Shown piece after piece: positions 1 to 64,000 of a DNA stretch of 64,000 nucleotides (position 1 is its first letter; every line of letters starts with the position of its first letter). Source of the stretch: Mobula hypostoma (taxonomy: Eukaryota). The stretch is taken from NCBI RefSeq assembly GCF_963921235.1, contig NC_086101.1, positions 15,686,001 to 15,750,000 of the forward strand, read 5' to 3'. The notes under the pieces are model-generated. The model saw nothing but the letters and a program-made list of their open reading frames with translations, ran no database searches and was not told the origin of the DNA. The position numbers were made by a program, and so were the translations under genes.

Positions 1-484
1 CTTTTCTTAAGTGTAACAATATATCTTCTACTATTTGTATTATTGCTATGTTTTGTTTCTATATTTTGAAATTAATAAAAAGATTGAAAAAGAAAGAAAG
101 AAAAGGGACCCCCACCGTTCACGACATGCTCTCTTCCCACCACTGCCATCCTGAAGAGGGTACAGGAGCCTCAGGACTCACACCACCTGGTTCAGGAATA
201 GTTATTAACCCGCAACTTTCTGGCTCTTGAACCCGATGAGATAACTTCACTGGCCCCATCACTGAACAGTTCCCGCAACCTCTCAATGGCCCTTCATCTC
301 ATATTCTTGCTTATATATTTATTATTATTATTTTTTTTCTTTTCTATTTGCGCTGTTTGTTGTCTTTTGCACACTGGTTGTTTGTCCATCCTATGGGGTG
401 TGGTCTCTTAATGTCTTTCTTGGGCTTGCTGTGTATGCCAACAAGAAAATGAATCTCTGGGTTGTATGTGTAGTTTGATAGTAC

Positions 485-716
485 ATTTATTTTGAACTTC
501 GAATTGATCCTCGCCGCTGTCTGTGAGGAGTTTGTATGTCCCCTCTCCATGACCGTTAAAATGGGTTTCTTCCCACATTCCACAAGACACACAGGTTAGG
601 GTTACTGAGCTGTGGGCATGCTGTGTTAGCACAGAAGTGTGGCAACACTTGTGGGCTGCCCCCAGTACAATCCTCACCAATTTGGTTTGATGCAAATGAC
701 ACATTTCACTTATCTT
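485..716 (+). mobile_element. tRNA-derived SINE (V-SINE-like), degraded
   Basis: Body 'gctgtctgtgaggagtttgtatgt...gggtttcttcccacattcc' matches the copies at 15.1 kb and 19.8-20.2 kb. Confidence 0.5.
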
Positions 717-1199
717 ATGAGGTGCTGTCCTTGGAGTTTGTGTCTGACCTCACCCTTGCAGTAGAGGAGGTCAAGGATGAACCATGTGCATAAACCCAGT
801 GTGCACGTGAATCTGTTTCACCAGCCAGGCTTGACACGTTTTCTCTGCAATAACACAAACAAATTCAGATGATAGAATGTTATTTTTTAAAAATGCAGCA
901 AAAACAAAAAATGCCCCAAGGGATTTCACAGAAATGCATTAAATCAGTATTGGACGTAAACCACTCAGGGAGATAACTTGGGGGAATGACCAAACATTTG
1001 GTCACAAAGAGAAAAGTCACAACAAAAATCTGAAAGTAAAACAGAAAATACTAGAAATGAAAAACATTTTAAAGAACTGTTGCTGCTGGAATAAAGACAG
1101 AAATTGCTGGAAGTACTCAGACTCTGTGGAGGGAGAAACAGTGTTAGCATCTCAGGTCGAAGACCCTGCCTCAGACATGTGGGAAAATAATCAGCATGT

Positions 1200-1505
1200 C
1201 GTTTGGAGCAACACACACAAAATATTGGAGGAACTCAGCTGGACAGGAAACAACTACAGTATGGAGGGGAATGAACAGTCAAGGCCAGGACCCTTCATCG
1301 GAACTGGAAAGGAAGACAGCAGAAGCCAGAGAAAGAAGGTGGGTAGAGGGGAAGGACTACAAGGTGGCAGGTGACAGGTGAGACCAGGTGTGGTGGAAGA
1401 TGGGAGGGTGGGGGAGGGGGGATGAAGTAAGAAGCTTGGAGGTGACAGGTAGGAGAGGTACAGAGCTAAAGAAGGAATCTAATAGGACAGGACAGTGGGC
1501 CATCC
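1200..1505 (-). mobile_element. Penelope-like element 3' terminus fragment
   Basis: 'cacaaaatattggaggaactcagc...ggacccttcatc' followed by a purine-rich stretch; same family as 20.6, 36.1, 54.3 and 57.3 kb. Confidence 0.6.
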
Positions 1506-1508
1506 TCT

Positions 1509-2968
1509 GGCCAGGATCTTTATGTCCTCGTTGTCCATGGGAATGGTACCGGAGGATTGGAGGGAGGCGAATGTTGTCCCCTTGTTCAAAAAGGTAGTAG
1601 GGATAGTCTGGGTAATTACAGACCAGCGAGCCTTACGTCTGTGGTGGGAAAGCTGTTGGAAAAAATTCTTAGAGATAGGATCTCTGGGCATTTAGAGAAT
1701 CATGGTCTGATCAGGGACAGTCAGCATGGCTTTGTGAAGGGCAGATCGTGTCTAACAAGCCGGATAGAGTTGTTTGAGGAGGTGACCAGGCATATAGATG
1801 GGGCTAGTGCAGTGGATGTGATCTATATGGATTTTAGTAAGGCATTTGACAAGGTTCCACACGGTAGGCTTATTCAGAAAGTCAGAAGGCATGGGATCCA
1901 GGGAAGTTTGGCCAGGTGGATTCAGAATTGGCTTGCCTGCAGAAGGCAGAGGGTCGTGGTGGAGGGAGTACATTCAGATTGGAGGATTGTGACTAGTGGT
2001 GTCCCACACGGATCTGTTCTGGGACCTCTACTTTTCGTGATTTTTATTAACGACCTGGATGTGGGGGTAGAAGGGTGGGTTGGCAAGTTTGCAGATGGCA
2101 CAAAGGTTGGTGGTGTTGTGGATAGTGTAGAGGATTGTCAAAGATTGCAGAGAGACATTGATAGGATGCAGAAGTGGGCTGAGAAGTGGCAGATGGAGTT
2201 CAATCCGGAGAAGTGTGAGGTGGTACACTTTGGAAGGACAAACTCCAAGGCAGAGTACAAAGTAAATGGCAGGATACTTGGTAGTGTGGAGGAGTAGAGG
2301 GATCAGGGGGTACATGTCCACGGATCCCTGAAAGTTGCCTCACAGGTGGATAGGGTAGTTAAGAAAGCTTATTGGGTGTTAGCTTTCATAAGTCGAGTTT
2401 AAGAGTCGCGATGTAATGATGCAGCTCTATAAAACAAGTGGTTAGGCCACACTTGGAGTACTGTGTCCAGTTCTGGTCACCTCACTATAGGAAGGATGTG
2501 GAAGCATTGGAAAGGGTACATAGGAGATTTACCAGGATGCTGCCTGGTTTAGAAAGTATGCATTATGTTCAGAGATTAAGGGAGCTAAGGCTTTACTCTT
2601 TGGAGAGAAGGAGGATGAGAGGAGACATGATAGAGGTGTACAAGATAATAAGAGGAATAGATAGAGTGGACAGCCAGCGCCTCATCCCCAGGGCACCACT
2701 GCTCAATACAAGAGGACATGGCTTTAAGGTAAGGGGTGGGAAGTTCAAGGGGGATATTAGAGGAAGGTTTTTTACTCAGAGAGAGGTTGGTGCGTGGAAT
2801 GCACTGCCTGAGTCAGTGGTGGAGGCAGATACACTGGTGAAGTTTAAGAGACTACTAGATAGGTATTTGGAGGAATTTAAGCTGGGGACTTATATGGGAG
2901 GCAGGATTTGAGGGTCGGCACAACATCGTGGGTTGAAGGGCCTGTACCGTGCTGTACTATTCTATTCT
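1509..2968 (+). mobile_element. CR1 LINE, 5'-truncated (RT domain + 3' UTR), with stops/frameshifts
   Basis: ORFs 1557-2297 and 2438-2911 contain CR1 RT motifs (NYRPASLTS, QHGFVKGRSC, DFSKAFDKVPH, GSVLGPLLFVIFINDL, RPHLEYCVQFWSP); the tail is 'gtgctgtactattctattcta'. Confidence 0.95.
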
Positions 2969-2969
2969 A

Positions 2970-3260
2970 AAGGAAAGGAGGAGGAGGACCCGAGGAAGGT
3001 GATGGACAGGTGAGAAGGGTGAAAAAGGGACTAGAATGGAAATAAGAAGTAGGGGTGGGTTGGGGGGCAGGGAATCATCAGAAGTTAGAGAAACTGATGT
3101 TCGTGCCTTCAGGTTGGAGGCTACCCAGATGGAACATGAGACATTGCCTCATCATAACAACTGACTAGGTCATGAATTGATATTTTGGAATGGGAATGGG
3201 AAATAGAATTAAAATGGTTGGCCACTGGAAACCCCACCTTTTGAGCTGATAGAGCATCAT
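2970..3260 (-). mobile_element. Penelope-like GIY-YIG C-terminal fragment
   Basis: Reverse complement resembles the 57292-57462 segment (gtggccaaccattttaattc...gggtagcctccaacctgaaggcacgaac). Confidence 0.6.
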
Positions 3261-3489
3261 TAGGTGGTTCAATTTGAAGCCTTCATCGTTTCCTTCTTCA
3301 CAGATGATGCCTGATCAGCAGCTTCTGGTTTGTTTGGTCAGAAAATTTACCTTTGAGGACTCTTGAAAAAGGGCAAGGTGTTTAGGGAGGGAATTTAGGG
3401 TCTGCACACCTGTACGGCCACCTCTTTCCCCACACTTCTAGGGTGTTCGAACTCGAAGTGGTCAGGTAGCCATAATTGGGAAGTTTGCA

Positions 3490-3850
3490 GTCTGAGAGGA
3501 TTGGAGGAGATTGAGCGGGATCAGCAGCGGAAGGGCTGAGCAGCTTCAAGTTCCTGGATGTTAACATATCCCAAGGTCTGTCTTGGGCCCAACACACTGA
3601 TGCAACCTCGAAGAAGGCACACCAGTGGCTGTACCTCATTAGACATTTGAGGAGACTTGATATCTCACCAAAGACACTATCAAATTTCTACAGAGCTTTC
3701 TGACTGGTTGCATCCTTTATGAAGGGCCCCCATCACTCAGGGCATGCCCTCTTCTCATCACTACCGTCAGGGAGGAGGTACAGAAGCCTGAAGCCACACA
3801 CTCGACATTTTAGGAACAGCTTCCACCTCTCCGCCATCAGATTACTGAAG
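3490..3850 (+). mobile_element. Rex1/Babar-like non-LTR 3' fragment
   Basis: 'cagcttcaagttcctggatgttaacat...aagaaggcacaccagtggctgtac' is shared with about 8 other copies in the window. Confidence 0.6.
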
Positions 3851-4725
3851 AATTTACAGTTTTATTTCAAATGCCCTGCACTGTAGTAGTGCGGCTATTC
3901 GAGTCGAGTATGATGTTCTCCTCAGGGATTGTCTGCTGGTGGGTAGAGGCCGATCCAGGATCCACAGATTCTGGTGCAGTGTGGGCAAGAGTGAGAGGTG
4001 GCTGTGGTTCGTGGTTGGGTCCTGCACTGTAATGCTGCCGCAAAGCGACGCATTTCACCAGATAAAATCAGTGACAATAAACCTGATTCGGAAGGAATTT
4101 GAAAACAAGGATGCGGGTTTTAAAAGACCCGGTGGCGCTTACCTGTGCAGAGTCACATACGCAGCACACCAAATCCAATCCAAGGTCAGCGAGTTGAAAC
4201 ATCATCTTTCTAGACTTTTCTGTTTCTATTTCGGATTCGCATCTTCAGACTTCCTTTCGCGCATCTCACACAGCTTGCTTCTCGTGACGATGACCGCAGC
4301 ACATTAGATTTCATTTCTATCTTTACCCCCGTCCAACCTTCCCCGAAGACTAAGTCCCTGAGTCATGCATGCCTCGATTTACCATAACAGCGCCGAGCTG
4401 GTGATTACCTCAACACGCTCCCCAAGTGGTAGGAAAATGAGGACGATACCCTGACCCTTCCCGTAAGTCCCGCTGAAGCAACTCGGCGCGAAAGGTCATT
4501 TTCCTGCATAGGTGCTGCCTGACCCGCCGAGTTCCTCCAGCACTCTGTGTGTGTTGACCCGAAACGTTTAACGGTCTGCTTTTCTCCACGGATGCTGCAT
4601 GGCCCGCTGAGTTCCTTTCAGCATTTTGTTTGAAAGATGATGTACGTTCCATTCTCTGCACCTTCTTGTTCCGTTCAGTTCCTCACCCACCGCCCCCATT
4701 CAAGTTTCGGCAAGGTGAAGGACCG

Positions 4726-4848
4726 TGACGTCACAAAGGGTTGGAACGTTGCCCGGATGGGAGGAACATTATACTGGAGCGCTGGGTTGTACCTATGACG
4801 TCACAAAGGGCAGGGTTTGTAATGTCTAGTGACGCACAGGGGATTCCG
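4726..4848 (+). promoter_or_regulatory. Putative TRAF proximal promoter: two perfect CRE palindromes, a CRE variant and a kB-like site
   Basis: TGACGTCACAAAGGG occurs at 4726-4740 and 4796-4810; TGACGCA at 4830; GGGGATTCCG at 4839-4848. All lie 95-220 bp upstream of ATG 4943 in a CpG-richer stretch. Confidence 0.6.
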
Positions 4849-4942
4849 TAGCCTGTATTCTTAAAGGCACTCTCTGACGCCGGCGCTGTATTTCAGTAGC
4901 AGAAGTTTAATTTGCGTCTCTTTCCTCGGCCAGTGTGGGATT

Positions 4943-5091
4943 ATGGTAGCCTTGGTGTCAGGCATCAGCCCAGTGGATCCGATCGCCAGCTCCTGCCTGC
5001 TGTGCTCCGCCTGCCGCTTCTTGCTGATCAAACCGAAGCAGACGGAATGTGGCCACCGCTACTGTACCGCCTGCCTGGAGAATCTGTTCAG
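4943..5091 (+). CDS. TRAF coding exon 1 (RING N-half)
   Basis: [49 protein letters not shown]; C-x2-C...C-x-H-x2-C-x2-C RING pattern; donor TTCAG|GTGAGT in phase 2, as recalled for TRAF2/3. Confidence 0.9.
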
Positions 5092-8000
5092 GTGAGTCAG
5101 GGGGACAGAGGTGGTGGATCATCGCCGGGAGGTGGATAGAATTCTCAGAGTTTGTCTTTTTAAAAATATGTTTATTACATAACTTTAATCCATATTTTCA
5201 TAGTTCTCAAATTAAAACTTTATCATCCTTGTACAGGATGGATCCCCCCTTCCCCAGTAAGCCTTTTAATGCCCCTATTATGTCTAACAAGCCTTCTCCT
5301 ATGCTTCAAGGAGAAATGCACCATGACAGTAAGCCATTCGGGCCCAAAGAGCTTAGGTACAGGATAAGAAACAGTTAACTTCTTAGGTCGGAGTCACTTC
5401 ATCAGGACTGAGCAAGAGTGAAAACAAGTTTAGACCAGGTAGCAGAGAAGGTGAGAGAGGGATCTGAGCGGAACACGGAGGATTTGTGGGATGAAGTAAC
5501 GGACAGATAATCTCCATTGTAATCAGAATCAGTTTTAATATCAATGGCGTATGTTTTTAAATCGGTTGTATTGTGGCAGTAGATAAAATAAACTATAAAT
5601 TACAATAAGAGATACATACTGTATATAAGTAGTGCAAAAACAGAGAGCAAATAATTAATGAAGTAGTTCATGGTTGGTTCATCATCTGTTCGGAGATCTG
5701 ATGGCAGAGAGGAAGAAGCTGCTTCTAAAATGTTGAGTGTGGGTCTTCAGGCTCCTGTAACTTGTTCGTGATGGTAGCAATAAGGAGCGGGCATGCCCTG
5801 GGTGATAGGGTTCCTTACTGATGTATGCCCCCTATTTTGAAGCATCACCTTTTGAAGCCGCCCTCAGAGGAGGGGAGGCTAGTGCCCATGATGGAACTAG
5901 CTGCGTTTGCAACCCTCCGCAGCTTTTCCCCATCCTGTAATGTGTGGCTAATGTTGTAAGTCTGGGTACTGATGTGGAGTCAGAATTACTGGGACATACA
6001 TATTTTTAACTATTTATGGTTCTATTACTATTTATTATTTATGGAGCAACTGTAATGAAAACCAATTTCCCCCGGGATTAATAAAGTATGACTATGACTA
6101 CAATACCCAGCGAGCCGGAACATACAAGAGAAATCTGGTTGGCAAAAATGCCCCATCCTGAGACAAACAGAAAGAAGAAAAAAGTACCTAAAGTTAGAGT
6201 TTAGAATCTCAGTGATCAATATATGGACAGCGTGTGTATAGTTGAACCTATTTTCATTTTAAAATGCCTTCGGTGTCCATGCCTGCACCTACTGGTGAAT
6301 TCTCATTGTGAAAGTGAAAAGCAATTTTAGGTGTTGGAAACCCGAAATCAAAAATGAAGTAGAAAATGCAGGGAGCACTGAGAAAATAATGAGGAAAAAT
6401 GTTAATGCAGGGGTTCTCCTGATGCTGGGAATCCAGAGAAACACAGAAAATGCTGAAGGAACTCAGCATGCTGGCGGCATCTATGGAGAGAATTAAAGAG
6501 TTGACCTTTCAGGCCAAGACCCTTTGTCAAGATTCTCTGATTTAACATTTCAATTCAGTTTTTGTCCTGAAATGTTAACTCTGTTTCTCTCTCCATGGAC
6601 GCTGCCTGACCTGCCGAGTGTTTCCGGCATCTTCTGCTTTTATTTTGTCCCTAATTCTCACCTATAGTGGATAGTCTTCTTGAATCTTCGGTGAAGAGTG
6701 TGTTTACGGTGGAGTAGGATTTGGATGGGGACGTGGTCTGTTCTTGAGTCGGTGGAGTGATTTAGGCAGGGTAGTCGTTGGAAGTGGCGATGTGGCCGTG
6801 AGCCTGCTGCCCATATAGTTAGGGAGCGAAGAGGTTAATGATCTGCTGCTGAAGGACTTTCTGAGCAGCAAATTGAATGTGTTTAAAGATTAGATTAGCT
6901 TTAATGTACAAAAAAAAAACGTGTTGTTCCAACAGAGTCCAAAATGTGCTGGGAGGAGGCAGCCTACACATGTTGCCAAGCTTCTGGCATCAATGTGCCA
7001 TGCTGTTTCCAACATTTCAACAGGGTTGGCATAGTATCAATCAGCCATGATTACATGGCAGAACAGACTCGAAGAACTAAATGGGCTAAATCTGCTCCTA
7101 TGTCTTATGGTCATAGGAGAGTACAGCACAGAAACAAGTCTTTTAACCCACTAAGTCTTCGATGACAGTCAATCACCATGTACATTAATCCTACCCCAAC
7201 CCTCTTTTTATTTTCTTCCGTGCCCATAAACTGTCCCCAGACTCTATCACTCAGCCACCCAATGGGCCATTCTGCAGAGGCCAACTACTTATCCTTTCCT
7301 AAAATATAAGTCTATAGGGTACATGAATAGACTTGGCGACTCAACCCTGGTCAACCAGTCATAAAAATCAGAGCCCTGCAGCACTGACAAAGCCATCTCT
7401 CGATCATCCAACACCTATTTACAATAATCCAACACAGATGCTATATTATTGTCCCTTCAACACCTGTCACCACTCCACCCCATCTCGATTCTCCCTCTTG
7501 CATTCATGCTGGTGACCATTTTGCTCTCTTTTTGATCTTTCTGTCTTCACCCGTGTATTCATTTATCTTCGTCTATCTACCTCCCTCTATCTATCCACCT
7601 ACCTTCATCTATCTATCTACCTATCATAATTTTTAGGTACTGCTGCTGCTAAGTAACAAATTTCATGACATATGCCTGTCCAAAGATCCCGCTTTGGACA
7701 ATTTACAATGACTAACTAATGTACAATCTGCTAGGAGAAACCAGGTGAATTAATGATCCCTTGTCACATTTTCCTGTCCTTTCCCTACACCCCTGTCTTT
7801 CTTTAACATCTACAAATCAATTGACCTCTGTTTTGAACACAACAAACGAGGGAGCCTCCAACAGTCCTCCGACTGAGGGTGGAGAATTCCAGTGATCTCC
7901 CCTGAAGGGACTGAGTGCAGTTTGACCCCATCCGTGCACTGTATCTTCTCTGGACAACTGTACTTTTTCTTCGGTGTTCCTTTGGAAGGGAAGGGGCTTG

Positions 8001-11000
8001 ACTGTGAAAAGCAAAAACCCAACAATGGCTCAAACACTCACATACTGGGAACACCGAGTTAGAAGAAATGAATGTGAAAATATTAATTTTTTTCTGCATA
8101 TTTTAGGACAGGAAATGAAGCGGATTGCTACATTTGCCAAAAGAAGGTTCTTCGTTCCAAGGTAGGACCTCTTATGTGTTGTAAGCATCTTATCACTGTT
8201 ATTGCTGTTTGACGTATTTGCAAAGGAGGGAGATGTGGATTAGAGCTGGGCTGTGTTGTGGGGGTTGTAAGGAATGTTGCTTCATGGGCACTGTCTCCAG
8301 GACTGACTTATGGGCTGCAATCTGTCAGAGAACTCAGATGCTTATATTATTGGACAATGGACACCCAGGGATGGGTACAAGCTAGAATTTAATTGAGGCT
8401 TCGCAAGGTGTATTTGTAAGGTAATGGGTTCCAGGGATGAGTTACAGGCTGGAATTTAGTTGGTGAATTATACATAGAATAACAGATATTTGGTAGTGAG
8501 TTACCGTCTGGAATATAGCTGAGGAGCATAGGGGGATTATACATACAATAATAGATACCTGGGAGTGAATTACAGTCTGCAATCTAGTTGGGGAGTTCAG
8601 AGGACAGAATAATGGATTCCCAGGAGTGATTTAGTTAAGGAGTTCAGGAGGTTTATATATAGAATGCTGTACTTGGGAGTGAGTTACAGGGTAGAATTTC
8701 AAGAGGTTCCAGTAGTTTATACACAGAATAATGAATATTCAGGAGTGAATTACAGACGGATTCTAATTGTGGAGTTCTGGAGGTTTATATAGGGAGTAAC
8801 GGATATGGGGGAATATCCTACAAATTGGAATTTAACTGGAATTCCTACGTAAGGAATGAAATATCTGTGTTTTTCTGGAGAAGAGGGGAGATTCCCAGAG
8901 ACAGACAGTAGTGAGTCATTAGTGCATGATGTTGCTTTGGCACGGTTCGGAGTGGTATTGAAGGCAGCCTCCGCTGGCTAGTTCAGGAGGTCTGCACAGG
9001 CAGGGAGGATGAAGAGAAACACTGCGCTCCTGTGGCCACTCAGGGCTAGCGATGAACAAAGTTGATGTCATCGCTCTTGGCCCCACCAACTCATGATCTC
9101 CAGGAATTTCCGCACATCCCCCTCCCTCCTTCTGGGAATTTTAATAGGTAAAATACAAGGGGGAACTAAAACTTTCCAAGAGGTGACGGGAACTTGAGGG
9201 ATGGAAAGTTTTGCTTTGCTGACATAGGCCGTTCATGGGACTTGGTGGTCATAGAGCATTTGTGGTATAGAAGGAGGCCCTTTGGCTCATTGTGTCTGTG
9301 CTGCTCAGCTGAGTAGCATTGTGGTCGTAGCCCTTTAAGTTCACATCTAACTACTATTCCATTGTAGTGAGGGGTTTCGGATTCACTCAACTTTTCTGCT
9401 AGAGAGCTCCAGAAACCCTACCATTCTTGAGGCAGAGAAACTCCTCCTCTCATTTATTCTAATTCATTTAGTGATTACCTGGGATATCTGATTGCTGGAA
9501 AGATGTGGAGACTTTGGAAAAGGTGCAGAAGAGGTTTACCAAGTTGGATCAGAGGGTGCAGACTATAAGGAGAGGTTGGACAAAATTGGATAGTTTTCTC
9601 TGGAGCGTCAGTGGCTGATTGAAGTCTCAGAGGCAGAGATAGGGTCAGCGAGCACTGCAGCATGGAAACAGACCCTTCGGCCCATCTAGTCTATACAAAC
9701 TATCATTCTGCCAAGTCCCGCCGACCCACCGACCCGCACCTAGATCGCAGTTCACCGTGCCCTTCCTGTCCAAGTACTTATCCAAACTTCAAGTAGACAG
9801 TCAGAATCTTTCCCCCAGGGGAAAAATAAAATGTCAAATACTAGATAGGCACTTAAGGTGAGAGATTCAAAGTTTACAGCAGATGTGTGGAGGAGAGTTT
9901 TTTCTGCACAGAGTGCTGGGTTCCTGGAATGGGCTCCCAGCAGTGGTGGTGGAATAGTGATGTTTAAGAGGCCTTTAGAAAGACACATGGATATGCAGTG
10001 AATGCAGGGATATGGGTCCTGTGCAGAGTCAGGTGAGATTTACTGGGTAATTTAATTTGTATCATGTTTGGTGGGCCACAGGGCCAGTCTTGTTCTATGT
10101 TCTAAAGCTCTCAACCAGGGGAAATTGGTCCTTTATTCAATCATGGTTCCATATAATTTTCTACATGGGATTTAAGCCTCTCTTCAGCCCCCTCTGTTCC
10201 AGAGAAAACTCCATCCTAACCTATCCAATTTGTCCTTGGAGCTTGGATTTTCCAGCCCTAATAAGTCCCCTCCGTATGCAATCACGTCGTACCTGTATTG
10301 TGCCCAACGCTGCTCCTGTACTCACAGCATGGCCAAAGAAGCACGTGCAAAGAATGCTGGAAACACTCAGCAGGTCAGTCAGCACCTATGGAACGAGAAA
10401 CAGTGAACATTTCGGCTGGAAGACCATTCATCGGCTAATACTGATCAATGCTCTTTGACCTGAACTGCTTCTCTCTCCGCAGATGCTGCCCAACCTGCTG
10501 AGTTTCCCCAGCATTTTCTGCTTCTTTTTCAGATCTCCAAAATTTGTGTATTTTTATATGCAGTCCTAATGTGTAATTGGCCAGAATATATAGGGGCAGA
10601 ACTAGGCCATTTGGCTCTTTGAGTTTGCTCCACGATTCAAATCCAGCTTTTTTTCACTTTCATTCTCGACCCCCTCCTGTGAACCCTCAACCCCCTTACT
10701 GATCAGGGATTTATCAATCTCTGCCTTAAATACACCAGAATGACTTAGCCTCCACAGCCCTCTCTGGCAAGAGATTCTCCACCCTCTGGCTGATGAAATC
10801 CTTTCTCCTTACTGTTTTAGTCCTTTTATCCTGAGGCCATTCCCTTGGATTCTAGACTCTCCTACTAAAGGAAACATCCTTTCCATCTCTACTCTATCCA
10901 GGCCTTTCGGTCATAGGATTAAGGTAGATGGACAAAAATCATGGCATGGACAATGTGGGCGGAAGAGCCTGCTTCCGTACTGTATGACTCTATGACCCTC

Positions 11001-14000
11001 TGTGTTGTCAGAGCCGCCTTCTTACATACACAGATACATAGCAGCAGAGGTCCAATTGGCAGCAAGAAGCTGCAGGGAACGAGGTTTCCACCATTACCTA
11101 ACCTCTCGCGTTTTATCCACGCTGCAGGTTTACCTGGACAGGGCAGCGGAGAATGACGCCTACGTCACAAAGATTCACTGCACGGCTCACTTGGAGGGCT
11201 GTGACTGGGTCGGTTCGCTGCGGAACTACCTGGTAAGTCTCTGTGCTGGGTGGGGGTGGTGGGGTATGGACTGAAACTCCCAGAGGGGATGGGATGCAAG
11301 GAGAAAGGGGGCCGGAGGAAGTAATACCAACTCCTGCCACTAGGTGGCCAGCAGGGACTGCCAGTGGAGTCCACTGGGTCCACATGCCCGCAGGGTTCGA
11401 AACCGGTGGGAATGCGGGAGTGATTCAACGGGTCTCCAGCTGAAATGGGAGGAGGGGCAGCCCGCTTGTAGCAGGTAGTCCTGCTGTCTCACAGATCCTC
11501 ATTGGGATTGATCCTGACTTCTGGTGCTGTGTTTATGTGTGTGTGTGTGTTTTTAGTTCTCTCTCAAACTCCCACATCAGTGGGTCGGTGTGTTAATCAG
11601 CCACTGTAAATGGCCTTACTGTGAGGAGGTTGGAGGAAAGTATGAGGGGTGGGGTTGTCAGATTTAAATTCTTTACAGGGAGAGTGATAGGCCTATGGAA
11701 TGCATTGCCAGTGGTGGTGGTAGAGGCAGAGAGATCAGATGTCTCCCCGGTACATGTTACATGAATGATAGAAAAATGGAAGCATATGTAGGAGGGAGGG
11801 GTTAGATTGATTGTAGAGTAGGTTAAAAGGATCGTGGGCTGAATGGACAGTACTGTTCTGTATTCTATTTTCTATAAGTGGAATAAAGTCAAAGACTAGA
11901 GTTGAGTTCATTGTCACATCCACAAGTACACTTAGGCACAGGTGCAGTGAAAACTTTCCCTACAGCAGCCTCACAGGCACGTAGCATCAGATAAACAGGA
12001 TTCACAGGAGGAACAAAATTATAAACATAAATTATACATGAAAGAACGGACAAAAGGTCCATTGTAGTGCTGGGATTGTTTTGAGAGCTGACAGAGAGAC
12101 AGTGGGTCGAATATCCTCTATCTGTGCCGTGACGAGAAGAAAACTGAGAAATTCACCCCTCTACTGATCGAAAAACAGCAGATCACCTGCCGTATCAGTA
12201 ATAGTGGGAGCTTACTGTGCTTCTGTCTTCCAACAAGTACCTGCTGAAAACTCATGGGTGTTCCCGGCAAGCCCAACAGTAATGCCAGAGATGATGACCT
12301 CCAGAGCATTTCAAAACTCTAACCCTAACTCAAAATCTCATCACCTGGTCTGCAGAGCAGGTAGAACCGGTCCTTCCGAGAGATACACTCTCTTTAGAAC
12401 AGAGATGAGGAGGAATTTATTGGTGATTCTGTGGCACTTACTGCCACGTACGGCTGTGAAGGCCGAGTCAGTGAGTATATTTAAAGCAGAGGTTGATTGG
12501 TACTTCATTAGAGAAGGCATTAGTGATTAGCATTACCCCTAGTTGGGCACTGGGGTGGACTCATTGGGCACACAATCCCTGGCACAGCGGCAGCGTGGTT
12601 CGCATAGAACACAACCTTTTACTTGTGTAGATATGAGTTTTATACTTATTGATCATTTTTGGTCTCTCTCTTCCCTCTGCTTTTCTCTTTTGTGCTCTTC
12701 CTCATCTTTGTTTCTCTTTTTCTCTGTTTCTTCCTAACTCTCTCTCCTTCTCTTAATTTATACTCCTTCCTAAACACTTTTCTCTATTTTCACTCTCTCA
12801 TTTCCTTACACTTTCTTTCTTTCTATTCTGTTTTTCTTTCTCTTTATTTCATCCATTCTTTTTCTATCTGTCCTCTCTCGATTATCCTTTCCTTCTTGCT
12901 CTCTCTTCTTTTGCTTTTTCCTCTTTCTTGCTTCGCCATGCTTTTTCTCACATTCTTTCCCTCTCCTCTCTCTCTTTTCATCCTTCCTATTTCATTCTCA
13001 TTCTCTCTTTCCCTCTCTCATTTATTTTCCTTGATTTCACTTTTCCCTACTTTCTCTCTTTTCTGTCTCTTTCTCTCTCTCCTTTTCTTGTTCTCTCTCT
13101 CCTCATTCATTTTCTTTATCCCACTCTTATTCGCTCAACCCCTCCTCTCTTCTCCCCCTCCCCTCCTCTCTCTCTTTGTCTTCCCCCTCCCCTCCGCACT
13201 CTCCCTGGCTTCTCTCTCATGCAGCGTACACACCGAGCACAGTGTGGTTTCCAGGTCCTGCCCTGTGCCAATGTGGCATTTGGCTGCGAGGCTGTCGGCC
13301 CCAGGAAGGACATGTTGGTTCACGAGACCCAGCAGTGCGAGTGGCGGATGGAGCGTTGCCCCCGTTGTGAGACGTTCTGCATCCACAAGCTTCTGGAGGT
13401 GGGGTGTGTGCGCTGGCTCTCAGCTTCAAAACCCAGTGCTGTAGTGCCGTCCCAAACTACTTCCTCGGTGCAAGAGCTAAGGGAAGGTGATGGGAATTTT
13501 AGAAACAGACCAGGTTGGGGAAAACCAAGGAAGTTCCAGAGTTTGGGAGCTAAGTTGGTGGAGGCGTGGACTTCAGTGGTGGAGTGATGAAACTCGGGGA
13601 TGTATAGAGATAGAGACTGCGAGTCAGAGAGGAGAGAGAGTGTCTCCGGACAGACAAGGTGGAGAAATGAGTGAGAGTAGGGAAGGGAGAGGTGGGAGAG
13701 AGGGAAAGGGTTGGAATGAGAAGGGAGGGAGATGGTGGAAGGTGAGGGATGTGGGGGGAGCAGCACAAGATGGGAGAGAGGGTGGAGGGTGAATGAGTGG
13801 GGGTGAGAGAGGTGGAGGAAGCTGGAAGAGATAGGGGGTAGGGTGAGGAAGCAGAGGAGAGAGAGGAGTTGGGGAAAAGTGGGAGGTGGGGGTGGAGGAT
13901 GGGTGAGGGGTTGTGGAAGGGGGAGGGAGGTTGCCTAGGGTCAAGGAGGAAAAGAGAGGGCTCCGGATGAGGGGGACAGAGGAGGGAAGTGAGAGATAAG

Positions 14001-17000
14001 GCAGAGGAGGTGGTAGGGTGGGGAGAGGGGGAATGGGAGCGAGAACAGATAGGGAACCTGTGTGTCACACTGCCACAGCACCAAGGCGTGAGGTGGGAAT
14101 CACAGGGCAATGGAGTTCTGGGTATCGGGGTTCTAGACACTGCGGGTTAGGAGACTGGGTCGGAGGAAGTAGGAATGGAGGGGTGAGAAATGACTGGGCA
14201 AGGGTACAGGGACCAGGAGTCCAGCATGAGGGGACCCTGGTGCTTGATCCTGCTCGCATCCCTTTTTAGTTAACCGCACCCTGAAGGGCCCTATTCCCAA
14301 CCCGACGGCCCTGCCTCCGAGTCCTTGTCCAAGCGGTAACGTTACTGACCCTCCCCCCACCTCTCCCACACACATGCGTCGTGTACTGTGTCCGTCTGCA
14401 GCCTATAATACAGTCGACCTCCTGTCTCTGTTTTCCAGGACCACATGGCAACGTGTGGAAAACAGGAGAGCTGCCCTCTCTGTGGCCAGGCCGACTTGAC
14501 AAAGACGGAGGTAAGAATCCATTAATGAGAGATCCCTGCACGGCCACCACTCTGGCCCTGTAACTTCCTGGGTACTGTCTGTCTGGAGTTTGCACGTCCT
14601 ACCTGTGACCATGTGGTTTCACCACCACCCCCACCCTCTGTGGTGGTCAGGTGGGGGGTGGGGGGGGGAGGCGGGTAAGTGTAGGTGTTGATTGGCTTGT
14701 AAGGATGAATAGGTTACAGCGAAATAAATGGAGGATTGGGTCAGATTGGTTTATCTGAGAGCTAGTATAGCGTCAATGGGCAAAATGGCCCCGCTTCTAT
14801 GTCACAATAAATATAAGAATGTGATTCCTTCAGGGAGGGGATTAGGTTGGATTGAATGACATGCAAGCTAGTATGGAGTCAATGGGTTGAATGGCCTCTC
14901 TTCTATGCCACAAGGAAGATTCCTTCAGGGAAGTGCATCTGCCTTCCGTTTCCCGTCGGAACATTCCCCGTGTGACGCCAGACCCAGCAATATGATTGGC
15001 TCTGGGGAAAATGGGGATAGATAATAAATACCAAAGTTAAACTTGTGTTTCTTGTCGTCTGCGCAAGTATGTCCAGGTGCAAAGAAAACTTGTATCAGCA
15101 TCACAGGTACATAATGGCTGGCACAACACTTTATAGTGCCAGTGACCCGGGTTCAATTCCGTCGCTGTCTGTAAGGAGATTGCATGCTTTCCCCGTGACT
15201 GCGTGGGTTTCCTCCTGGTTCTCCGGTTGCTTGCCATATTCCCAAGATGTTAGGGTTAGGCTTAGTGAGTCATGGGAGTTTTCCAATCACCACCACTTCT
15301 TCAGACTGCGTTGATTGTTGATGCAAACAATGCATTTCACAGTTTAGATGCAACGAATAAAGCTAATCTATAATCTTTATACCAGGTAGGCAGTAATCAC
15401 AAGAAAAACTTAAAATAATTATAAACTATACATGAAAGGTCACAATTAGAACAAAAGAGGTCCATTATAGTGCAAAGTGGTCATGGTGTTGCTGTGTTGA
15501 GGTAGTGATGAGGGTTGTGCAGGTTGGTTCAAGGACCGAATGGTTGAAGGGAAGGAGTAGCTGTTCTTGGACTTGTTGATGTGGGACTTCCGGCTTCTGT
15601 ACCTCCTGCCCGAGGCAGCACCTTCTGTAGGTACTCCTGAATGGTGGGGAGGGATGTACCCGTGATGTACTGGCCAGAGTCCACTACTCTGCATTTGAAT
15701 AGCATGACAGAGCAGGATGTAACCAGTCAGGACACTTTGAATGATACATCCCAGAATGAAACCAATGGCAGCCTCTATTGTCCCATGGGTGGTGGGGTTG
15801 AGCTGCCTCCTTGGGGAAACCTTTGGCTTCTTGAGACGGCATTATAGATAGCGATGTAAATATCCTGTGAGATGTCAGAGGAATTTGACCTGTTTCGTGT
15901 AAGTGTAACAGTTTGGATCACTCTTGCTGACGCAAACCCTTTACATTTATTTCTCTCTTACAGTTGGAACAACACTGTGACCCCCTCCATGGCAACTGTC
16001 CCAAGGTGAAGGTGGCCTGTCCCTTTAAGGATGTCGGCTGTCTGGAACAGGTTAGTATCCTTGTGTGCACGTCAGCTGATCTCCGCTCCGAAGCCCAGGT
16101 ATGAAGTGCTTCTGAGTGGACACAGAATCAAATGGCACTGCAGAATCAGAATCAGATTCATAATGTTGTGAAAGTTTTTGCAAGACGTAAAATTTGCTAT
16201 AAGTTATGAAAATACATAATTAAATAGTGCCAAAAGAGGAGTATCAAGATTGCGCTCGTGGCTTCAGAAATATGATTGCAGAGGGTTCCTAAAATGTCGT
16301 GTGCTCCTGTATCCCCTCCCTGATGGTAGAATCAGCTTGTCCCGAATGGTGAGGGTCCTGCGCAGTGATGCTGCCTTCCTGAGGCATCGCATCTTGAAGA
16401 CGTCCCTGATGCTGGGGAGGGTCGTGCCCATCGTGGAGCTGGTGGAGTCCACGACCGTCTGTAGCGTCTTTCTGTCCCGTACAATGGGGCCTCCGTCCTG
16501 GGCGGTGATGCACCCAGTCAGAGCGCTCTTCACCGTGAGTCTGTAGGAATTCACTAGGGTCTTTGGTGACAGATGAAATCTCTTCAGACTCCTAACGAAT
16601 TCTAGCCACTGGTGATTGTATCAATGTGTTGGGTCCAGGACAGACCCTCTGAGATGTTGAATCTAGGAACGTGACGCGGCTCATCCTTTCCACCGTTGAC
16701 CCCGCCCCGCCATCACTTGGCCTTGCTGACATTGAGTAGCGTAGAAGCGACACTAACTGCATCTCACTCCCTGTACGCCTCCTCCTACTGGCCCCCTCTG
16801 ACCCTCAGTGTCTGTGTTGAACACAATTATAGCCGATCTGTCTGTGTAATCCATTTCCCTCCATTCCCTATTTGTATTCATTTATCCAAAAAAAAGTGTG
16901 TTAAAGCCCCTACTTGTATCTGCCTCTGTCACTACCCCAGCAGGCCATTCCATCCCTGGCTGTAAAAATCCCCTCAATTTAAATGCACGTAAATTGACCT

Positions 17001-18283
17001 TCGACCCTGGGAAGTAGATTTTGGCTGGCTACTCAATCTATGTCTCTCATAAATTTCTAAACCTTTACCACGGTCTCCTCTCAGCCACTGGTCTTCCAGA
17101 GAAAGTTACCCAATTTTGTCCAACCTCTCCTGACAGCTCATACCTGCTAAGCCAGGAAGCATCCTCGTGAAGTTCTTCTACACCCTCTCCACAGACTCCA
17201 GGTCTCCTCGCCCAGAACTGCGCATGATATCCCCAAGTGAAAACCGTTATTCAGTTTCCAGACTTTTATACAGAATTCCCTGCCAATATTAACCGTTTCT
17301 CTCTCCACAGAGTTGCGTGTTTTTATTTCGGATAGACTCTGATGTTCCTTTGCTCTTTTGTTTCTCCCACCCTGCCCCCTCAGTTTCACCGGGAGGATCT
17401 GAACGAGCACCTCCGAGTTGCCCAGCAGACTCACCTCCTGCAGGTCCTGTCCCTCGCCACCAGCCTGAGATCCGAGAGAACCTGCGGCGGGGACGCGCCC
17501 CTGGAGCCCGCTGAGAAGGCCGGGAGGATGCTGACGGCCGAGCCCTCCAGGGAGTTGGACGGCAACGCCGAGCCAGAGCCGGGAGTTGCCGCGGACCGGG
17601 GCCTGCAGGCCCTGGAGGGCCGGGCCGACGGCCTGGAGAGGTCGGTGCGCAGCCTGAACGGGGAGCTGGACCGCTACGCCCAGGTGATCGAGGCACTGCA
17701 GCAGAAGTGCCTCCACCTCGAGCAGACCATTCACGCCCTGCAGAAGAAGCCAGGACTGCGCTCAGCAGAGCTGTCAGCGCAGGCAGGCCTGGCTTTCCCC
17801 ACCCCGCCCCTCAGCACCAACGGCGTCCTGGTCTGGAAGATCAAAGACTTTTCCGCGAAGATGGCGGCAGCCAAGGCAGGACAGCGGCCGTCCTTCTACT
17901 CGCCGCACTTCACCACCCACCCTTTCGGCTACCGCCTCTGCTGCCGGGTCTACCCCAACGGCGACGGCGCTGGCAAGGGCAGCCACCTCTCCCTTTTCCT
18001 GGCGCTGGTGCGGGGCGACTATGACGAGGTTCTGCCCTGGCCCTTCCGGCAGAAGGTCACCTTCCTGCTGCTGGACCAGGCCGGCCAGCGGCACCTGCGG
18101 GAGTCCTTCTCGCCCGACCCGCTGAGCAGCTCCTTCCAGAAGCCGCGGAGCCACATGAACGTGGCCAGCGGCTGCCCCACCTTCGCCCGGCACGAGCTCT
18201 TCCAGAAGGGGCCCAGCCAGTACCTCAGGAACGACACCATCTACATCAAGGTGATGGTGGATCCCATGGGACTGCAGCTGTGA
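4943..18283 (+). CDS. TNF receptor-associated factor, divergent TRAF3/5/2-like (whole coding span, ~495 aa recovered plus a probable missing exon)
   Basis: Six exons with GT-AG boundaries encode RING, TRAF zinc fingers, coiled coil and MATH/TRAF-C in the canonical order; the last five join in phase 0. Confidence 0.93.
5520..6110 (-). mobile_element. Rex1/Babar-like fragments in TRAF intron 1
   Basis: Reverse complement of 'cctgaagacccacactcaacatt...aagctgcggagggttgcaaac'; ends in an (ATGACT)n tail. Confidence 0.5.
7560..7626. repeat. Degenerate (CTAT/CTAC)n microsatellite
   Basis: 'tctatctacctccctctatctatccacctaccttcatctatctatctacctatc'. Confidence 0.6.
8345..8850. repeat. Degenerate ~55-70 bp minisatellite, ~8 units
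   Basis: Recurring 'aataatggat..ccaggagtga(g/a)ttacag..tggaat.ta.ttg.ggagttc..g.ggtttata.a.ag'. Confidence 0.7.
11128..11232 (+). CDS. TRAF exon (post-RING linker, first Zn finger start)
   Basis: ctgcag|[35 protein letters not shown]|gtaagt; 105 nt, phase 0-0; resembles TRAF2 AFPDNAARRE...GCTWKGTLKEY. Confidence 0.88.
12610..13220 (+). repeat. ~600 bp CT-rich polypyrimidine low-complexity tract
   Basis: Almost purine-free on the + strand, ending at the acceptor of exon 13225. Confidence 0.9.
13225..13398 (+). CDS. TRAF zinc-finger exon
   Basis: atgcag|[58 protein letters not shown]|gtgggg; 174 nt, phase 0-0. Confidence 0.9.
13610..14045 (+). repeat. ~430 bp GA-rich polypurine low-complexity tract
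   Basis: Dominated by GGA/GAG/GGG runs. Confidence 0.85.
14439..14510 (+). CDS. TRAF zinc-finger exon
   Basis: ttttccag|[24 protein letters not shown]|gtaaga; 72 nt, phase 0-0. Confidence 0.88.
15110..15370 (+). mobile_element. tRNA-derived SINE (V-SINE-like)
   Basis: Pol III B-box-like GGTTCAATTCC at ~15151, then 'ctgtaaggagattgcatgctttccccgtgactgcgtgggtttcctcc'. Confidence 0.65.
15964..16050 (+). CDS. TRAF zinc-finger exon
   Basis: ctcttacag|[29 protein letters not shown]|gttagt; 87 nt, phase 0-0. Confidence 0.88.
16130..16720 (-). mobile_element. Rex1/Babar-like 3' fragment
   Basis: ORF 16264-16554 (-) '...[13 protein letters not shown]...RKTLQTVVD...[19 protein letters not shown]...LPSGRGYRS'; (ATTCTG)n tail. 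Confidence 0.7.
17384..18283 (+). CDS. TRAF terminal exon (end of Zn finger, coiled coil, MATH/TRAF-C domain)
   Basis: ccctcag| then 299 aa + TGA; contains [72 protein letters not shown]. Confidence 0.97.
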   Translation, partial: FHREDLNEHLRVAQQTHLLQVLSLATSLRSERTCGGDAPLEPAEKAGRMLTAEPSRELDGNAEPEPGVAADRGLQALEGRADGLERSVRSLNGELDRYAQVIEALQQKCLHLEQTIHALQKKPGLRSAELSAQAGLAFPTPPLSTNGVLVWKIKDFSAKMAAAKAGQRPSFYSPHFTTHPFGYRLCCRVYPNGDGAGKGSHLSLFLALVRGDYDEVLPWPFRQKVTFLLLDQAGQRHLRESFSPDPLSSSFQKPRSHMNVASGCPTFARHELFQKGPSQYLRNDTIYIKVMVDPMGLQL

Positions 18284-18659
18284 GATGGTGGGAGATGGGG
18301 AGTGTCCCCAGGTGTGAAATCATCTGCCTGAGTGGAAACAACCCTTGATATCTCACTCTCCGGTGTGACGGCATGGAGGGAGCTTTACTCCGCATTTACT
18401 CCCTCTTGGGAACAGGTAACAGGGTAGAGTAGAGGGGACTTCACTCTGGGACAGTGCAGAGGGAGTATTCCCATATATCTAATTCATGCTGCCTCAAACT
18501 TGTATCATGTAACCGGGCGGTGTAAAGGAAGCTGTGCACCGTATCTAACATGTCCCTGCCCTGGGAGTGTGCACTGGGACATTGTGGAGGGAGATTTGCC
18601 CCGGTGCGACCTGTGTTACCCCTGCGCTGGAGGTAGAGTACTGTGGAAGAGTCATAGGC

Positions 18660-19040
18660 ACGCTGGAGTGTTTATATGGTTTCAGACGGAATGGCCATTC
18701 ACAGAGCCCCAATCTCAACATCATTGAGGCTGTCTGGGATTACCTGCAGAGACAGCAGTACAGCCAAACTCTGCAGAAGAACTGTGATAAGATCTCCAGG
18801 ATGCTTGGAGCAACCTACCAGTCAATTTTCTCTTAAAACTGATTGACAATGTACCTGACAAAATTGATGCAGTTTTAAAGGCATCAAATATTGATTTGAT
18901 TTAGTTTTTTTTTTAAACCGTTTAGTGCTTTTTGTAGTAATTTTTTTTGATATTTAGAAACTTTTCAATTCATTATTTTTGAGAGCTTCTACTCTTTACA
19001 GATTTTTTTTGCACGTGCCTAAGACTTTTGCACGGTACTG
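18660..19040 (+). mobile_element. Tc1 transposon 3' fragment
   Basis: 'W PFTEPQS/ SPNLNIIEAVWDYL' resembles the Tc1 WPxQSPDLNPIExxW motif; terminus '...aagacttttgcacggtactg' followed by TA. Confidence 0.7.
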
Positions 19041-19044
19041 TAAG

Positions 19045-19720
19045 TATCAGGCCAGTGTAGAGGGATCTGTGTATCAGACGTCTGCTGTCTCAGTCCTTTA
19101 GATATGTAATGAGGCAGTGTGAACTTTGCTTTGTGCCTCACCTATACCGTCCCTATTTAAGGAATGTGTAATGGGACAGTGTAGAGGGAGCTTCACTCTG
19201 TATCTAATTTATTTTTAATATTATCAGACTATTTCCGAAAGCAGTGGCCATAGTGCATCTCTGTAGTAGTTTTAAAAAGACTGGGGATTACGAACAGAGT
19301 TTTAAAATCTGCCTGCCACTCAGAGTCATACCTCATTGTAACAGGAAGCATATCTTTAGAGAACTTTATTAGTGAGCTTTTCAGAGGAACGACAGAACAA
19401 GGGATGAGGTTCCACAGTATCTGCTGTTGGTGTGGGCGTGTCTGAGATGGGACTGTGTAGAGGGAGCTTTGCGGTGTCGTTAACCTGCATTGTCACTGTC
19501 TGGAAGGCTTTGATGGGACTGTGTAGAAGGGGGTTTCATCCACATCTAACCCTTCCCATCTCTGCCCTGGGAGCGGCAAAAGGAGAGTGATTTCTACTCT
19601 GTTTCTAATTCATGCTGTCCTTGAATACGTGTATCATGACGGCGTAGAAAATATATGCTCTGTACCATATGCCTGCCCCGGAACTGTGTGACAGGACAGT
19701 GCTGGGACCTATGCTGTGCT
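19045..19720. repeat. Dispersed degenerate ~60 bp satellite-like repeat (also 18330-18660, 20200-20290)
   Basis: Recurring 'gggacagtgtagagggagcttcactctgtatctaa...gtgctgt.cctgccctgggag'. Confidence 0.55.
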
Positions 19721-19759
19721 AAGCTAAATTGAATGGTGGCAAGGCTGACAAATGTAAGA

Positions 19760-20190
19760 TCAGCATTCAGTTCCTGCCGTTATCTGTAAAGGGTTTGTAC
19801 GCTCTCCCTGTGACTGTGTGGGTTCCCCCCCCCAGGAGATCCAGTTCCCTCCCACGTGCAAATTCGTACAGTTTAGGGTTCGTGGGCTGCGGGCTTGCTA
19901 CGATGGTGCCGGAAGCTTGGCGGAACTTGTGGGCTGCCTGGCACAATCCTCACGGATCTGATTTATGGACGGCACAGTAGTGTAGCGGTTAACGTTAAAT
20001 TATCATAGCACCAGGAACCCTGTAAGGAGTTTGTACGTTCTGCCGTGACCGTGTGGGTTTCCTCCGGGTGCTCCAGTTTCCTCCCACATTCCAAAGTCGA
20101 ACCGGTTAGTAGATAAATTGGTTCCATGGGTGAGACTGGGTGACATGAGCTCATTGGGCCGGAAGGGCCTGTATTGTGACGTGCCTCTAA
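19760..20190 (+). mobile_element. Two adjacent tRNA-derived SINE copies
   Basis: Two 'ctgtaa(a/g)g(g/a)gtttgtacg.tct...gtgac.gtgtgggtt(t)cc' cores at ~19785 and ~20020. Confidence 0.6.
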
Positions 20191-20639
20191 GCTAAGCTAA
20201 ATTATCCCTGTCAAGGAAGTACTATATCGGACCTATGCTGTCCGTGCCCAGGGAATATTTGACAGGAGCCTAACCTGTGCTGTCCGGATCAAGAAGGGAA
20301 GATTAATCTCCCTTTGCGCCACCCACCTCCCCTGCCCCAAAGGGGGAGCGAGACATGGGGAAGTTTAATGCTCAGTTTCTCTCTAGACTATTGGGTAGCC
20401 TGAACTCCAGGAGACGGCTGACTCTGGGACTCTGTTTACTGCACTTTAATCCTAATGATATCAAATTGTATTTATTTATTTATTGATGTGACTAATTTAT
20501 TGACTCTTGGATTTCTTTGTAATATTGCAAGTGCCGCGCTGAATGTCATTAAAAGTTCATAAAGATGATGGGCCTTTATGGAGTTATTGGAGTTGGTCTC
20601 TGATGTTGGGAGATGCGCACCCATCTATAAGTGGTACTG

Positions 20640-21020
20640 CAGCACACACGAGGTGCTGGAGGAACTCAGCAGGTCAGGCCGCATCTACGGAAATGAATAA
20701 ACAATCGATGTTTCGGGCCGACTCCCCTTCCTCAGGACTGAAAAACAAGGAGGAAGGTGCCAGAATAAAAAGGTGGTGTTGGTTGGGGGGGGGGGGTGAG
20801 GGAAAGGAAGATATCTGGAAGGTGATAGGTGAAGCCAGGTGGGTGGGAAAGGTAAAAGGCTGGAGAGGAAGGGATCTGAGAGGAGAGAGGACCATAGGAG
20901 AAAGGGAAGGAGGAAGAGAGCCAGAGGAAGTGATAGTCAGGTGAGGAGAAGAGGTAAAGGTCAGACTGGGGAATAAATTAAGTGAGAAGGGAGAGGGATT
21001 TTTTTTTACCAGAAAGAGAA
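20640..21020 (-). mobile_element. Penelope-like 3' terminus with hammerhead-like motif
   Basis: - strand 20740-20702 reads CAGTC CTGAGGA A GGG GAGTCGG CCC GAAAC ATC GATTG. Confidence 0.65.
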
Positions 21021-21471
21021 ATCAATATTCGTTTGTGTATGTTTGACATAACACCTAAAGCTTTGTCAAGCTTCTATAGAAGCACATTGGAGAGTATTCT
21101 AACTGTTTACATCATGGCCTGGTATGGAAACACCAGTGTCAAAAGTGGCAGATACAGCACGGTCCATCACAGGCAAAGCCCTCTCCACCTCTCAGCATGT
21201 CTACGAGGAGCACGGCCACAAAAATAGCAGCATCCGTCATCAAATACCTCAGCCACCCAGGCCAAGCTCTGCTCTCACTACGACCATTGGGCAGGACGTA
21301 CATGAGCCTCAGGTTCCTCACCACTGTTTTTAGTTTATAATCATCCGGCTCCTGAACTGGTGTAGATCACTTCAATCACCACTACTCTGAACGGATTCTC
21401 CAACCTACAGAATCACTTTCAAGGACTCCATTCCCAGTGTTATTTATATACATATACAGCACACACATATA

Positions 21472-23030
21472 CAGAGCCTATAAAAATTATTCACCCCCCC
21501 CCAGAAGCTTTCGTGTTTTTATTGTTTTATAACATTGAATCACAATGGATTTAATTTAAATATAAAACACAAAGAAACTGATTACATGATTATTCTCCCC
21601 CTTCAAGTCAGTATTCAGTAGATGCACCTTTGGCAGCAATTACAGCCTTGGGTCTGTGAGGATAGGTTTCCATCAGCTTTGCACATCTGGACATGGCAAT
21701 TTTTCCCCATCCTTCTTTACAAAACTGCTCAAGCTCTGTCAGATTGCATGGGGATCATGAGTGAACAGCCCTTTTCCAGTCCAGCCACATATCCTCAGTT
21801 GGATTGAGGTCTTGACTCTGACTTGGTCACTTCAGGACATTTAACTTTTAAACCATTTATGTGTAGCTTTAGCTTTATGCTTAGGGTCATTGTCTTGCTG
21901 GAAAACAAATTTTCTCCCAAATTGCAGACCTCTTGCAGACTGTATCAGGTTTTCCTCCAGGATTTCCCTGTATCTTGCTGCATTCATTTTACCCTCTACC
22001 TTCACAAGTCTTCCAGGACCTGCTGCAGTGAAGCGTCCCCTCAGCATGATGCAGCTACTGCCATGCTTCAGGTAGGGATGGTGAGTTTTCGATGATGTGC
22101 GGTGTTTGGCTTATGCCAAACATAATGTTTAGTCTGATAGCCAAAATGCTCTATTTTGGCTTCATCAGACCATAGAACCTTCTTCCAGCTGACTTCTGAG
22201 TCTCTCACATGCCTTCTGGCAAACTCTAGCTGAGATTTCATGTGAGTTTTTTTCTACAGTGGCTTTTTCTTTGCCACTTTCCCATAAAGCTGTGACTGGA
22301 GAAGCACCTGGGAAACAGTTGTTGTATGTGCAGTCTCTCCCATCTCAGCCACTGAAGCGTGTAACTACTCCGGAGTTGTTACAGGTCTCTTGGTGGCCTC
22401 CCTCACTAGTCCCCTTCTTGCACGGTCACTCAGTTTTTGAGGACTGCCTGCTCCAGGCTGATTTACAGCTGTGCCATATTCTTTCCAGTTCCAGATGATT
22501 GACTTAACTGTACTCCAAGGGATATTCAGTGACTTGGAAATTTTCTTGCATCCATCTCCTGACTTGTGCTTTTCAACAATCTTTTCGTGGAGTTGGTTGG
22601 AGTGTTCTTTTGTCTTCATGGTGTAGTTTTTGCCAGGATACTGACTCACCAGCAGTTGGACCTTCCAGGTACAGGTGTACTTTTACTACGATCAATTGAA
22701 ACACCTTGACTGCACACAATTCCCCAAAAGCAGATCTCCTTTTAACTAATTGTTTGGCTTCTAAAATCAATTGGCTGCACCAGTGATGATTTGGTGTGCC
22801 ATATTAAAAGGGGGGAGGGGAGGGTGAATATTTATGCAATCGATTATTTTGTCTTTAATATTTGTAATTAATTTAGATCACTTTGTAGAGATCTGTTTTC
22901 ACTTTGACACTAAAGAGTCTTTTTCTGTTGATCAGTGTCAAAAAAGCCAAATTAAATCCATTGTGATTCAATGATGTCAAACAATAAAAAATGAAATCTT
23001 CCACGGGGGCGAGGTGTGCTGTACATACTG
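21472..23030 (-). mobile_element. Tc1-family DNA transposon, near full length, transposase disrupted
   Basis: TA flanks on both sides; left TIR 'cagagcctataaaaattattcacc'; fragments MKTKEHSNQLHEKIVEKHKSG (paired domain) and FVFQQDNDPKHKAK (DDE) on the - strand. Confidence 0.9.
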
Positions 23031-23036
23031 TATATA

Positions 23037-23828
23037 CAGTGGGTTCTGCTTAATTAGTCCATTGGTTAACTGGGACAGCTACTTATTTGGGACAACTCTT
23101 AAAGAGCAAAAAAACTAATAGAGGAATTATTTGGGATTCACTTTGTTTATTTGGGACACTATGTCACTTAATTGGGACAGGAGACTGTTGCCGAACAGTT
23201 TCTAACTACCGTCAGTCGTTTGCACTTGTGTGGCCGTTAGACACTACATCATGCGTAGAGTAATCAGTTTTTAAGAGTGTTTAGTTGCATGTGTCTGTGT
23301 TCAAGAAGCAGTTGGTGAAAAATAAGCAGTAAGACAATTCAGAGCTGTTCTGCTCACTGCAATTTCAAGTATTCGGACTTGCAGGGCATCCAGAAAAGGC
23401 CACAAGTGAAAATAAAATGATATCACTATTTGAACATTGACGATTCAAAGATCATTGCCAGAGGCTCAGCAATCTCCTCCCTTGCCTCCCACAGAATCCC
23501 GGGGTACATCAATGTCTTCCCCCCTTCATTTTCAGTCCCAAGGAAGGGTCTTGGTGCAAAACGTCGACTGTTTATTCATTTCCATAGATGCTACCCGACC
23601 TGCTGAGTTCCTCCAGCAATTTGTGTGTGTTGCACAGTTTCATCATACTGTAGCATTGGTAATGTTCTAATTAATTCTATATTTCATTTAAATACCTGGT
23701 TTGTGATTTAGCTTGTCTTTTTAACATATTTTTATCTATTTCCAAAAAACTTTGACTAATTGGGGCAGCCACCTAATTGGGTCAAAATCTGCTAGCCCCA
23801 ATGTGCTCTAATTAAATGGAATCCACTG
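23037..23828. mobile_element. Tigger/pogo-like non-autonomous element containing a nested Penelope-like terminus (~23510-23635)
   Basis: Imperfect TIRs 'cagtgggttctgcttaattag' / 'ctaattaaatggaatccactg'; left end preceded by TA. Confidence 0.55.
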
Positions 23829-24563
23829 TGTAAAAAGAAACACACAGAAAATACTGGAGGAACTTCAGTCCTGAAGAAGCATCTCGGTCCTAAATGCTAA
23901 CTGTTTTCTCTTTTCTGTAGATACTGCCTGGCCTGCTAATTTCCTCCAGCATTTTGTCTGTGTTGCTTTGGATTTCCAGCATCTGTAGATTTTCTCTTGT
24001 TTGTGAATCCACTGTGTCTAATACAGTATTATATCTATAAAAATGGTATATGTGTGCAGTATAGAAATATTATATTTATCATTTGCACAATTCGTCATCA
24101 GTATTTATTTATTTACTTATTTATGGAGATAATGCCTAGAATAGGCCCTTCATGTCGTGCCACACAGCAACCCCCGATTTAACCCTGTTTATGTATAGAT
24201 TTTCATAAATTCTATTGTATTTCTTTATCTTTGCCGGCAGGAAGTTGAATCTCAAAGTCATATATACTTTGTCATGAATGGGGCAGGTGGAGTTAGGCCT
24301 GTCAAGGTCTTAAGAAGTAAGGCTAAACGATAATCCACCCAGTGATGTGTCCTCCGTTGGACTCTAAATGGAGCGTTTGAGGGACTGGAGGATGCAGTGG
24401 TAATGCAAATGTTGAAGTCCATCCCAAAGGGTGATGCAGAGGGGCAGCTTTCCTCTGATGCAGATGGTCATATAGGCACTTCAGACCCGAGGAAGGGTCT
24501 CCACCTGAGACGCTGACTGCCCATTTCCCTCCACAGGTTCTACCTGACCCAGTGAGGGGTCCT

Positions 24564-24675
24564 TCAGCACCTTTGTGTGGTGTTGGGTTTTCCAGCGCAT
24601 AGCGCAACACTGCCCCCCGCTGGCCGGCACCCTTTCACTGCAACTCTGTCCTCTACCGACGGGAGTGAAGCACTG
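24564..24675 (-). CDS. NCR3-like copy A, candidate cytoplasmic/terminal exon
   Basis: The polypyrimidine acceptor cttttcttctctctggtccag| (24675) gives TVLHSRR* in phase 1; the alternative tag| (24652) gives KDRVAVKGCRPAGGSVALCAGKPNTTQRC*. The segment is conserved in the paralog at 51782-51873. Confidence 0.45.
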
Positions 24676-25392
24676 CTGGACCAGAGAGAAGAAAAGCACA
24701 TCTCACTTTGTCTCTTTTCAAGGTTTAACAGTTCAAAGTACATTATTATTATCACAGTATATATACCACATGCAACCCTGAGATGGAGATCGTTGCAGGC
24801 AGACACAAAACAAAGAAAAAACACACTAGAATCCACGATAAAAAAAACAAAGACCTTCAGACAAGCAATGTGCAAAAAGAAAAGAATAAACTGCAAATAA
24901 TAAAAATTGACACACAGAACATGAACTGCAGAGTCCCTGAATGTGAGCCCACGGCCAAAGATCCAGTTCAGTGCTGAGAACCTCACGGGGTGGTGAGCTG
25001 AACATCAGTTGGTCTTTTACCATCGACCTTGACACCTTAACTTTTTAAATCTGACTTGTGCATAAATCGGTTAAGCATTGGTTCATTTCCTGCTCTTGGT
25101 CCTGGGGTATGCTGCTTCAATCCGGCCCAAAGTCCACTCCAGCAACGGCTGCTGTGGCCCAGCTGCATTCTTGTGGGTCCGAGTCATTTGGGTGTACTTA
25201 AAGCAGAACTGACATGTTCTTGATTGGTTTTGCTGTCAAAGGTTACGGGGAAGGCAGGAGGACGGGGTCGCGAGGGAAAAGAAAACACCCAATACAGAAT
25301 GGTGGAGCAGACTTGATGGGCCGAATGACCAACTCCTACTATGTCTTATGATCTTAAACTGATCGGAGAGGTAAAAGATCAAATGCTATTAC

Positions 25393-25506
25393 TTTCTGCT
25401 CTGAGGGTTTTGCTATGAAACAGGATGCTGCAGAGCAGGATGCTCCCTTGTATCCCAAAGGCCGCTAACAGGATCACCAGGTGAATCACGATGGCTGTCA
25501 GTTTGC
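25393..25506 (-). CDS. NCR3-like copy A, transmembrane exon
   Basis: ctcccccctcag|(R)KLTAIVIHLVILLAAFGIQGSILLCSILFHSKTLRAE|gtaata; 114 nt, phase 1-1; same length and donor position as in the paralog. Confidence 0.85.
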
Positions 25507-25628
25507 CTGAGGGGGGAGAAACAAGTCAGAACACACAAGCACAAATGGGCCATTTGGCCCTTCGAGACTGATGAAGCACGCAGTGACATGGTAGCCAACC
25601 TGAAAGTCTTTAACCCCACTGGTGAAAT

Positions 25629-26174
25629 CTTTCTTTCTTTATTAGTCTTTTTATTGATTTAAAAGAAGCATAAATACAATCAAGAGGGGAATTATCTCAA
25701 ATATATATATCAGTAACAATACAAACCAAGATTAAGATAGACATTGTCAAAATCATAGATATTGTTAAACCGGTAGAAAATATATAATAAAAAAATGAAA
25801 ACAGCAATTCTCCTCTTGTCAGTTTATGAAGAGAAAAGAAAAAACTTTGAGCTTTAAATTAAGAGAAAAATAACCCCACTACACTATATTTAAAAAAAAA
25901 CAAAAAAAAAAGGGACTGGGCAGTCCATTTTGAGGATACGACCCAAAAAAAAAGAAAAAAACAGACTTTCTGATCAAATCTAAAACTTCGAAAAAAAGAT
26001 TGAAGGAGTAATAAATCAAATTAAATGAAAATATTTGATACAAGGTTGTCAGATTTGCTCAAACTTAAAGGATGTGTGAATTGTCTGACTTCTGATTTTC
26101 TCTAAACTTAAACAGGACATAATAGAGGACAGCCAATGAAAGACTGTAGGTAGATTAGAGTCTTTCCAGTTCAT
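25629..26174 (-). mobile_element. Tx1/L1-clade 3' fragment inserted in the V-TM intron of copy A
   Basis: Encodes WKDSNLPTVFHWLSSIMSCLSLEKIR; flanked by the direct repeat TGGTGAAAT (25620-25628 and 26175-26183); empty site present at ~60965. Confidence 0.8.
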
Positions 26175-26789
26175 TGGTGAAATAATTCCTGTCACTGCCA
26201 CACCCCCTCCTCCCAATTCCAGGACAGAAAGCATAGGGAAGTTGCTCTTCCAATAATTGTATAGGATGACCGAGAGGTGCTAAAATCACATCCAGCGTTG
26301 ATCTTTGAATAACATTTGTCCCAGTCCCACACTAATCCCATTTATTTTCCTATTAATTATACTAATAACTGATCCTCCCCACCTTCCTTTCAAATCCCCC
26401 GAGTTTCTACCATTTCCCAAGGGAGTAATTTACAGAATCAACTAAACCACCAACCCACATGTCTTTGCGATGTGGGAGGAAACCAGAGCACCCCAAGGTG
26501 AGGGTTGGCCACACTGACACAGGAAGAATCCATTGAAAATAGGATAGGACAGAGAGGGAGGAGGACAGAATGTGACCCACTGCCCACCACGTCCCAAGGG
26601 GGAGAGGACAGTGTGTGACCCACTGCCCCACCTGGTCCAAGAGAGGAAGGAGGAGTGTGTGACCCACTGCCACTCTTCTATAATCTGCACACTGAGCCAA
26701 TCATTGTTGATGGGTTGATAAGTATGTGATCTCCAGCCAGTCACCCCAATGTAATTCTTCTTATCTTCAGTCTCCCATCTACAGAGACT

Positions 26790-29270
26790 TGGATGGCTCA
26801 GGGGCAGGAATGTCTACTTAGAGAGCCAGGCTTCAAATGTTTCAGAAAAGACAAGGAAGGAGGCAGAGGAGGAGGGGGCGTGGCATTGTTGATCAGAGAT
26901 AGCGTCATGGTTGCAGAAAAGGAGGAAATCAGGGAGAGATTGTCTACTGAGCCTCTGTGGGCGGAAGTTAGAAACAGGAAGGGGGAAATAACTCTATTGG
27001 GAGTTTTTTTTATCGACCACCCAATAGTAAAAGAGAAAGGTGCAATAATAACAGGTTGTTGTGGTGGGAGATTTTAATTTCCCAAATATTGATTGGCATC
27101 TTCCTAGAGTGAGGGGTTTAGATGGGGTGGAGTTTGTTCAGAAAGGTTTCTTGACACAATATGTAGATAAGCCTACAAGAGGAGAGGCTATACTTGATCT
27201 GGTATTTGGAAGTGAGTAGGAGAGCATTTTGGAGACAGTGATCACAATTCTATCTCCTTTACCATAGCATTGGAGAGGGATAGGAACAGACAAGTTAGGG
27301 AAACATTTAATTGGAGTAAGGGGAAATATGAGGCTATCAGGCAGGAACTTGGAAGCATAAACTGGAAACAGATGTTCTCAGTGAAATGTATGGAAGAAAT
27401 GTGGCAAATGTTCCGGGGATATTTGCGTGGAGTTCTGAGTAGGTACGTTCCAATGAGACATGGAAAGGATGGCAGGGTACAAGATCCATGGTGTACAAAG
27501 GCTGTTGTAAATCTAGTCCAGATGAAAAGAAAAGCTTACAAAAGGTTCAAAAAACTAGGTAATGATATGAATCTAGAAGATTATAAGGCGAGCAAGAAGG
27601 AGCTTAAGAATGAAATTAGGAGAGCCAGAAGGGGACATGAGAAGGCCTTGGTGGTCAGGATTAAGGAAAACCCCAAGGCATTCTACAAGTATGTGAAGAG
27701 CAAGAGGATAAGACGTGAGATAATAGGACCAATTAAGTGTGACAATGGAAAAGTGTGTATGGAACCGGAGGAAATAGTGGGAGTACTTAATGAATACTTT
27801 GCTTCAGTATTCACTGTGGAAAAGGATCTTGGCAATTATAAGGATGACTTGCAGTGGACTAAAATGCTTGAGAATATAGATATTAAGAAACAGGATGTGC
27901 TGGAGCTTTTGGAAAACGTCAAGTTTGATAAGTCACCGGGACCAGATGGGATGTACCCTGGGATTCTGTGGGAGGCAAGGGAAGGAAATTGCTGAGCCTC
28001 TGGCAATGATCTTTGCATATCAATGAGGACAGGAGAGGTTCTGGAGGATTGGAGGGTTACGGATGTTGTTCCCTTATTCAAGAAAAGGAGTAGGTATAGC
28101 CCAGGAAATTATAGGTGAGTGAGTCTTACTTCACTGGCTGATAAGTTGATGGAGAAGATTCTGAGAGGCAGGATTTATGAACATTTGGAGAGGCATAATA
28201 TGATTAGGAATAGTCAGCATGGCTTTGTCAAAGGCAGGTCGTGCCTTACAAACCTGGTTGAATTTTTTGAGGATATGACTAAACACATTGATGATGGTAG
28301 AGCCATAGATGTTGTGTATGTGGATTTTAGCAAAGCACTTGATAAGGTACCCCATGCAAGGCTTATTGAGAAAGTAAGGAGGCATGAGATCCAAGGGGGC
28401 ATTGATTTGTGGATACAGAACTGGGTTGCCACAGAAGGCAAAGAGTGGTTGTAGACATGTCATATTCTGCATGGAGGCCGGTGACCAGTGGTGTGCCTCA
28501 GGGATGTGTTCTGGGACCCGTACTCTTTGTGATTTTTATAAATGACCTGGATGAGGAAGTGGATGGATGGGTTAGTAAATTTGCTGATGACACAAAGGTT
28601 GTGTGTGTTGTGGACAGTGTGGAGGTCTGTCAGAGGTTACAACGGGACATTGATAGGATGCAAAACAGGGCTGAGAAGTGGCTGATGGAGTTCAACCCAG
28701 ATAAGTGTGAGGTGGTTCATTTTGGTAGGTCAAATATGATGGCAGAATATAGCATTAATGGCAAGACTCTTGGCAGTGTGGAGGATCTTGGGGTCCAAGT
28801 CCATAGGACACTCAAAGCTGCTACGCAGGTTGACTCTGTGGTTAGGAAGGCATACGGTGCATTGGACTTCATCAATCGTGGGATTGAATTTAAGAGCCGA
28901 GAGGTAATGTTGCAGCTATATAGGACTCTGGTCAGACCCCATTTGGAGTACTGTGCTCATTTCTAGTCGGCTCACTATAGGAAGGATGTGTAAACCATAG
29001 AAAGGGTGCAGAGGAGATTTACAAGGATGTTGCCTGGATTAGGAAGAATGCCGTATGAGAATAGGTTAAGTGAACTCGACCTTTTCTCTTTGGAGCGATG
29101 AAGGATGAGAGGTGACTTGGTAGAGATGTACAAGATAATGAGAGGCATTGATTGTGTGGATAGTCAGAGGCTTTTCTCCAGGGCTGAAATTGCTAACACG
29201 AGAGTGCATAGTTTTAAGGTGCTTGGAAGTAGGTACAGAGGAGATGTCAGGGGTTAATTTTTTTTTTACG
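26790..29270 (+). mobile_element. CR1 LINE (APE + RT), degraded
   Basis: GGGGVALLIRDS, GRF/GDFNFP, ENPKAFYKYVKSKR, KSPGPDGMYP, QHGFVKGRSCLTNL, RPHLEYC in successive frameshifted ORFs. Confidence 0.93.
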
Positions 29271-29368
29271 CAAAGTGTGGGGAAACCGGACAGGGCTCCA
29301 GAAATAGAAAGTTGATGGGGGTGGGTGGTAATAAGCTCAGTATTGTTTCGGGCTGGGGAACCACTCAC

Positions 29369-29698
29369 GTGTGTGACTCACGGTCAGCCGTACACCCTCT
29401 CCGATTTCCACGCCAATCCCGTCTATCCGTACTTTGCAGTAATACATTCCAGAATCGCTCTCCCTCACGTCCACCAGCTTTATGGAAACTTTGAATGAAT
29501 CCTCCTGGTCAGGCCCAAGGATGCGCCCTGCAAACTCTGCCGTCCCGTTGGAGACTTCGGATGTGTTCCGGTACCAGCTGTAGAACACGGTGTCTCCAGA
29601 GTGATTGGCATTATGGCTACAGACCATGAGGACCGTTTCACCCTCACCTGCAAATATACTGGACTGGCCTTGCGTAACTGTGAAGCTCTTGCTTTTTC
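29369..29698 (-). CDS. NCR3: NKp30/NCR3-like receptor copy A, V-type Ig exon (paralog of a multigene family)
   Basis: cccactgcag|GKSKSFTVTQGQSSIFAGEGETVLMVCSHNANHSGDTVFYSWYRNTSEVSNGTAEFAGRILGPDQEDSFKVSIKLVDVRESDSGMYYCKVRIDGIGVEIGEGVRLTVSHT|gtgagt; 330 nt, phase 1-1. B-strand C, C-strand W and DSGxYYC are present. EVSNGTAEFAGRI and GIGVEIGEGVRL parallel human NKp30 EVRNGTPEFRGRL and GLGVGTGNGTRL as recalled. Confidence 0.88.
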
Positions 29699-30159
29699 CT
29701 GCAGTGGGAAAGGAGAAAGTCAATGCTTCCCATTTGGAAGTTGGCCATTGGGGTGAGAATTCAGGCCCAGTGTTAAAGGCTGGACACATTCAACATTTGA
29801 GATTGTTTGTTGTCAATTGTCAGTACAAGAGTTTAAAGGGGGATGAAATCATTGTTTCTCCAGTTCTGATGCAGCAGTAAAAAGAGACAATAAGCATAAA
29901 AACAAAAAAATATATAAATATACATCCATCCTATAAAACACAATGCACAAGTAACTGTAAAGTGGCAGTGCATGGGAAGGGTGCTGAGGGCTATGGAGAG
30001 GAGTGGCTGATGTGGATGTAGTGGTGGGTTAATGGTGGAGGTGTTGGTCAACCTGGTAACATTGGATGAAGTATCTGGTTTTTCAGTCTGCTCCTTGATG
30101 GTGGGCAGTCTGATGCCAGGGATATGTTCTGTATTTTGAAGAGTTTGGATGACAAGCTG

Positions 30160-30610
30160 TTCATTGGCTTGTCATACGAAGAGTGTTTGATGGCTCTGGG
30201 CCTGTATTCGCTGGAATTTTGAAGAACGAGGGGTGATCTCATTGAAACCAATCGAATGGTGAAAGCCTCAATAGAGTGGATATGGAGAGGATGTTTCCTC
30301 TGGTGGGAGAGTCTAAGATGAGTGGACACAGCCTCAGAAATGAGAGGCATCCTTTTAGAACAGAGATGAGGAGGAATTTCTTTAGCCAGAGAGTGGAGAA
30401 TCTGTGGAATTCTTTGCCACAGGCTCCTGTAGGGGCCAAGTGTTTATGGATATTTAAGGCAGAGGTTGATAGATTCTTGTTTGGTCTGTGCGTGAAGGGA
30501 TATGGGGAGAAGGGAAGAGATTGAGGCTGAGAGGAAAATAGATCAGACATGATGAAATGGCAGATCAGACTCAATGGGCCAAATGGACTAATTCTACATC
30601 TATATCTTAT
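30160..30610 (+). mobile_element. CR1 3' fragment
   Basis: [32 protein letters not shown]. Confidence 0.85.
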
Positions 30611-30619
30611 GGTGTTATT

Positions 30620-31090
30620 TAACTACCTGCTGTAGAGTCATCCTATCCATCACTGTGAGTTTCTGTACCACACAGCGATCCAGCATGTTAGGATGCTCTC
30701 TACTGTGCATGCAAACATGTTCCATAACTTGGGCAATCTGAACTTCCCTCTGCAACTCCATCCTTGCCATCCTCACTGGGAGACCAGAGTCTGTGCAGGT
30801 TGGAAATAACATCACCACCTCGTTGACGATCAACACTGGTGTACCTCAAGGATGCATGCTTGGCCCACTGCTCTACTATCTCTACACTGACAATTGTGTG
30901 GCCAGGCACAGCTCAAATGCTATTTATAAATTTGCTGTCGTCACAATTATTTTTGGCAAAATTTTAGATGGTGATGAGGAGGTGTACAGGAGTGAGAAAG
31001 ACCAGCTGGTTGAGTGGTGTTGCAACAACAACCTTGAATTTAACATCAATGAGACCAAGAAATTGATTGTGTACTTCAGGAAGAGGAGGT
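30620..31090 (+). mobile_element. Rex1/Babar-like RT fragments
   Basis: ORF 30793-31128 LTINTGVPQGCMLGPLLYYLYTDNC...KFAVVT. Confidence 0.7.
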
Positions 31091-33713
31091 TGGTGCTGAT
31101 GACGTCATCGTTCAGAATGGCAGCTTAAATCAATAGCTCCTCTGGAAAAACGCACATTTTGCCCCGTTAATCCATCAAATATAAGATCTTTCGAAAATAT
31201 TTGAATTGATAAGGGGGGCAAGAATGGGGAAGAAGAATGGAGATAAAAAAAGCATCCCTGCGGAGCCCATGGGAGAGAGAGGTACAAAGCGCGGCTCTCC
31301 TACACGTGCGTGTGGCGGCGAGACTGACGCGGGGCCTCCTGCAGGCGAAGCGGCAAATACGATAAGGATTTTGGAAGGGATAAGGGAAGTCCAAAAAGAT
31401 ATAAAACAGCAACTCAATGATATAAAGTCAGAGCTCGCCAATGTCAATCAGAAAATAGCGGTGGCAGAGACTCGAATTGAGAAGGTGGAAGATCGCGTGC
31501 AAAACGTGGAACAGATACTAAGTAAGACGATAAAAATCCTCAACAGGAAATTAAATTGCTTGACCAGGAGGGAAGATCCCGACAGAAAAATATCAGGATT
31601 TATAATGTTCCCGAAGGAGCGCAGGGATTGTCGATGATAGGCTTTGTAGACTTTGCGGGAAGCGCTGGAGACTCCCCCGACTATAGAGATTGAAACTGAG
31701 AGGGCGCATCGTTCGCTCGTCCCGCGGCCCTCCGGAGACAGAGAAGGTAAACCGCGATCCACAGTATTGAAATTCCTTCGATTCAAGAGCAAGGCAGAGA
31801 TTCTACGAAGGGCCTGGGGGAAGAAGAGGGTTTTTTGGAACGGGAAGTTACTATACTTTGATCATGATTATCCCCCGGCAGTCCTACAGAAATGGAAGCA
31901 GTATTCCGAAGCGAAACGAATATTAAAGGAAGAAAAGATTAAATTCCAAACCCCGTACGCTGCTAAACTGAGGGTATTTTACCAAGAAGGGATACGACTA
32001 TATCAGACAGTGGAAGAGGCGACTACAGACATGAAGAACGGAGGACTGCCCATTAGCGTGGTCAGACCGAGGGAAAGTCTGGCTGAGCAGTTATCCCGAT
32101 CTGCTTGGGAAATTGTAAGAGAGCCGAGAAAGCAGGAGACGGGAGCAGGACGAGAGAAGAATATTAGAAAGAGACTGTGAGTTCTCCGAGGACAGCCCTC
32201 ATCTCCTCCAGAAGAGTCATAATGTTTGGCTAACTTTAAAAGTGCTGATAAACTAAACGGAAGCAAAGATAGACGGTGATACACCTATCTCGAGAAATAC
32301 CTATTATAATATGGATGTGATATTACACAATTTTAAAAAATTCATTGATTAATTCCTTTTCCCCCAACTAAGTGAGAATATATACATGGGAGGAATAAAC
32401 AGGGAAATCACTTCTGTGTAATGGACATAGATTTTTTTTACTTACTTTTATAGGTAATGCAGCGGGGGCCCTCAACTCACAGGTAGGAGGGGCTATTCCC
32501 CCATGGCCAGACGTTTCTTCTAGCTCAACCCAGGGTCATCTAGAGACCCCGGCCTTGGAATCACACCTTCATTATCTTTTTTTTATTATTATTCGCGTTT
32601 CTTGGCTCTTATTTGTTCAGGGAGTAGATCAATTCAGTTATATTCTGCAAATTTCAATGATATACTAACAGATAAATACACATGGTTAAGGACAAAGTAA
32701 AATTAATTTCTTGCTGTTGAATCCAGTGAAGCGCAGTAAAATTCTATCAAAAATGAAATAAGGAACAAGCCCATGTAGTATATTTACAGGAAACTCACTT
32801 AAGTGATAATGAGCATGGAAAATTAAAGAGAATGGGCTTTATTAATTTGTTTTGCTCCTCATATAAATCAGGACATAGAAGAGGAGTTGCTATTCTCATC
32901 TCAAGCAGCTAAATTTTGAAGAAGTTTTCGAAATGGGAGATAAACAGGAGAGATATATTCTGGTAAGGGGCAATATAGATGGAAATCCAGTTACTTTATT
33001 GAATATATACACACCCCCAGGAAGTGGTAGTAGTTTCTTCCAGAAAATTACTAATACTATGGTAACGGAAACAGAATGTCTTTTGATATGTGGGGGAGAC
33101 TTAAATTTACAATTACAACCAAAGTTAGACTCTTCCAATAGAAAAACTTATGAAACAAAGTCGTTACATAAGAAAATTAATACACTTTTTGAGGATGTTG
33201 GTGTAATTGATATATGGAGGGACCTTTTCCCCGACTGAAGGGATTACACTCATTATTCTGCCCCCCATTCTGTTTATACAAGAACAGACTATTTCATAAC
33301 ATTTGAAAAAGATAGGGACAAAATAATCACCTGTGGAATTGGGACAATAGATGTAAGTGACCATGCACCTATATATTTATCTGTTGATTTTGACCTACGA
33401 CCAAAGAATACTATTTGGAAACTAAATTCAAGTCTACTCAATGATCCCTATTTTAAGGAACAAATTAAAAAAGAAATTGGTCTTTACTTAGAATTCAGTG
33501 ATAATGGAGAGGTTTCACCTCCCATTCTATGGGATACTCTGAAGGCTGTCTTAAGAGGGAAAATTATAGCGATATCTTCATAAAAGAAAAAAATAAGGAA
33601 TAAAACATTAAAGGAATTACAAAATAAGCTGAAGGAATGAGAAAAAAAACACAAATTGAGTTTGGCACAGGATACACTAGAGGGAATTTAAAAAATAGGG
33701 ATGTTATTAATAG

Positions 33714-33957
33714 CAACACACTTCAAAGTTGCTGGTGAACGCAGCAGGCCAGGCAGCATCTCTAGGAAGAGGTACAGTCGACGTTTCAGGCCGAGACCCT
33801 TCGTCAGGACTAACGTCAGGACGCAGGGTCTCGGCCCGAAACATCACTGTACCTCTTCCTAAAGATGCTGCCTCGCCTGCTGCGTTCACCAGCAACTTTA
33901 ATGTGTGTTGCTTGAATTTCCAACATCTGCAGAACTCCTCGTGTTTGCGTTGAATGA
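33714..33957. mobile_element. Palindromic Penelope-like terminus insertion inside the L1-like element
   Basis: ~100 bp inverted arms (33714-33812 vs ~33815-33910); flanked by the direct repeat TATTAATAG (33705-33713, 33958-33966). Confidence 0.8.
33775..33812 (-). ncRNA. Minimal type I hammerhead ribozyme motif
   Basis: - strand TAGTC-CTGACGA-AGG GTCTCGG CCT-GAAAC-GTC-GACTG has an intact CUGANGA/GAAA core, stem II, palindromic ACGU stem III, GUC cleavage triplet and stem I. Activity is not demonstrable from sequence. Confidence 0.7.
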
Positions 33958-36049
33958 TATTAATAGTTTGGCTACACAAGAAATTAGAAAAAAATTAATG
34001 TTCTGAAACAGAGACACCATGAAAGTGGATCTAAATCTATGAAAGTACTGGCGTGGAAAGTGAAAAAAAAAGATAGCAGAAAATACAATTCATAGAATTA
34101 GGGATCCAAGAACAAAAGTGATAAAAAAAATAAGCTAGGTTAAATTCAAGAAGCTTTTGAAATGTTTTACAAAACTCTATATTCAAAGTTCCATATGACT
34201 CGGATTTTACGCCGAATAAACTGGATGCAAGATTTAAGGACTGGACAGCTAAAGGAATAACGGCTATTTGCAATATAATGAAAGAAGGAACACTGTTCAG
34301 TTGTGAAGTGCTCAAAGAGAAACACTTATTAGAAAAACAAAACTTTTACCGGTTTTTACAGATGCGGCGGTATGTTAATAGGACGGTTAAAAATATAACC
34401 AAGGCAAGTACACGTCTGATAGAGCTATTTAGAAAAGCATATAATTCAGACAACGGTAGTAGAATAATTTCAAGCATGTATAAGGGTTTGTCAAATCATA
34501 AAACACATTCGACTTCATACATTAAACAAAATGGAGAAGGAAGGAGGGATAATAATATCTGTGGAAGACTGGACAATGATATGGAGGTATCAATGGAAGT
34601 GTACCAGTTCACAGAAATGGAGGGATTTCGGGTGGAAAAACTCGATAAGATATTTCACTACACCCTCTCAGAATTCTCATTATGATAGTAACCCCCCTGT
34701 TTGCCAGAGAAATTGTGGAAATCAAAGTGCAAACTATTATCATATTTTCTAGGAATGTCCCGTTATCAAAGACTATTGGTGTGGGATACATAATGTCCTA
34801 CAAGACATCTTTAAAATTTGAAATACTCTTAGAGAATAAGACCATATATTTTGGGTATATACCTCAAGAATGGTTGAAAAGAGATAAATATTTAATAAAT
34901 GTACTGCTGGGGGCTGGTAAAAAGACCCTTACCAGGAAATGGTTATCACAGGAGAGCCCAACTTTAAATATATAGATGGAAATTACAATGGACATTTACA
35001 AAATGGAGAAGATAACAGCATCTGTTAATCATAAGCTGGAACAATTTTATTCATACTGGAAAAAAATGGTTTAACTACATAACACCTCATAGGCCTGATT
35101 TTATACTCACAAGTCAATGAATATGTTGTAAAAAAAATCACTCCCTACTTTGTACATAGTTTTCTTCTTTCGATTGTTCTTTATTTCCTTTCTTTTCTAT
35201 GAGTGTATACGTCAGATAAGTATTATGTGGAGATTTGTGACAAATATGATTATATGATATATATGTACAGTATCTGAAATACATCTTATGGAAATATTTG
35301 ATGATGAAATTCAATAAAAAATAAATTACAAAAAAAAAGGAAGGGAAGGTCAAGGGAACACACCCCAGTCCTCATCAGAAGTGGAAAGGGTGAGCAGTTT
35401 CAAGTTCTTGGGTGCCAACGTCCCTGTGGATCTATCCTGGGCCCAGTATATTGATCGAATTACAAAGGAGGTACAACAGAGGCTGTAGTTCATTAGAAGT
35501 TTTTGGAGATTTGGTATGTCACCAAAGACCCTTGCAGATTTCTACAGATGTGTTGAGAAGAGCATTCTTACTGGTTGCATTGCTGTCTGACATCGAGGAG
35601 CCACTGCACAGGACTGGAAAAAGCTGCAGAAAGTTCTGTATGTATAAATTCTTATAGTAATTTATAGATTTTATTATTATGTATTGCTGCAGCTGTAAAA
35701 ACACATTTCATGACATCTGCCAGTGATATTAAACCTGATTCCATTCTCATTCTCATCCTAACATGCTTCATCGTTGTGTGTTATGGAAGGTTGTGAGTAT
35801 TGATGTCCAGCTCTCTTCAGCATTCTCAGAAAATTGAGATTTCAGTGAGAGACCACCAGTCTCTCTCTGAGATGCATGGAATATCTTACGCTAACAGGGA
35901 GCATTGTCCTGGGGGGTGGGGTCCAGTCTCAACAAAGGAGCTGGCTATTTGGGATACATGGGTCCATGAGCTGAGCTGCAGAGTATGTTCAAGCAGAGAT
36001 TGACAGATTCTGCCTTCCACCACTGTGATTTTGGAACCAGAGTTTTCCC

Positions 36050-36600
36050 ATACTAATGAAGAACACACCAGATGCTGGAGGAACTCAGAGGGTCGGGCAG
36101 CCACTGTGGGGGGAGAAATTTCCAGTCGTCTGGACTGAAAGACTGAAGAGATGTGGCCAGAAACAAAAAGGTAATGGGGAAGGGGTAGAGCAAGTGCAGG
36201 TGGATCCAGGTGAGGAGGAGGTGATAGGCAGAAGGGGGAAGGAAGGTGGAGGTAGCCATGGAGGCTGGGAGGTGGTAGGTAGCTGTGACAAAGTACTGCA
36301 GATGTTGGAGTTTTAGAACTCAGGTCTCAGCATTTCATTATTGTGCATTGGTTGCTTCTGGGAGAACTGGTTCGATCAGGAGGAGGGGAAAAGGGTCGGA
36401 GGGGAAGCAGTTTGCGGGAAGTTGAAGAATTGAAAGATCACACTTTCAGCTTGTAGATGACCCAGGGAGAATATACGAATATTCCTCTAGCTTGCATTTG
36501 AGCTGACCCTGACAGTGAGGAGGCTGAGGATAGATGAGTTGGTATGGAAATGCAGAGTGGAAATGAAATGGGTTACAACTGGGAATGGGGAACAGCATTC
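36050..36600 (-). mobile_element. Penelope-like fragment, degraded
   Basis: 'gatgctggaggaactcagagggtcgggcagc' terminus plus GIY-YIG-like antisense sequence (ctgggtcatctacaagctgaaagtg). Confidence 0.5.
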
Positions 36601-36799
36601 ATACAAGCTTGAGTGAACTTTTGTCAGTCACCATGGAAACAACAACTTGCCAAAATATTCTGAAGTGGATGATCTCAAACCAGGAATATGCTCTCAACTC
36701 TTTGAGGCCCCTCTGAACGTAGCTGCCCCAGTTCAAGGGCCAAGGAGGGGGATAGAATTTCCCCACATGGTGGGTAATCTGGAAGACTTCAGAAAGGGT

Positions 36800-37390
36800 A
36801 AGATGAGAGAACACGAACCAATCCTTATAGAGTGATCAGAAGTGGAGAGAGTGAGCAATGTCAAGTTCCTGGGTGTCAATGTCTCTGAGGATCTAACCTG
36901 GCCACAACATACTGATGCAGCGATAAAGAAGGCAAGACAGCAGCTACATGTCATTAGGAGTTTGAGGAGATTTGTTTTGTCACCTAAAACACTCAAGATT
37001 TTCTACAGATGTACTAAGAAAAGCATTCTGACAGGCTGTATCACCATCTGTAATGGGGGGGGGGCACACTGCTACTGAACAGGATTGAAAGAAGCTACAG
37101 AAAGTTATAAATTTAATCAGCTCCATAATATCCAAGACATCTTCAAGGAATGATGCCTCTGAAAGATGGCGTCAATCATTAAGGACCCTGCCCCCTCCCA
37201 GAACATGTCCTCTTCTCATTATTACCATCAGAAAGGAGGTACAGAAGCCTGAAAGCACACACTCAGTGGTTCAGGAACATCTGCTTCTCCTCTACCATCC
37301 AATTTCTAAATGGATATTGAACTCATGAACACTACCTCACATTTTAAAAATTATTTCTGTTTTTGCACAAATTTTAACTTAAGTATTTAA
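36800..37390 (+). mobile_element. Rex1/Babar-like 3' fragment
   Basis: ERVSNVKFLGVNVSEDLTWPQHTDAAIKKARQQL. Confidence 0.75.
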
Positions 37391-37399
37391 TATACATTG

Positions 37400-40300
37400 G
37401 GATAGACGTCTGGATAGAGGCATGTGGGAAGACAGGGAGCCTTCCAGTGTCACTCACGACTACACCTGCGTAAAGTGCATCCGTGTAAAAGAGTTGAAGC
37501 TGGAACCGCATGATTTCCAGATCAAGGCTGAGGGGATGATAGATACGACATATCGAGAGGTAGTTACACCCAACACCCAACGTGCAGGACACAAGAAACG
37601 ATTTTGGTGAGGAAGGGGGAAGAGGTTAAAGACCCAATGCAGAGTACCCTTGTGGCCATGCCCCTCAACAACACGTCTATCACATCGGATATTGTTGGGG
37701 GTGGGGGGTGACTTTGCAGAGGAATGTCACAACGACAGGGTCTCTGGTACTGGGTTTGGCTCTGACTCGGAAGGAAAGGTGGGGGTGAAGAGGTGAGCTG
37801 TGGTGATAGGGGATTTGTTAGTCAAGGGAAACAGAAAGGAGGTTCTGTGAACTAGAATGAGATTTCCATATGGCATGTTGCCTGCTGGGTGTCAGGGTCC
37901 GAGACATCTCAGGTGGAATCCTCAGCATTCTTAAGTGGGAGGGTGGACAGCCAGAGGACATGATCCATGTAGGTGCCAATGACATGGGTAGGATGAATGG
38001 TGAGGATTGTGATATCAGGATTGCTAATCAGGCCAGAAATAGAAAGATTATACAGTTTAACACTTGGCTAAAGAGTTGGAGTAGCAGGCAGAGCGTAAGA
38101 TGTTTGGATATCTTCCATGGAAGGTGAGACCTGTACAGAAGAGACAGTTTGCACCTGAACTGACAGGGGACTATTAGCCTAGTGGGAAGTTTGTTAATGC
38201 TGCATGGCGGGTTTAAACTAGAGTTGCAGGGGGATGGGAACCAGAGTACCAGAACAGATAGTGGAGTGGTTGTGGAGACAGAAATTGTTAAGACATCAGG
38301 ACAAAGTCTGGAATCAACAGTTTGAGCAGGGTGCGACCAGTGTCCTGAGCTGCGTATATTTTATTGCAAGAAGTATCGAGAAAGGTGGATAAGCCAGGGG
38401 AATGGATTAACACTTGGAATTATGATACTGTAGCCATTATTGAGTCTTGGAGGGGGAGGACTGGCTTCTCAATATATTCTGGGTTGTGTTGTTTTTATGG
38501 TGACAGAGTGGGAGGGGCTAATGGAGAGGGGTGGCATTACTAGTCAGGGACAATATCACATCAGTGTTCTATCAAGACAGACTGGAGAACTTGACTGGTG
38601 AGGAGTTATGGGAGGAACTGAGAAATAAGGAAGTTGTGACCACTTTAATAGGGCTACTGAATTATGGACCACCCACCAGATGGACATATTTATACTTTAT
38701 ACTTTATTGTCACCAAACAATTGGTACTAGAACATACAATCATCACAGTGATATTTGAATCTGCGCTTCACACTCCCTGGATTACAAATATTAAATATTA
38801 AAAATATTAAAAATAGTTAAAATTAGTAAATATTAAAAATTTAAATTATAAATCATAAATAGAAAATAGAAAAATGGAAAGTAAGGTAGTGCAAAAAAAC
38901 CAAGAGGCAGGTCAGGATATTTGGAGGGTACGGCCCAGATCCGGGTCAGAATCTGTTCAGCAGTCTTATCACAGTTGGAAAGAAGCTGTTCCCAAATCTG
39001 GCTGTACGAGTCTTCAAGCTCCTGAGCCTTCTCCCGGAGGGAAGAGGGACGAAAAGTGTTTTGGCTGGGTGGGTCGTGTCCTTGATTATCCTGGCAGCAC
39101 TGCTCTGACAGTGTGCGGTGTAAAGTCAGTCCACGGACGGAAGATTGGTTTCTGTGATGTGCTGCGCCGTGTTCACGATCTTCTACAGCTTCTTTCCATC
39201 TTGGACAGGACAACTTCCATACCAAGTTGTGATGCACCCTAGAAGAATGCTTTCTACAGTGCATCTATAAAAATTAGTGAGGGTTTTAGGGGACGGGCCA
39301 AATTTCTTTAGTTTTCTCAGGAAGTAAAGGCGCTGTCAAACTGTTGTTGTAGGAGGTGACTTTAACTTTCCACATATTGACTGGGAATCCTATACTGTAA
39401 AAAGGACCAGATTGAATAGAATTCAATATGTTCAGGATAGTTCTCTTAATGAGTATGTAGAAGTTCCAATGAGAGAGTGTGTGATATATTTGTGTAGGAG
39501 AACACTTTGCACCTACCGATCACAATGCTACAAATTTCAAAGGAAATGTGCAAAAAGATAGGTCTGGTTCACAGGTTGAGATTTCTAAATTGGAGAAAGT
39601 CCAATTTTGATGGTATCAGAAACAATATGGCAAATGTGGATGGGGACAGGTTGTTCTCTGGCAAAAGTGAACTTGGTAAATGAAAGTCCTTCAAAAGTGA
39701 AATTTTGGGAGTACAAAGCTTGTATGTGCCTGTCAAGATAAATGGTAAAGAAAACAAATTTAGGGAACCTTGGTTTTCAAGAGATTTAGAGTCCCTCATT
39801 AAGAGAAAAGGAAGGTGCAAAGCAGATATAGACAGTTAGGAAGAAATGAGGTGCTTATGGAGTATGCAAAATGCAAGAGAATACTTAAGGATGAAATCAG
39901 GAGGGATAAAAGAAGAAATGAATTTGCCCAAGCAGGCAAAGTGAAAGAGAATCCTCAGGGATTTTACTGATACGTTAAGGTCAGTGTCTCTGCAGGAATC
40001 TGGTGTGTCTTGGGAGATGGAAAATCAAAAGCAGTGAGCTGGCTGCTGGCTGTGTGCCCCAGAGACCTGAGTTCTTTGGGCACTGAGCTTGGAAAAAGCG
40101 ATGCAATGGACTTTTAACATTGTAAATCAGCAAATTGTCTGTTACGTCTCCCCTCTCGCTGTGAAACGGAGATATCTCTTTCTTCCTTATTAGAGAGATA
40201 GAGAGAGTTCGTGGTATGTCGAATACTGGGTGAATGTGTAGCCTTTGGGGTGCTGCATGCCTGTGTCTTTGCTGATGCTTTGCTGCACACTTGAGTGCTC

Positions 40301-40925
40301 GGAGGTGGGTGGCGATGCTTTTTTGCTTGTGGGGGGGGGGCGCGGGGATTGTTGCTTTGCTGCTGCTTGCACGTGGGGGGGGAGCTGAGGGGACTTTGGG
40401 GTTCTAACATTTAACTGTCATTCATTCTTTGGGGGCACTCCTCTGTTTTCGTGGATGGTTGCGAAGAAAAAGTATTTCAGGATATATATTGTATACATTT
40501 CTCTGACATTAAATGTACCTTTGAAACCTTTTAAATCAGGGTGGATAAATACCCAGGACCTGACAAGGTGTTCCCCAGATCCTCTGGGAACAACTGTAGA
40601 AATTGCCGGGGCCCTAGCAGAGATACTTAAGTCAACAGGTGAGTTGCTAGAGGACAGTGTTGTTCTGTTACTCTAGAAAGACTCTAAAAAAATAAACTAG
40701 GAAATTACAGTACAGGTACCCTGACATCAGTAGTGGAAAATTTATTGGAAAGGAATTTAAGGGAATTATATGAGTATTTGGATAGACATGGACTGATTCG
40801 ATAGTCAGTATGGCTTCATGTGTGGTAAGTGATGTCAAACAAATCTTATATAGTTTTTGAGGAAGTTACAAGGAGAGTTGATGAAGGCAAGGCAGTAGAT
40901 GTTGTCTATATGGACTTCAACAAGG
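37400..40925 (+). mobile_element. Old CR1 (ORF1 esterase-like, APE, RT pieces) interrupted by younger insertions at ~38700-39335 (Rex-like, -) and ~40030-40490 (-)
   Basis: DYTCVKCIRVKELKLE (ORF1 Zn finger-like), VIGDLLV / IHVGANDMG (GDSL/SGNH-like), GVALLVRDNI, GDFNFPHIDW, DVVYMDFNKA. Confidence 0.75.
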
Positions 40926-40929
40926 CATA

Positions 40930-42756
40930 AGAACATAAGAAATAGGAGCAGGAGTAGGCCATCTGGCCCGTTGGGCCCACTCCACCATTCATAGTCATAG
41001 TCATAGTCATACTTTATTGATCCCGGGGGAAATTGGTTAAGATTCAATAAGATCATGGCTGATGTGGCCATGGACTCCTCTCCACATACCTGCCTTTTCC
41101 CCATAACCATTAATTCCCCTACTATGCAAACAACTATCCAACCTTATCTTAAATATATTTACTGAGGTAGCCTCCAGTGCTTCATCGGGCAGAGAATTCC
41201 ACAGATTCACCACTCCCTGGGAAAAACAGTTCCTCCTCATCTCCATCCTAAATCTACTCCCCTGAATATTGAGGCTATGTCCCCCTAGTTCTAGTTTCAC
41301 CTAACAGTGGAAACAACTTTCCTGCCTCTATCTTATCTATCCCTTTCATAATTTTATGTTTCTATAAGATCTCCTCTCATCCTTCTGAATTCCAGGCGAC
41401 TCAATCTTTCCTCATAGTCTCTCATCTCTGAAATCTACCTGGTGAACTTCCTTTGCACCATCTCCAAAACCTGTATATCCTTACTCGAGTAGGGAGACCA
41501 GAACAGCTCACAGTACTCCAGGTGCGGCCTCACCAGTACCCTGTACAGTTGCAGCATAATCTCCCTGCTCTTAAGTGTTATCCCTCTGGCAATGAAAGCT
41601 AACATTCCATTTGCCTTCCTGATAGCCCTCTGTACCTGCAAACCAGCTTTTCATGATTCATGCACAAGCGCTCCTAAGCCTCTCTGCACAGCAGCATACT
41701 GCAATGTTTTACCATTTAAATAATAATCTGCTCTTTCATTTTTCCTTCCAATGTGGATGACCACGCAACTGCGAACATGTACTCCATCTGCCAGAGCCTC
41801 GCCCACTCAGTTAACCTATCTATATCTCTCTGCAGATTTTCCATATCTTCTGCACAATTTGCTTTTCCACTCAATTTAGTGTCATCAGCAAACTTAGATA
41901 CACTACACTCGGTCCCATCTTCCAGATCATTAATGTACATCATGAACAGTTGTAGCCCCTGCTGCATACCACTCACCACTGATTGCCAACCGGAGTAACA
42001 CCCATTTATCTGAACTCTCTGCTTTCTATTAATTAACCATGCTAAGTTATCACACCCAACTCTATACATCCTTATTTTATGGATAAGTATTTTATATGGC
42101 ATCTTATTGAATGCCTTCTGGGAATCCAAGTAAATAACGTTCATCTGTCCCCTCTATCCACTGTGTTTGTTACATCCTAAAATAACTCCAGTAAGTCTGT
42201 CAAACAGGACCTGCCTTTACTGAATCCACGCTGTGCCTCCCTGATGGATCTATTTATTTCCAGAAGCTTCGCTATTTCTTCTTTAATGATAGCTTCAAGC
42301 ATTTTCCCAATTACGGATGTTAAACTAATTGGCCTATAGTTACCTGCCTTTTGCCCCCACCCTTTTTTGAACTGTGGTGTGATATTAGCTGTCTTCCAAT
42401 CCGCAGGGACCTGCCTAGAGTCCAGAGAATTTTGGTAAATTATCACCAAAGCCTCTACTATAACCTCTGCCATTTCTTTCAGTACCCTGGGATGCATTCC
42501 ATCAGGACCAGGGGACTTGTCTATCTTCAGGGCCACAAGTTTGCTCAGCACTACCTTTTTAGTGATGGCGATTGTACTGTGGTCCTCATCTCCCATCACA
42601 TCGATAACATCTCTCTTTGACATGTTAGACATGTCCTCCAATGTGAAGACTGACACAAAATAGTCATTCAAAGCTTCTGCCATTTCCTCATTACCAAACA
42701 CCAATACGTCCTCCAAGGGACAAATGCTCATTTTAGCTACCTTTTTCCACTTTATA
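40930..42756 (-). mobile_element. CR1 LINE RT/3' region, reverse orientation
   Basis: ORFs 42177-42779, 41716-42144, 41435-41641 (KSPGPDGMHPRVL, NYRPISLTS, KFADDTKL, RPHLEYC); (ACATAAG)n-type tail at ~40925. Confidence 0.9.
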
Positions 42757-43370
42757 TGAGGGCTGATTGATAAGTTCATGGTCTAAGGTAGAAGGAGTCA
42801 ATTTTAGAAAACCTAGCGCATTTATTTTTCAACATAGTCCCCTCCTACATTTACACAATTAGTCCAGCGGTTGTGGAGCATACGATTTTGGACTTCCAGA
42901 AAGTGTCCACAGCAGGGGTGATTGATAAGTTTGTGGACTAAGGTGGAAGGAGATGAGTTATACACCTCTCGTTACATGCACATGCAGTTCAATTCTTTGA
43001 GTGATTATGCAGAAAGTTTGAAGTTAATAACTAATCAGTTAATAACTCATCAGGGGTGATTGATAGGTTTGTGGCCTAATGTAGAAGGAGATGAGTTATT
43101 AATTTCAAACTTTCTGCATAACCACTCGAAGAGTTGAACTGCATGTGCATGTAACGAGAGCTGTATAACTCATCTCCTTCTACCTTAGACCATAAACTTA
43201 TCATTCACCCCTGCTGTGGACACCTTCTGGAGGTCCAAGATCCATATGCTCCACGACCGCTGGACTAAGTGTGTAAATGTAGGAGGGGACTATGTTGAAA
43301 AATAAATGTGCTAGATTTTCTAACATTGACTCCATCTATCTTAGGCCACGAACTTGTCAATCACCCCTCA
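42757..43370. mobile_element. Mariner-type MITE, almost wholly palindromic (614 bp)
   Basis: TA|TGAGGGCTGATTGATAAGTTC ... GAACTTGTCAATCACCCCTCA|TA; arms are complementary over ~270 bp, with internal TIR copies. Confidence 0.85.
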
Positions 43371-44049
43371 TATAATTGTAAAAACTTTTACTATCCATTT
43401 TTATGTTTTGTGGAAGTTTATTTTCATAATCTAGCTTCCCTTTCTTTATCCTGATAAAGGGTCTCGGCCTGAAACGTCAACTGTACCTCTTCCTAGAGAT
43501 GCTGCCTGGCCTGCTGCGTTCACCAGCAACTTTGATGTGTGTTGCTTCCCTTTCTTTATTTCTCACTTAGATGTTCTTTGTGCTTTTTAAACTTTTCCCA
43601 ATCTTCCAGTTTCCCACTACTTTGTATGTACGAGCTTTTAGTTTGATGCCTTCTTTTACGTCTTAAGTTACTTAAGGCTGGATCTCCCCACCCTGGGACT
43701 ACTGGAATGCCACAGGGAATGGTGATGGGCCCATTGCTGTCTGTTATTTATATCAATGATTTAGATGATAATACAGTTAACTGGATCGGTAAATTTGCTG
43801 AATACACCAAGATTGGAGGCTTAGTGGACAAGGAGGAAAACTATCATGGTCCAGTGGGACCTGGACAAGCTGGAAAAATGGGCTGAAAATGGCAGAAGGA
43901 ATTGAATGCAGACAAGTGCAAGGTGTTGCACTTTGGTAGGACCAGCCAGGGCAGGTCTTACTCATTGAGCAGTAGGACACTGAGTAATGTGGTAGCACAA
44001 CGGGATCTGGAATGCAGGTTCATCATTCATTGAAAGTCATGTCACAGGT

Positions 44050-44616
44050 TAATTTGGGGTGTATGGGGTGTCAGGGAGGGGTAGCACCTCTGGTGGGGGA
44101 ACATGTCGCGTCCTTTTCAGGGCGGTTAGTCCACCTTTGGTCCCCACCTGGCACTCAGCTCTCACCTGTGGCTCCCCGTAGCTGTTTGCATGCGACAGCG
44201 GCCACACCCCGGGCAACTGCTTCGACAAGCCGGCTAAACCAGGTGAGGGTAGCCGACGGGTCTCAAACCCTCGGTATGATAGGGAGTTGTCTATCCCAGC
44301 ATGTGAAGACAGACTCTGGCGGATTGAGCAGACGAGACCTATGGAAGGTCCAACGGTCAAGAAGGCGGTCTCTGCAAGCGTCGTGGAACGTGTAGAGCAG
44401 GACAAGACACAGAAGACGTCCTGGTCATCCACTGCACCTAGTCCCATCTCCAGCCGTCTAGACTCCATCTTGCCACTGGATCCAGATGGGAATTGGGAAG
44501 AGAGAGTGAGGCTGACGCTGCACAACTCTCCCTCACTTAAATCCAAATCACCCGCTAGTCTCGACACCATCATGACGGTGTCAAGGTCCTCATCGACGAC
44601 AACGATGGACGAACAA
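44050..44616 (+). mobile_element. Short non-autonomous RTE-like retroelement
   Basis: 567 bp flanked by the perfect 8-bp direct repeat TCACAGGT (44042-44049, 44617-44624). RTE assignment rests on recalled similarity only. Confidence 0.55.
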
Positions 44617-44836
44617 TCACAGGTAGACAGGGTTGTAAAGAAAGCTTTTTGCTCATTGGCCTTCATAAATCAACATATTGAGTACAGGAGGTGGGATGTT
44701 ACGTTGACATTATAAAGGCCTAATTTGGAGTATTCTGTATAGGTTTGGTCACCTACCTATGGGAAAGATGTAAATAAAGTTGGAGGAGTACAGAGAAAAA
44801 TTACAAGGAGTTATAAGGAATGATTAAATAAGTTAG

Positions 44837-45236
44837 TGTCATCGTTCCATTTGGTTGTTCCCCTTTAATTCTCCTTTCTCCCTGATAATGTCCTAATTAC
44901 AGCCATTAGATTTCCAATTGCTGCTAGTTTACTTAATTACGGTACACCTGGTTTGCATCAAAAACTGTGGAATAAGTATGATGGTGTCACTAGACAGGTC
45001 GCCAGTTTGTTGGTCTATTCTTGTGTGATACTTTGTTCTCTCGTCTGCTTAGAACCGTTAGTTCTAAGTTTAGTTCCAAGTTCTGCTCTAGTTTCCAGAT
45101 AGTCCCTGTAGATCCCGTCTCCTTGTCAAGATCCCCCCGGTTTGCTGCTCTACGTTCACGTCTACGCTAACATCCCCAATTCAGTCGATGTGCCGGTGTC
45201 CTGCACTTGGGTTCTCCTCAGTCGCCCCTTGCAACA
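44837..45236. mobile_element. Solo LTR (400 bp)
   Basis: TGTCA...CAACA termini; perfect 5-bp TSD GTTAG (44832-44836, 45237-45241). Confidence 0.85.
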
Positions 45237-46049
45237 GTTAGTCCTTGGAATTTAGAAGATTAAGAGAAGATTTGATAAAGGTAGACAACAATTTAAGGGG
45301 TATAGATAAGGTAAACGGAAGCAGGGTTTCCCCACTGAGGTTGGGTGGAACTACAAATACAGGTCACAGATTGAAGATGAATTGTGAAAACTTTATGGGA
45401 ACATGAGTGAAGAAGTTTCCCCTCAGAGCGTCACGAAAACGTGGAATGAGCTGTCAGCACAAGTGGTCCATACGAGCTTGATTTCAATGTTTAAAAGAAG
45501 TTTGGATAGGTACATGGATGGTAAGGGTATGGAGGTCTATGGTCCTGGTGCAAGTGAGTGCAAGCAGGCAGCTTAAATGTTTTGGCCAGGACTAGATAGG
45601 GCGAAGGGCCTGTTTCTGCACTGTACTTTGCTAATTCTATGATTCTAACATCCGGGGAGACTATGAGAAGTTTATAAAATTATGAGAAACAGAGTAGATA
45701 GTGTAGACAGTAAGTATTCTTTTTCAAGTCGTAGAAATATCTAATACTAGAGGGCATGCACTTGAATGTGAGGGAGAGGGGTAAGTTCAAATGAGATGAA
45801 CAGGGCAAAGTTTTTTATAGAGTGGCGGGTGGCTGGAATGCACTGCCAGTGCCTCTGATGGGGGCACTTCCAAGGCTCTTAAGAACCACGTGTATTTGTA
45901 GAGAACAGAGGGATACGTACCATGTGCAGGTGGAGAGAGTGGGCATCGTTAGCTTATATATTTCAGTGCAACATGATGGGCTAAAGGGCCTGATCCTGAG
46001 CTATACTCTTCTATGTTCTATTATGAGGACAGACTAGACAAGCCAAGGA

Positions 46050-46245
46050 TGTACAGTTTCTCCATCTCCCTCTCCACTCCTCCCCTCCCCTCCCTCTGCC
46101 TCTCCTCCTCTCCCCCTCACCACCTCTCTCCCCCCTCCTCCCTCCATCCCCCTCCCCCTCCCCTCTGCTCTCCCCTCCCCTCTTCCTCTCTCCTCCTCTC
46201 CCCCTCCCCATCGCCCTCCTTCTCCCCCTCCCCTCTCTCCCCAAC

Positions 46246-46279
<34 letters not shown>

Positions 46280-46280
46280 T
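46050..46280 (+). repeat. C-rich (CCCTCT-like) low-complexity tract
   Basis: Visible composition; the - strand is G-run rich. Confidence 0.85.
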
Positions 46281-46760
46281 ACTGCAAGGATGATTTGCTT
46301 CCAATTCAGGTTGTCGGGTTCTGTGGTGGACAATGAGCCCAAAAATTGGAACCGCTGAGTGTCTTCCCGTCCCTCACCACACCCTCCAACAGCGCGGGTA
46401 ACTTGCATCAAACTCATTCTATGGTGGACGGTGAGTCCAAGATGCGAACAGTTCACTCTTTCATAGATGGTACAGGATTAGCCTGATGTGAGTAATTTGG
46501 TGCGTGTTTATGGACGGGGCATTGACAGACAGGCACATGGTCCTCCCTCTCCCCTCCCCCAAGATAATTACATAAATATTGCAGTATGTTCACACAGACA
46601 GGCTTCGCACGTATGATACGTATTGCTATTAATATAGATACGTTCACGCTGCCAAAAATAGCTGCCGCTTTGTTAAAGTGTCTGCTAAGCCACTCGCATC
46701 ACATAAAGCCTTGCAGGTGGAGCCACATAGAACCGAGATACTCACAGACGCAAGCACAAT

Positions 46761-46786
46761 CTCTCTCTCTCTCTCTCACTCACTCA

Positions 46787-46827
<41 letters not shown>
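46761..46827. repeat. Compound microsatellite (CT)n(CACT)n(CA)n
   Basis: Direct inspection. Confidence 0.95.
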
Positions 46828-46829
<2 letters not shown>

Positions 46830-47321
46830 AGGTACCGAGAAACACGTTCCCGCGCTCCTGCACACGAACACATAGAGACGTGCACATAGATACAAAATAT
46901 CCACACATACTCACGCAGGTAAATCTACCAGTGCCCTCTCCACACACACACACGACACACCCAAAATACACACGTTGATACACGCGCAGCCATTCCCCCG
47001 GATTTATAAGGCTAAGGAGAGATTTTCCAAACACTTACACCGTTCATAACTGTGGCTGGACAGACCAGATGCACGGAGGAAGTTTCCGCTGTCCGAGGAA
47101 TATCGAACAATTACATATTGTTTAGTACCGAAATGAACAGAGACACCTTCAGACGGGGTGGCGAACCTTTGGAATGCTTTACCTTGGAGAGCTGTGGATC
47201 TTCAGACTGACTTCATACAAGGCAGAGAATGACTGGATTTCTGGATATGAAAAGAATGGTGGGGTAGGGGGTCAGTGCAGGAAAATGGCACTGGGGGAAG
47301 AGGATCAGTCATGATCTAGGT

Positions 47322-47514
47322 CAGGGGTGGCCAACCTTTTACATTCCATGCGTCAATTTTCTCACTCACGAGTTCAAATGCGCCACACAACTCTTGTACT
47401 CCCATTCAATTCTTGTAAAAATATGTTAATATAGAACACGTGCATGAAAAAATCGCATCTGAACTCGTGCGTGAAGAAATTGACGCATGGAATGTAAAAG
47501 GTTGGCCACCCCTG
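47322..47514. mobile_element. hAT-type MITE (193 bp)
   Basis: TIR CAGGGGTGGCCAACCTTTTACATTCCATGCGTCAATTT and its complement; 8-bp TSD ATCTAGGT/ATCTAGAT (7/8 match). Confidence 0.88.
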
Positions 47515-47779
47515 ATCTAGATGAATGGTAACAGGGTTGATGGCCGACCCCATCTCCTCGTTCTTATCACAGAGTGGTACAGGGTTACTACATGGAAATA
47601 GAAGCCTTTGTCCCCTGAGTCCGTACAAGCTAGCATCGAGTTAATTTTACACTAATCCTGCACTGGTTAGATTCACATATACGCTGCCAGGGCTGAAGGG
47701 CCTGAGTTATTGGGAGAGGTTAGGACTTCGTTCTCTGGAACACAGGATATCGAAGCTTCGATGAGAAGAGGCTGAGGCC

Positions 47780-50680
47780 AAATACACAGGTTAGAAGATT
47801 TGGTCTTGCTTGCCCATTGTGCAGTGCAGGCGGGATGGCAGATATGGCAGTGGAATGCTCCTCCTGTGGGATGTGGGAATTCACGGATCCTGACAGTCTC
47901 CCTGATGACTGCACCTGTGGGAAGCGCAGCCAACTCCAGCTCATGAAAACCCGTATTAGGGAGCTGGAGCTTGAGTTGGATGAACTTAGAACATAAGAAA
48001 TAGGAACAGGAGATAGGCCCTGTCGAGCCTGCCCCACCATTCAGAAAGATCACGGCTGATCTGACCATGGACTCATCTCCACCTACCTGCCTTTTGCCCA
48101 TAACCCTTAATTCCTGTTTCACCTGCAAACCAACCTTTTGTGATTTATGCACAAGTTCCACCGCACAGCAGAACGCAGCATATTTTTAACCATTTAAATA
48201 ATAATCTGCTCTTTCGTCTTCCAAAGTGGAAAAAGCCTCTACTGTCACTTCTGCCATTTCTTTCAGTACCCTGGGATGCATTCCATCAGGATCTATCTTC
48301 AGGCCCACAGGTCTGCTCAGCACTACCTCTTTAATGATAGCTACTGTATCATCCAGGAGGCAAAGCATTTGATAGATACAACTTTTGAGCAGATGGTTAC
48401 ACTCGGAATGCAGAATTCAGGGAGTAGCCGGGTGAACATCGAGAGAGGTTAAGCGAGAAGGAAGTCAGTGCAGGGTCCCCCTGTAGCTGTTCCTCTCAGA
48501 AACGGATATTCTCCTTTAGATTGTGCTGAGGGGGATGACCTATCTGGGCATAGCATCAGCAGCCAGACCAAGACACTGTGATCAGCTCTGAGCCTCAGAA
48601 GAATAGGGTGAAGTCATGCGGAGCAAGAGTCATCGGGGACTTGATAGTTAGGGGGACAGATAGGCGATTCTGCGGCAGCAAAAGAGACGCCAGGATAGTG
48701 CGTTGCCTCTCCCGGGAGCAGAAGAGGGGTTGAGGTCCTGCACAGTAAGTTTAGGGAGTTAGGAAGGAAGCTGATGAGCAGGACCTCCAAGGTGGTGATA
48801 TCCGGATTACTCCCAGTGCCATGAGCTAGGGAAGGTCAGAACAGGAAGATAGCGCAGGTGAATGAGTGGCTGAGGGTTTGGTGCAGAGGGCAGGGTTTCG
48901 AGTTCTAGGATCATTGTAATCTTTTCTGGGGAAGGGGTGACCTGTACAAGTGGGATGGGTCGCACCTGAACTGGAGGGGAACCAATATCCTGGGAGGGAG
49001 GTTTGCTAATGCTATTGGGGAGGATTTAAACTAGATTTGCAGGGGGGTTGGAAGCAAAGTGAAGAGGCAGAGGATGGGGTGGTTAGCGCACAGGTAGAGA
49101 CAGCTTGTAGGAAGTTTGTGAGGAAGGATCAGCAGATGATAGAGCAAAGATGCACTCAGCCATATAGTTTGAGATGTGTCTATTTTAATGAAAGGAGTAT
49201 CAGAAACAAGGTGAGTGAACATAGAGCGTGGATCAATACGTGAACTATGACGTTGTGGCTATTGCACAGACTTGGATGTCTCAGGGGCAGGAATGGCTGC
49301 TGATTGTGCCAGGGTTAGATGTTTCAAAAAGGACAGGGAAGGAGGCAAAAGATGTGGGGGCATGGCACTTCTAATCAGAGATAGTATAACGGCTTCAGAA
49401 AAGGAGGAGGTCATGGAGGGATTGTCTATTGTGGGTGTAAGTCAGAAACAGGAAGGGTGCAATAACTCTACTGTGTGTTTTTATAGACCCCCCCCCCCCC
49501 CCCCAGTAGCAACAGAGACATCGAATACCAGATAGGGAGACAGATTCTGGAACGGTGCAACAATAATAGGGTTGTTGTGATGGTCGATTTTAACTTTCCT
49601 AATATTGACTGGCATCTCCTTAGAGCAAGGGGTTTAGATGGGGTGGGGTTTAGATGGGGTGGAGCTTGTTAGGTGTGTTCAGGAGGGTTTCCTGACGCAA
49701 TATGTAGATAAGCCAACTAGATGAGAGCCTGTACTTGATCTGGTATGGGGAAGAGAACCTGGTTAGGTGTCAGGTCTCTCAGTGGGAGAGCATTTTGGAG
49801 ATAGTGATCACAACTCTATCACCTTTACCATAACCCTGGAGAGGGATAGGAGCAGACAATTAGGGAAAACATTTAATTGGGGTAGGGGGAAATATGATAC
49901 TATTAGACAGGAACTTGGGAACATAAATTGGGAGCAGATGTTCTCAGGGAAAGAAGATAATAAGAATAGCCCTTAAATCGGCGGTGGAGTTATAGGGGCA
50001 CCATCACGACGATGTTTCCGTAGCAAGTTATTCTTGTTTTTACCAGGCCAAGCTGCTAGCTCGACGCTCAACCGGACTTGGATTCGAATTCGGGAACCTT
50101 CACTCCGGAGTCCGGTGCTGATATTATTGCACCACCAAGTGGGACTTCTCAGGGAAATGCACAGCAGAAATGTGGCAAATGTTCAGGAACATTTGCATGG
50201 TATCCAGCATAAGTATGTTCCAAGGAGGCAGGGAAAGGATGGTAATGTAAAAGATCCATAGTGTGCAAAGGATGTAGAAAATCTAGTCAAGAAGAAAAGA
50301 AAAGCTTATGAAAGGTTAGAGAAACTGGGTACTGTTAGAGCTCTAGAAAATTACAAGGGTGCCCGGAAGGAGCTTAATAATGGAATTAGGAGAGCCAGAA
50401 GGGGCCATGAGAAGGCCTTGATGAGCAGATTAAAAAAAAACAAGGGATTCTAAAAGTATGTGAAGAGCAAGAGGATGAGCTGTGTGAGAATAGGACTAGT
50501 CAGGTGCGATAGTGGAAACATCTGCATGGAGTCAGAGGAGGTAGCGGAGGTACTTAATGAATACTTTGCTTCAGTATTCACCAGGACCGTGGCAATTGTA
50601 GGGATAACTTACAGCAGAAGGAATGCTTGCGTGTATAGACATTAAGAAAGAGGATGTGCTGGAACCGTTGAAAGGTATTT
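47780..50680 (+). mobile_element. CR1 5' part (ORF1 Zn finger + esterase, APE), degraded, with nested inverted CR1 pieces at ~47985-48350
   Basis: MAVECSSCGMWEF...CTCGKRSQLQLMKTRIRELELELDEL; RVIGDLIVRG..RRFCG; GGMALLIRDS; DHNSITF. Confidence 0.8.
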
Positions 50681-51781
50681 CCATAGATGCTGCCTGACCT
50701 GCTGAGTTGCTCCAGCATTTTGTGTGTGTTGCACAGTTTTATGGCACTGCAGTAATATTGGCCATATTTTAATTTGCTCTTTATTTCATTTAAATACCCT
50801 TTGTAATTTGGGGACCGCTTCCACTAACACCTCCGCTCCATCTGCCAGAAGTGGAACTTCCAGGTGGCCAAACATTTTAATTCCATTTCCCATTTTAGGT
50901 CCAACATGTCGGTCGATGATGAGCAGCACCTTATATTCCATGTAGGTGGTCTCCAACCTGATTCCCTCAGTAAAATGGTAGTTTGTCCTTTTCCCATGTT
51001 TTTTCTATTTCCATAAAACATTGTCTAATTGGGGCAAAATGGTCCTGATGTGGTCCAACTAAGCAGAATTCACTACATGTAATGCAGTATTGTATTGAAA
51101 TATAATGTTAATGCATATAAGAATAATATGCATATATAATAATATCATACATATTATTTGCACCGTTTCTACTGACAGAAGGATAAAGGCGTGTTATTGG
51201 CACCTTAAAACCTGTTTCTCCAGGCGGATGGGGCTCGCCAGCCATGGTTGGCAGCTCATTCAGGAAAAAGTAAAACTCTGATCTCAAACCTCCGCTGCCT
51301 TGCCCTCTACCCACTCATAGAGAAGGCTTCGGGAATAAACCCAGAGGGAAAAATCTAGAGCTGGAGTCCCGAAGGCATTCCACTATCGAGCTGACAGATT
51401 TCTGGTACCAAACTGAGTTCTATGCTGACTGGCAACTCCTGCGATGTTTCTGGTACCAAACTGTATCGGCCTCTGCCGTTCCTTTGGATTCATCAGATGC
51501 ATGGAGAGGGGGAGCTTGCTGCATGGGCAACAGCTTGCTCTCTATATTGTACTGCCCTGGTTTGCTTATCTAGATAGCTAGGATGCATTATCCATGGTCA
51601 ACTCTGTCTGATGGAGGCCTCAACTCAACTCAAAGTCCATCCCAAAGGGTGATGCAGAGGGGCAGCTTTCCTCTCATGCAGATGGTCAAGTGGGCACTTC
51701 AGACCCGATGAAGGGTCTCCACCTGAGACACTGACTGCCCATTTCCCTCCACAGGTTCTACCTGACCCAGTGAGAGGTCCT

Positions 51782-51873
51782 TCAGCACCTTTGTGTGGTG
51801 TTGGGTTTTCCAGCGCATAGCGCAACACTGACCCCTGCTGGCCGGCACCCTTTCACTGCAACTCTGTCCTCTA
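51782..51873 (-). CDS. NCR3-like copy B, candidate cytoplasmic/terminal exon
   Basis: Paralog of 24564-24675. Tandem acceptors cag|tag| (51873/51870) give (I)EDRV... or (K)DRVAVKGCRPAGVSVALCAGKPNTTQRC* in phase 1. Confidence 0.4.
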
Positions 51874-52439
51874 CTGACGGACCAGAGGGAAGAAAAGAAC
51901 ATCTCACTTTGTCTCTTTTCAAGGTTTAACAGTTCAAAGTACTTTATTATTATCACAGTATATATACCCATATGCAACCCTGAGATGGAGATTACTGCAG
52001 GCAGCCACAAAACAAAAAAAAAGCACGGTAGAATCCATGATAAAAAGATCCTCACAACAAAGGCATTCAAACTTCCACAGTGCGAGGAAAGAACACATTG
52101 TGCAAAACAGTAAAAAAAAAGTAACAGATAGAACATGAACTGCAGAGTCCCTGGAAGTGAGTCTACGGCCACAGAGCCAGTTCAGTGCTGAGACAAGTAC
52201 ACTGAACTGAGTATTGAGTTGAACACCTCTTTGTCCTTTGCCCTCAGCCTCCACACTTTAATCTTTTAAATCCCGTTCGGCTCTTACGTCGGCTAAACAT
52301 TTGTTTCATTTTTCGCTGCTGGGCCTGGGGTCTGCTACTTCAGTCCAGCCCGCAGTCTGCTCCAGCCGTGGCTGCTGCAGTCGTACCTGCATTCCTGAGA
52401 GTCCAGCTTGCTGAATCCTTCAGGATACCGCAATAATGC

Positions 52440-53072
52440 TACAGATGGTACAGTGTACAGGAGATAAATACGGCAGCTAGTGCAGTGGTGTCACAGAACA
52501 ACCTGGCACCCAAATCTCAGTAAGACCAAAGAGATGATTGTGGACTTCAGAAAGGATAAGATGAAGGAACACAAACCAATCGTCATTGAGCGATCAGAAG
52601 TGGAGAGAGTGAACAATTTCAAGCTCCTGGGTGTCAAGATCTCTGAATATCTAGTCTGGTCCCAACACATAGATGTAGTTATAAAGAAGGCAAGACAGCG
52701 GCTATATTTCATTAGGAGTTTGAAGAGGTTTGGTTTGTCAACTAAAACACTTGAAAACTTCTAAGGATGTATGGTGGAAAGCATTCTGGCAGGCTGCATC
52801 ACTGTCAGGTATGGGGGTGGGGGTGGAGGTGGCTACCGCACAGAACCGAAATAAGCTTCACAAAGTTGTAAAATTAGTCAGCTCCATCTAGGGAACAAGC
52901 TTCCATAGTACCCAAGACACCTTCAAGATGCGGTGCCTCAGAAAGGCAACACCCATTATTCAGGACCCCCATCACCCAGGGCATGCTCTCTGTCTCATTG
53001 TTACCATCAAGAAGGAGGTACAGAAACCTAAAGAGACGCACTCAGCAATTCAGGAACAACTTCTTCCCTCTG
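52440..53072 (+). mobile_element. Rex1/Babar-like 3' fragment (continues after 54008)
   Basis: LNLSKTKEMIVDFRK...ERVNNFKLLGVKI...KKARQRLYF. Confidence 0.8.
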
Positions 53073-54008
53073 CCATAGAAACCATAGAAACTACAGCACA
53101 GAAACAGGCCTTTTGGCCCTTCTTGGCTGTGCCGAACCATTTTCTGCCCAGTCCCACTGACCTGCACACGGACCATATCCCTCCATACACCTCCCATCCA
53201 TGTATCTGTCCAATTTATTCTTAAATGTTAAAAACGAACCCGCATTTACCACCTCATCTGGCAGCTCATTCCATACTCCCACCACTCTCTGTGTGAAGAA
53301 GCCCCCTCTAATGTTCCCTTTAAATTTTTCCCCCCTCACCCTTAACCTATGTCCTCTGGTTTTTTTCTCCCCTTGCCTCAGTGGAAAAAGCCTGCTTGCA
53401 TTCACTCTATCTATACCCATCATAATTTTATATACCTCTATCAAATCTCCCCTCAATCTTCTACGCTCCAGGGAATAAAGTCCTAATCTATTCAACCTTT
53501 CTCTGTAACTGAGTTTCTCAAGTCCCGGCAACATCCTTGTAAACCTTCTCTGCACTCTTTCAACCTTATTCATATCCTTCCTGTAATTTGGTGACCAAAA
53601 CTGAACATAATACTCCAGATTCGGCCTCACCAATGCCTTATACAACCTCATCATAACATTCCAGCTCTTATACTCAATACTTTGATTAATAAAGGCCAAT
53701 GTACCAAAAGCTCTCTTTACGACCCTATCTACCTGTGATGCCACTTTTAGGGAATTTTGTATCTGTATTCCCAGATCCCTCTGTTCTACTGCACTCCTCA
53801 GTGCCTTACCATTAACCCTGTATGTTCTACCTTGGTTTGTCCTTCCAACGTGCAATACCTCACACTTGTCTGTATTAAACTCCATCTGCCATTTTACAGC
53901 CCATTTTTTCCAGCTGGTCCAAGTCCCTCTGCGGGCTCTGAAAAGCTTCCTCACTGTCTACTACACCTCCAATCTTTGTATCATCAGCAAATTTGCTGAT
54001 CCAATTCC
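53073..54008 (-). mobile_element. Young 5'-truncated CR1 with an uninterrupted C-terminal ORF
   Basis: ORF 53091-53954 has 287 aa without stops (WQMEFNTDKCEV, RPNLEYYVQFWSP, RRRLRGDLIEVYKI); (TTTCTATGG)n tail. Confidence 0.92.
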
Positions 54009-54096
54009 TAAATGAACATTGAACCCATGAACACTACCTCACTTTTAAAAGATATATATTATTTCCATTTTTGCACTATTTTAATCTTTTCAATAC

Positions 54097-54098
54097 AT

Positions 54099-54132
<34 letters not shown>
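54097..54132. repeat. (CA)n(TA)n microsatellite
   Basis: Direct inspection. Confidence 0.9.
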
Positions 54133-54334
54133 TTACTGTTATTTATTCACTTATTGTTTCTTTCTATATTATTATGTATTACATTGAACTACTGCTGCTA
54201 AGTTAATAAATTTCATAACACCTGATTCAAAGACGCAGCTCCCAAAGGGAAATTACAGGCTTCAGATTGCACTGTTCGTAGTCCAGAAAACATTTATTTA
54301 ATAGAATAGTTTTGTTTACATGCAAAAGTCTGCA

Positions 54335-55470
54335 GATGCTGGAAATCCAAAGCACCCCACACACAAAATGCTGGAGGAACACAGCAAATCAGGCGACACC
54401 TATGGAAATGAAGTTGATATTTTGGCCGAGACCCTTCTTCAGGATTGGAAAAGAAGGGGGAAGATGCCAGAATAAGAAGTTTAAGGGGGGTGGGAGGGGA
54501 GGAAGCTGGCTAGAAGGTGATAGGGGAAGGCAGGTGGGTTGGAAAGATAAAGTGCTGGACGAGAAGGAATCTGATAGGAGAGGAGGGTGGACCATAGGGA
54601 AAGGGAAGAGGAGCGGAGCAAGGGGGAAGTGATAGGCAGGTGAGAAGATGTAAAAGGCTAGAGTGGGGATAGAAGAAGAGGGAAGGTGGGGAGGGGGTTA
54701 TCAGAAGGAGCAATCAATACTTATTCCATTTGGTTGGAGGCTACCCAAATGGAATATATTGTGTTGCTACTCCACCCAGAGGGTGGCTTCATCTTGGCAC
54801 AAGAGGAGGCCATGGACCAATATCTCGGAATGGGAATGGGAATTGGAATTAAAATCTTAGTTCACTGGGAAGTTCCACTTTTGGTGGATGGAGTGGAGGT
54901 GCTTAACAAATTGCCTCCACCCCCCAATTTACAACGGGGTCTCACCAATGTAGAGGAGATCACTTCGGAAGAACCGGACACAATAGACAACCCCAACCGA
55001 TTTGCAGGGGAAGTCTTGCCTCACCTGGAAAGACTGTTTGGGGCCCTAAACAGAAGTGAGGGAGGAGGTGAATAGGCAAGTGTACACTTTAGCCGCTAAC
55101 AGAGATAAGTGCTGGGAGGAAGATTACTGGTGAGGGATGAACAGACAAGGGAACTGCAGATGGAGTGATCCCTGTGGAGGTAAGGATATGTTTAGAGGTC
55201 GGGTCTCTTTGGAGATGGTGAATCTGTTTAGGATCTCATTGAAGATGGTGAATATGTTTACTGGTAGGATCCCATTGGGAGATGGCGGATATGTTTAATG
55301 ATAGGATCTCGTTGGAGATGACGGATATATTCAGTGTTGGGATCCTGTTGAAGATGGCAGATATGTTTACTGGTAGGATTCCATTGAAGATGATGGATAT
55401 GTTTAGTGCTGGGATCTTGCTGGAGATGGTGGATATGTCCAGTGGTAGGATCCCTTTGTAGATGGCGGAA
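54335..55470 (-). mobile_element. Penelope-like element 3' portion (terminus, GIY-YIG fragment, tandem-amplified 36-bp unit)
   Basis: Degenerate hammerhead at ~54410-54445; antisense GIY-YIG-like sequence; ORF 55258-55602 carries a 12-aa repeat HLQRDPTTKHI. Confidence 0.7.
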
Positions 55471-57049
55471 GTTAGTTTTGTTTATTGCCCACAAAATATC
55501 GCTTTGTCTCACCAGTAACATCATGGAACCTGAGATGGGGCAGACAGGCAGAGAAGGAAGTAGAAAAGTGGCTTTAATATACAAAACACTGCAGGTACTC
55601 ATCCAATCACCACAACACGGTGGTTTAGATTTAATGAGTCATAGAGGACAGTGCCAGGTCCTAGAAGGTTCTAAGATCCGGAATCAAGGTTCACCTATGG
55701 TGAGAATGGACTATTACTGTTTCTGGTCAAGGCCATTCACAAGATTTGAAAGGTAGAAGGTAGAGGGGATGTGGTTAATATATCCCTGTTATGTTTCAGT
55801 CTCTGACACCATTCCCACTCTCTGCCCCATCCCTGTTATGTGGAGAATAGTTAACTTGTCGGCCAAAAGCCGCTTCCATCGTGTCGGACAATGAACGGCC
55901 TGTTTGAGGTATGAAGCAGCTTTTTCCCATTGGCTGCCTTGTGTGCCAGGTAACCAGTGTTCGGTGTCAGGCAACAAGTTTCTGTTTGTTGAATATTTAG
56001 TTTTGCAGTTTGTGTAACTTGGGGACTTAGATCTTTCACTGTTTGTAAATAAATAATTAATATGCTTATTTGTAGTCAGTGTCTTCTACCTGACTCACCA
56101 AATCCATAAACCCATACACCCCCCTCCCATCTGCGGATCACCCCCCTCACCTGCCAGCACTTGCTCCATCTTTATACATTTGGCTATCTCCCCTCTAGTT
56201 TCCAGTGCAGAGGAAGGGTCTCAACCAGAGACTTTGACTCTCCATTTCCTTCCACAGATATTTCCTGACACACTGAGTTCCTCCAGCATTGTGTGTGCTG
56301 TTCCAGATTCCAGCCTCAGCCCGAGTATGTGTCTCTGGGATGGCTATAGAGAGTATGATTCCCCTATAGGTTTATTATGCCAGCAATCCCACACTTGACT
56401 AGAGAGCTTGGTTAATCTGATGCTCTGTTAATTCGGGGAGAGTAACCGAGGTGGAAGCTGAAATAAGCACAGAGACATAAACTCAGGCCATTGACAGATT
56501 TCTTTCCTTGAAGACGTGAAGCAGTTGTGAACAATTTGATGCCATTGGGGGTTCAAAGTTCAATCAAAGGAACAGAAACTGGAATCTTTATCATATTCAT
56601 GACCCGACTCCTGACAGCACGTTTGAGGACCTGCTTCTCTCCCAGTATTCCTCACGACCTGTTGGTTCATGGGCCCATCTTCCTACTGAAAACACAGAGG
56701 AGCCAATTTAATTGTGGGCCGAAGGGCCTTTACCATGCTGTACTATTCTAATTCTGTTAAGAGGAGTGGCTCGACAGTTCGGAGGAAAGAACCAACTTCT
56801 CTGTAGTGGCAAGCTACAGGAGGAGGATATTCAGCCTATCTAGCCTGTACTGGCTCTTGCAAAAGCGATCCAGCTTATCCCACTGCTCCACTCTCAGCTC
56901 ATTGACCTTCAGATGCTCTTTCAGCTTACTTCTGCTCGCTGTGACTTAACCTAATCCCAGGTTCGAATAACTCACTAAGTGAAAAAGCTTCCCCTTTTGT
57001 CTCCTGAGGTCAGAGAAAAGGTTCTTTGGCCCATCGAATTCGTGCGACC

Positions 57050-57250
57050 AATCAGACTGAACCCATTCCTGTTTAACCTCCTAGTCCCCATTTAACCCCA
57101 TTCCATTTAACTCCCAGTCCCTATTTAACCCAATTCCTGTTTAATCCCTTAATGCCCATTTTACCCCATTACTATTTAACCCCCGGTCTCCATTTACCCC
57201 CAGTCCCATTTAACTCCTAGTCCCCATTTAATCCCATTCCTGTTTAAGCC
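57050..57250. repeat. ~17-19 bp degenerate minisatellite
   Basis: Recurring 'cccattcctgtttaacc' / 'cccagtccccatttaacc'. Confidence 0.7.
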
Positions 57251-57269
57251 CCTCAGTCAAGCTCCTATG

Positions 57270-57745
57270 CTCCGTCCGCCAGAAAAATACAGTGGCCACC
57301 CATTTTAATTCCGCTTCCCATTCCCATTCCGATATGTCTATCCATGACCTCTTCTACTGTCATGATGAGGCCACACTCAGGTTGGAGGAACAGTGCCTTA
57401 TATTCCGTCTGGGTAGCCTTCAACTTGATGGCATGAACATTGATTTCTCGAACTTCTGGTAATGCGTTCCCCCCCCCACCCCACTCAGCATTTCCCATCC
57501 CCATTTCCCCCTCTAACCTTCTCTCCTTGCCCACCTATTGCCTCCCTCTGGTGCTCCTGCCCCCTTCTGTCACTTTCACCAATCAACTTCCCAGCTCTTT
57601 ACTTCATCCTTCTCCCTTCAGGCTTCACCCTATTACCTTGTCTTTCTCTCCCCCACCCCCTACCGTTTAAATCTACTACTCAGCTTTTTCTGTCCAGTTC
57701 TGCAGAAGGGTTTCGTCCCAAAATATCGACTGTACTCTCACAAAA
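57270..57745 (+). mobile_element. Penelope-like element 3' end (GIY-YIG C-terminus + pLTR-like tail)
   Basis: 57292-57462 reads VATHFNSASHSHSDMSIHDLFYCHDEATLRLEEQCLIFRLGSLQLDGMNIDFSNFW*, resembling PLE endonuclease C-termini; degenerate hammerhead at ~57700-57735. Confidence 0.75.
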
Positions 57746-58269
57746 TTCAAAAAGCACAGAGATGTGCAGTTGAACCTTTTCTAAGCAAAAATGAACCAGT
57801 TATCTATCTCCTCCCTCATCGCGAGCAATCTCCACTTATGACATCCAGTCTCTCTCACTCCACTCTTTTATTCTCTCTGCCCATCCCCTCCTCACAGCAA
57901 TCCAATCTAAGCTATATTTTCAGTTTTTCCCAGTTCTATTGAAAACCTACGATTCCAGAACCTTAACTCTGCTTGATTCTCTGGAGGTGCTGCCTGACCT
58001 GCTGAATATCCCAGCGTTCTCTGATTTTATTTTAGACTTCCAGCATCTGCAGGTTTTTATTTTGCTTTACAACTTACCATCCCGGGTCCTTCAATCCAAA
58101 TAGAGTGAAGTTAAATCAGCTGTAAAATTAATTATGTGCATATTAGTATGAACACTGGCAGGTCCCTCCCACTCACTGTCCGTGGGAGCCCTAGTTCCAC
58201 TCCCGTTACTCATGGCTCTCCTACAGCCCAAACATTAGTCTCAGAACTTCTACAGTCCTTTCCCATCTT

Positions 58270-59240
58270 ACATAGGTGACCCATTGACATTGGATATGAC
58301 AGCACAGAAACAGGTCCTTTGTGTTGACCTGTTTTCTGTCAAGTCCCGTTGACCCGCACCTGGAACTTCACTCTCAATGCCCCTCCCATCCATGTACTGA
58401 TCCAAATTTCTCTTAAATGTTGCAATTGAACCCACATCCAGCACTTCCCACTGGAAGCTCGTTGCATACTCACACCATCCACTGAGTGAAGAAGTTCCCC
58501 TTAAATATTTCACCTTTAACCCTAAGCCAATGACCTTCATTTCTCGTCTCACCTAACATCTGGGGAAGAAATATAAAAGAGATCCACAAGAGATTCCACA
58601 GATGCTGGAAATCCAGAGTAACAGATACATTTGCCATCTTATTAACACACAAAACTGTACTTGATGTGATGAGACCTCAGCTCAATTCAAAATTGTGGTC
58701 TAACCACGGTTTAATAGAGCTGCAACATTACTTCACGGTCCTTGAACTCAGTCTCCCAATTAGTGAAGGCCAACACACCATACGCCTTTTTCACGGCTCA
58801 ATCAACCTGCACGGCAACTTTGAGGGATCTATGGATGTGGGCTCCAAGGTCCCTCTATTCCTCCACATTGCTAAGAAATCTGCCATTCACCCTGTATTCT
58901 TCCTTCAAATTAAGACTTCCTAAGTGAATCACTTCCCACTTTTCAGGATAGGATTCCACGTGCCATTCTCAGCCCAGCTCTGCATCCTATCAATGTCCTG
59001 TTGTATTCCTTGCCACCATTTCACACTATCCACAACTCCACAACCTTAATGAAATCTACAAGCTTACTAACACACCCTCCCACTTCTACATCTGAATCAT
59101 TTCTAAAAATTATGAAGAGCAGCGGTCCCAAAACAGATCACTACAGAGCACCGCAGTTCGCCATCCTCCAGGCAGAATAGGCTCCATCTACAACTACCCT
59201 CTGCCTTCTACAGGCAAGCAAATTCTGAATCCCCTCTGTG
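58270..59240 (-). mobile_element. CR1 3'/RT fragments, degraded
   Basis: Antisense of 'gggaagtgattcacttaggaag', 'gaaaaaggcgtatggtgtgttggcc', 'gacttgacagaaaacagg'. Confidence 0.6.
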
Positions 59241-60129
59241 GGCAAGACTTCTCCTTCGCTGGCACTGTAACAGTGTTACAGGAGCCACAATGTCACCGCG
59301 CCACCCCACTATTCTACCTTCACTGTCCCTGATGAGCATTTCTTTTTGCACTACGATGCATTGCACTGCTCTCCTTGCACCAGGCTGTTGTCTTGTCCTC
59401 ATGGCTGTATTTGATGTTGTATTTAATATTACCACGTAGACCAGTGAGTTTCAGACAGGGAAGGTATTTCTTCGCATCTTGGAGCGTCTGACAATAAATT
59501 TATCCAGCCTAGTCATCAGAGAAATCTGCAGAATTAGGCACAATTACAATTAGATGCTGACTGACAGGGTCTTGTGCCTCTTGATCGCACTGATGTTCAA
59601 TACTGGGACCCACCAACTCGAGACAGTCCGGTATTCACGGGTGTCCTTCGTGTAAATTTTCACCCACATTACTAACCTTTGTGCACAGAGGAGAGGCTTA
59701 AACTCTGAATGTACTTCATCGCCATGACAGTATCGCTGGATTTCGAGCGTGGAGTAGAGTCCTGGACTCGGAGTGCACCTTCTCAACTATCCACATCACT
59801 GGGCGCAGAGTGGAGTCCTGACCTCTACCTCCTTCATGTCCCTGTCTATGTCCATACACCCTAATCTAACCCCCAACTCCATTGACTGTCCTGAAAACCA
59901 TCCCTACAAACTTAAAAATACAACTAAGTCTGGGCCATGATCTCAAGAGAGACCACAGCTTGCATCATCATGACCAAAGATTTATGGGCCAAACACTGGT
60001 TAATGGGACCAGACATCTCAGTCAGCAGAGATGAGTTGGGCTGAAGGGCCTGTGTCTGTGCTGTTGACTCACAGATCTACTACCTCAATTGCCCTGCTCA
60101 TCTACACATGCTGTTGAACCCCTTGGGCT

Positions 60130-60690
60130 TTCCAAATGTTCCTCACCTTTAAGGATATAAAGCATTAGTCAAAGAACATTGGCAGTGTTGTGTGCAGTTT
60201 TGGGCTCCATATCTAAGAAACAATGTGCTGGCATTGGGGAGGATCCAGAGGAGAATGACAAAACTGATTTGGGAATGAAAGAGTAAATGTATGAGGATTG
60301 CTAGCTCTGGGATGTACTCGCTGGAGTTGAGAAGGATGGTGGGGAGGGATCTTACTGACACTTATCACATACTGAAAGGCCTAAACAGAGTGTACGTGGA
60401 GAGGATATTTCCAATATTGAGAGAGTCTAGGAGTCACAGCTCAGATTAGATGGAGATAAGGAGGAGTTTCTTTAGCCAGAGGGTGGTGAATCTGTGGAAT
60501 TCATGTCATAGATGACTGTGGAAGCCAAGTCATTGGGTATACTTAAAACAAAGGTTGATATGTTCTTGATTAGTTTTGGTGTCAAAGGTTATGGAGGAAG
60601 GCAGGAGAATTGGGTTGTGAGGGGAAAAATCTCTCAATATGGAATGGCAGAGCAAACTCAATGGGCTGAATGTCTGAATCCCTCTATCTT
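60130..60690 (+). mobile_element. CR1 3' fragment
   Basis: 'gtgtgcagttttgggctccatatctaagaaa...agccagagggtggtgaatctgtggaattc'. Confidence 0.75.
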
Positions 60691-60737
60691 TTCTGATCCC
60701 AAACTGGCGATAGAGGTAAAGGATTCAGTCTCCTTAC

Positions 60738-60851
60738 TTTTTGCACTGCAGATTTTTCTACGAAATATGATGCTGATGAGTAGGATGCTCCCTTGTATTC
60801 CAAAGGCCGTTAACAGGATCACCAGGAGAATCGTGACAGGTTTCAGTTTGC
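60738..60851 (-). CDS. NCR3-like copy B, transmembrane exon
   Basis: ttctcccccacag|xKLKPVTILLVILLTAFGIQGSILLISIIFRRKICSAK|gtaagg; 114 nt, phase 1-1; clear paralog of 25393-25506. Confidence 0.85.
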
Positions 60852-61210
60852 CTGTGGGGGAGAAAACAACTCAAAAGACATGAGCACAAATGGGCCATTT
60901 GGCCCTTCGAGACTGGTGAAGCACGCAATGATATGGCAGCTGACCTGAAAGTGTTTAACCCCACTGGTGAAATCATTCCTGTCACTGCCACCTCCCCTCC
61001 TCCCAATTCCAGGGGAGAAACATTAAATTTATCAAAAACCGATCCTCTCCACATTCCTTTCTTATCTCCTCCACTTCCCAAAACACTGGGGCCAATTTTC
61101 AGCAATCAATTAAAAAAACTCAAATGTCTTTGGGATGTGGGTGGAAACCAGAGCACCCACTGTGGTTAGGGTTTGGCCAGAGTGTCACAGGGAGAGTCCA
61201 CTGAGAATAG

Positions 61211-61570
61211 GAGAGGACAGTGTGTGACCCATTGCCCCAACCAGTCCTGGAGGGGGAGAGGACAGTGTGTGACCCACTGCCCCAACCAGTCTTGGAGGGG
61301 GAGAGGACAGTGTGTGACCCATTGCCCCAATCAGTCCTGGAGGGGGAGAGGACAGTGTGTGACCCATTGCCCCAACCAGTCCTGGAGGGGGAGAGGACAG
61401 TGTGTGACCCACTGCCCCAACCAGTCCTGGAGGGGGAGAGGACAGTGTGTGACCCACTGCCCCAACCAGTCCTGGAGGGAGAGAGGACAGTGTGTGACCC
61501 ACTGCCCCAACCAGTCCTGGAGGGGGAGAGGACAGTGTGTGACCCACTGCCCCAACCAGTCCTGGAGGGG
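61211..61570. repeat. 45-bp minisatellite, 8 near-identical tandem units
   Basis: Unit GAGAGGACAGTGTGTGACCCA(C/T)TGCCCCAACCAGTCCTGGAGGGG; units abut with no spacers. Confidence 0.97.
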
Positions 61571-61579
61571 GAGAAGATA

Positions 61580-63660
61580 GACCATAGGACAACAGACCAT
61601 CAGACATAGGAGCAGAATTAGGCCATTTGGCCCATTGAGTCTGCTCCACCATTCAATCATGGCTGATCCTTTTTCCCGTTCCTCTGTCCCGTTCACCAGC
61701 CTTCTCCCCATAAGCTCTGATGCTGTGCCCAGTCAAGAACCTAAAAAGCTCTGCCTTAAATACACCCAACAACCAGTCCTCCACAGCTCCCTGTGGTAAA
61801 AAATTCCACAAGTTCACTACCCTCTGGCTGAAGAAGTTTCTCCACATCTCTGTTGTAAATGGACACCCTCTCTCCTGAGGCTGTGCCCTCTTGTCCCAGA
61901 CTCCCCCTCCATGGGAAACATTTCCACATCTACCATGTCTAGGGTTTTCAACATTCGAAAGGTTTTAATGAGATTTCCCTCTTCATCTTTCTGAATTCCA
62001 GTGAGTACAGACCCAGAGCCATCAAAAGTTTCTCGCATGATAACCCTTTCAGTCCTGGAATCATCCTTGTGAACTGTCTCTGAACCCTCTCCAAGGCCAG
62101 CACATCTTTTCTCAAATGAAGGGCCCAAAACTGTAGACAATACTCAAGGTGAGGCCGCAGTAGTGCCTTATAAAGCTTCAGCATCACATCTCCGCTGCTG
62201 TATTCTAGACTTCTTGAAAATGCCAACCTTGCATTTGCCTTCCTCACCACTGACTCCATCTGCAAATTAACCTTTAGGGTGTTCTGCACAAGGACTCCCA
62301 AGTCCCTTTGCATCTCAGATTTTTGGATTTTTTTCCCCCATTCAGAAAATAGTCTGCACATTTATTTCTTCTACCAAACTGCATGACCATGCATTTTCCA
62401 ACATTATATTTCATTCGCCGCTTTCTTGCCTAATCTCCTAATCTGTCTAAGTCCTTCTGCAGCCTACCTGTTTCTTCAACATTAGCTGCCTCTCCACCAG
62501 TCTTCGTATCATCTGAAAACTTGGCAACAAAGCCATCTATTCCCTCATCTAAATCATTGATATACAGCATAAACAGAAGCGGTCCCAACACTGAACCCTG
62601 TGGAACCCTGGCAGCCAAACCAGAAAAGGGTCCTTTTATATCCACTCACTGCCTCCTGCCAATTAGACAATGCTTGAACCATGTCAGTGACATTCCTCTA
62701 ATGCCACTTGGTAAGCAGCCTCGTGTGGAACCTCGGCAAAGGCCTTCTGAAAGTCCAAGCATACAACATCTACTGCATTCATTTATCTATCCTACTTGTA
62801 ATCTCCTCAAAGAATTCTAAAAGGTTTGTCAAACAAGATTTTCCCTTAAGGAAACCATGCTGACTTGGTGCTATCCTGCGTTGTGTCACCATCACCACAT
62901 TATTAGCAATTGACTCCAACATCTTCCCAACCACTGAGGTCAGGTTAACTGGTCTATAATTTCCTTTCTGCTCCCTTCCTCATTTCTTACAAAATGGAGT
63001 GGCGTCGGCAATTTTCCAGTCCTCTGGCACCATGCCAAAGTCCAATATTTTTTGTAAGATCATTTCTAATGCCTCCACAATCTCTATCACTAGCTCTTTC
63101 AGCAGCCTAGGGTGCAGTTCATCTGGTCCGGGTGAATTACGTACCCTTAGGTCTTTCAGCTTTTTGAGCACCTTCTCCCTTGTAATAGTAACTGCACTCA
63201 ATTCCCTCCCCTCACAACCTTCAATATCTGGCACGTGACTATTGTCTTCCGCAGTGAAGGCTGATGCAATATATTCATTTAATTTACCTGCCATCTCCTT
63301 GTCCCCCATTATTATTTCGCTGACCTCATTTTCTAGCAGTTCTCTATCCACTCTCACGTTTTACATACTTGAAAATGCTTTTACTATCCACTTTCATATT
63401 GTTTGCAAGCTTGCTTTCATATTTCATCTTTTCCCTCTGAATGACTCTTTTAGTTGCTTTCTTTTGGATTTTAAACGCTTCCTAATCATCAGTATTGCCA
63501 GTATTTTTTGCTTTGTTGTATGCCCACTCTTTAGCTTTTAAATTAGCTTTGACTTCCTTGGTCAGCCATGGTTATATTATTTTGCCTTTTGAGTACTTCT
63601 TTCTTTTTGGAATACATCTATCCTGCATCTTCCTTAATTTCCCCAGAAACCAGTGCTGTT
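61580..63660 (-). mobile_element. CR1 LINE (RT + 3' UTR), reverse orientation, internally deleted
   Basis: ORFs 62980-63357, 62430-62645, 61948-62361 (NSPGPDELHPR, PQGSVLGPLLFMLYINDL, RPHLEYCLQFW). Confidence 0.9.
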
Positions 63661-64000
63661 GCTGCTCTGCTGTCACAGTGTCATCCACTGCCCCACCCAT
63701 CCTGGAGGGTGAGGGGACACTGTGCGACCCACTGCCCCACTGTATCCCGGGGGGGGGGAGGCGAGTGTGTGACCCACTTCACCACCATTCCCAAAGGGGA
63801 AGAGGACAGCTTCTGACACACTGACCCACTTAGAACCAGAGTGATAGAGGAAAGTGGGTGACCCACTGCCCCGCCGAGTCCCAGAGGGGAGTGTGTGACC
63901 CACTGCCACTGTTCTATAATCTGCACACTGAGCCAATCATTGTTGATGGGTTGATAAGTGTGTGATCTCCAGCCAGTAACCCGAATGTAATTCTTGTTAT

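Follow-up and report, generated by a model that had tools for sequence, protein, structure and literature searches.

The window (i.e. the whole 64-kb stretch of Mobula hypostoma DNA that was analysed) contains a TRAF gene on the forward strand, lying tail-to-tail with pieces of NKp30-like receptor genes on the reverse strand. A tblastn search using the Hypanus protein (P0001) located seven TRAF coding exons between positions 4943 and 18283 (+), and the exon borders were taken from the splice sites in the DNA.

4943-5091, + strand: TRAF exon 1, which carries the start codon and the N-terminal half of the RING finger (100% match to P0001 over 50 aa in tblastn; GTGAGT donor)
8107-8161, + strand: TRAF exon 2, last CxxC of the RING finger (tblastn, splice sites)
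11128-11232, + strand: TRAF exon 3, beginning of the zinc-finger region (tblastn, splice sites)
13225-13398, + strand: TRAF exon 4, zinc fingers (tblastn, splice sites)
14439-14510, + strand: TRAF exon 5, zinc finger (tblastn, splice sites)
15964-16050, + strand: TRAF exon 6, part of the TRAF-type zinc finger (tblastn, splice sites, Pfam)
17384-18283, + strand: TRAF exon 7, linker, coiled coil, MATH/TRAF-C domain and stop codon (Pfam MATH, 3.5e-41; PDB structures of TRAF3, 188 bits, and TRAF2, 168 bits)

The spliced exons encode a protein of 513 amino acids that is identical at 513/513 positions to RefSeq XP_062903499.1 (P0364), named 'TRAF2-like [Mobula hypostoma]'. The stop codon in exon 7 ends the gene at 18283, where an earlier note on this DNA had placed it.

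Pfam matches divide the protein into a RING finger at residues 21-61 (PF21363, TRAF3_RING, and PF00097, C3HC4 RING), a zinc-finger region at 163-223 (PF02176, zf-TRAF) and a C-terminal MATH/TRAF-C domain at 363-506 (PF21355, 8e-41; PF22486, 1.4e-37). The MATH domain matches the solved structures of TRAF3, 2, 5 and 1 with E values of 1e-47 to 1e-54. In alignments eight of the eight RING ligands are present, the coiled coil is also intact, and comparison with TRAF1, 2, 3 and 5 shows that the receptor-peptide crevice is retained (R-x-Y, NGDG, SSSF and ASGCP). We take the roles of these residues (R-x-Y, the D of NGDG, SSS-F and A-S-G) to be those seen in published TRAF2 and TRAF3 structures. With RING, zinc fingers, MATH domain and crevice all present in its sequence, the protein fits the TRAF1/2/3/5-type family. 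Comparison with sawfish gives a dN/dS ratio of 0.23, and comparison with sevengill shark 0.19; for the RING/zinc-finger and MATH parts the values are 0.10-0.14. This is a real, intact gene under purifying selection (dN/dS about 0.2).

The receptor pieces lie beyond the 3′ end of the TRAF gene.

25393-25506, - strand: transmembrane (TM) exon of the first NKp30-like unit, with one His and otherwise uncharged, in frame with the V exon (tblastn with P0209, 58%; splice sites)
26780-29220, + strand: LINE reverse-transcriptase insertion inside the V-TM intron
29369-29698, - strand: NKp30-like VJ-type V-set exon with an open frame and a J-like GEGVRLTV motif (cag acceptor and gtgagt donor, both phase 1)
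51633-52404: duplicate of 24415-25180, about 80% identical (blastn), forming part of the 3′ region that is duplicated between the receptor units
60738-60851, - strand: TM exon of the second NKp30-like gene (tblastn with P0209, 79%; cag acceptor and GTAAGG donor)

The V exon encodes a non-rearranging VJ-type V-set domain for which human NKp30/NCR3 is the best match among solved structures (E 4e-10; Pfam V-set, 1e-12), and it is 92% identical to the membrane-proximal V domain of the Mobula paralogue P0209. A word-seeded protein search with this exon gave zero matches; an exhaustive search found the receptor family, including a marsupial NCR3 (P0265). Only 11-29% of the words in the V exon recur in RNA runs, so the RNA matches probably derive from paralogues.

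The full NCR3 plan (leader, V, charged TM, short tail) is incomplete here. A scan of the window for a signal peptide plus donor found no leader exon for the first unit, and low-stringency tblastn and ITIM motif scans revealed nothing convincing as small cytoplasmic exons. An arginine in the TM segment is the mark of activating human NKp30; both Mobula TM exons lack it. The Mobula paralogues differ further from NKp30 in their number of V domains, which is two to five, and in their long tails with tyrosine motifs. The first unit may be a pseudogene.

The second TM exon lies ~35 kb beyond the first unit and is parted from the duplicated segment at 51633-52404 by LINE insertions; its flanks are duplicated, 25179-25633 matching 60525-60978. 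No second V exon was found anywhere in the 64-kb window, whether by blastn, by Ig motif scans or by tblastn using the first V exon as query, and we place the V exons of the second gene past the window end. The earlier note had described an NCR3-like gene on the reverse strand about 6 kb from TRAF, followed by a tandem copy. For the first of these, the tail-to-tail arrangement and the V and TM exons stand, at 11.1 and 7.1 kb from the TRAF stop codon respectively, but no leader exon was found and the pieces are unannotated, the 10 kb around the Mobula TRAF being free of other genes in the public annotation. The second copy is borne out by its paralogous TM exon and duplicated flanks, but not by a V exon. 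Since it consists of these elements only, the tandem cluster is not fully visible in 64 kb.

In a maximum-likelihood tree the Mobula TRAF falls within a clade of 30 sequences with support of 100/100 and a stem length of 1.05. The members come from sharks and rays, bichir, sturgeon, gar, coelacanth, caecilians, salamanders, squamates and a turtle, and their branching order matches the species tree; sharks carry two copies. The TRAF1/2 (99/95) and TRAF3/5 (100/100) groups stand apart in the same tree. Members of the clade share the signature motifs YPNGDG, HPFGY and SLFLA. Among the matches listed in word-seeded searches there was no member from any mammal, bird, frog or teleost. By these searches the lineage would have been lost in mammals, and apparently also in birds, frogs and teleosts. 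To our knowledge there is no TRAF gene in the human MHC. On the evidence of the tree, the Mobula TRAF is a member of an old and distinct lineage of jawed-vertebrate TRAFs, and not an orthologue of TRAF1, 2, 3 or 5. The suggestion that this is a divergent TRAF absent from mammals, and not the single orthologue of TRAF2, 3 or 5, is thus upheld.

The automatic names given by RefSeq ('TRAF2-like' and 'TRAF3-like') imply that the gene is a fast-evolving ray orthologue of TRAF2 or TRAF3. There are real resemblances to the TRAF3/TRAF5 pair. The MATH domain scores highest against TRAF3 structures (188 bits, compared with 168 bits for TRAF2), the RING matches the TRAF3_RING family, and a single large last exon encodes both coiled coil and MATH domain. 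However, orthology to TRAF3 or TRAF5 was rejected on the separate 100/100 clade and on the approximately unbiased (AU) test, where constraining the clade to group with vertebrate TRAF3/5 gave p-AU 0.0005; moreover, the TRAF3-like proteins of amphioxus and oyster join TRAF3/5. Scyliorhinus has a TRAF3/5-type MATH protein (P0089) that groups elsewhere in addition to its clade member (P0007). Orthology to TRAF2 or TRAF1 was likewise rejected, as the shark Hemiscyllium has a canonical TRAF2 (P0173) that sits in the TRAF2 clade, together with a separate member of the present lineage (P0016). With bony vertebrates also in the clade, and with MHC genes as neighbours in sawfish (below) in place of those of TRAF2 or TRAF3, we regard such an orthologue as extremely improbable.

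The relationship to TRAF1/TRAF2 is of a different kind. The lineage shares with them the RING (lacking in TRAF1 itself), zinc fingers, coiled coil, MATH domain and crevice residues, and the AU test does not reject a union of the clade with vertebrate TRAF1/2 (p-AU 0.165). Yet full-length identity to TRAF2/TRAF1 is ~31-35%, and the lineage has its own clade and signature motifs. The lineage is probably a sister of the TRAF1/TRAF2 pair, a placement made less certain by the very long stem of the clade, for which the tree program flagged a risk of long-branch attraction.

The long stem could also mean that the gene is a local duplicate that arose near NKp30-like genes in cartilaginous fish only, with the bony members drawn in by long branches, and the A/B duplication of the gene is indeed confined to cartilaginous fish. 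We give this little credence. Bony-vertebrate members have 40-45% full-length identity to the Mobula TRAF compared with 30-35% for canonical TRAFs, they carry the signature motifs and branch according to the species tree, and a TRAF3-like gene lies in class III of the reedfish. An old lineage with one further duplication in cartilaginous fish would account for the two shark copies.

The location of the gene was followed beyond Mobula. In sawfish the orthologue (P0002, matched via coordinates to LOC127586120) lies inside the MHC, in the order BAG6 - FAM102A-like - TRAF3-like LOC127586120 - DDR-like - IER3 - FLOT1, and another TRAF-like gene is located between ABHD16A and NFKBIL1 (Veríssimo et al. 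2023, supplement). Three NCR3-like genes adjoin DDAH2/AIF1, and TNF/LT, C2/BF, CYP21 and HSP70 are on the same chromosome (Veríssimo et al. 2023, supplement). In reedfish the order is AIF1 - three uncharacterised genes - TRAF3-like - DDAH2 (Veríssimo et al. 2023, supplement), where membership of the TRAF3-like gene in the clade is assumed from that of Polypterus P0125. The text of that paper does not discuss the TRAF gene of either species (Veríssimo et al. 2023). For white shark, basking shark, horn shark and catshark, the contigs that encode the TRAF and the NKp30-like proteins have the same length. On the published gene tables for sawfish and reedfish, the lineage is MHC-encoded in the former and probably so in the latter, in agreement with the linkage to the MHC or its paralogon that the earlier note had proposed. 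In axolotl the TRAF contig is 848.6 Mb in length and coordinates on the MHC chromosome extend beyond 809 Mb; this is compatible with the same chromosome, though no proof of it.

The same note had envisaged an ancient cluster of TRAF and NK-receptor genes. Human NCR3/NKp30 lies in MHC class III, and relatives in shark and sawfish are labelled NCR3, beside AIF1/DDAH2. The regional linkage across class III is found in sawfish and reedfish, but tight adjacency is not general. The 10 kb on each side of TRAF hold no V exon in sawfish, sevengill shark or anole, nor any annotated neighbour gene in anole or sevengill shark. The gar TRAF has V-set genes on its flanks, and one of these, 5.8 kb away, is oriented tail-to-tail with it; the gar TRAF locus sequence itself (L001) contains no V exon. 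The linkage of TRAF and NCR3-like genes across class III is old, and the adjacency at 7-11 kb is recent.

The tail-to-tail neighbours in Mobula, the V-set genes flanking the gar TRAF and the persistence of both kinds of gene in class III of sawfish and reedfish might be taken to indicate a functional unit, i.e. that TRAF and receptors are co-regulated or coupled in signalling, and that this coupling, not regional descent, keeps them together. This seems improbable to us, given the absence of V exons close to TRAF in the three species above and a distance of 655 kb with nine intervening genes between the sawfish TRAF and its three NCR3-like genes in the published gene table. Nor does the Mobula paralogue P0209 have a clear TRAF-binding motif in its tail, as read by eye, and tails of the NKp30 family bear tyrosine motifs, signalling via other adaptors.

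We consider it likely that the Mobula gene represents a distinct and selectively maintained lineage, which we call MHC-TRAF, with its ancestral home in the MHC class III/class I-framework region and lost from mammals, and that the receptor pieces beside it reflect a lineage-specific expansion, around the TRAF, of the large NKp30-like family of rays. TRAFs are central adaptors in TNF-receptor, CD40 and innate signalling. The C3HC4 RING, TRAF zinc fingers, trimerisation coiled coil and MATH domain with its conserved crevice indicate that MHC-TRAF is most likely a trimeric adaptor and E3 ligase. It would be expected to dock on PxQx(T/S)-type motifs of receptor tails, and could provide an input to pathways of the NF-kB/MAPK type.

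The gene is already known, in the sense that automatic annotation includes it and a published supplementary table lists it; our literature search for a TRAF lineage that is MHC-encoded or additional to the known set found no paper naming or discussing it. The textbook set of TRAF1-7 derives from mammals, and MHC-TRAF is an extra, well-conserved lineage extending from sharks through reptiles. Its home in the 'inflammatory' block of MHC class III, in at least sawfish and probably reedfish, means that the primordial MHC, as reconstructed, gains a signalling adaptor, and raises the question of which pathway was abandoned or re-wired by mammals on losing it.

Human TRAF2 (9q34.3) and TRAF1 (9q33.2) lie in the MHC-paralogous region; MHC-TRAF differs from this pair in being located in the MHC proper (in the sawfish and reedfish tables) and missing from mammals, and would probably be their MHC-resident sister. 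A wider proposal is that the ancestral class III region held a full inflammatory signalling cassette of TNF/lymphotoxin ligands, a dedicated TRAF, NFKBIL1 and NKp30-type receptors, with MHC-TRAF the fourth member of a set that arose by two rounds of duplication (2R) and is distributed across the MHC paralogons, alongside TRAF1/2 (9q33-34), TRAF5 (chromosome 1) and TRAF3 (14q32), still serving MHC-linked receptors where it is kept. This is speculative, and we think it unlikely. MHC-TRAF does provide a new marker gene with which the MHC paralogon model can be probed, by way of TRAF1/2 and FAM102A at 9q33-34. The FAM102A-like gene adjoining the sawfish MHC-TRAF is a point of likeness to the TRAF1/2 region, the human FAM102A gene lying at 9q34.

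The public protein closest to the TRAF in the window is the 'TRAF2-like' protein of Hypanus sabinus (P0001), which in a tblastn comparison matches seven forward-strand exons running from 4943 to 18283. The splice sites read from the DNA are canonical at all seven. The position given in the earlier note is exact. The gene has already been annotated, under misleading names. Its features, with domains assigned by Pfam, are:

4943-18283 (+), TRAF gene, seven exons
TRAF residues 21-61, RING
TRAF residues 163-223, TRAF-type zinc finger
TRAF residues 363-506, MATH domain

In comparison with solved structures, MATH-domain scores are 188 bits for TRAF3, 168 for TRAF2, 167 for TRAF5 and 164 for TRAF1; the domain is close to none of the four. 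In codon comparisons dN/dS is 0.23 with the sawfish gene and 0.19 with that of the sevengill shark, falling to 0.10-0.14 in the RING/zinc-finger and MATH parts, while the linker is relaxed. Alignment shows that all eight RING ligands are kept, together with the R-x-Y, NGDG, SSSF and ASGCP motifs, which we take from published structures to line the receptor-peptide groove of TRAF2/3. The signatures YPNGDG, HPFGY and SLFLA are peculiar to the clade described below. Judged from its sequence, this is a working TRAF. It would most likely form a trimer through its coiled coil in the usual mode of the family, dock on PxQx(T/S)-type motifs and signal through RING-dependent ubiquitin.

We note that residues 1-69 (the N-terminus and RING; window 4943-8161) show no differences among Mobula, Hypanus and Pristis and two in Leucoraja, and are conserved far above the remaining protein. 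Introns 3 and 4 contain long CT-rich low-complexity tracts (12660-14140) that yield Ser/Leu/Pro-rich pseudo-ORFs of 200-260 aa on both strands.

Relatives were gathered by word-seeded searches with two queries, the last exon and a full-length relative. Among the matches listed, shark and ray orthologues rank first (56-91% identity), followed by another group from sharks (45-53%), then coelacanth, caecilians, salamanders, bichir, sturgeon, paddlefish and gar (40-45%), and then short forms from squamates and a turtle. Canonical TRAF2, 3, 5 and 1 rank behind all of these, at 29-35%. In a maximum likelihood tree of 57 sequences (LG+C20) the groups ranked ahead of the canonical TRAFs form one clade with support of 100/100, on a stem of 1.05 substitutions per site. 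Branching within it reproduces the order of the species tree, and the two groups from cartilaginous fish pair as sisters (98/87). Apart from the clade stand TRAF1/2 together with lamprey (99/95), and TRAF3/5 together with TRAF3-like proteins of amphioxus and oyster (100/100). Hemiscyllium has a canonical TRAF2 in addition to a clade member, and Scyliorhinus a TRAF3/5-type MATH in addition to its own. Grouping of the clade with vertebrate TRAF3/5 was rejected (p-AU 0.0005) and that with vertebrate TRAF1/2 was not (p-AU 0.165); because the stem is long, the exact sister group is uncertain.

Among the matches listed, mammals, birds, frogs and teleosts contribute no member to the clade. Absence from these groups is likely rather than proven, because the searches were word-seeded and returned best matches only. 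The human MHC is known to contain no TRAF gene. The squamate members (P0127, P0129, P0146 and others; locus L004) are only 362-371 aa long, with a shortened architecture of RING and MATH and little zinc-finger region.

Veríssimo et al. 2023 (PMC10751288) tabulate the gene content of the sawfish MHC chromosome in their supplement. In that table LOC127586120, 'TRAF3-like', at 5,879,506-5,895,914, coincides with the locus of the sawfish orthologue (CM019888.1 5,869,553-5,904,324). The order there is DDAH2, three NCR3-like genes, two uncharacterised genes, AIF1, PRRC2A, one uncharacterised gene, DDX39B, APOM, BAG6, FAM102A-like, TRAF, DDR-like, MRC1-like, histone genes, IER3, TOR4A-like and FLOT1, and past a gap ABCF1, PPP1R10, GNL1 and GABBR1. 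TNF/lymphotoxin, C2/BF, CYP21, TNXB and HSP70 lie on the same chromosome, a few megabases upstream (PMC10751288). The reedfish table places a 'TRAF3-like' gene between AIF1 plus three uncharacterised genes on one side and DDAH2 on the other; the related bichir protein (P0125) falls in the clade, and the reedfish gene is a presumed member. With the separate clade and these sawfish and reedfish tables, the earlier proposal of an MHC-linked TRAF paralogue lost from mammals holds.

A second sawfish TRAF-like gene is flanked by ABHD16A and NFKBIL1, and is also near a FAM102A-like gene, with ABHD16A intervening (PMC10751288). A FAM102A-like gene lies just upstream of each TRAF-like gene (NC_067438.1, 4.49-4.66 and 5.81-5.90 Mb), suggesting local duplication of a FAM102-TRAF pair in the sawfish MHC.

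The TRAF gene is listed without comment in the published table. TRAF goes unmentioned in the main text of that paper (PMC10751288) and in the axolotl and newt MHC papers; literature searches found no paper on the subject of an MHC-encoded TRAF. What is new here is that the gene is recognised as belonging to a TRAF lineage of its own, resident in the MHC.

In each of four sharks (white shark, basking shark, horn shark and small-spotted catshark) the contig encoding the TRAF has the same length as that encoding NKp30-like proteins, and both are therefore on the same chromosome. At the regional scale, linkage of the TRAF with NCR3-like genes goes back to early jawed vertebrates. Since sawfish, sevengill shark and anole have no V exon less than 10 kb from the TRAF, the tight adjacency in the window is a product of receptor-family expansion in rays. 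In gar the clade member lies within one V-set gene model and tail-to-tail with another 5.8 kb off. At this locus (L001; CM082505.1, 40.12-40.15 Mb) the enclosing V-set model, of 444 aa, spans the entire 27.6 kb; the TRAF is followed by long tandem repeats, beyond which an opposite-strand V-set gene of 268 aa has its 3' end.

The receptor pieces in the window are:

29369-29698 (-), V-set exon, first unit
25393-25506, transmembrane exon, first unit, 114 nt, in frame after the V exon
60738-60851, transmembrane exon, second unit

The V exon has an open frame, phase-1 splice sites and a J-like GEGVRLTV at its end, and its best match among solved structures is human NKp30 (E 4e-10). An exhaustive search found Mobula paralogues that have two and five such V domains (P0209, P0208; 73-84% identity overall), and relatives including shark proteins, some named 'NCR3-like', and one marsupial NCR3. 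The tblastn identity between the exon and the membrane-proximal V domain of P0209 is 92%. A LINE lies in the intron between the V and transmembrane exons. No leader or cytoplasmic exons of this unit were found in the window, and public annotation leaves the 10 kb on either side of the TRAF free of other genes; the unit may be a relic or a gene that annotation has missed. The second transmembrane exon is paralogous, 79% identical to P0209, and has duplicated flanks; the V exons that belong to it must fall past base 64000. Of the two NCR3-like genes proposed earlier, the first therefore stands as a V and a transmembrane exon, and the second is reduced to a transmembrane exon with duplicated flanks. 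Arginine is absent from both transmembrane exons, whereas a transmembrane arginine marks the activating human NKp30.

The window is vertebrate DNA in which LINE fragments are abundant. L1-like ORF1 and endonuclease fragments lie at 31200-33240 (+), and together with several reverse-transcriptase fragments they take up the greater part of the 30 kb that separates the receptor units. ORFs at 33707-33979 mirror each other on the two strands, which fits a palindrome. A tandem array at 61170-61650, its period about 45 bp, reads as repeated peptides in all six frames, for example GQCVTHCPNQSWRGR, and has relatives at 26350-26760, in the first-unit intron, and at 63680-64000, the end of the window.

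Follow-up and report, generated by a model that had tools for sequence, protein, structure and literature searches.

Histidine-type and leucine-type membrane anchor exons of an NKp30-like receptor family in the ray Mobula hypostoma

Results

The window, i.e. the whole stretch of 64,000 nucleotides from Mobula hypostoma that was analysed, contains parts of two receptor cassettes on its minus strand. Cassette A has a V exon followed by a transmembrane (TM) exon with a histidine codon, and cassette B has a homologous TM exon with a leucine codon. A conserved block, here called block Z, lies 3' of each TM exon. The sole neighbouring gene seen is of the TRAF2/3/5 type and is located on the plus strand. 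The features on the minus strand are:

29369-29698, minus strand: V exon of cassette A, VJ-type V-set, 330 nt, phase 1-1, intact over 109 codons
26172-26764, minus strand: intron block upstream of TM exon A, with a degenerate 45-bp minisatellite included
25393-25506, minus strand: TM exon A (His type), phase 1-1, His codon CAC at 25481-25483
25379-25392, minus strand: read-through past the GT of TM exon A, four codons and then TGA at 25379-25381
24415-25180, minus strand: block Z of cassette A, directly 3' of TM exon A and homologous to 51633-52404
60962-64000, minus strand: intron upstream of TM exon B, enlarged by a 45-bp minisatellite (61210-61574) and a LINE fragment
60738-60851, minus strand: TM exon B (Leu type), phase 1-1, Leu codon CTC at 60826-60828
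51633-52404, minus strand: block Z of cassette B, with about 8 kb of transposon-derived sequence lying between it and TM exon B

Both of the 24-residue anchor peptides described in an earlier note on this DNA have exact matches on the minus strand (A at 25433-25504, B at 60778-60849), in homologous exons. TM exons A and B are identical at 93 of 114 nucleotides, encode the anchor core LVILLxAFGIQGSILL in phase 1-1, and have strong acceptors (pyrimidine tract and CAG/G) and a GT immediately 3'. The homology extends into the flanks of both exons (blastn E 1e-107, 457 bp) and thus reflects paralogy and not chance. A single base separates the histidine of copy A (CAC) from the leucine of copy B (CTC). 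The hydrophobic core of copy B has no charged residues, the charges being juxtamembrane lysines only. Over the 16 codons of the TM core the copies differ at 3 of 48 nucleotides, compared with 15-26% in the flanks. The codon differences between A and B are residue-changing in 14 of 16 cases (14:2 residue-changing to silent), and the stop-transfer motif RRK is weakened to HSK in copy A.

The donor of TM exon B (AAA/GTAAGG) is intact, and reading past it leads to a stop at 60658-60660. If copy A is left unspliced at its GT, an in-frame stop gives a cytoplasmic tail of 12 residues, the same length as in a stingray relative (P0158, see below). This GT is intact, and the short tail therefore presupposes read-through or a terminal exon elsewhere.

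The core of block Z is about 95% identical between the cassettes, and the block is possibly a 3'UTR; the first AATAAA past it in cassette A is found at 24113. The earlier note set its start at 24564, a position where an ORF stops within a conserved block of non-coding appearance and which is not a supported exon. A last exon ending at 24564 was rejected because of the wrong acceptor phase, a deletion of 17 bp in copy B and the lack of a family match. The intron block upstream of TM exon A has counterparts near B at 60962-61326 and 63797-64000, and the introns carry LINE, Tc1 and minisatellite sequence.

The V exon sits upstream of TM exon A and encodes a V-set domain (Pfam E 1.1e-12) with a J-like G-x-G-x-x-L-x-V motif inside the same exon. 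Its top sequence matches in PDB are four NKp30 chains (E 1.2-1.7e-9). NKp30 also holds ranks 1-4 in Foldseek (TM-score 0.78-0.80) when the AlphaFold model of the domain (pLDDT 90.8) is used as query. The domain is thus NKp30-like by sequence and by predicted fold. With 84-94% identity it is a V2-type exon (KSKSFTVTQGQ... to ...RLTVSHT), a type defined by at least 83% identity. The V2 domains of M. hypostoma paralogs are 91-94% identical to it, and those of two Leu-type paralogs in the same genome (P0003 and P0156) 92-93%.

In a search of the 64 kb with a family V-domain HMM it is the only V exon, with the ORF at 29340-29789 at E 1.7e-42 and the next hit at E 3.9. Two NKp30-like paralogs are thus not confirmed in the form proposed, the single V exon being that of cassette A. 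The V exon of B is expected beyond position 64000.

No leader or V1-type (AEKFVVIQ...) exon was found in the window, including the 31 kb that separate the V exon from TM exon B, and for copy A neither was present in the 34 kb upstream contained in the window. Leader searches in the window with family patterns and with a Met, a hydrophobic run and a phase-1 donor gave nothing credible; a candidate at 58637 falls in a LINE fragment. The missing leader and V1-type exons may sit beyond position 64000. Exons for a tail with tyrosine motifs were searched for across the window with tblastn (word size 2) and a tail HMM in six frames, with a best E of about 8. A candidate at 21676-21738 (DGEKLPCPDVQ) belongs to a relic of a Tc1/mariner transposase. 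Among public protein models none was found to contain TM exon A, TM exon B or the V exon, and the matches were only to paralogs and orthologs.

One explanation of these findings is that segmental duplication in a receptor cluster rich in transposons left behind the V-TM unit of cassette A and TM exon B, that neither belongs to a working gene in this ray, and that the histidine is a tolerated neutral change. The lack of leader, V1 and tail exons in 64 kb, the repeats filling the introns, the absence of the exons from the public models found, the change from RRK to HSK and the 14:2 ratio all agree with this. On the other hand, the frames are open and the splice sites canonical in all three exons, and the V exon is uninterrupted over its whole length and 91-94% identical to paralogs that look expressed. 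The TM core is also much better conserved than its flanks, and the same His-type end is found in a gene model from stingray. Relics are possible, but we find the explanation doubtful.

The closest complete relatives were found in a set of ray proteins with several V domains: P0003 (XP_062903900, Mobula hypostoma), P0156 (LOC134346461, Mobula hypostoma), P0157 (LOC132393824, Hypanus sabinus) and P0158 (XP_072892315, Hemitrygon akajei). The relatives are modelled with 2-5 tandem V exons in genes of 30-57 kb. The automatic NCBI name of several relatives is SIRP-beta-like.

The sequences, exon anatomy and homology, as read directly, sort the anchors into two types. The A-type signature (T3, I5, V6, H8, LRAE and a 12-residue tail) is common to copy A and P0158, and TM exon A is 78% identical to the TM and tail of P0158 over 41 aa. 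The B-type signature (K3, V5, T6, L8 and RRK) is common to copy B, P0003, P0156 and P0157, and TM exon B shares 79% identity with the TM of P0003 and 67% with that of P0157 (39-45 aa). The long tail that goes with the B-type signature was read in the complete relatives P0003, P0156 and P0157, where it has 91-163 residues. The ITIM-like tyrosine motifs IYxPM, I[QH]YAVI and YDELN are found in the tails of P0003 and P0157; P0156 has another residue in place of the first tyrosine and lacks the last two motifs.

P0158, a gene prediction for which no experimental study was found, has its histidine at the same position as copy A, the same anchor core, a 12-residue tail and a V2 domain 90% identical to the V exon. 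It differs from copy A in being a complete model with a leader and three V domains, in keeping RRK after the span and in having an extra histidine four residues upstream (HIVIH). Conservation of the histidine is thus seen in two sequences only, copy A and P0158. The relatives P0003, P0156 and P0157 share the Leu-type anchor with copy B (67-79% identity) and the V2 domain type with cassette A (83-93%), but they differ from copy B in their long tails, for which copy B has no exons in the window.

The family survey of TM residues called for in the earlier note gave histidine with a short tail in H. akajei and leucine with long tails in Mobula and Hypanus. The relatives thus favour the proposal that A is activating and B non-activating, decoy or inhibitory. 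However, the window offers neither a V exon nor a tail exon for copy B, and this copy cannot be called inhibitory. Copy B has the uncharged TM of an inhibitory member, and the full combination with a tail is seen in P0003 and P0157. As for the traits of an activating member, copy A has His and not Lys or Arg, and the 12-residue tail only if the GT is unspliced; the stingray counterpart agrees.

The arrangement of the exons has also been considered as one gene with two ends, where leader and V exons beyond position 64000 would join TM exon B and end there, or skip it and run on to the V exon and TM exon A, with a single locus yielding Leu-anchored and His-anchored isoforms. Since every V and TM exon has phase 1-1, skipping would leave the frame unbroken. 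The cassettes share a strand, the stretch that separates them has no start exon, block Z is conserved after each TM exon, and the relatives are modelled with 2-5 tandem V exons in genes of 30-57 kb. However, no family member with such a switch is documented and the His-type model in stingray is a self-contained gene. We consider this arrangement very unlikely.

The histidine of copy A is located at the outer end of the span, with 4-5 hydrophobic residues before it and 21 after it to the cytoplasmic edge. The arginine of NCR3 in three mammals is 19 residues from this edge. Including these three, the nurse shark NCR3, two other sharks, a sawshark and two frogs, Arg or Lys is followed by 12-21 residues. 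The histidine is therefore placed about where NKp30 has its arginine, as had been claimed. Instead of the arginine that marks NKp30/NCR3 in the upper half of the TM, copy A has His and copy B has Leu. Histidine is mostly uncharged in a membrane.

The ITIM-type anchors of sharks have an A-x-G-x-x-G core as in the rays and, by eye, Leu or Phe at the position of the histidine. The similarity between HIAIR in a bamboo shark and HIVIH in the stingray could suggest that His replaced an ancestral Arg. This was rejected since the ray core aligns with the shark ITIM-type anchors, and their Leu or Phe makes a change from Leu to His more likely.

Discussion

Human NKp30 (NCR3; PDB 3NOI, 3PV6, 6YJP) is the best sequence and fold match to cassette A and shares the VJ-type V domain in one exon. 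It resembles the ray His form in having a polar residue near the outer TM end and a short tail, but the residue is Arg and not His, and tails with tyrosine motifs are lacking. The NKp30/NCR3 family is further marked by association with CD3zeta/FcRgamma, by MHC linkage and by a B7H6-type ligand. NKp30 has a single-V ectodomain; the window has one V exon and no leader, and the closest complete ray relatives have 2-5 V domains in the chain. Nurse shark NCR3 (QTT61904, P0089) and the short-tailed shark relatives P0015, P0060 and P0155 have an NKp30-like V domain like the rays, a basic residue 14-17 residues above the inner anchor end and a very short tail. Unlike in the rays this residue is Lys or Arg, and the core of their anchors cannot be aligned to the LVILL..FGIQGSILL core of the rays.

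In SIRPalpha/beta and KIR2DL/2DS, similar ectodomains are known to be followed in one form by an ITIM tail and in the other by a polar TM residue and a stub tail. The polar residue in these classical pairs is Lys or Arg, unlike in the ray His form, and their activating form is derived from the inhibitory form. Membership in the SIRP family was considered and rejected: SIRPalpha is a second-tier fold match with about 20% identity and is absent among the 60 PDB sequence matches listed. The earlier note also referred to a TM histidine in chicken CHIR-A, for which a full-text literature search gave no support; the residue in CHIR-A is Arg.

The proposed contact in the rays is similar to that of CD89 (FcalphaRI) with FcRgamma, where a basic residue at the top of the helix meets a pair of Asp (PMC13107469). 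According to a 2026 review, CD89 with Arg changed to His kept FcRgamma assembly, surface expression and function, and the same Arg-Asp-Asp contact at the top of the helix is assumed for NKp30 (PMC13107469). CD89 differs from the ray receptor in that its histidine is an engineered mutant and in being a mammalian member of another receptor family.

The His form might be real without being coupled to an adaptor, as a tail-less decoy or co-receptor with the histidine at the interface, or serving dimerisation jointly with the conserved mid-span Gln. The 21 hydrophobic residues past the histidine suffice for a full span, and it could therefore be located at the interface rather than inside the bilayer. 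A mid-span Gln or Glu is common to the His type, the Leu type and the shark ITIM types, so polar anchor contacts alone do not mean activation. Histidine is also a weak base, and Arg or Lys is what the review gives for the natural receptors that it lists (PMC13107469). On the other side, the residues before the histidine are more hydrophobic (AIVI) than in the Leu type (PVTI), which would draw it into the bilayer. The CD89 mutant provides a precedent for coupling (PMC13107469), and two ray families each combine the histidine with a stub tail. An uncoupled His form is considered improbable.

The best explanation, in which our confidence and our doubt are about equal, is an old split in rays between a trigger-like form with histidine and a stub tail and a brake-like form with leucine and a long tail, where copy B is tail-less or a relic and the His form, an unusual variant, is putatively adaptor-coupled. 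The two old paralogous cassettes would belong to a ray multi-V NKp30-like family, with their 3' parts on the minus strand of the window. Cassette A would be the counterpart of the red stingray receptor with the same histidine and 12-residue tail, and the TM exon of cassette B would be of the Leu type that complete relatives continue with a long tail with three conserved tyrosine motifs. The split would predate the divergence of Mobula and stingrays. The most likely origin of the His form is the inhibitory type, through one base change (CTC to CAC) and loss of the tail, a direction of change that we infer.

Expression and adaptor coupling of the His form are also what we infer: it would reach the surface and signal by pairing of the histidine with the aspartate pair of a dimer of FcRgamma/CD3zeta type, a pairing modelled on the arginine of NKp30 and CD89. 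Copy B in the window may have lost its inhibitory tail or never had one, leaving it tail-less or a relic. Copy A may be a fragment, and there are signs against the reading as an old trigger/brake split, among them that the window has no start for A and no tail for B, and that A shows relaxed constraint in the change of RRK to HSK and in the 14:2 ratio.

Conclusions

Pairs of brake and trigger receptors recur in innate immunity, where the trigger forms are defined by a TM Lys or Arg for the recruitment of an ITAM adaptor. An expressed and adaptor-coupled His form would extend this rule by a natural histidine; a functional histidine has so far been known only as the engineered CD89 mutant. In its widest form the suggestion is that rays have an NKp30-family trigger receptor with histidine as the sole intramembrane contact residue, kept since before the split of devil rays and stingrays. 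It would be the first natural histidine version of the Arg-Asp-Asp contact, possibly with weaker or pH-tunable coupling, and possibly encoded by the same locus as the Leu form through choice of terminal cassette. This suggestion is tentative and rather unlikely to hold in full. The difference between CAC and CTC offers a clean one-codon test case. Should the exons be relics, exon duplication in a transposon-rich receptor cluster would have produced them as an ordinary by-product. If the split between trigger and brake forms is true, it would be older in the NKp30 lineage than the divergence of the two ray families.

Membrane-anchor exons and the V domain

Both peptides that the earlier note had read as transmembrane (TM) regions of two NKp30-like paralogs were recovered exactly in a six-frame search of the window, and each is found within an exon on the minus strand.

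Anchor exons and their peptides
25433-25504, minus strand: peptide of copy A (His-type), exact match
60778-60849, minus strand: peptide of copy B (Leu-type), exact match
25393-25506, minus strand: TM exon A, phase 1-1, pyrimidine tract and CAG before, GTAATA after
60738-60851, minus strand: TM exon B, phase 1-1, pyrimidine tract and CAG before, GTAAGG after

The peptides and their paralogy are genuine. Alignment of 550 bp around each exon shows that the exons and their flanks are homologous, and self-BLAST of the window gives 79% identity across 457 bp (E 1e-107). The two exons are identical at 93 of 114 nucleotides, and 14 of the 16 differing codons alter the residue; the His codon of copy A (CAC, 25481-25483) and the Leu codon of copy B (CTC, 60826-60828) differ by one base. 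Only 3 of 48 bases differ in the 16-codon anchor core (LVILL..FGIQGSILL), whereas the flanks diverge more, by 15% upstream and 26% downstream.

The exon encoding the V domain upstream of copy A (V_A) is the following.

29369-29698, minus strand: V exon of copy A, within a stop-to-stop ORF at 29340-29789, V-set (Pfam E 1.1e-12)

An HMM built from V domains of the family gives E 1.7e-42 for this exon, with no other match in the window below E 3.9. Four human NKp30 chains are its best sequence matches among solved structures (E 1.2-1.7e-9). The predicted model of V_A is confident (pLDDT 90.8), and NKp30 takes ranks 1-4 in Foldseek (TM 0.78-0.80, 30-32% identity), with SIRPalpha ranking lower at about 20% identity. 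Because NKp30 comes first by sequence and by fold, NKp30-like is a fair name for the V domain upstream of copy A; the V exon of copy B is not in the window.

Relatives in Mobula and the stingrays

The family was assembled by HMMER, run exhaustively with the V domain as query, and by word-index searches directed at the anchor. No public protein containing TM exon A, TM exon B or V_A turned up in the protein searches, and the M. hypostoma RefSeq models P0002, P0003 and P0156 are none of them identical to the exons of the window. P0003 (XP_062903900) and P0157 (Hypanus sabinus LOC132393824) consist of a leader, the V-domain types V1 and V2, an anchor and a tail. Both have Leu-type anchors, with 79% and 67% identity to copy B respectively, and the motifs IYxPM, I[QH]YAVI (an ITIM) and YDELN are found in their tails, which are about 160 residues long. 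P0158 (Hemitrygon akajei XP_072892315) has a leader, V1, V1 and V2 before its anchor, which has His at the His position of copy A; the protein stops 12 residues past the span, and its identity to copy A is 78% across 41 residues, as far as the stop.

By the diagnostic residues of the anchor, copy A clusters with P0158 and copy B with P0003, P0156 (LOC134346461) and P0157. The V2 domains cluster by lineage instead: V_A shares 91-94% identity with the Mobula copies, and identity between the two stingray copies is 92%. Anchors sorted by type across species, combined with ectodomains that are alike within a lineage, are the usual signature of paired receptors, as judged here from few informative sites.

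The RefSeq model of P0002 (XP_062903898, encoded outside the window) comprises a leader, a single V1 and four V2 domains, lacks an anchor and ends in WLTAN. It is either a secreted multi-V form or a model missing its anchor exon, and such a missed exon may also apply to the exons of the window.

Position and origin of the histidine

In both copy A and P0158 a hydrophobic run (AIVI or HIVI) precedes the His, and 21 apolar residues separate it from the first cytoplasmic charge. In comparison, 19 residues come after the Arg in NCR3 of possum, naked mole-rat and guinea pig, and 12-21 after the Arg or Lys in nurse-shark NCR3 and in further relatives (two other sharks, a sawshark, two frogs). Given these similar distances, it was fair to place the His about where NKp30 has its Arg. 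The core of the ray anchors aligns with shark ITIM-type anchors (A-x-G-x-x-G). Since the His position is occupied by Leu or Phe in these, the His most likely arose from a hydrophobic residue in an anchor of the inhibitory type.

A mid-span polar residue is found beside the G-x-x-G motif, Glu in the horn-shark ITIM types and Gln in rays. Residue and motif are present in brake-type and stub-tail forms alike (the family members P0004 and P0032, and copies A and B of the window). In copy A this residue lies 11 residues after the His, thus on the same helix face.

The earlier note held copy A to be activating and adaptor-coupled. When the top-of-helix Arg of CD89 is replaced by His, FcRgamma assembly, surface expression and function are still supported, whereas a hydrophobic residue did not support them; the contact made in CD89-FcRgamma is also assumed for NKp30 (PMC13107469, a 2026 review). 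Coupling to an adaptor through the His is plausible, with this experiment as its precedent. Literature searches for activating receptors with a naturally occurring TM histidine gave no match, and none for chicken CHIR-A, the example put forward earlier.

Tails and completeness of the two cassettes

If copy A is read past the GT, four codons are followed by TGA at 25379-25381, resulting in a 12-residue tail as in P0158. A second in-frame stop lies further on, where copy B stays open (frame judged by eye). Copy A has HSK where all other members have RRK, and for this reason it is possibly under relaxed constraint. Copy B had been proposed as non-activating, decoy or inhibitory. It cannot be called inhibitory here, because no exon resembling the family tail was found in any frame of the window. 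Reading through would add 25 residues, none of them tyrosine, and copy B is here either a tail-less form or a relic.

Other features around the cassettes
24415-25180, minus strand: block Z, a conserved stretch directly 3' of TM exon A
51633-52404, minus strand: block Z, 8 kb 3' of TM exon B
61210-61574: 45-bp minisatellite in the intron that precedes TM exon B, 8 copies, 97% alike
26551-26671 and 63678-63907: related minisatellite copies
27216-28963, plus strand: LINE fragment in the intron between V_A and TM exon A, RVT_1 (reverse-transcriptase domain) E 4e-15
1470-2908, 49265-50663, 53094-53957 and 58691-59232: related LINE pieces
About 21400-22110, minus strand: Tc1/mariner transposase relic
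4865-5092, plus strand: TRAF2/3/5-type RING exon

The core of block Z is about 95% identical between the copies, a level that the TM exons (82%) and their flanks do not approach. Pfam gives no match for the block, and a 17-bp indel leaves it without a shared frame. Candidate explanations are a conserved 3'UTR, a gene-conversion tract and a young repeat. A match to receptor tails at the transposase relic was due to chance.

An intron block 0.7-1.3 kb upstream of exon A recurs upstream of exon B, where a LINE fragment and the 45-bp minisatellite lengthen it and it passes the window end at 64000; degenerate copies of the minisatellite are found at the corresponding place upstream of exon A. No leader, V1-type or plausible signal-peptide exon was found anywhere in the 64-kb window. 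TM exon B stands between V_A and any exons further upstream, and copy A is without a start in the window. The RING exon marks a TRAF gene; as it is on the plus strand, this next gene is convergent with the receptor cassettes, whose parts therefore cannot extend beyond about 18 kb. One or both cassettes in the window may be incomplete.

At the family level, the dichotomy between His with a stub tail and Leu with a long tail is real, and it is older than the divergence of devil rays and stingrays. The novelty lies in the histidine variant rather than in the pairing of receptors.
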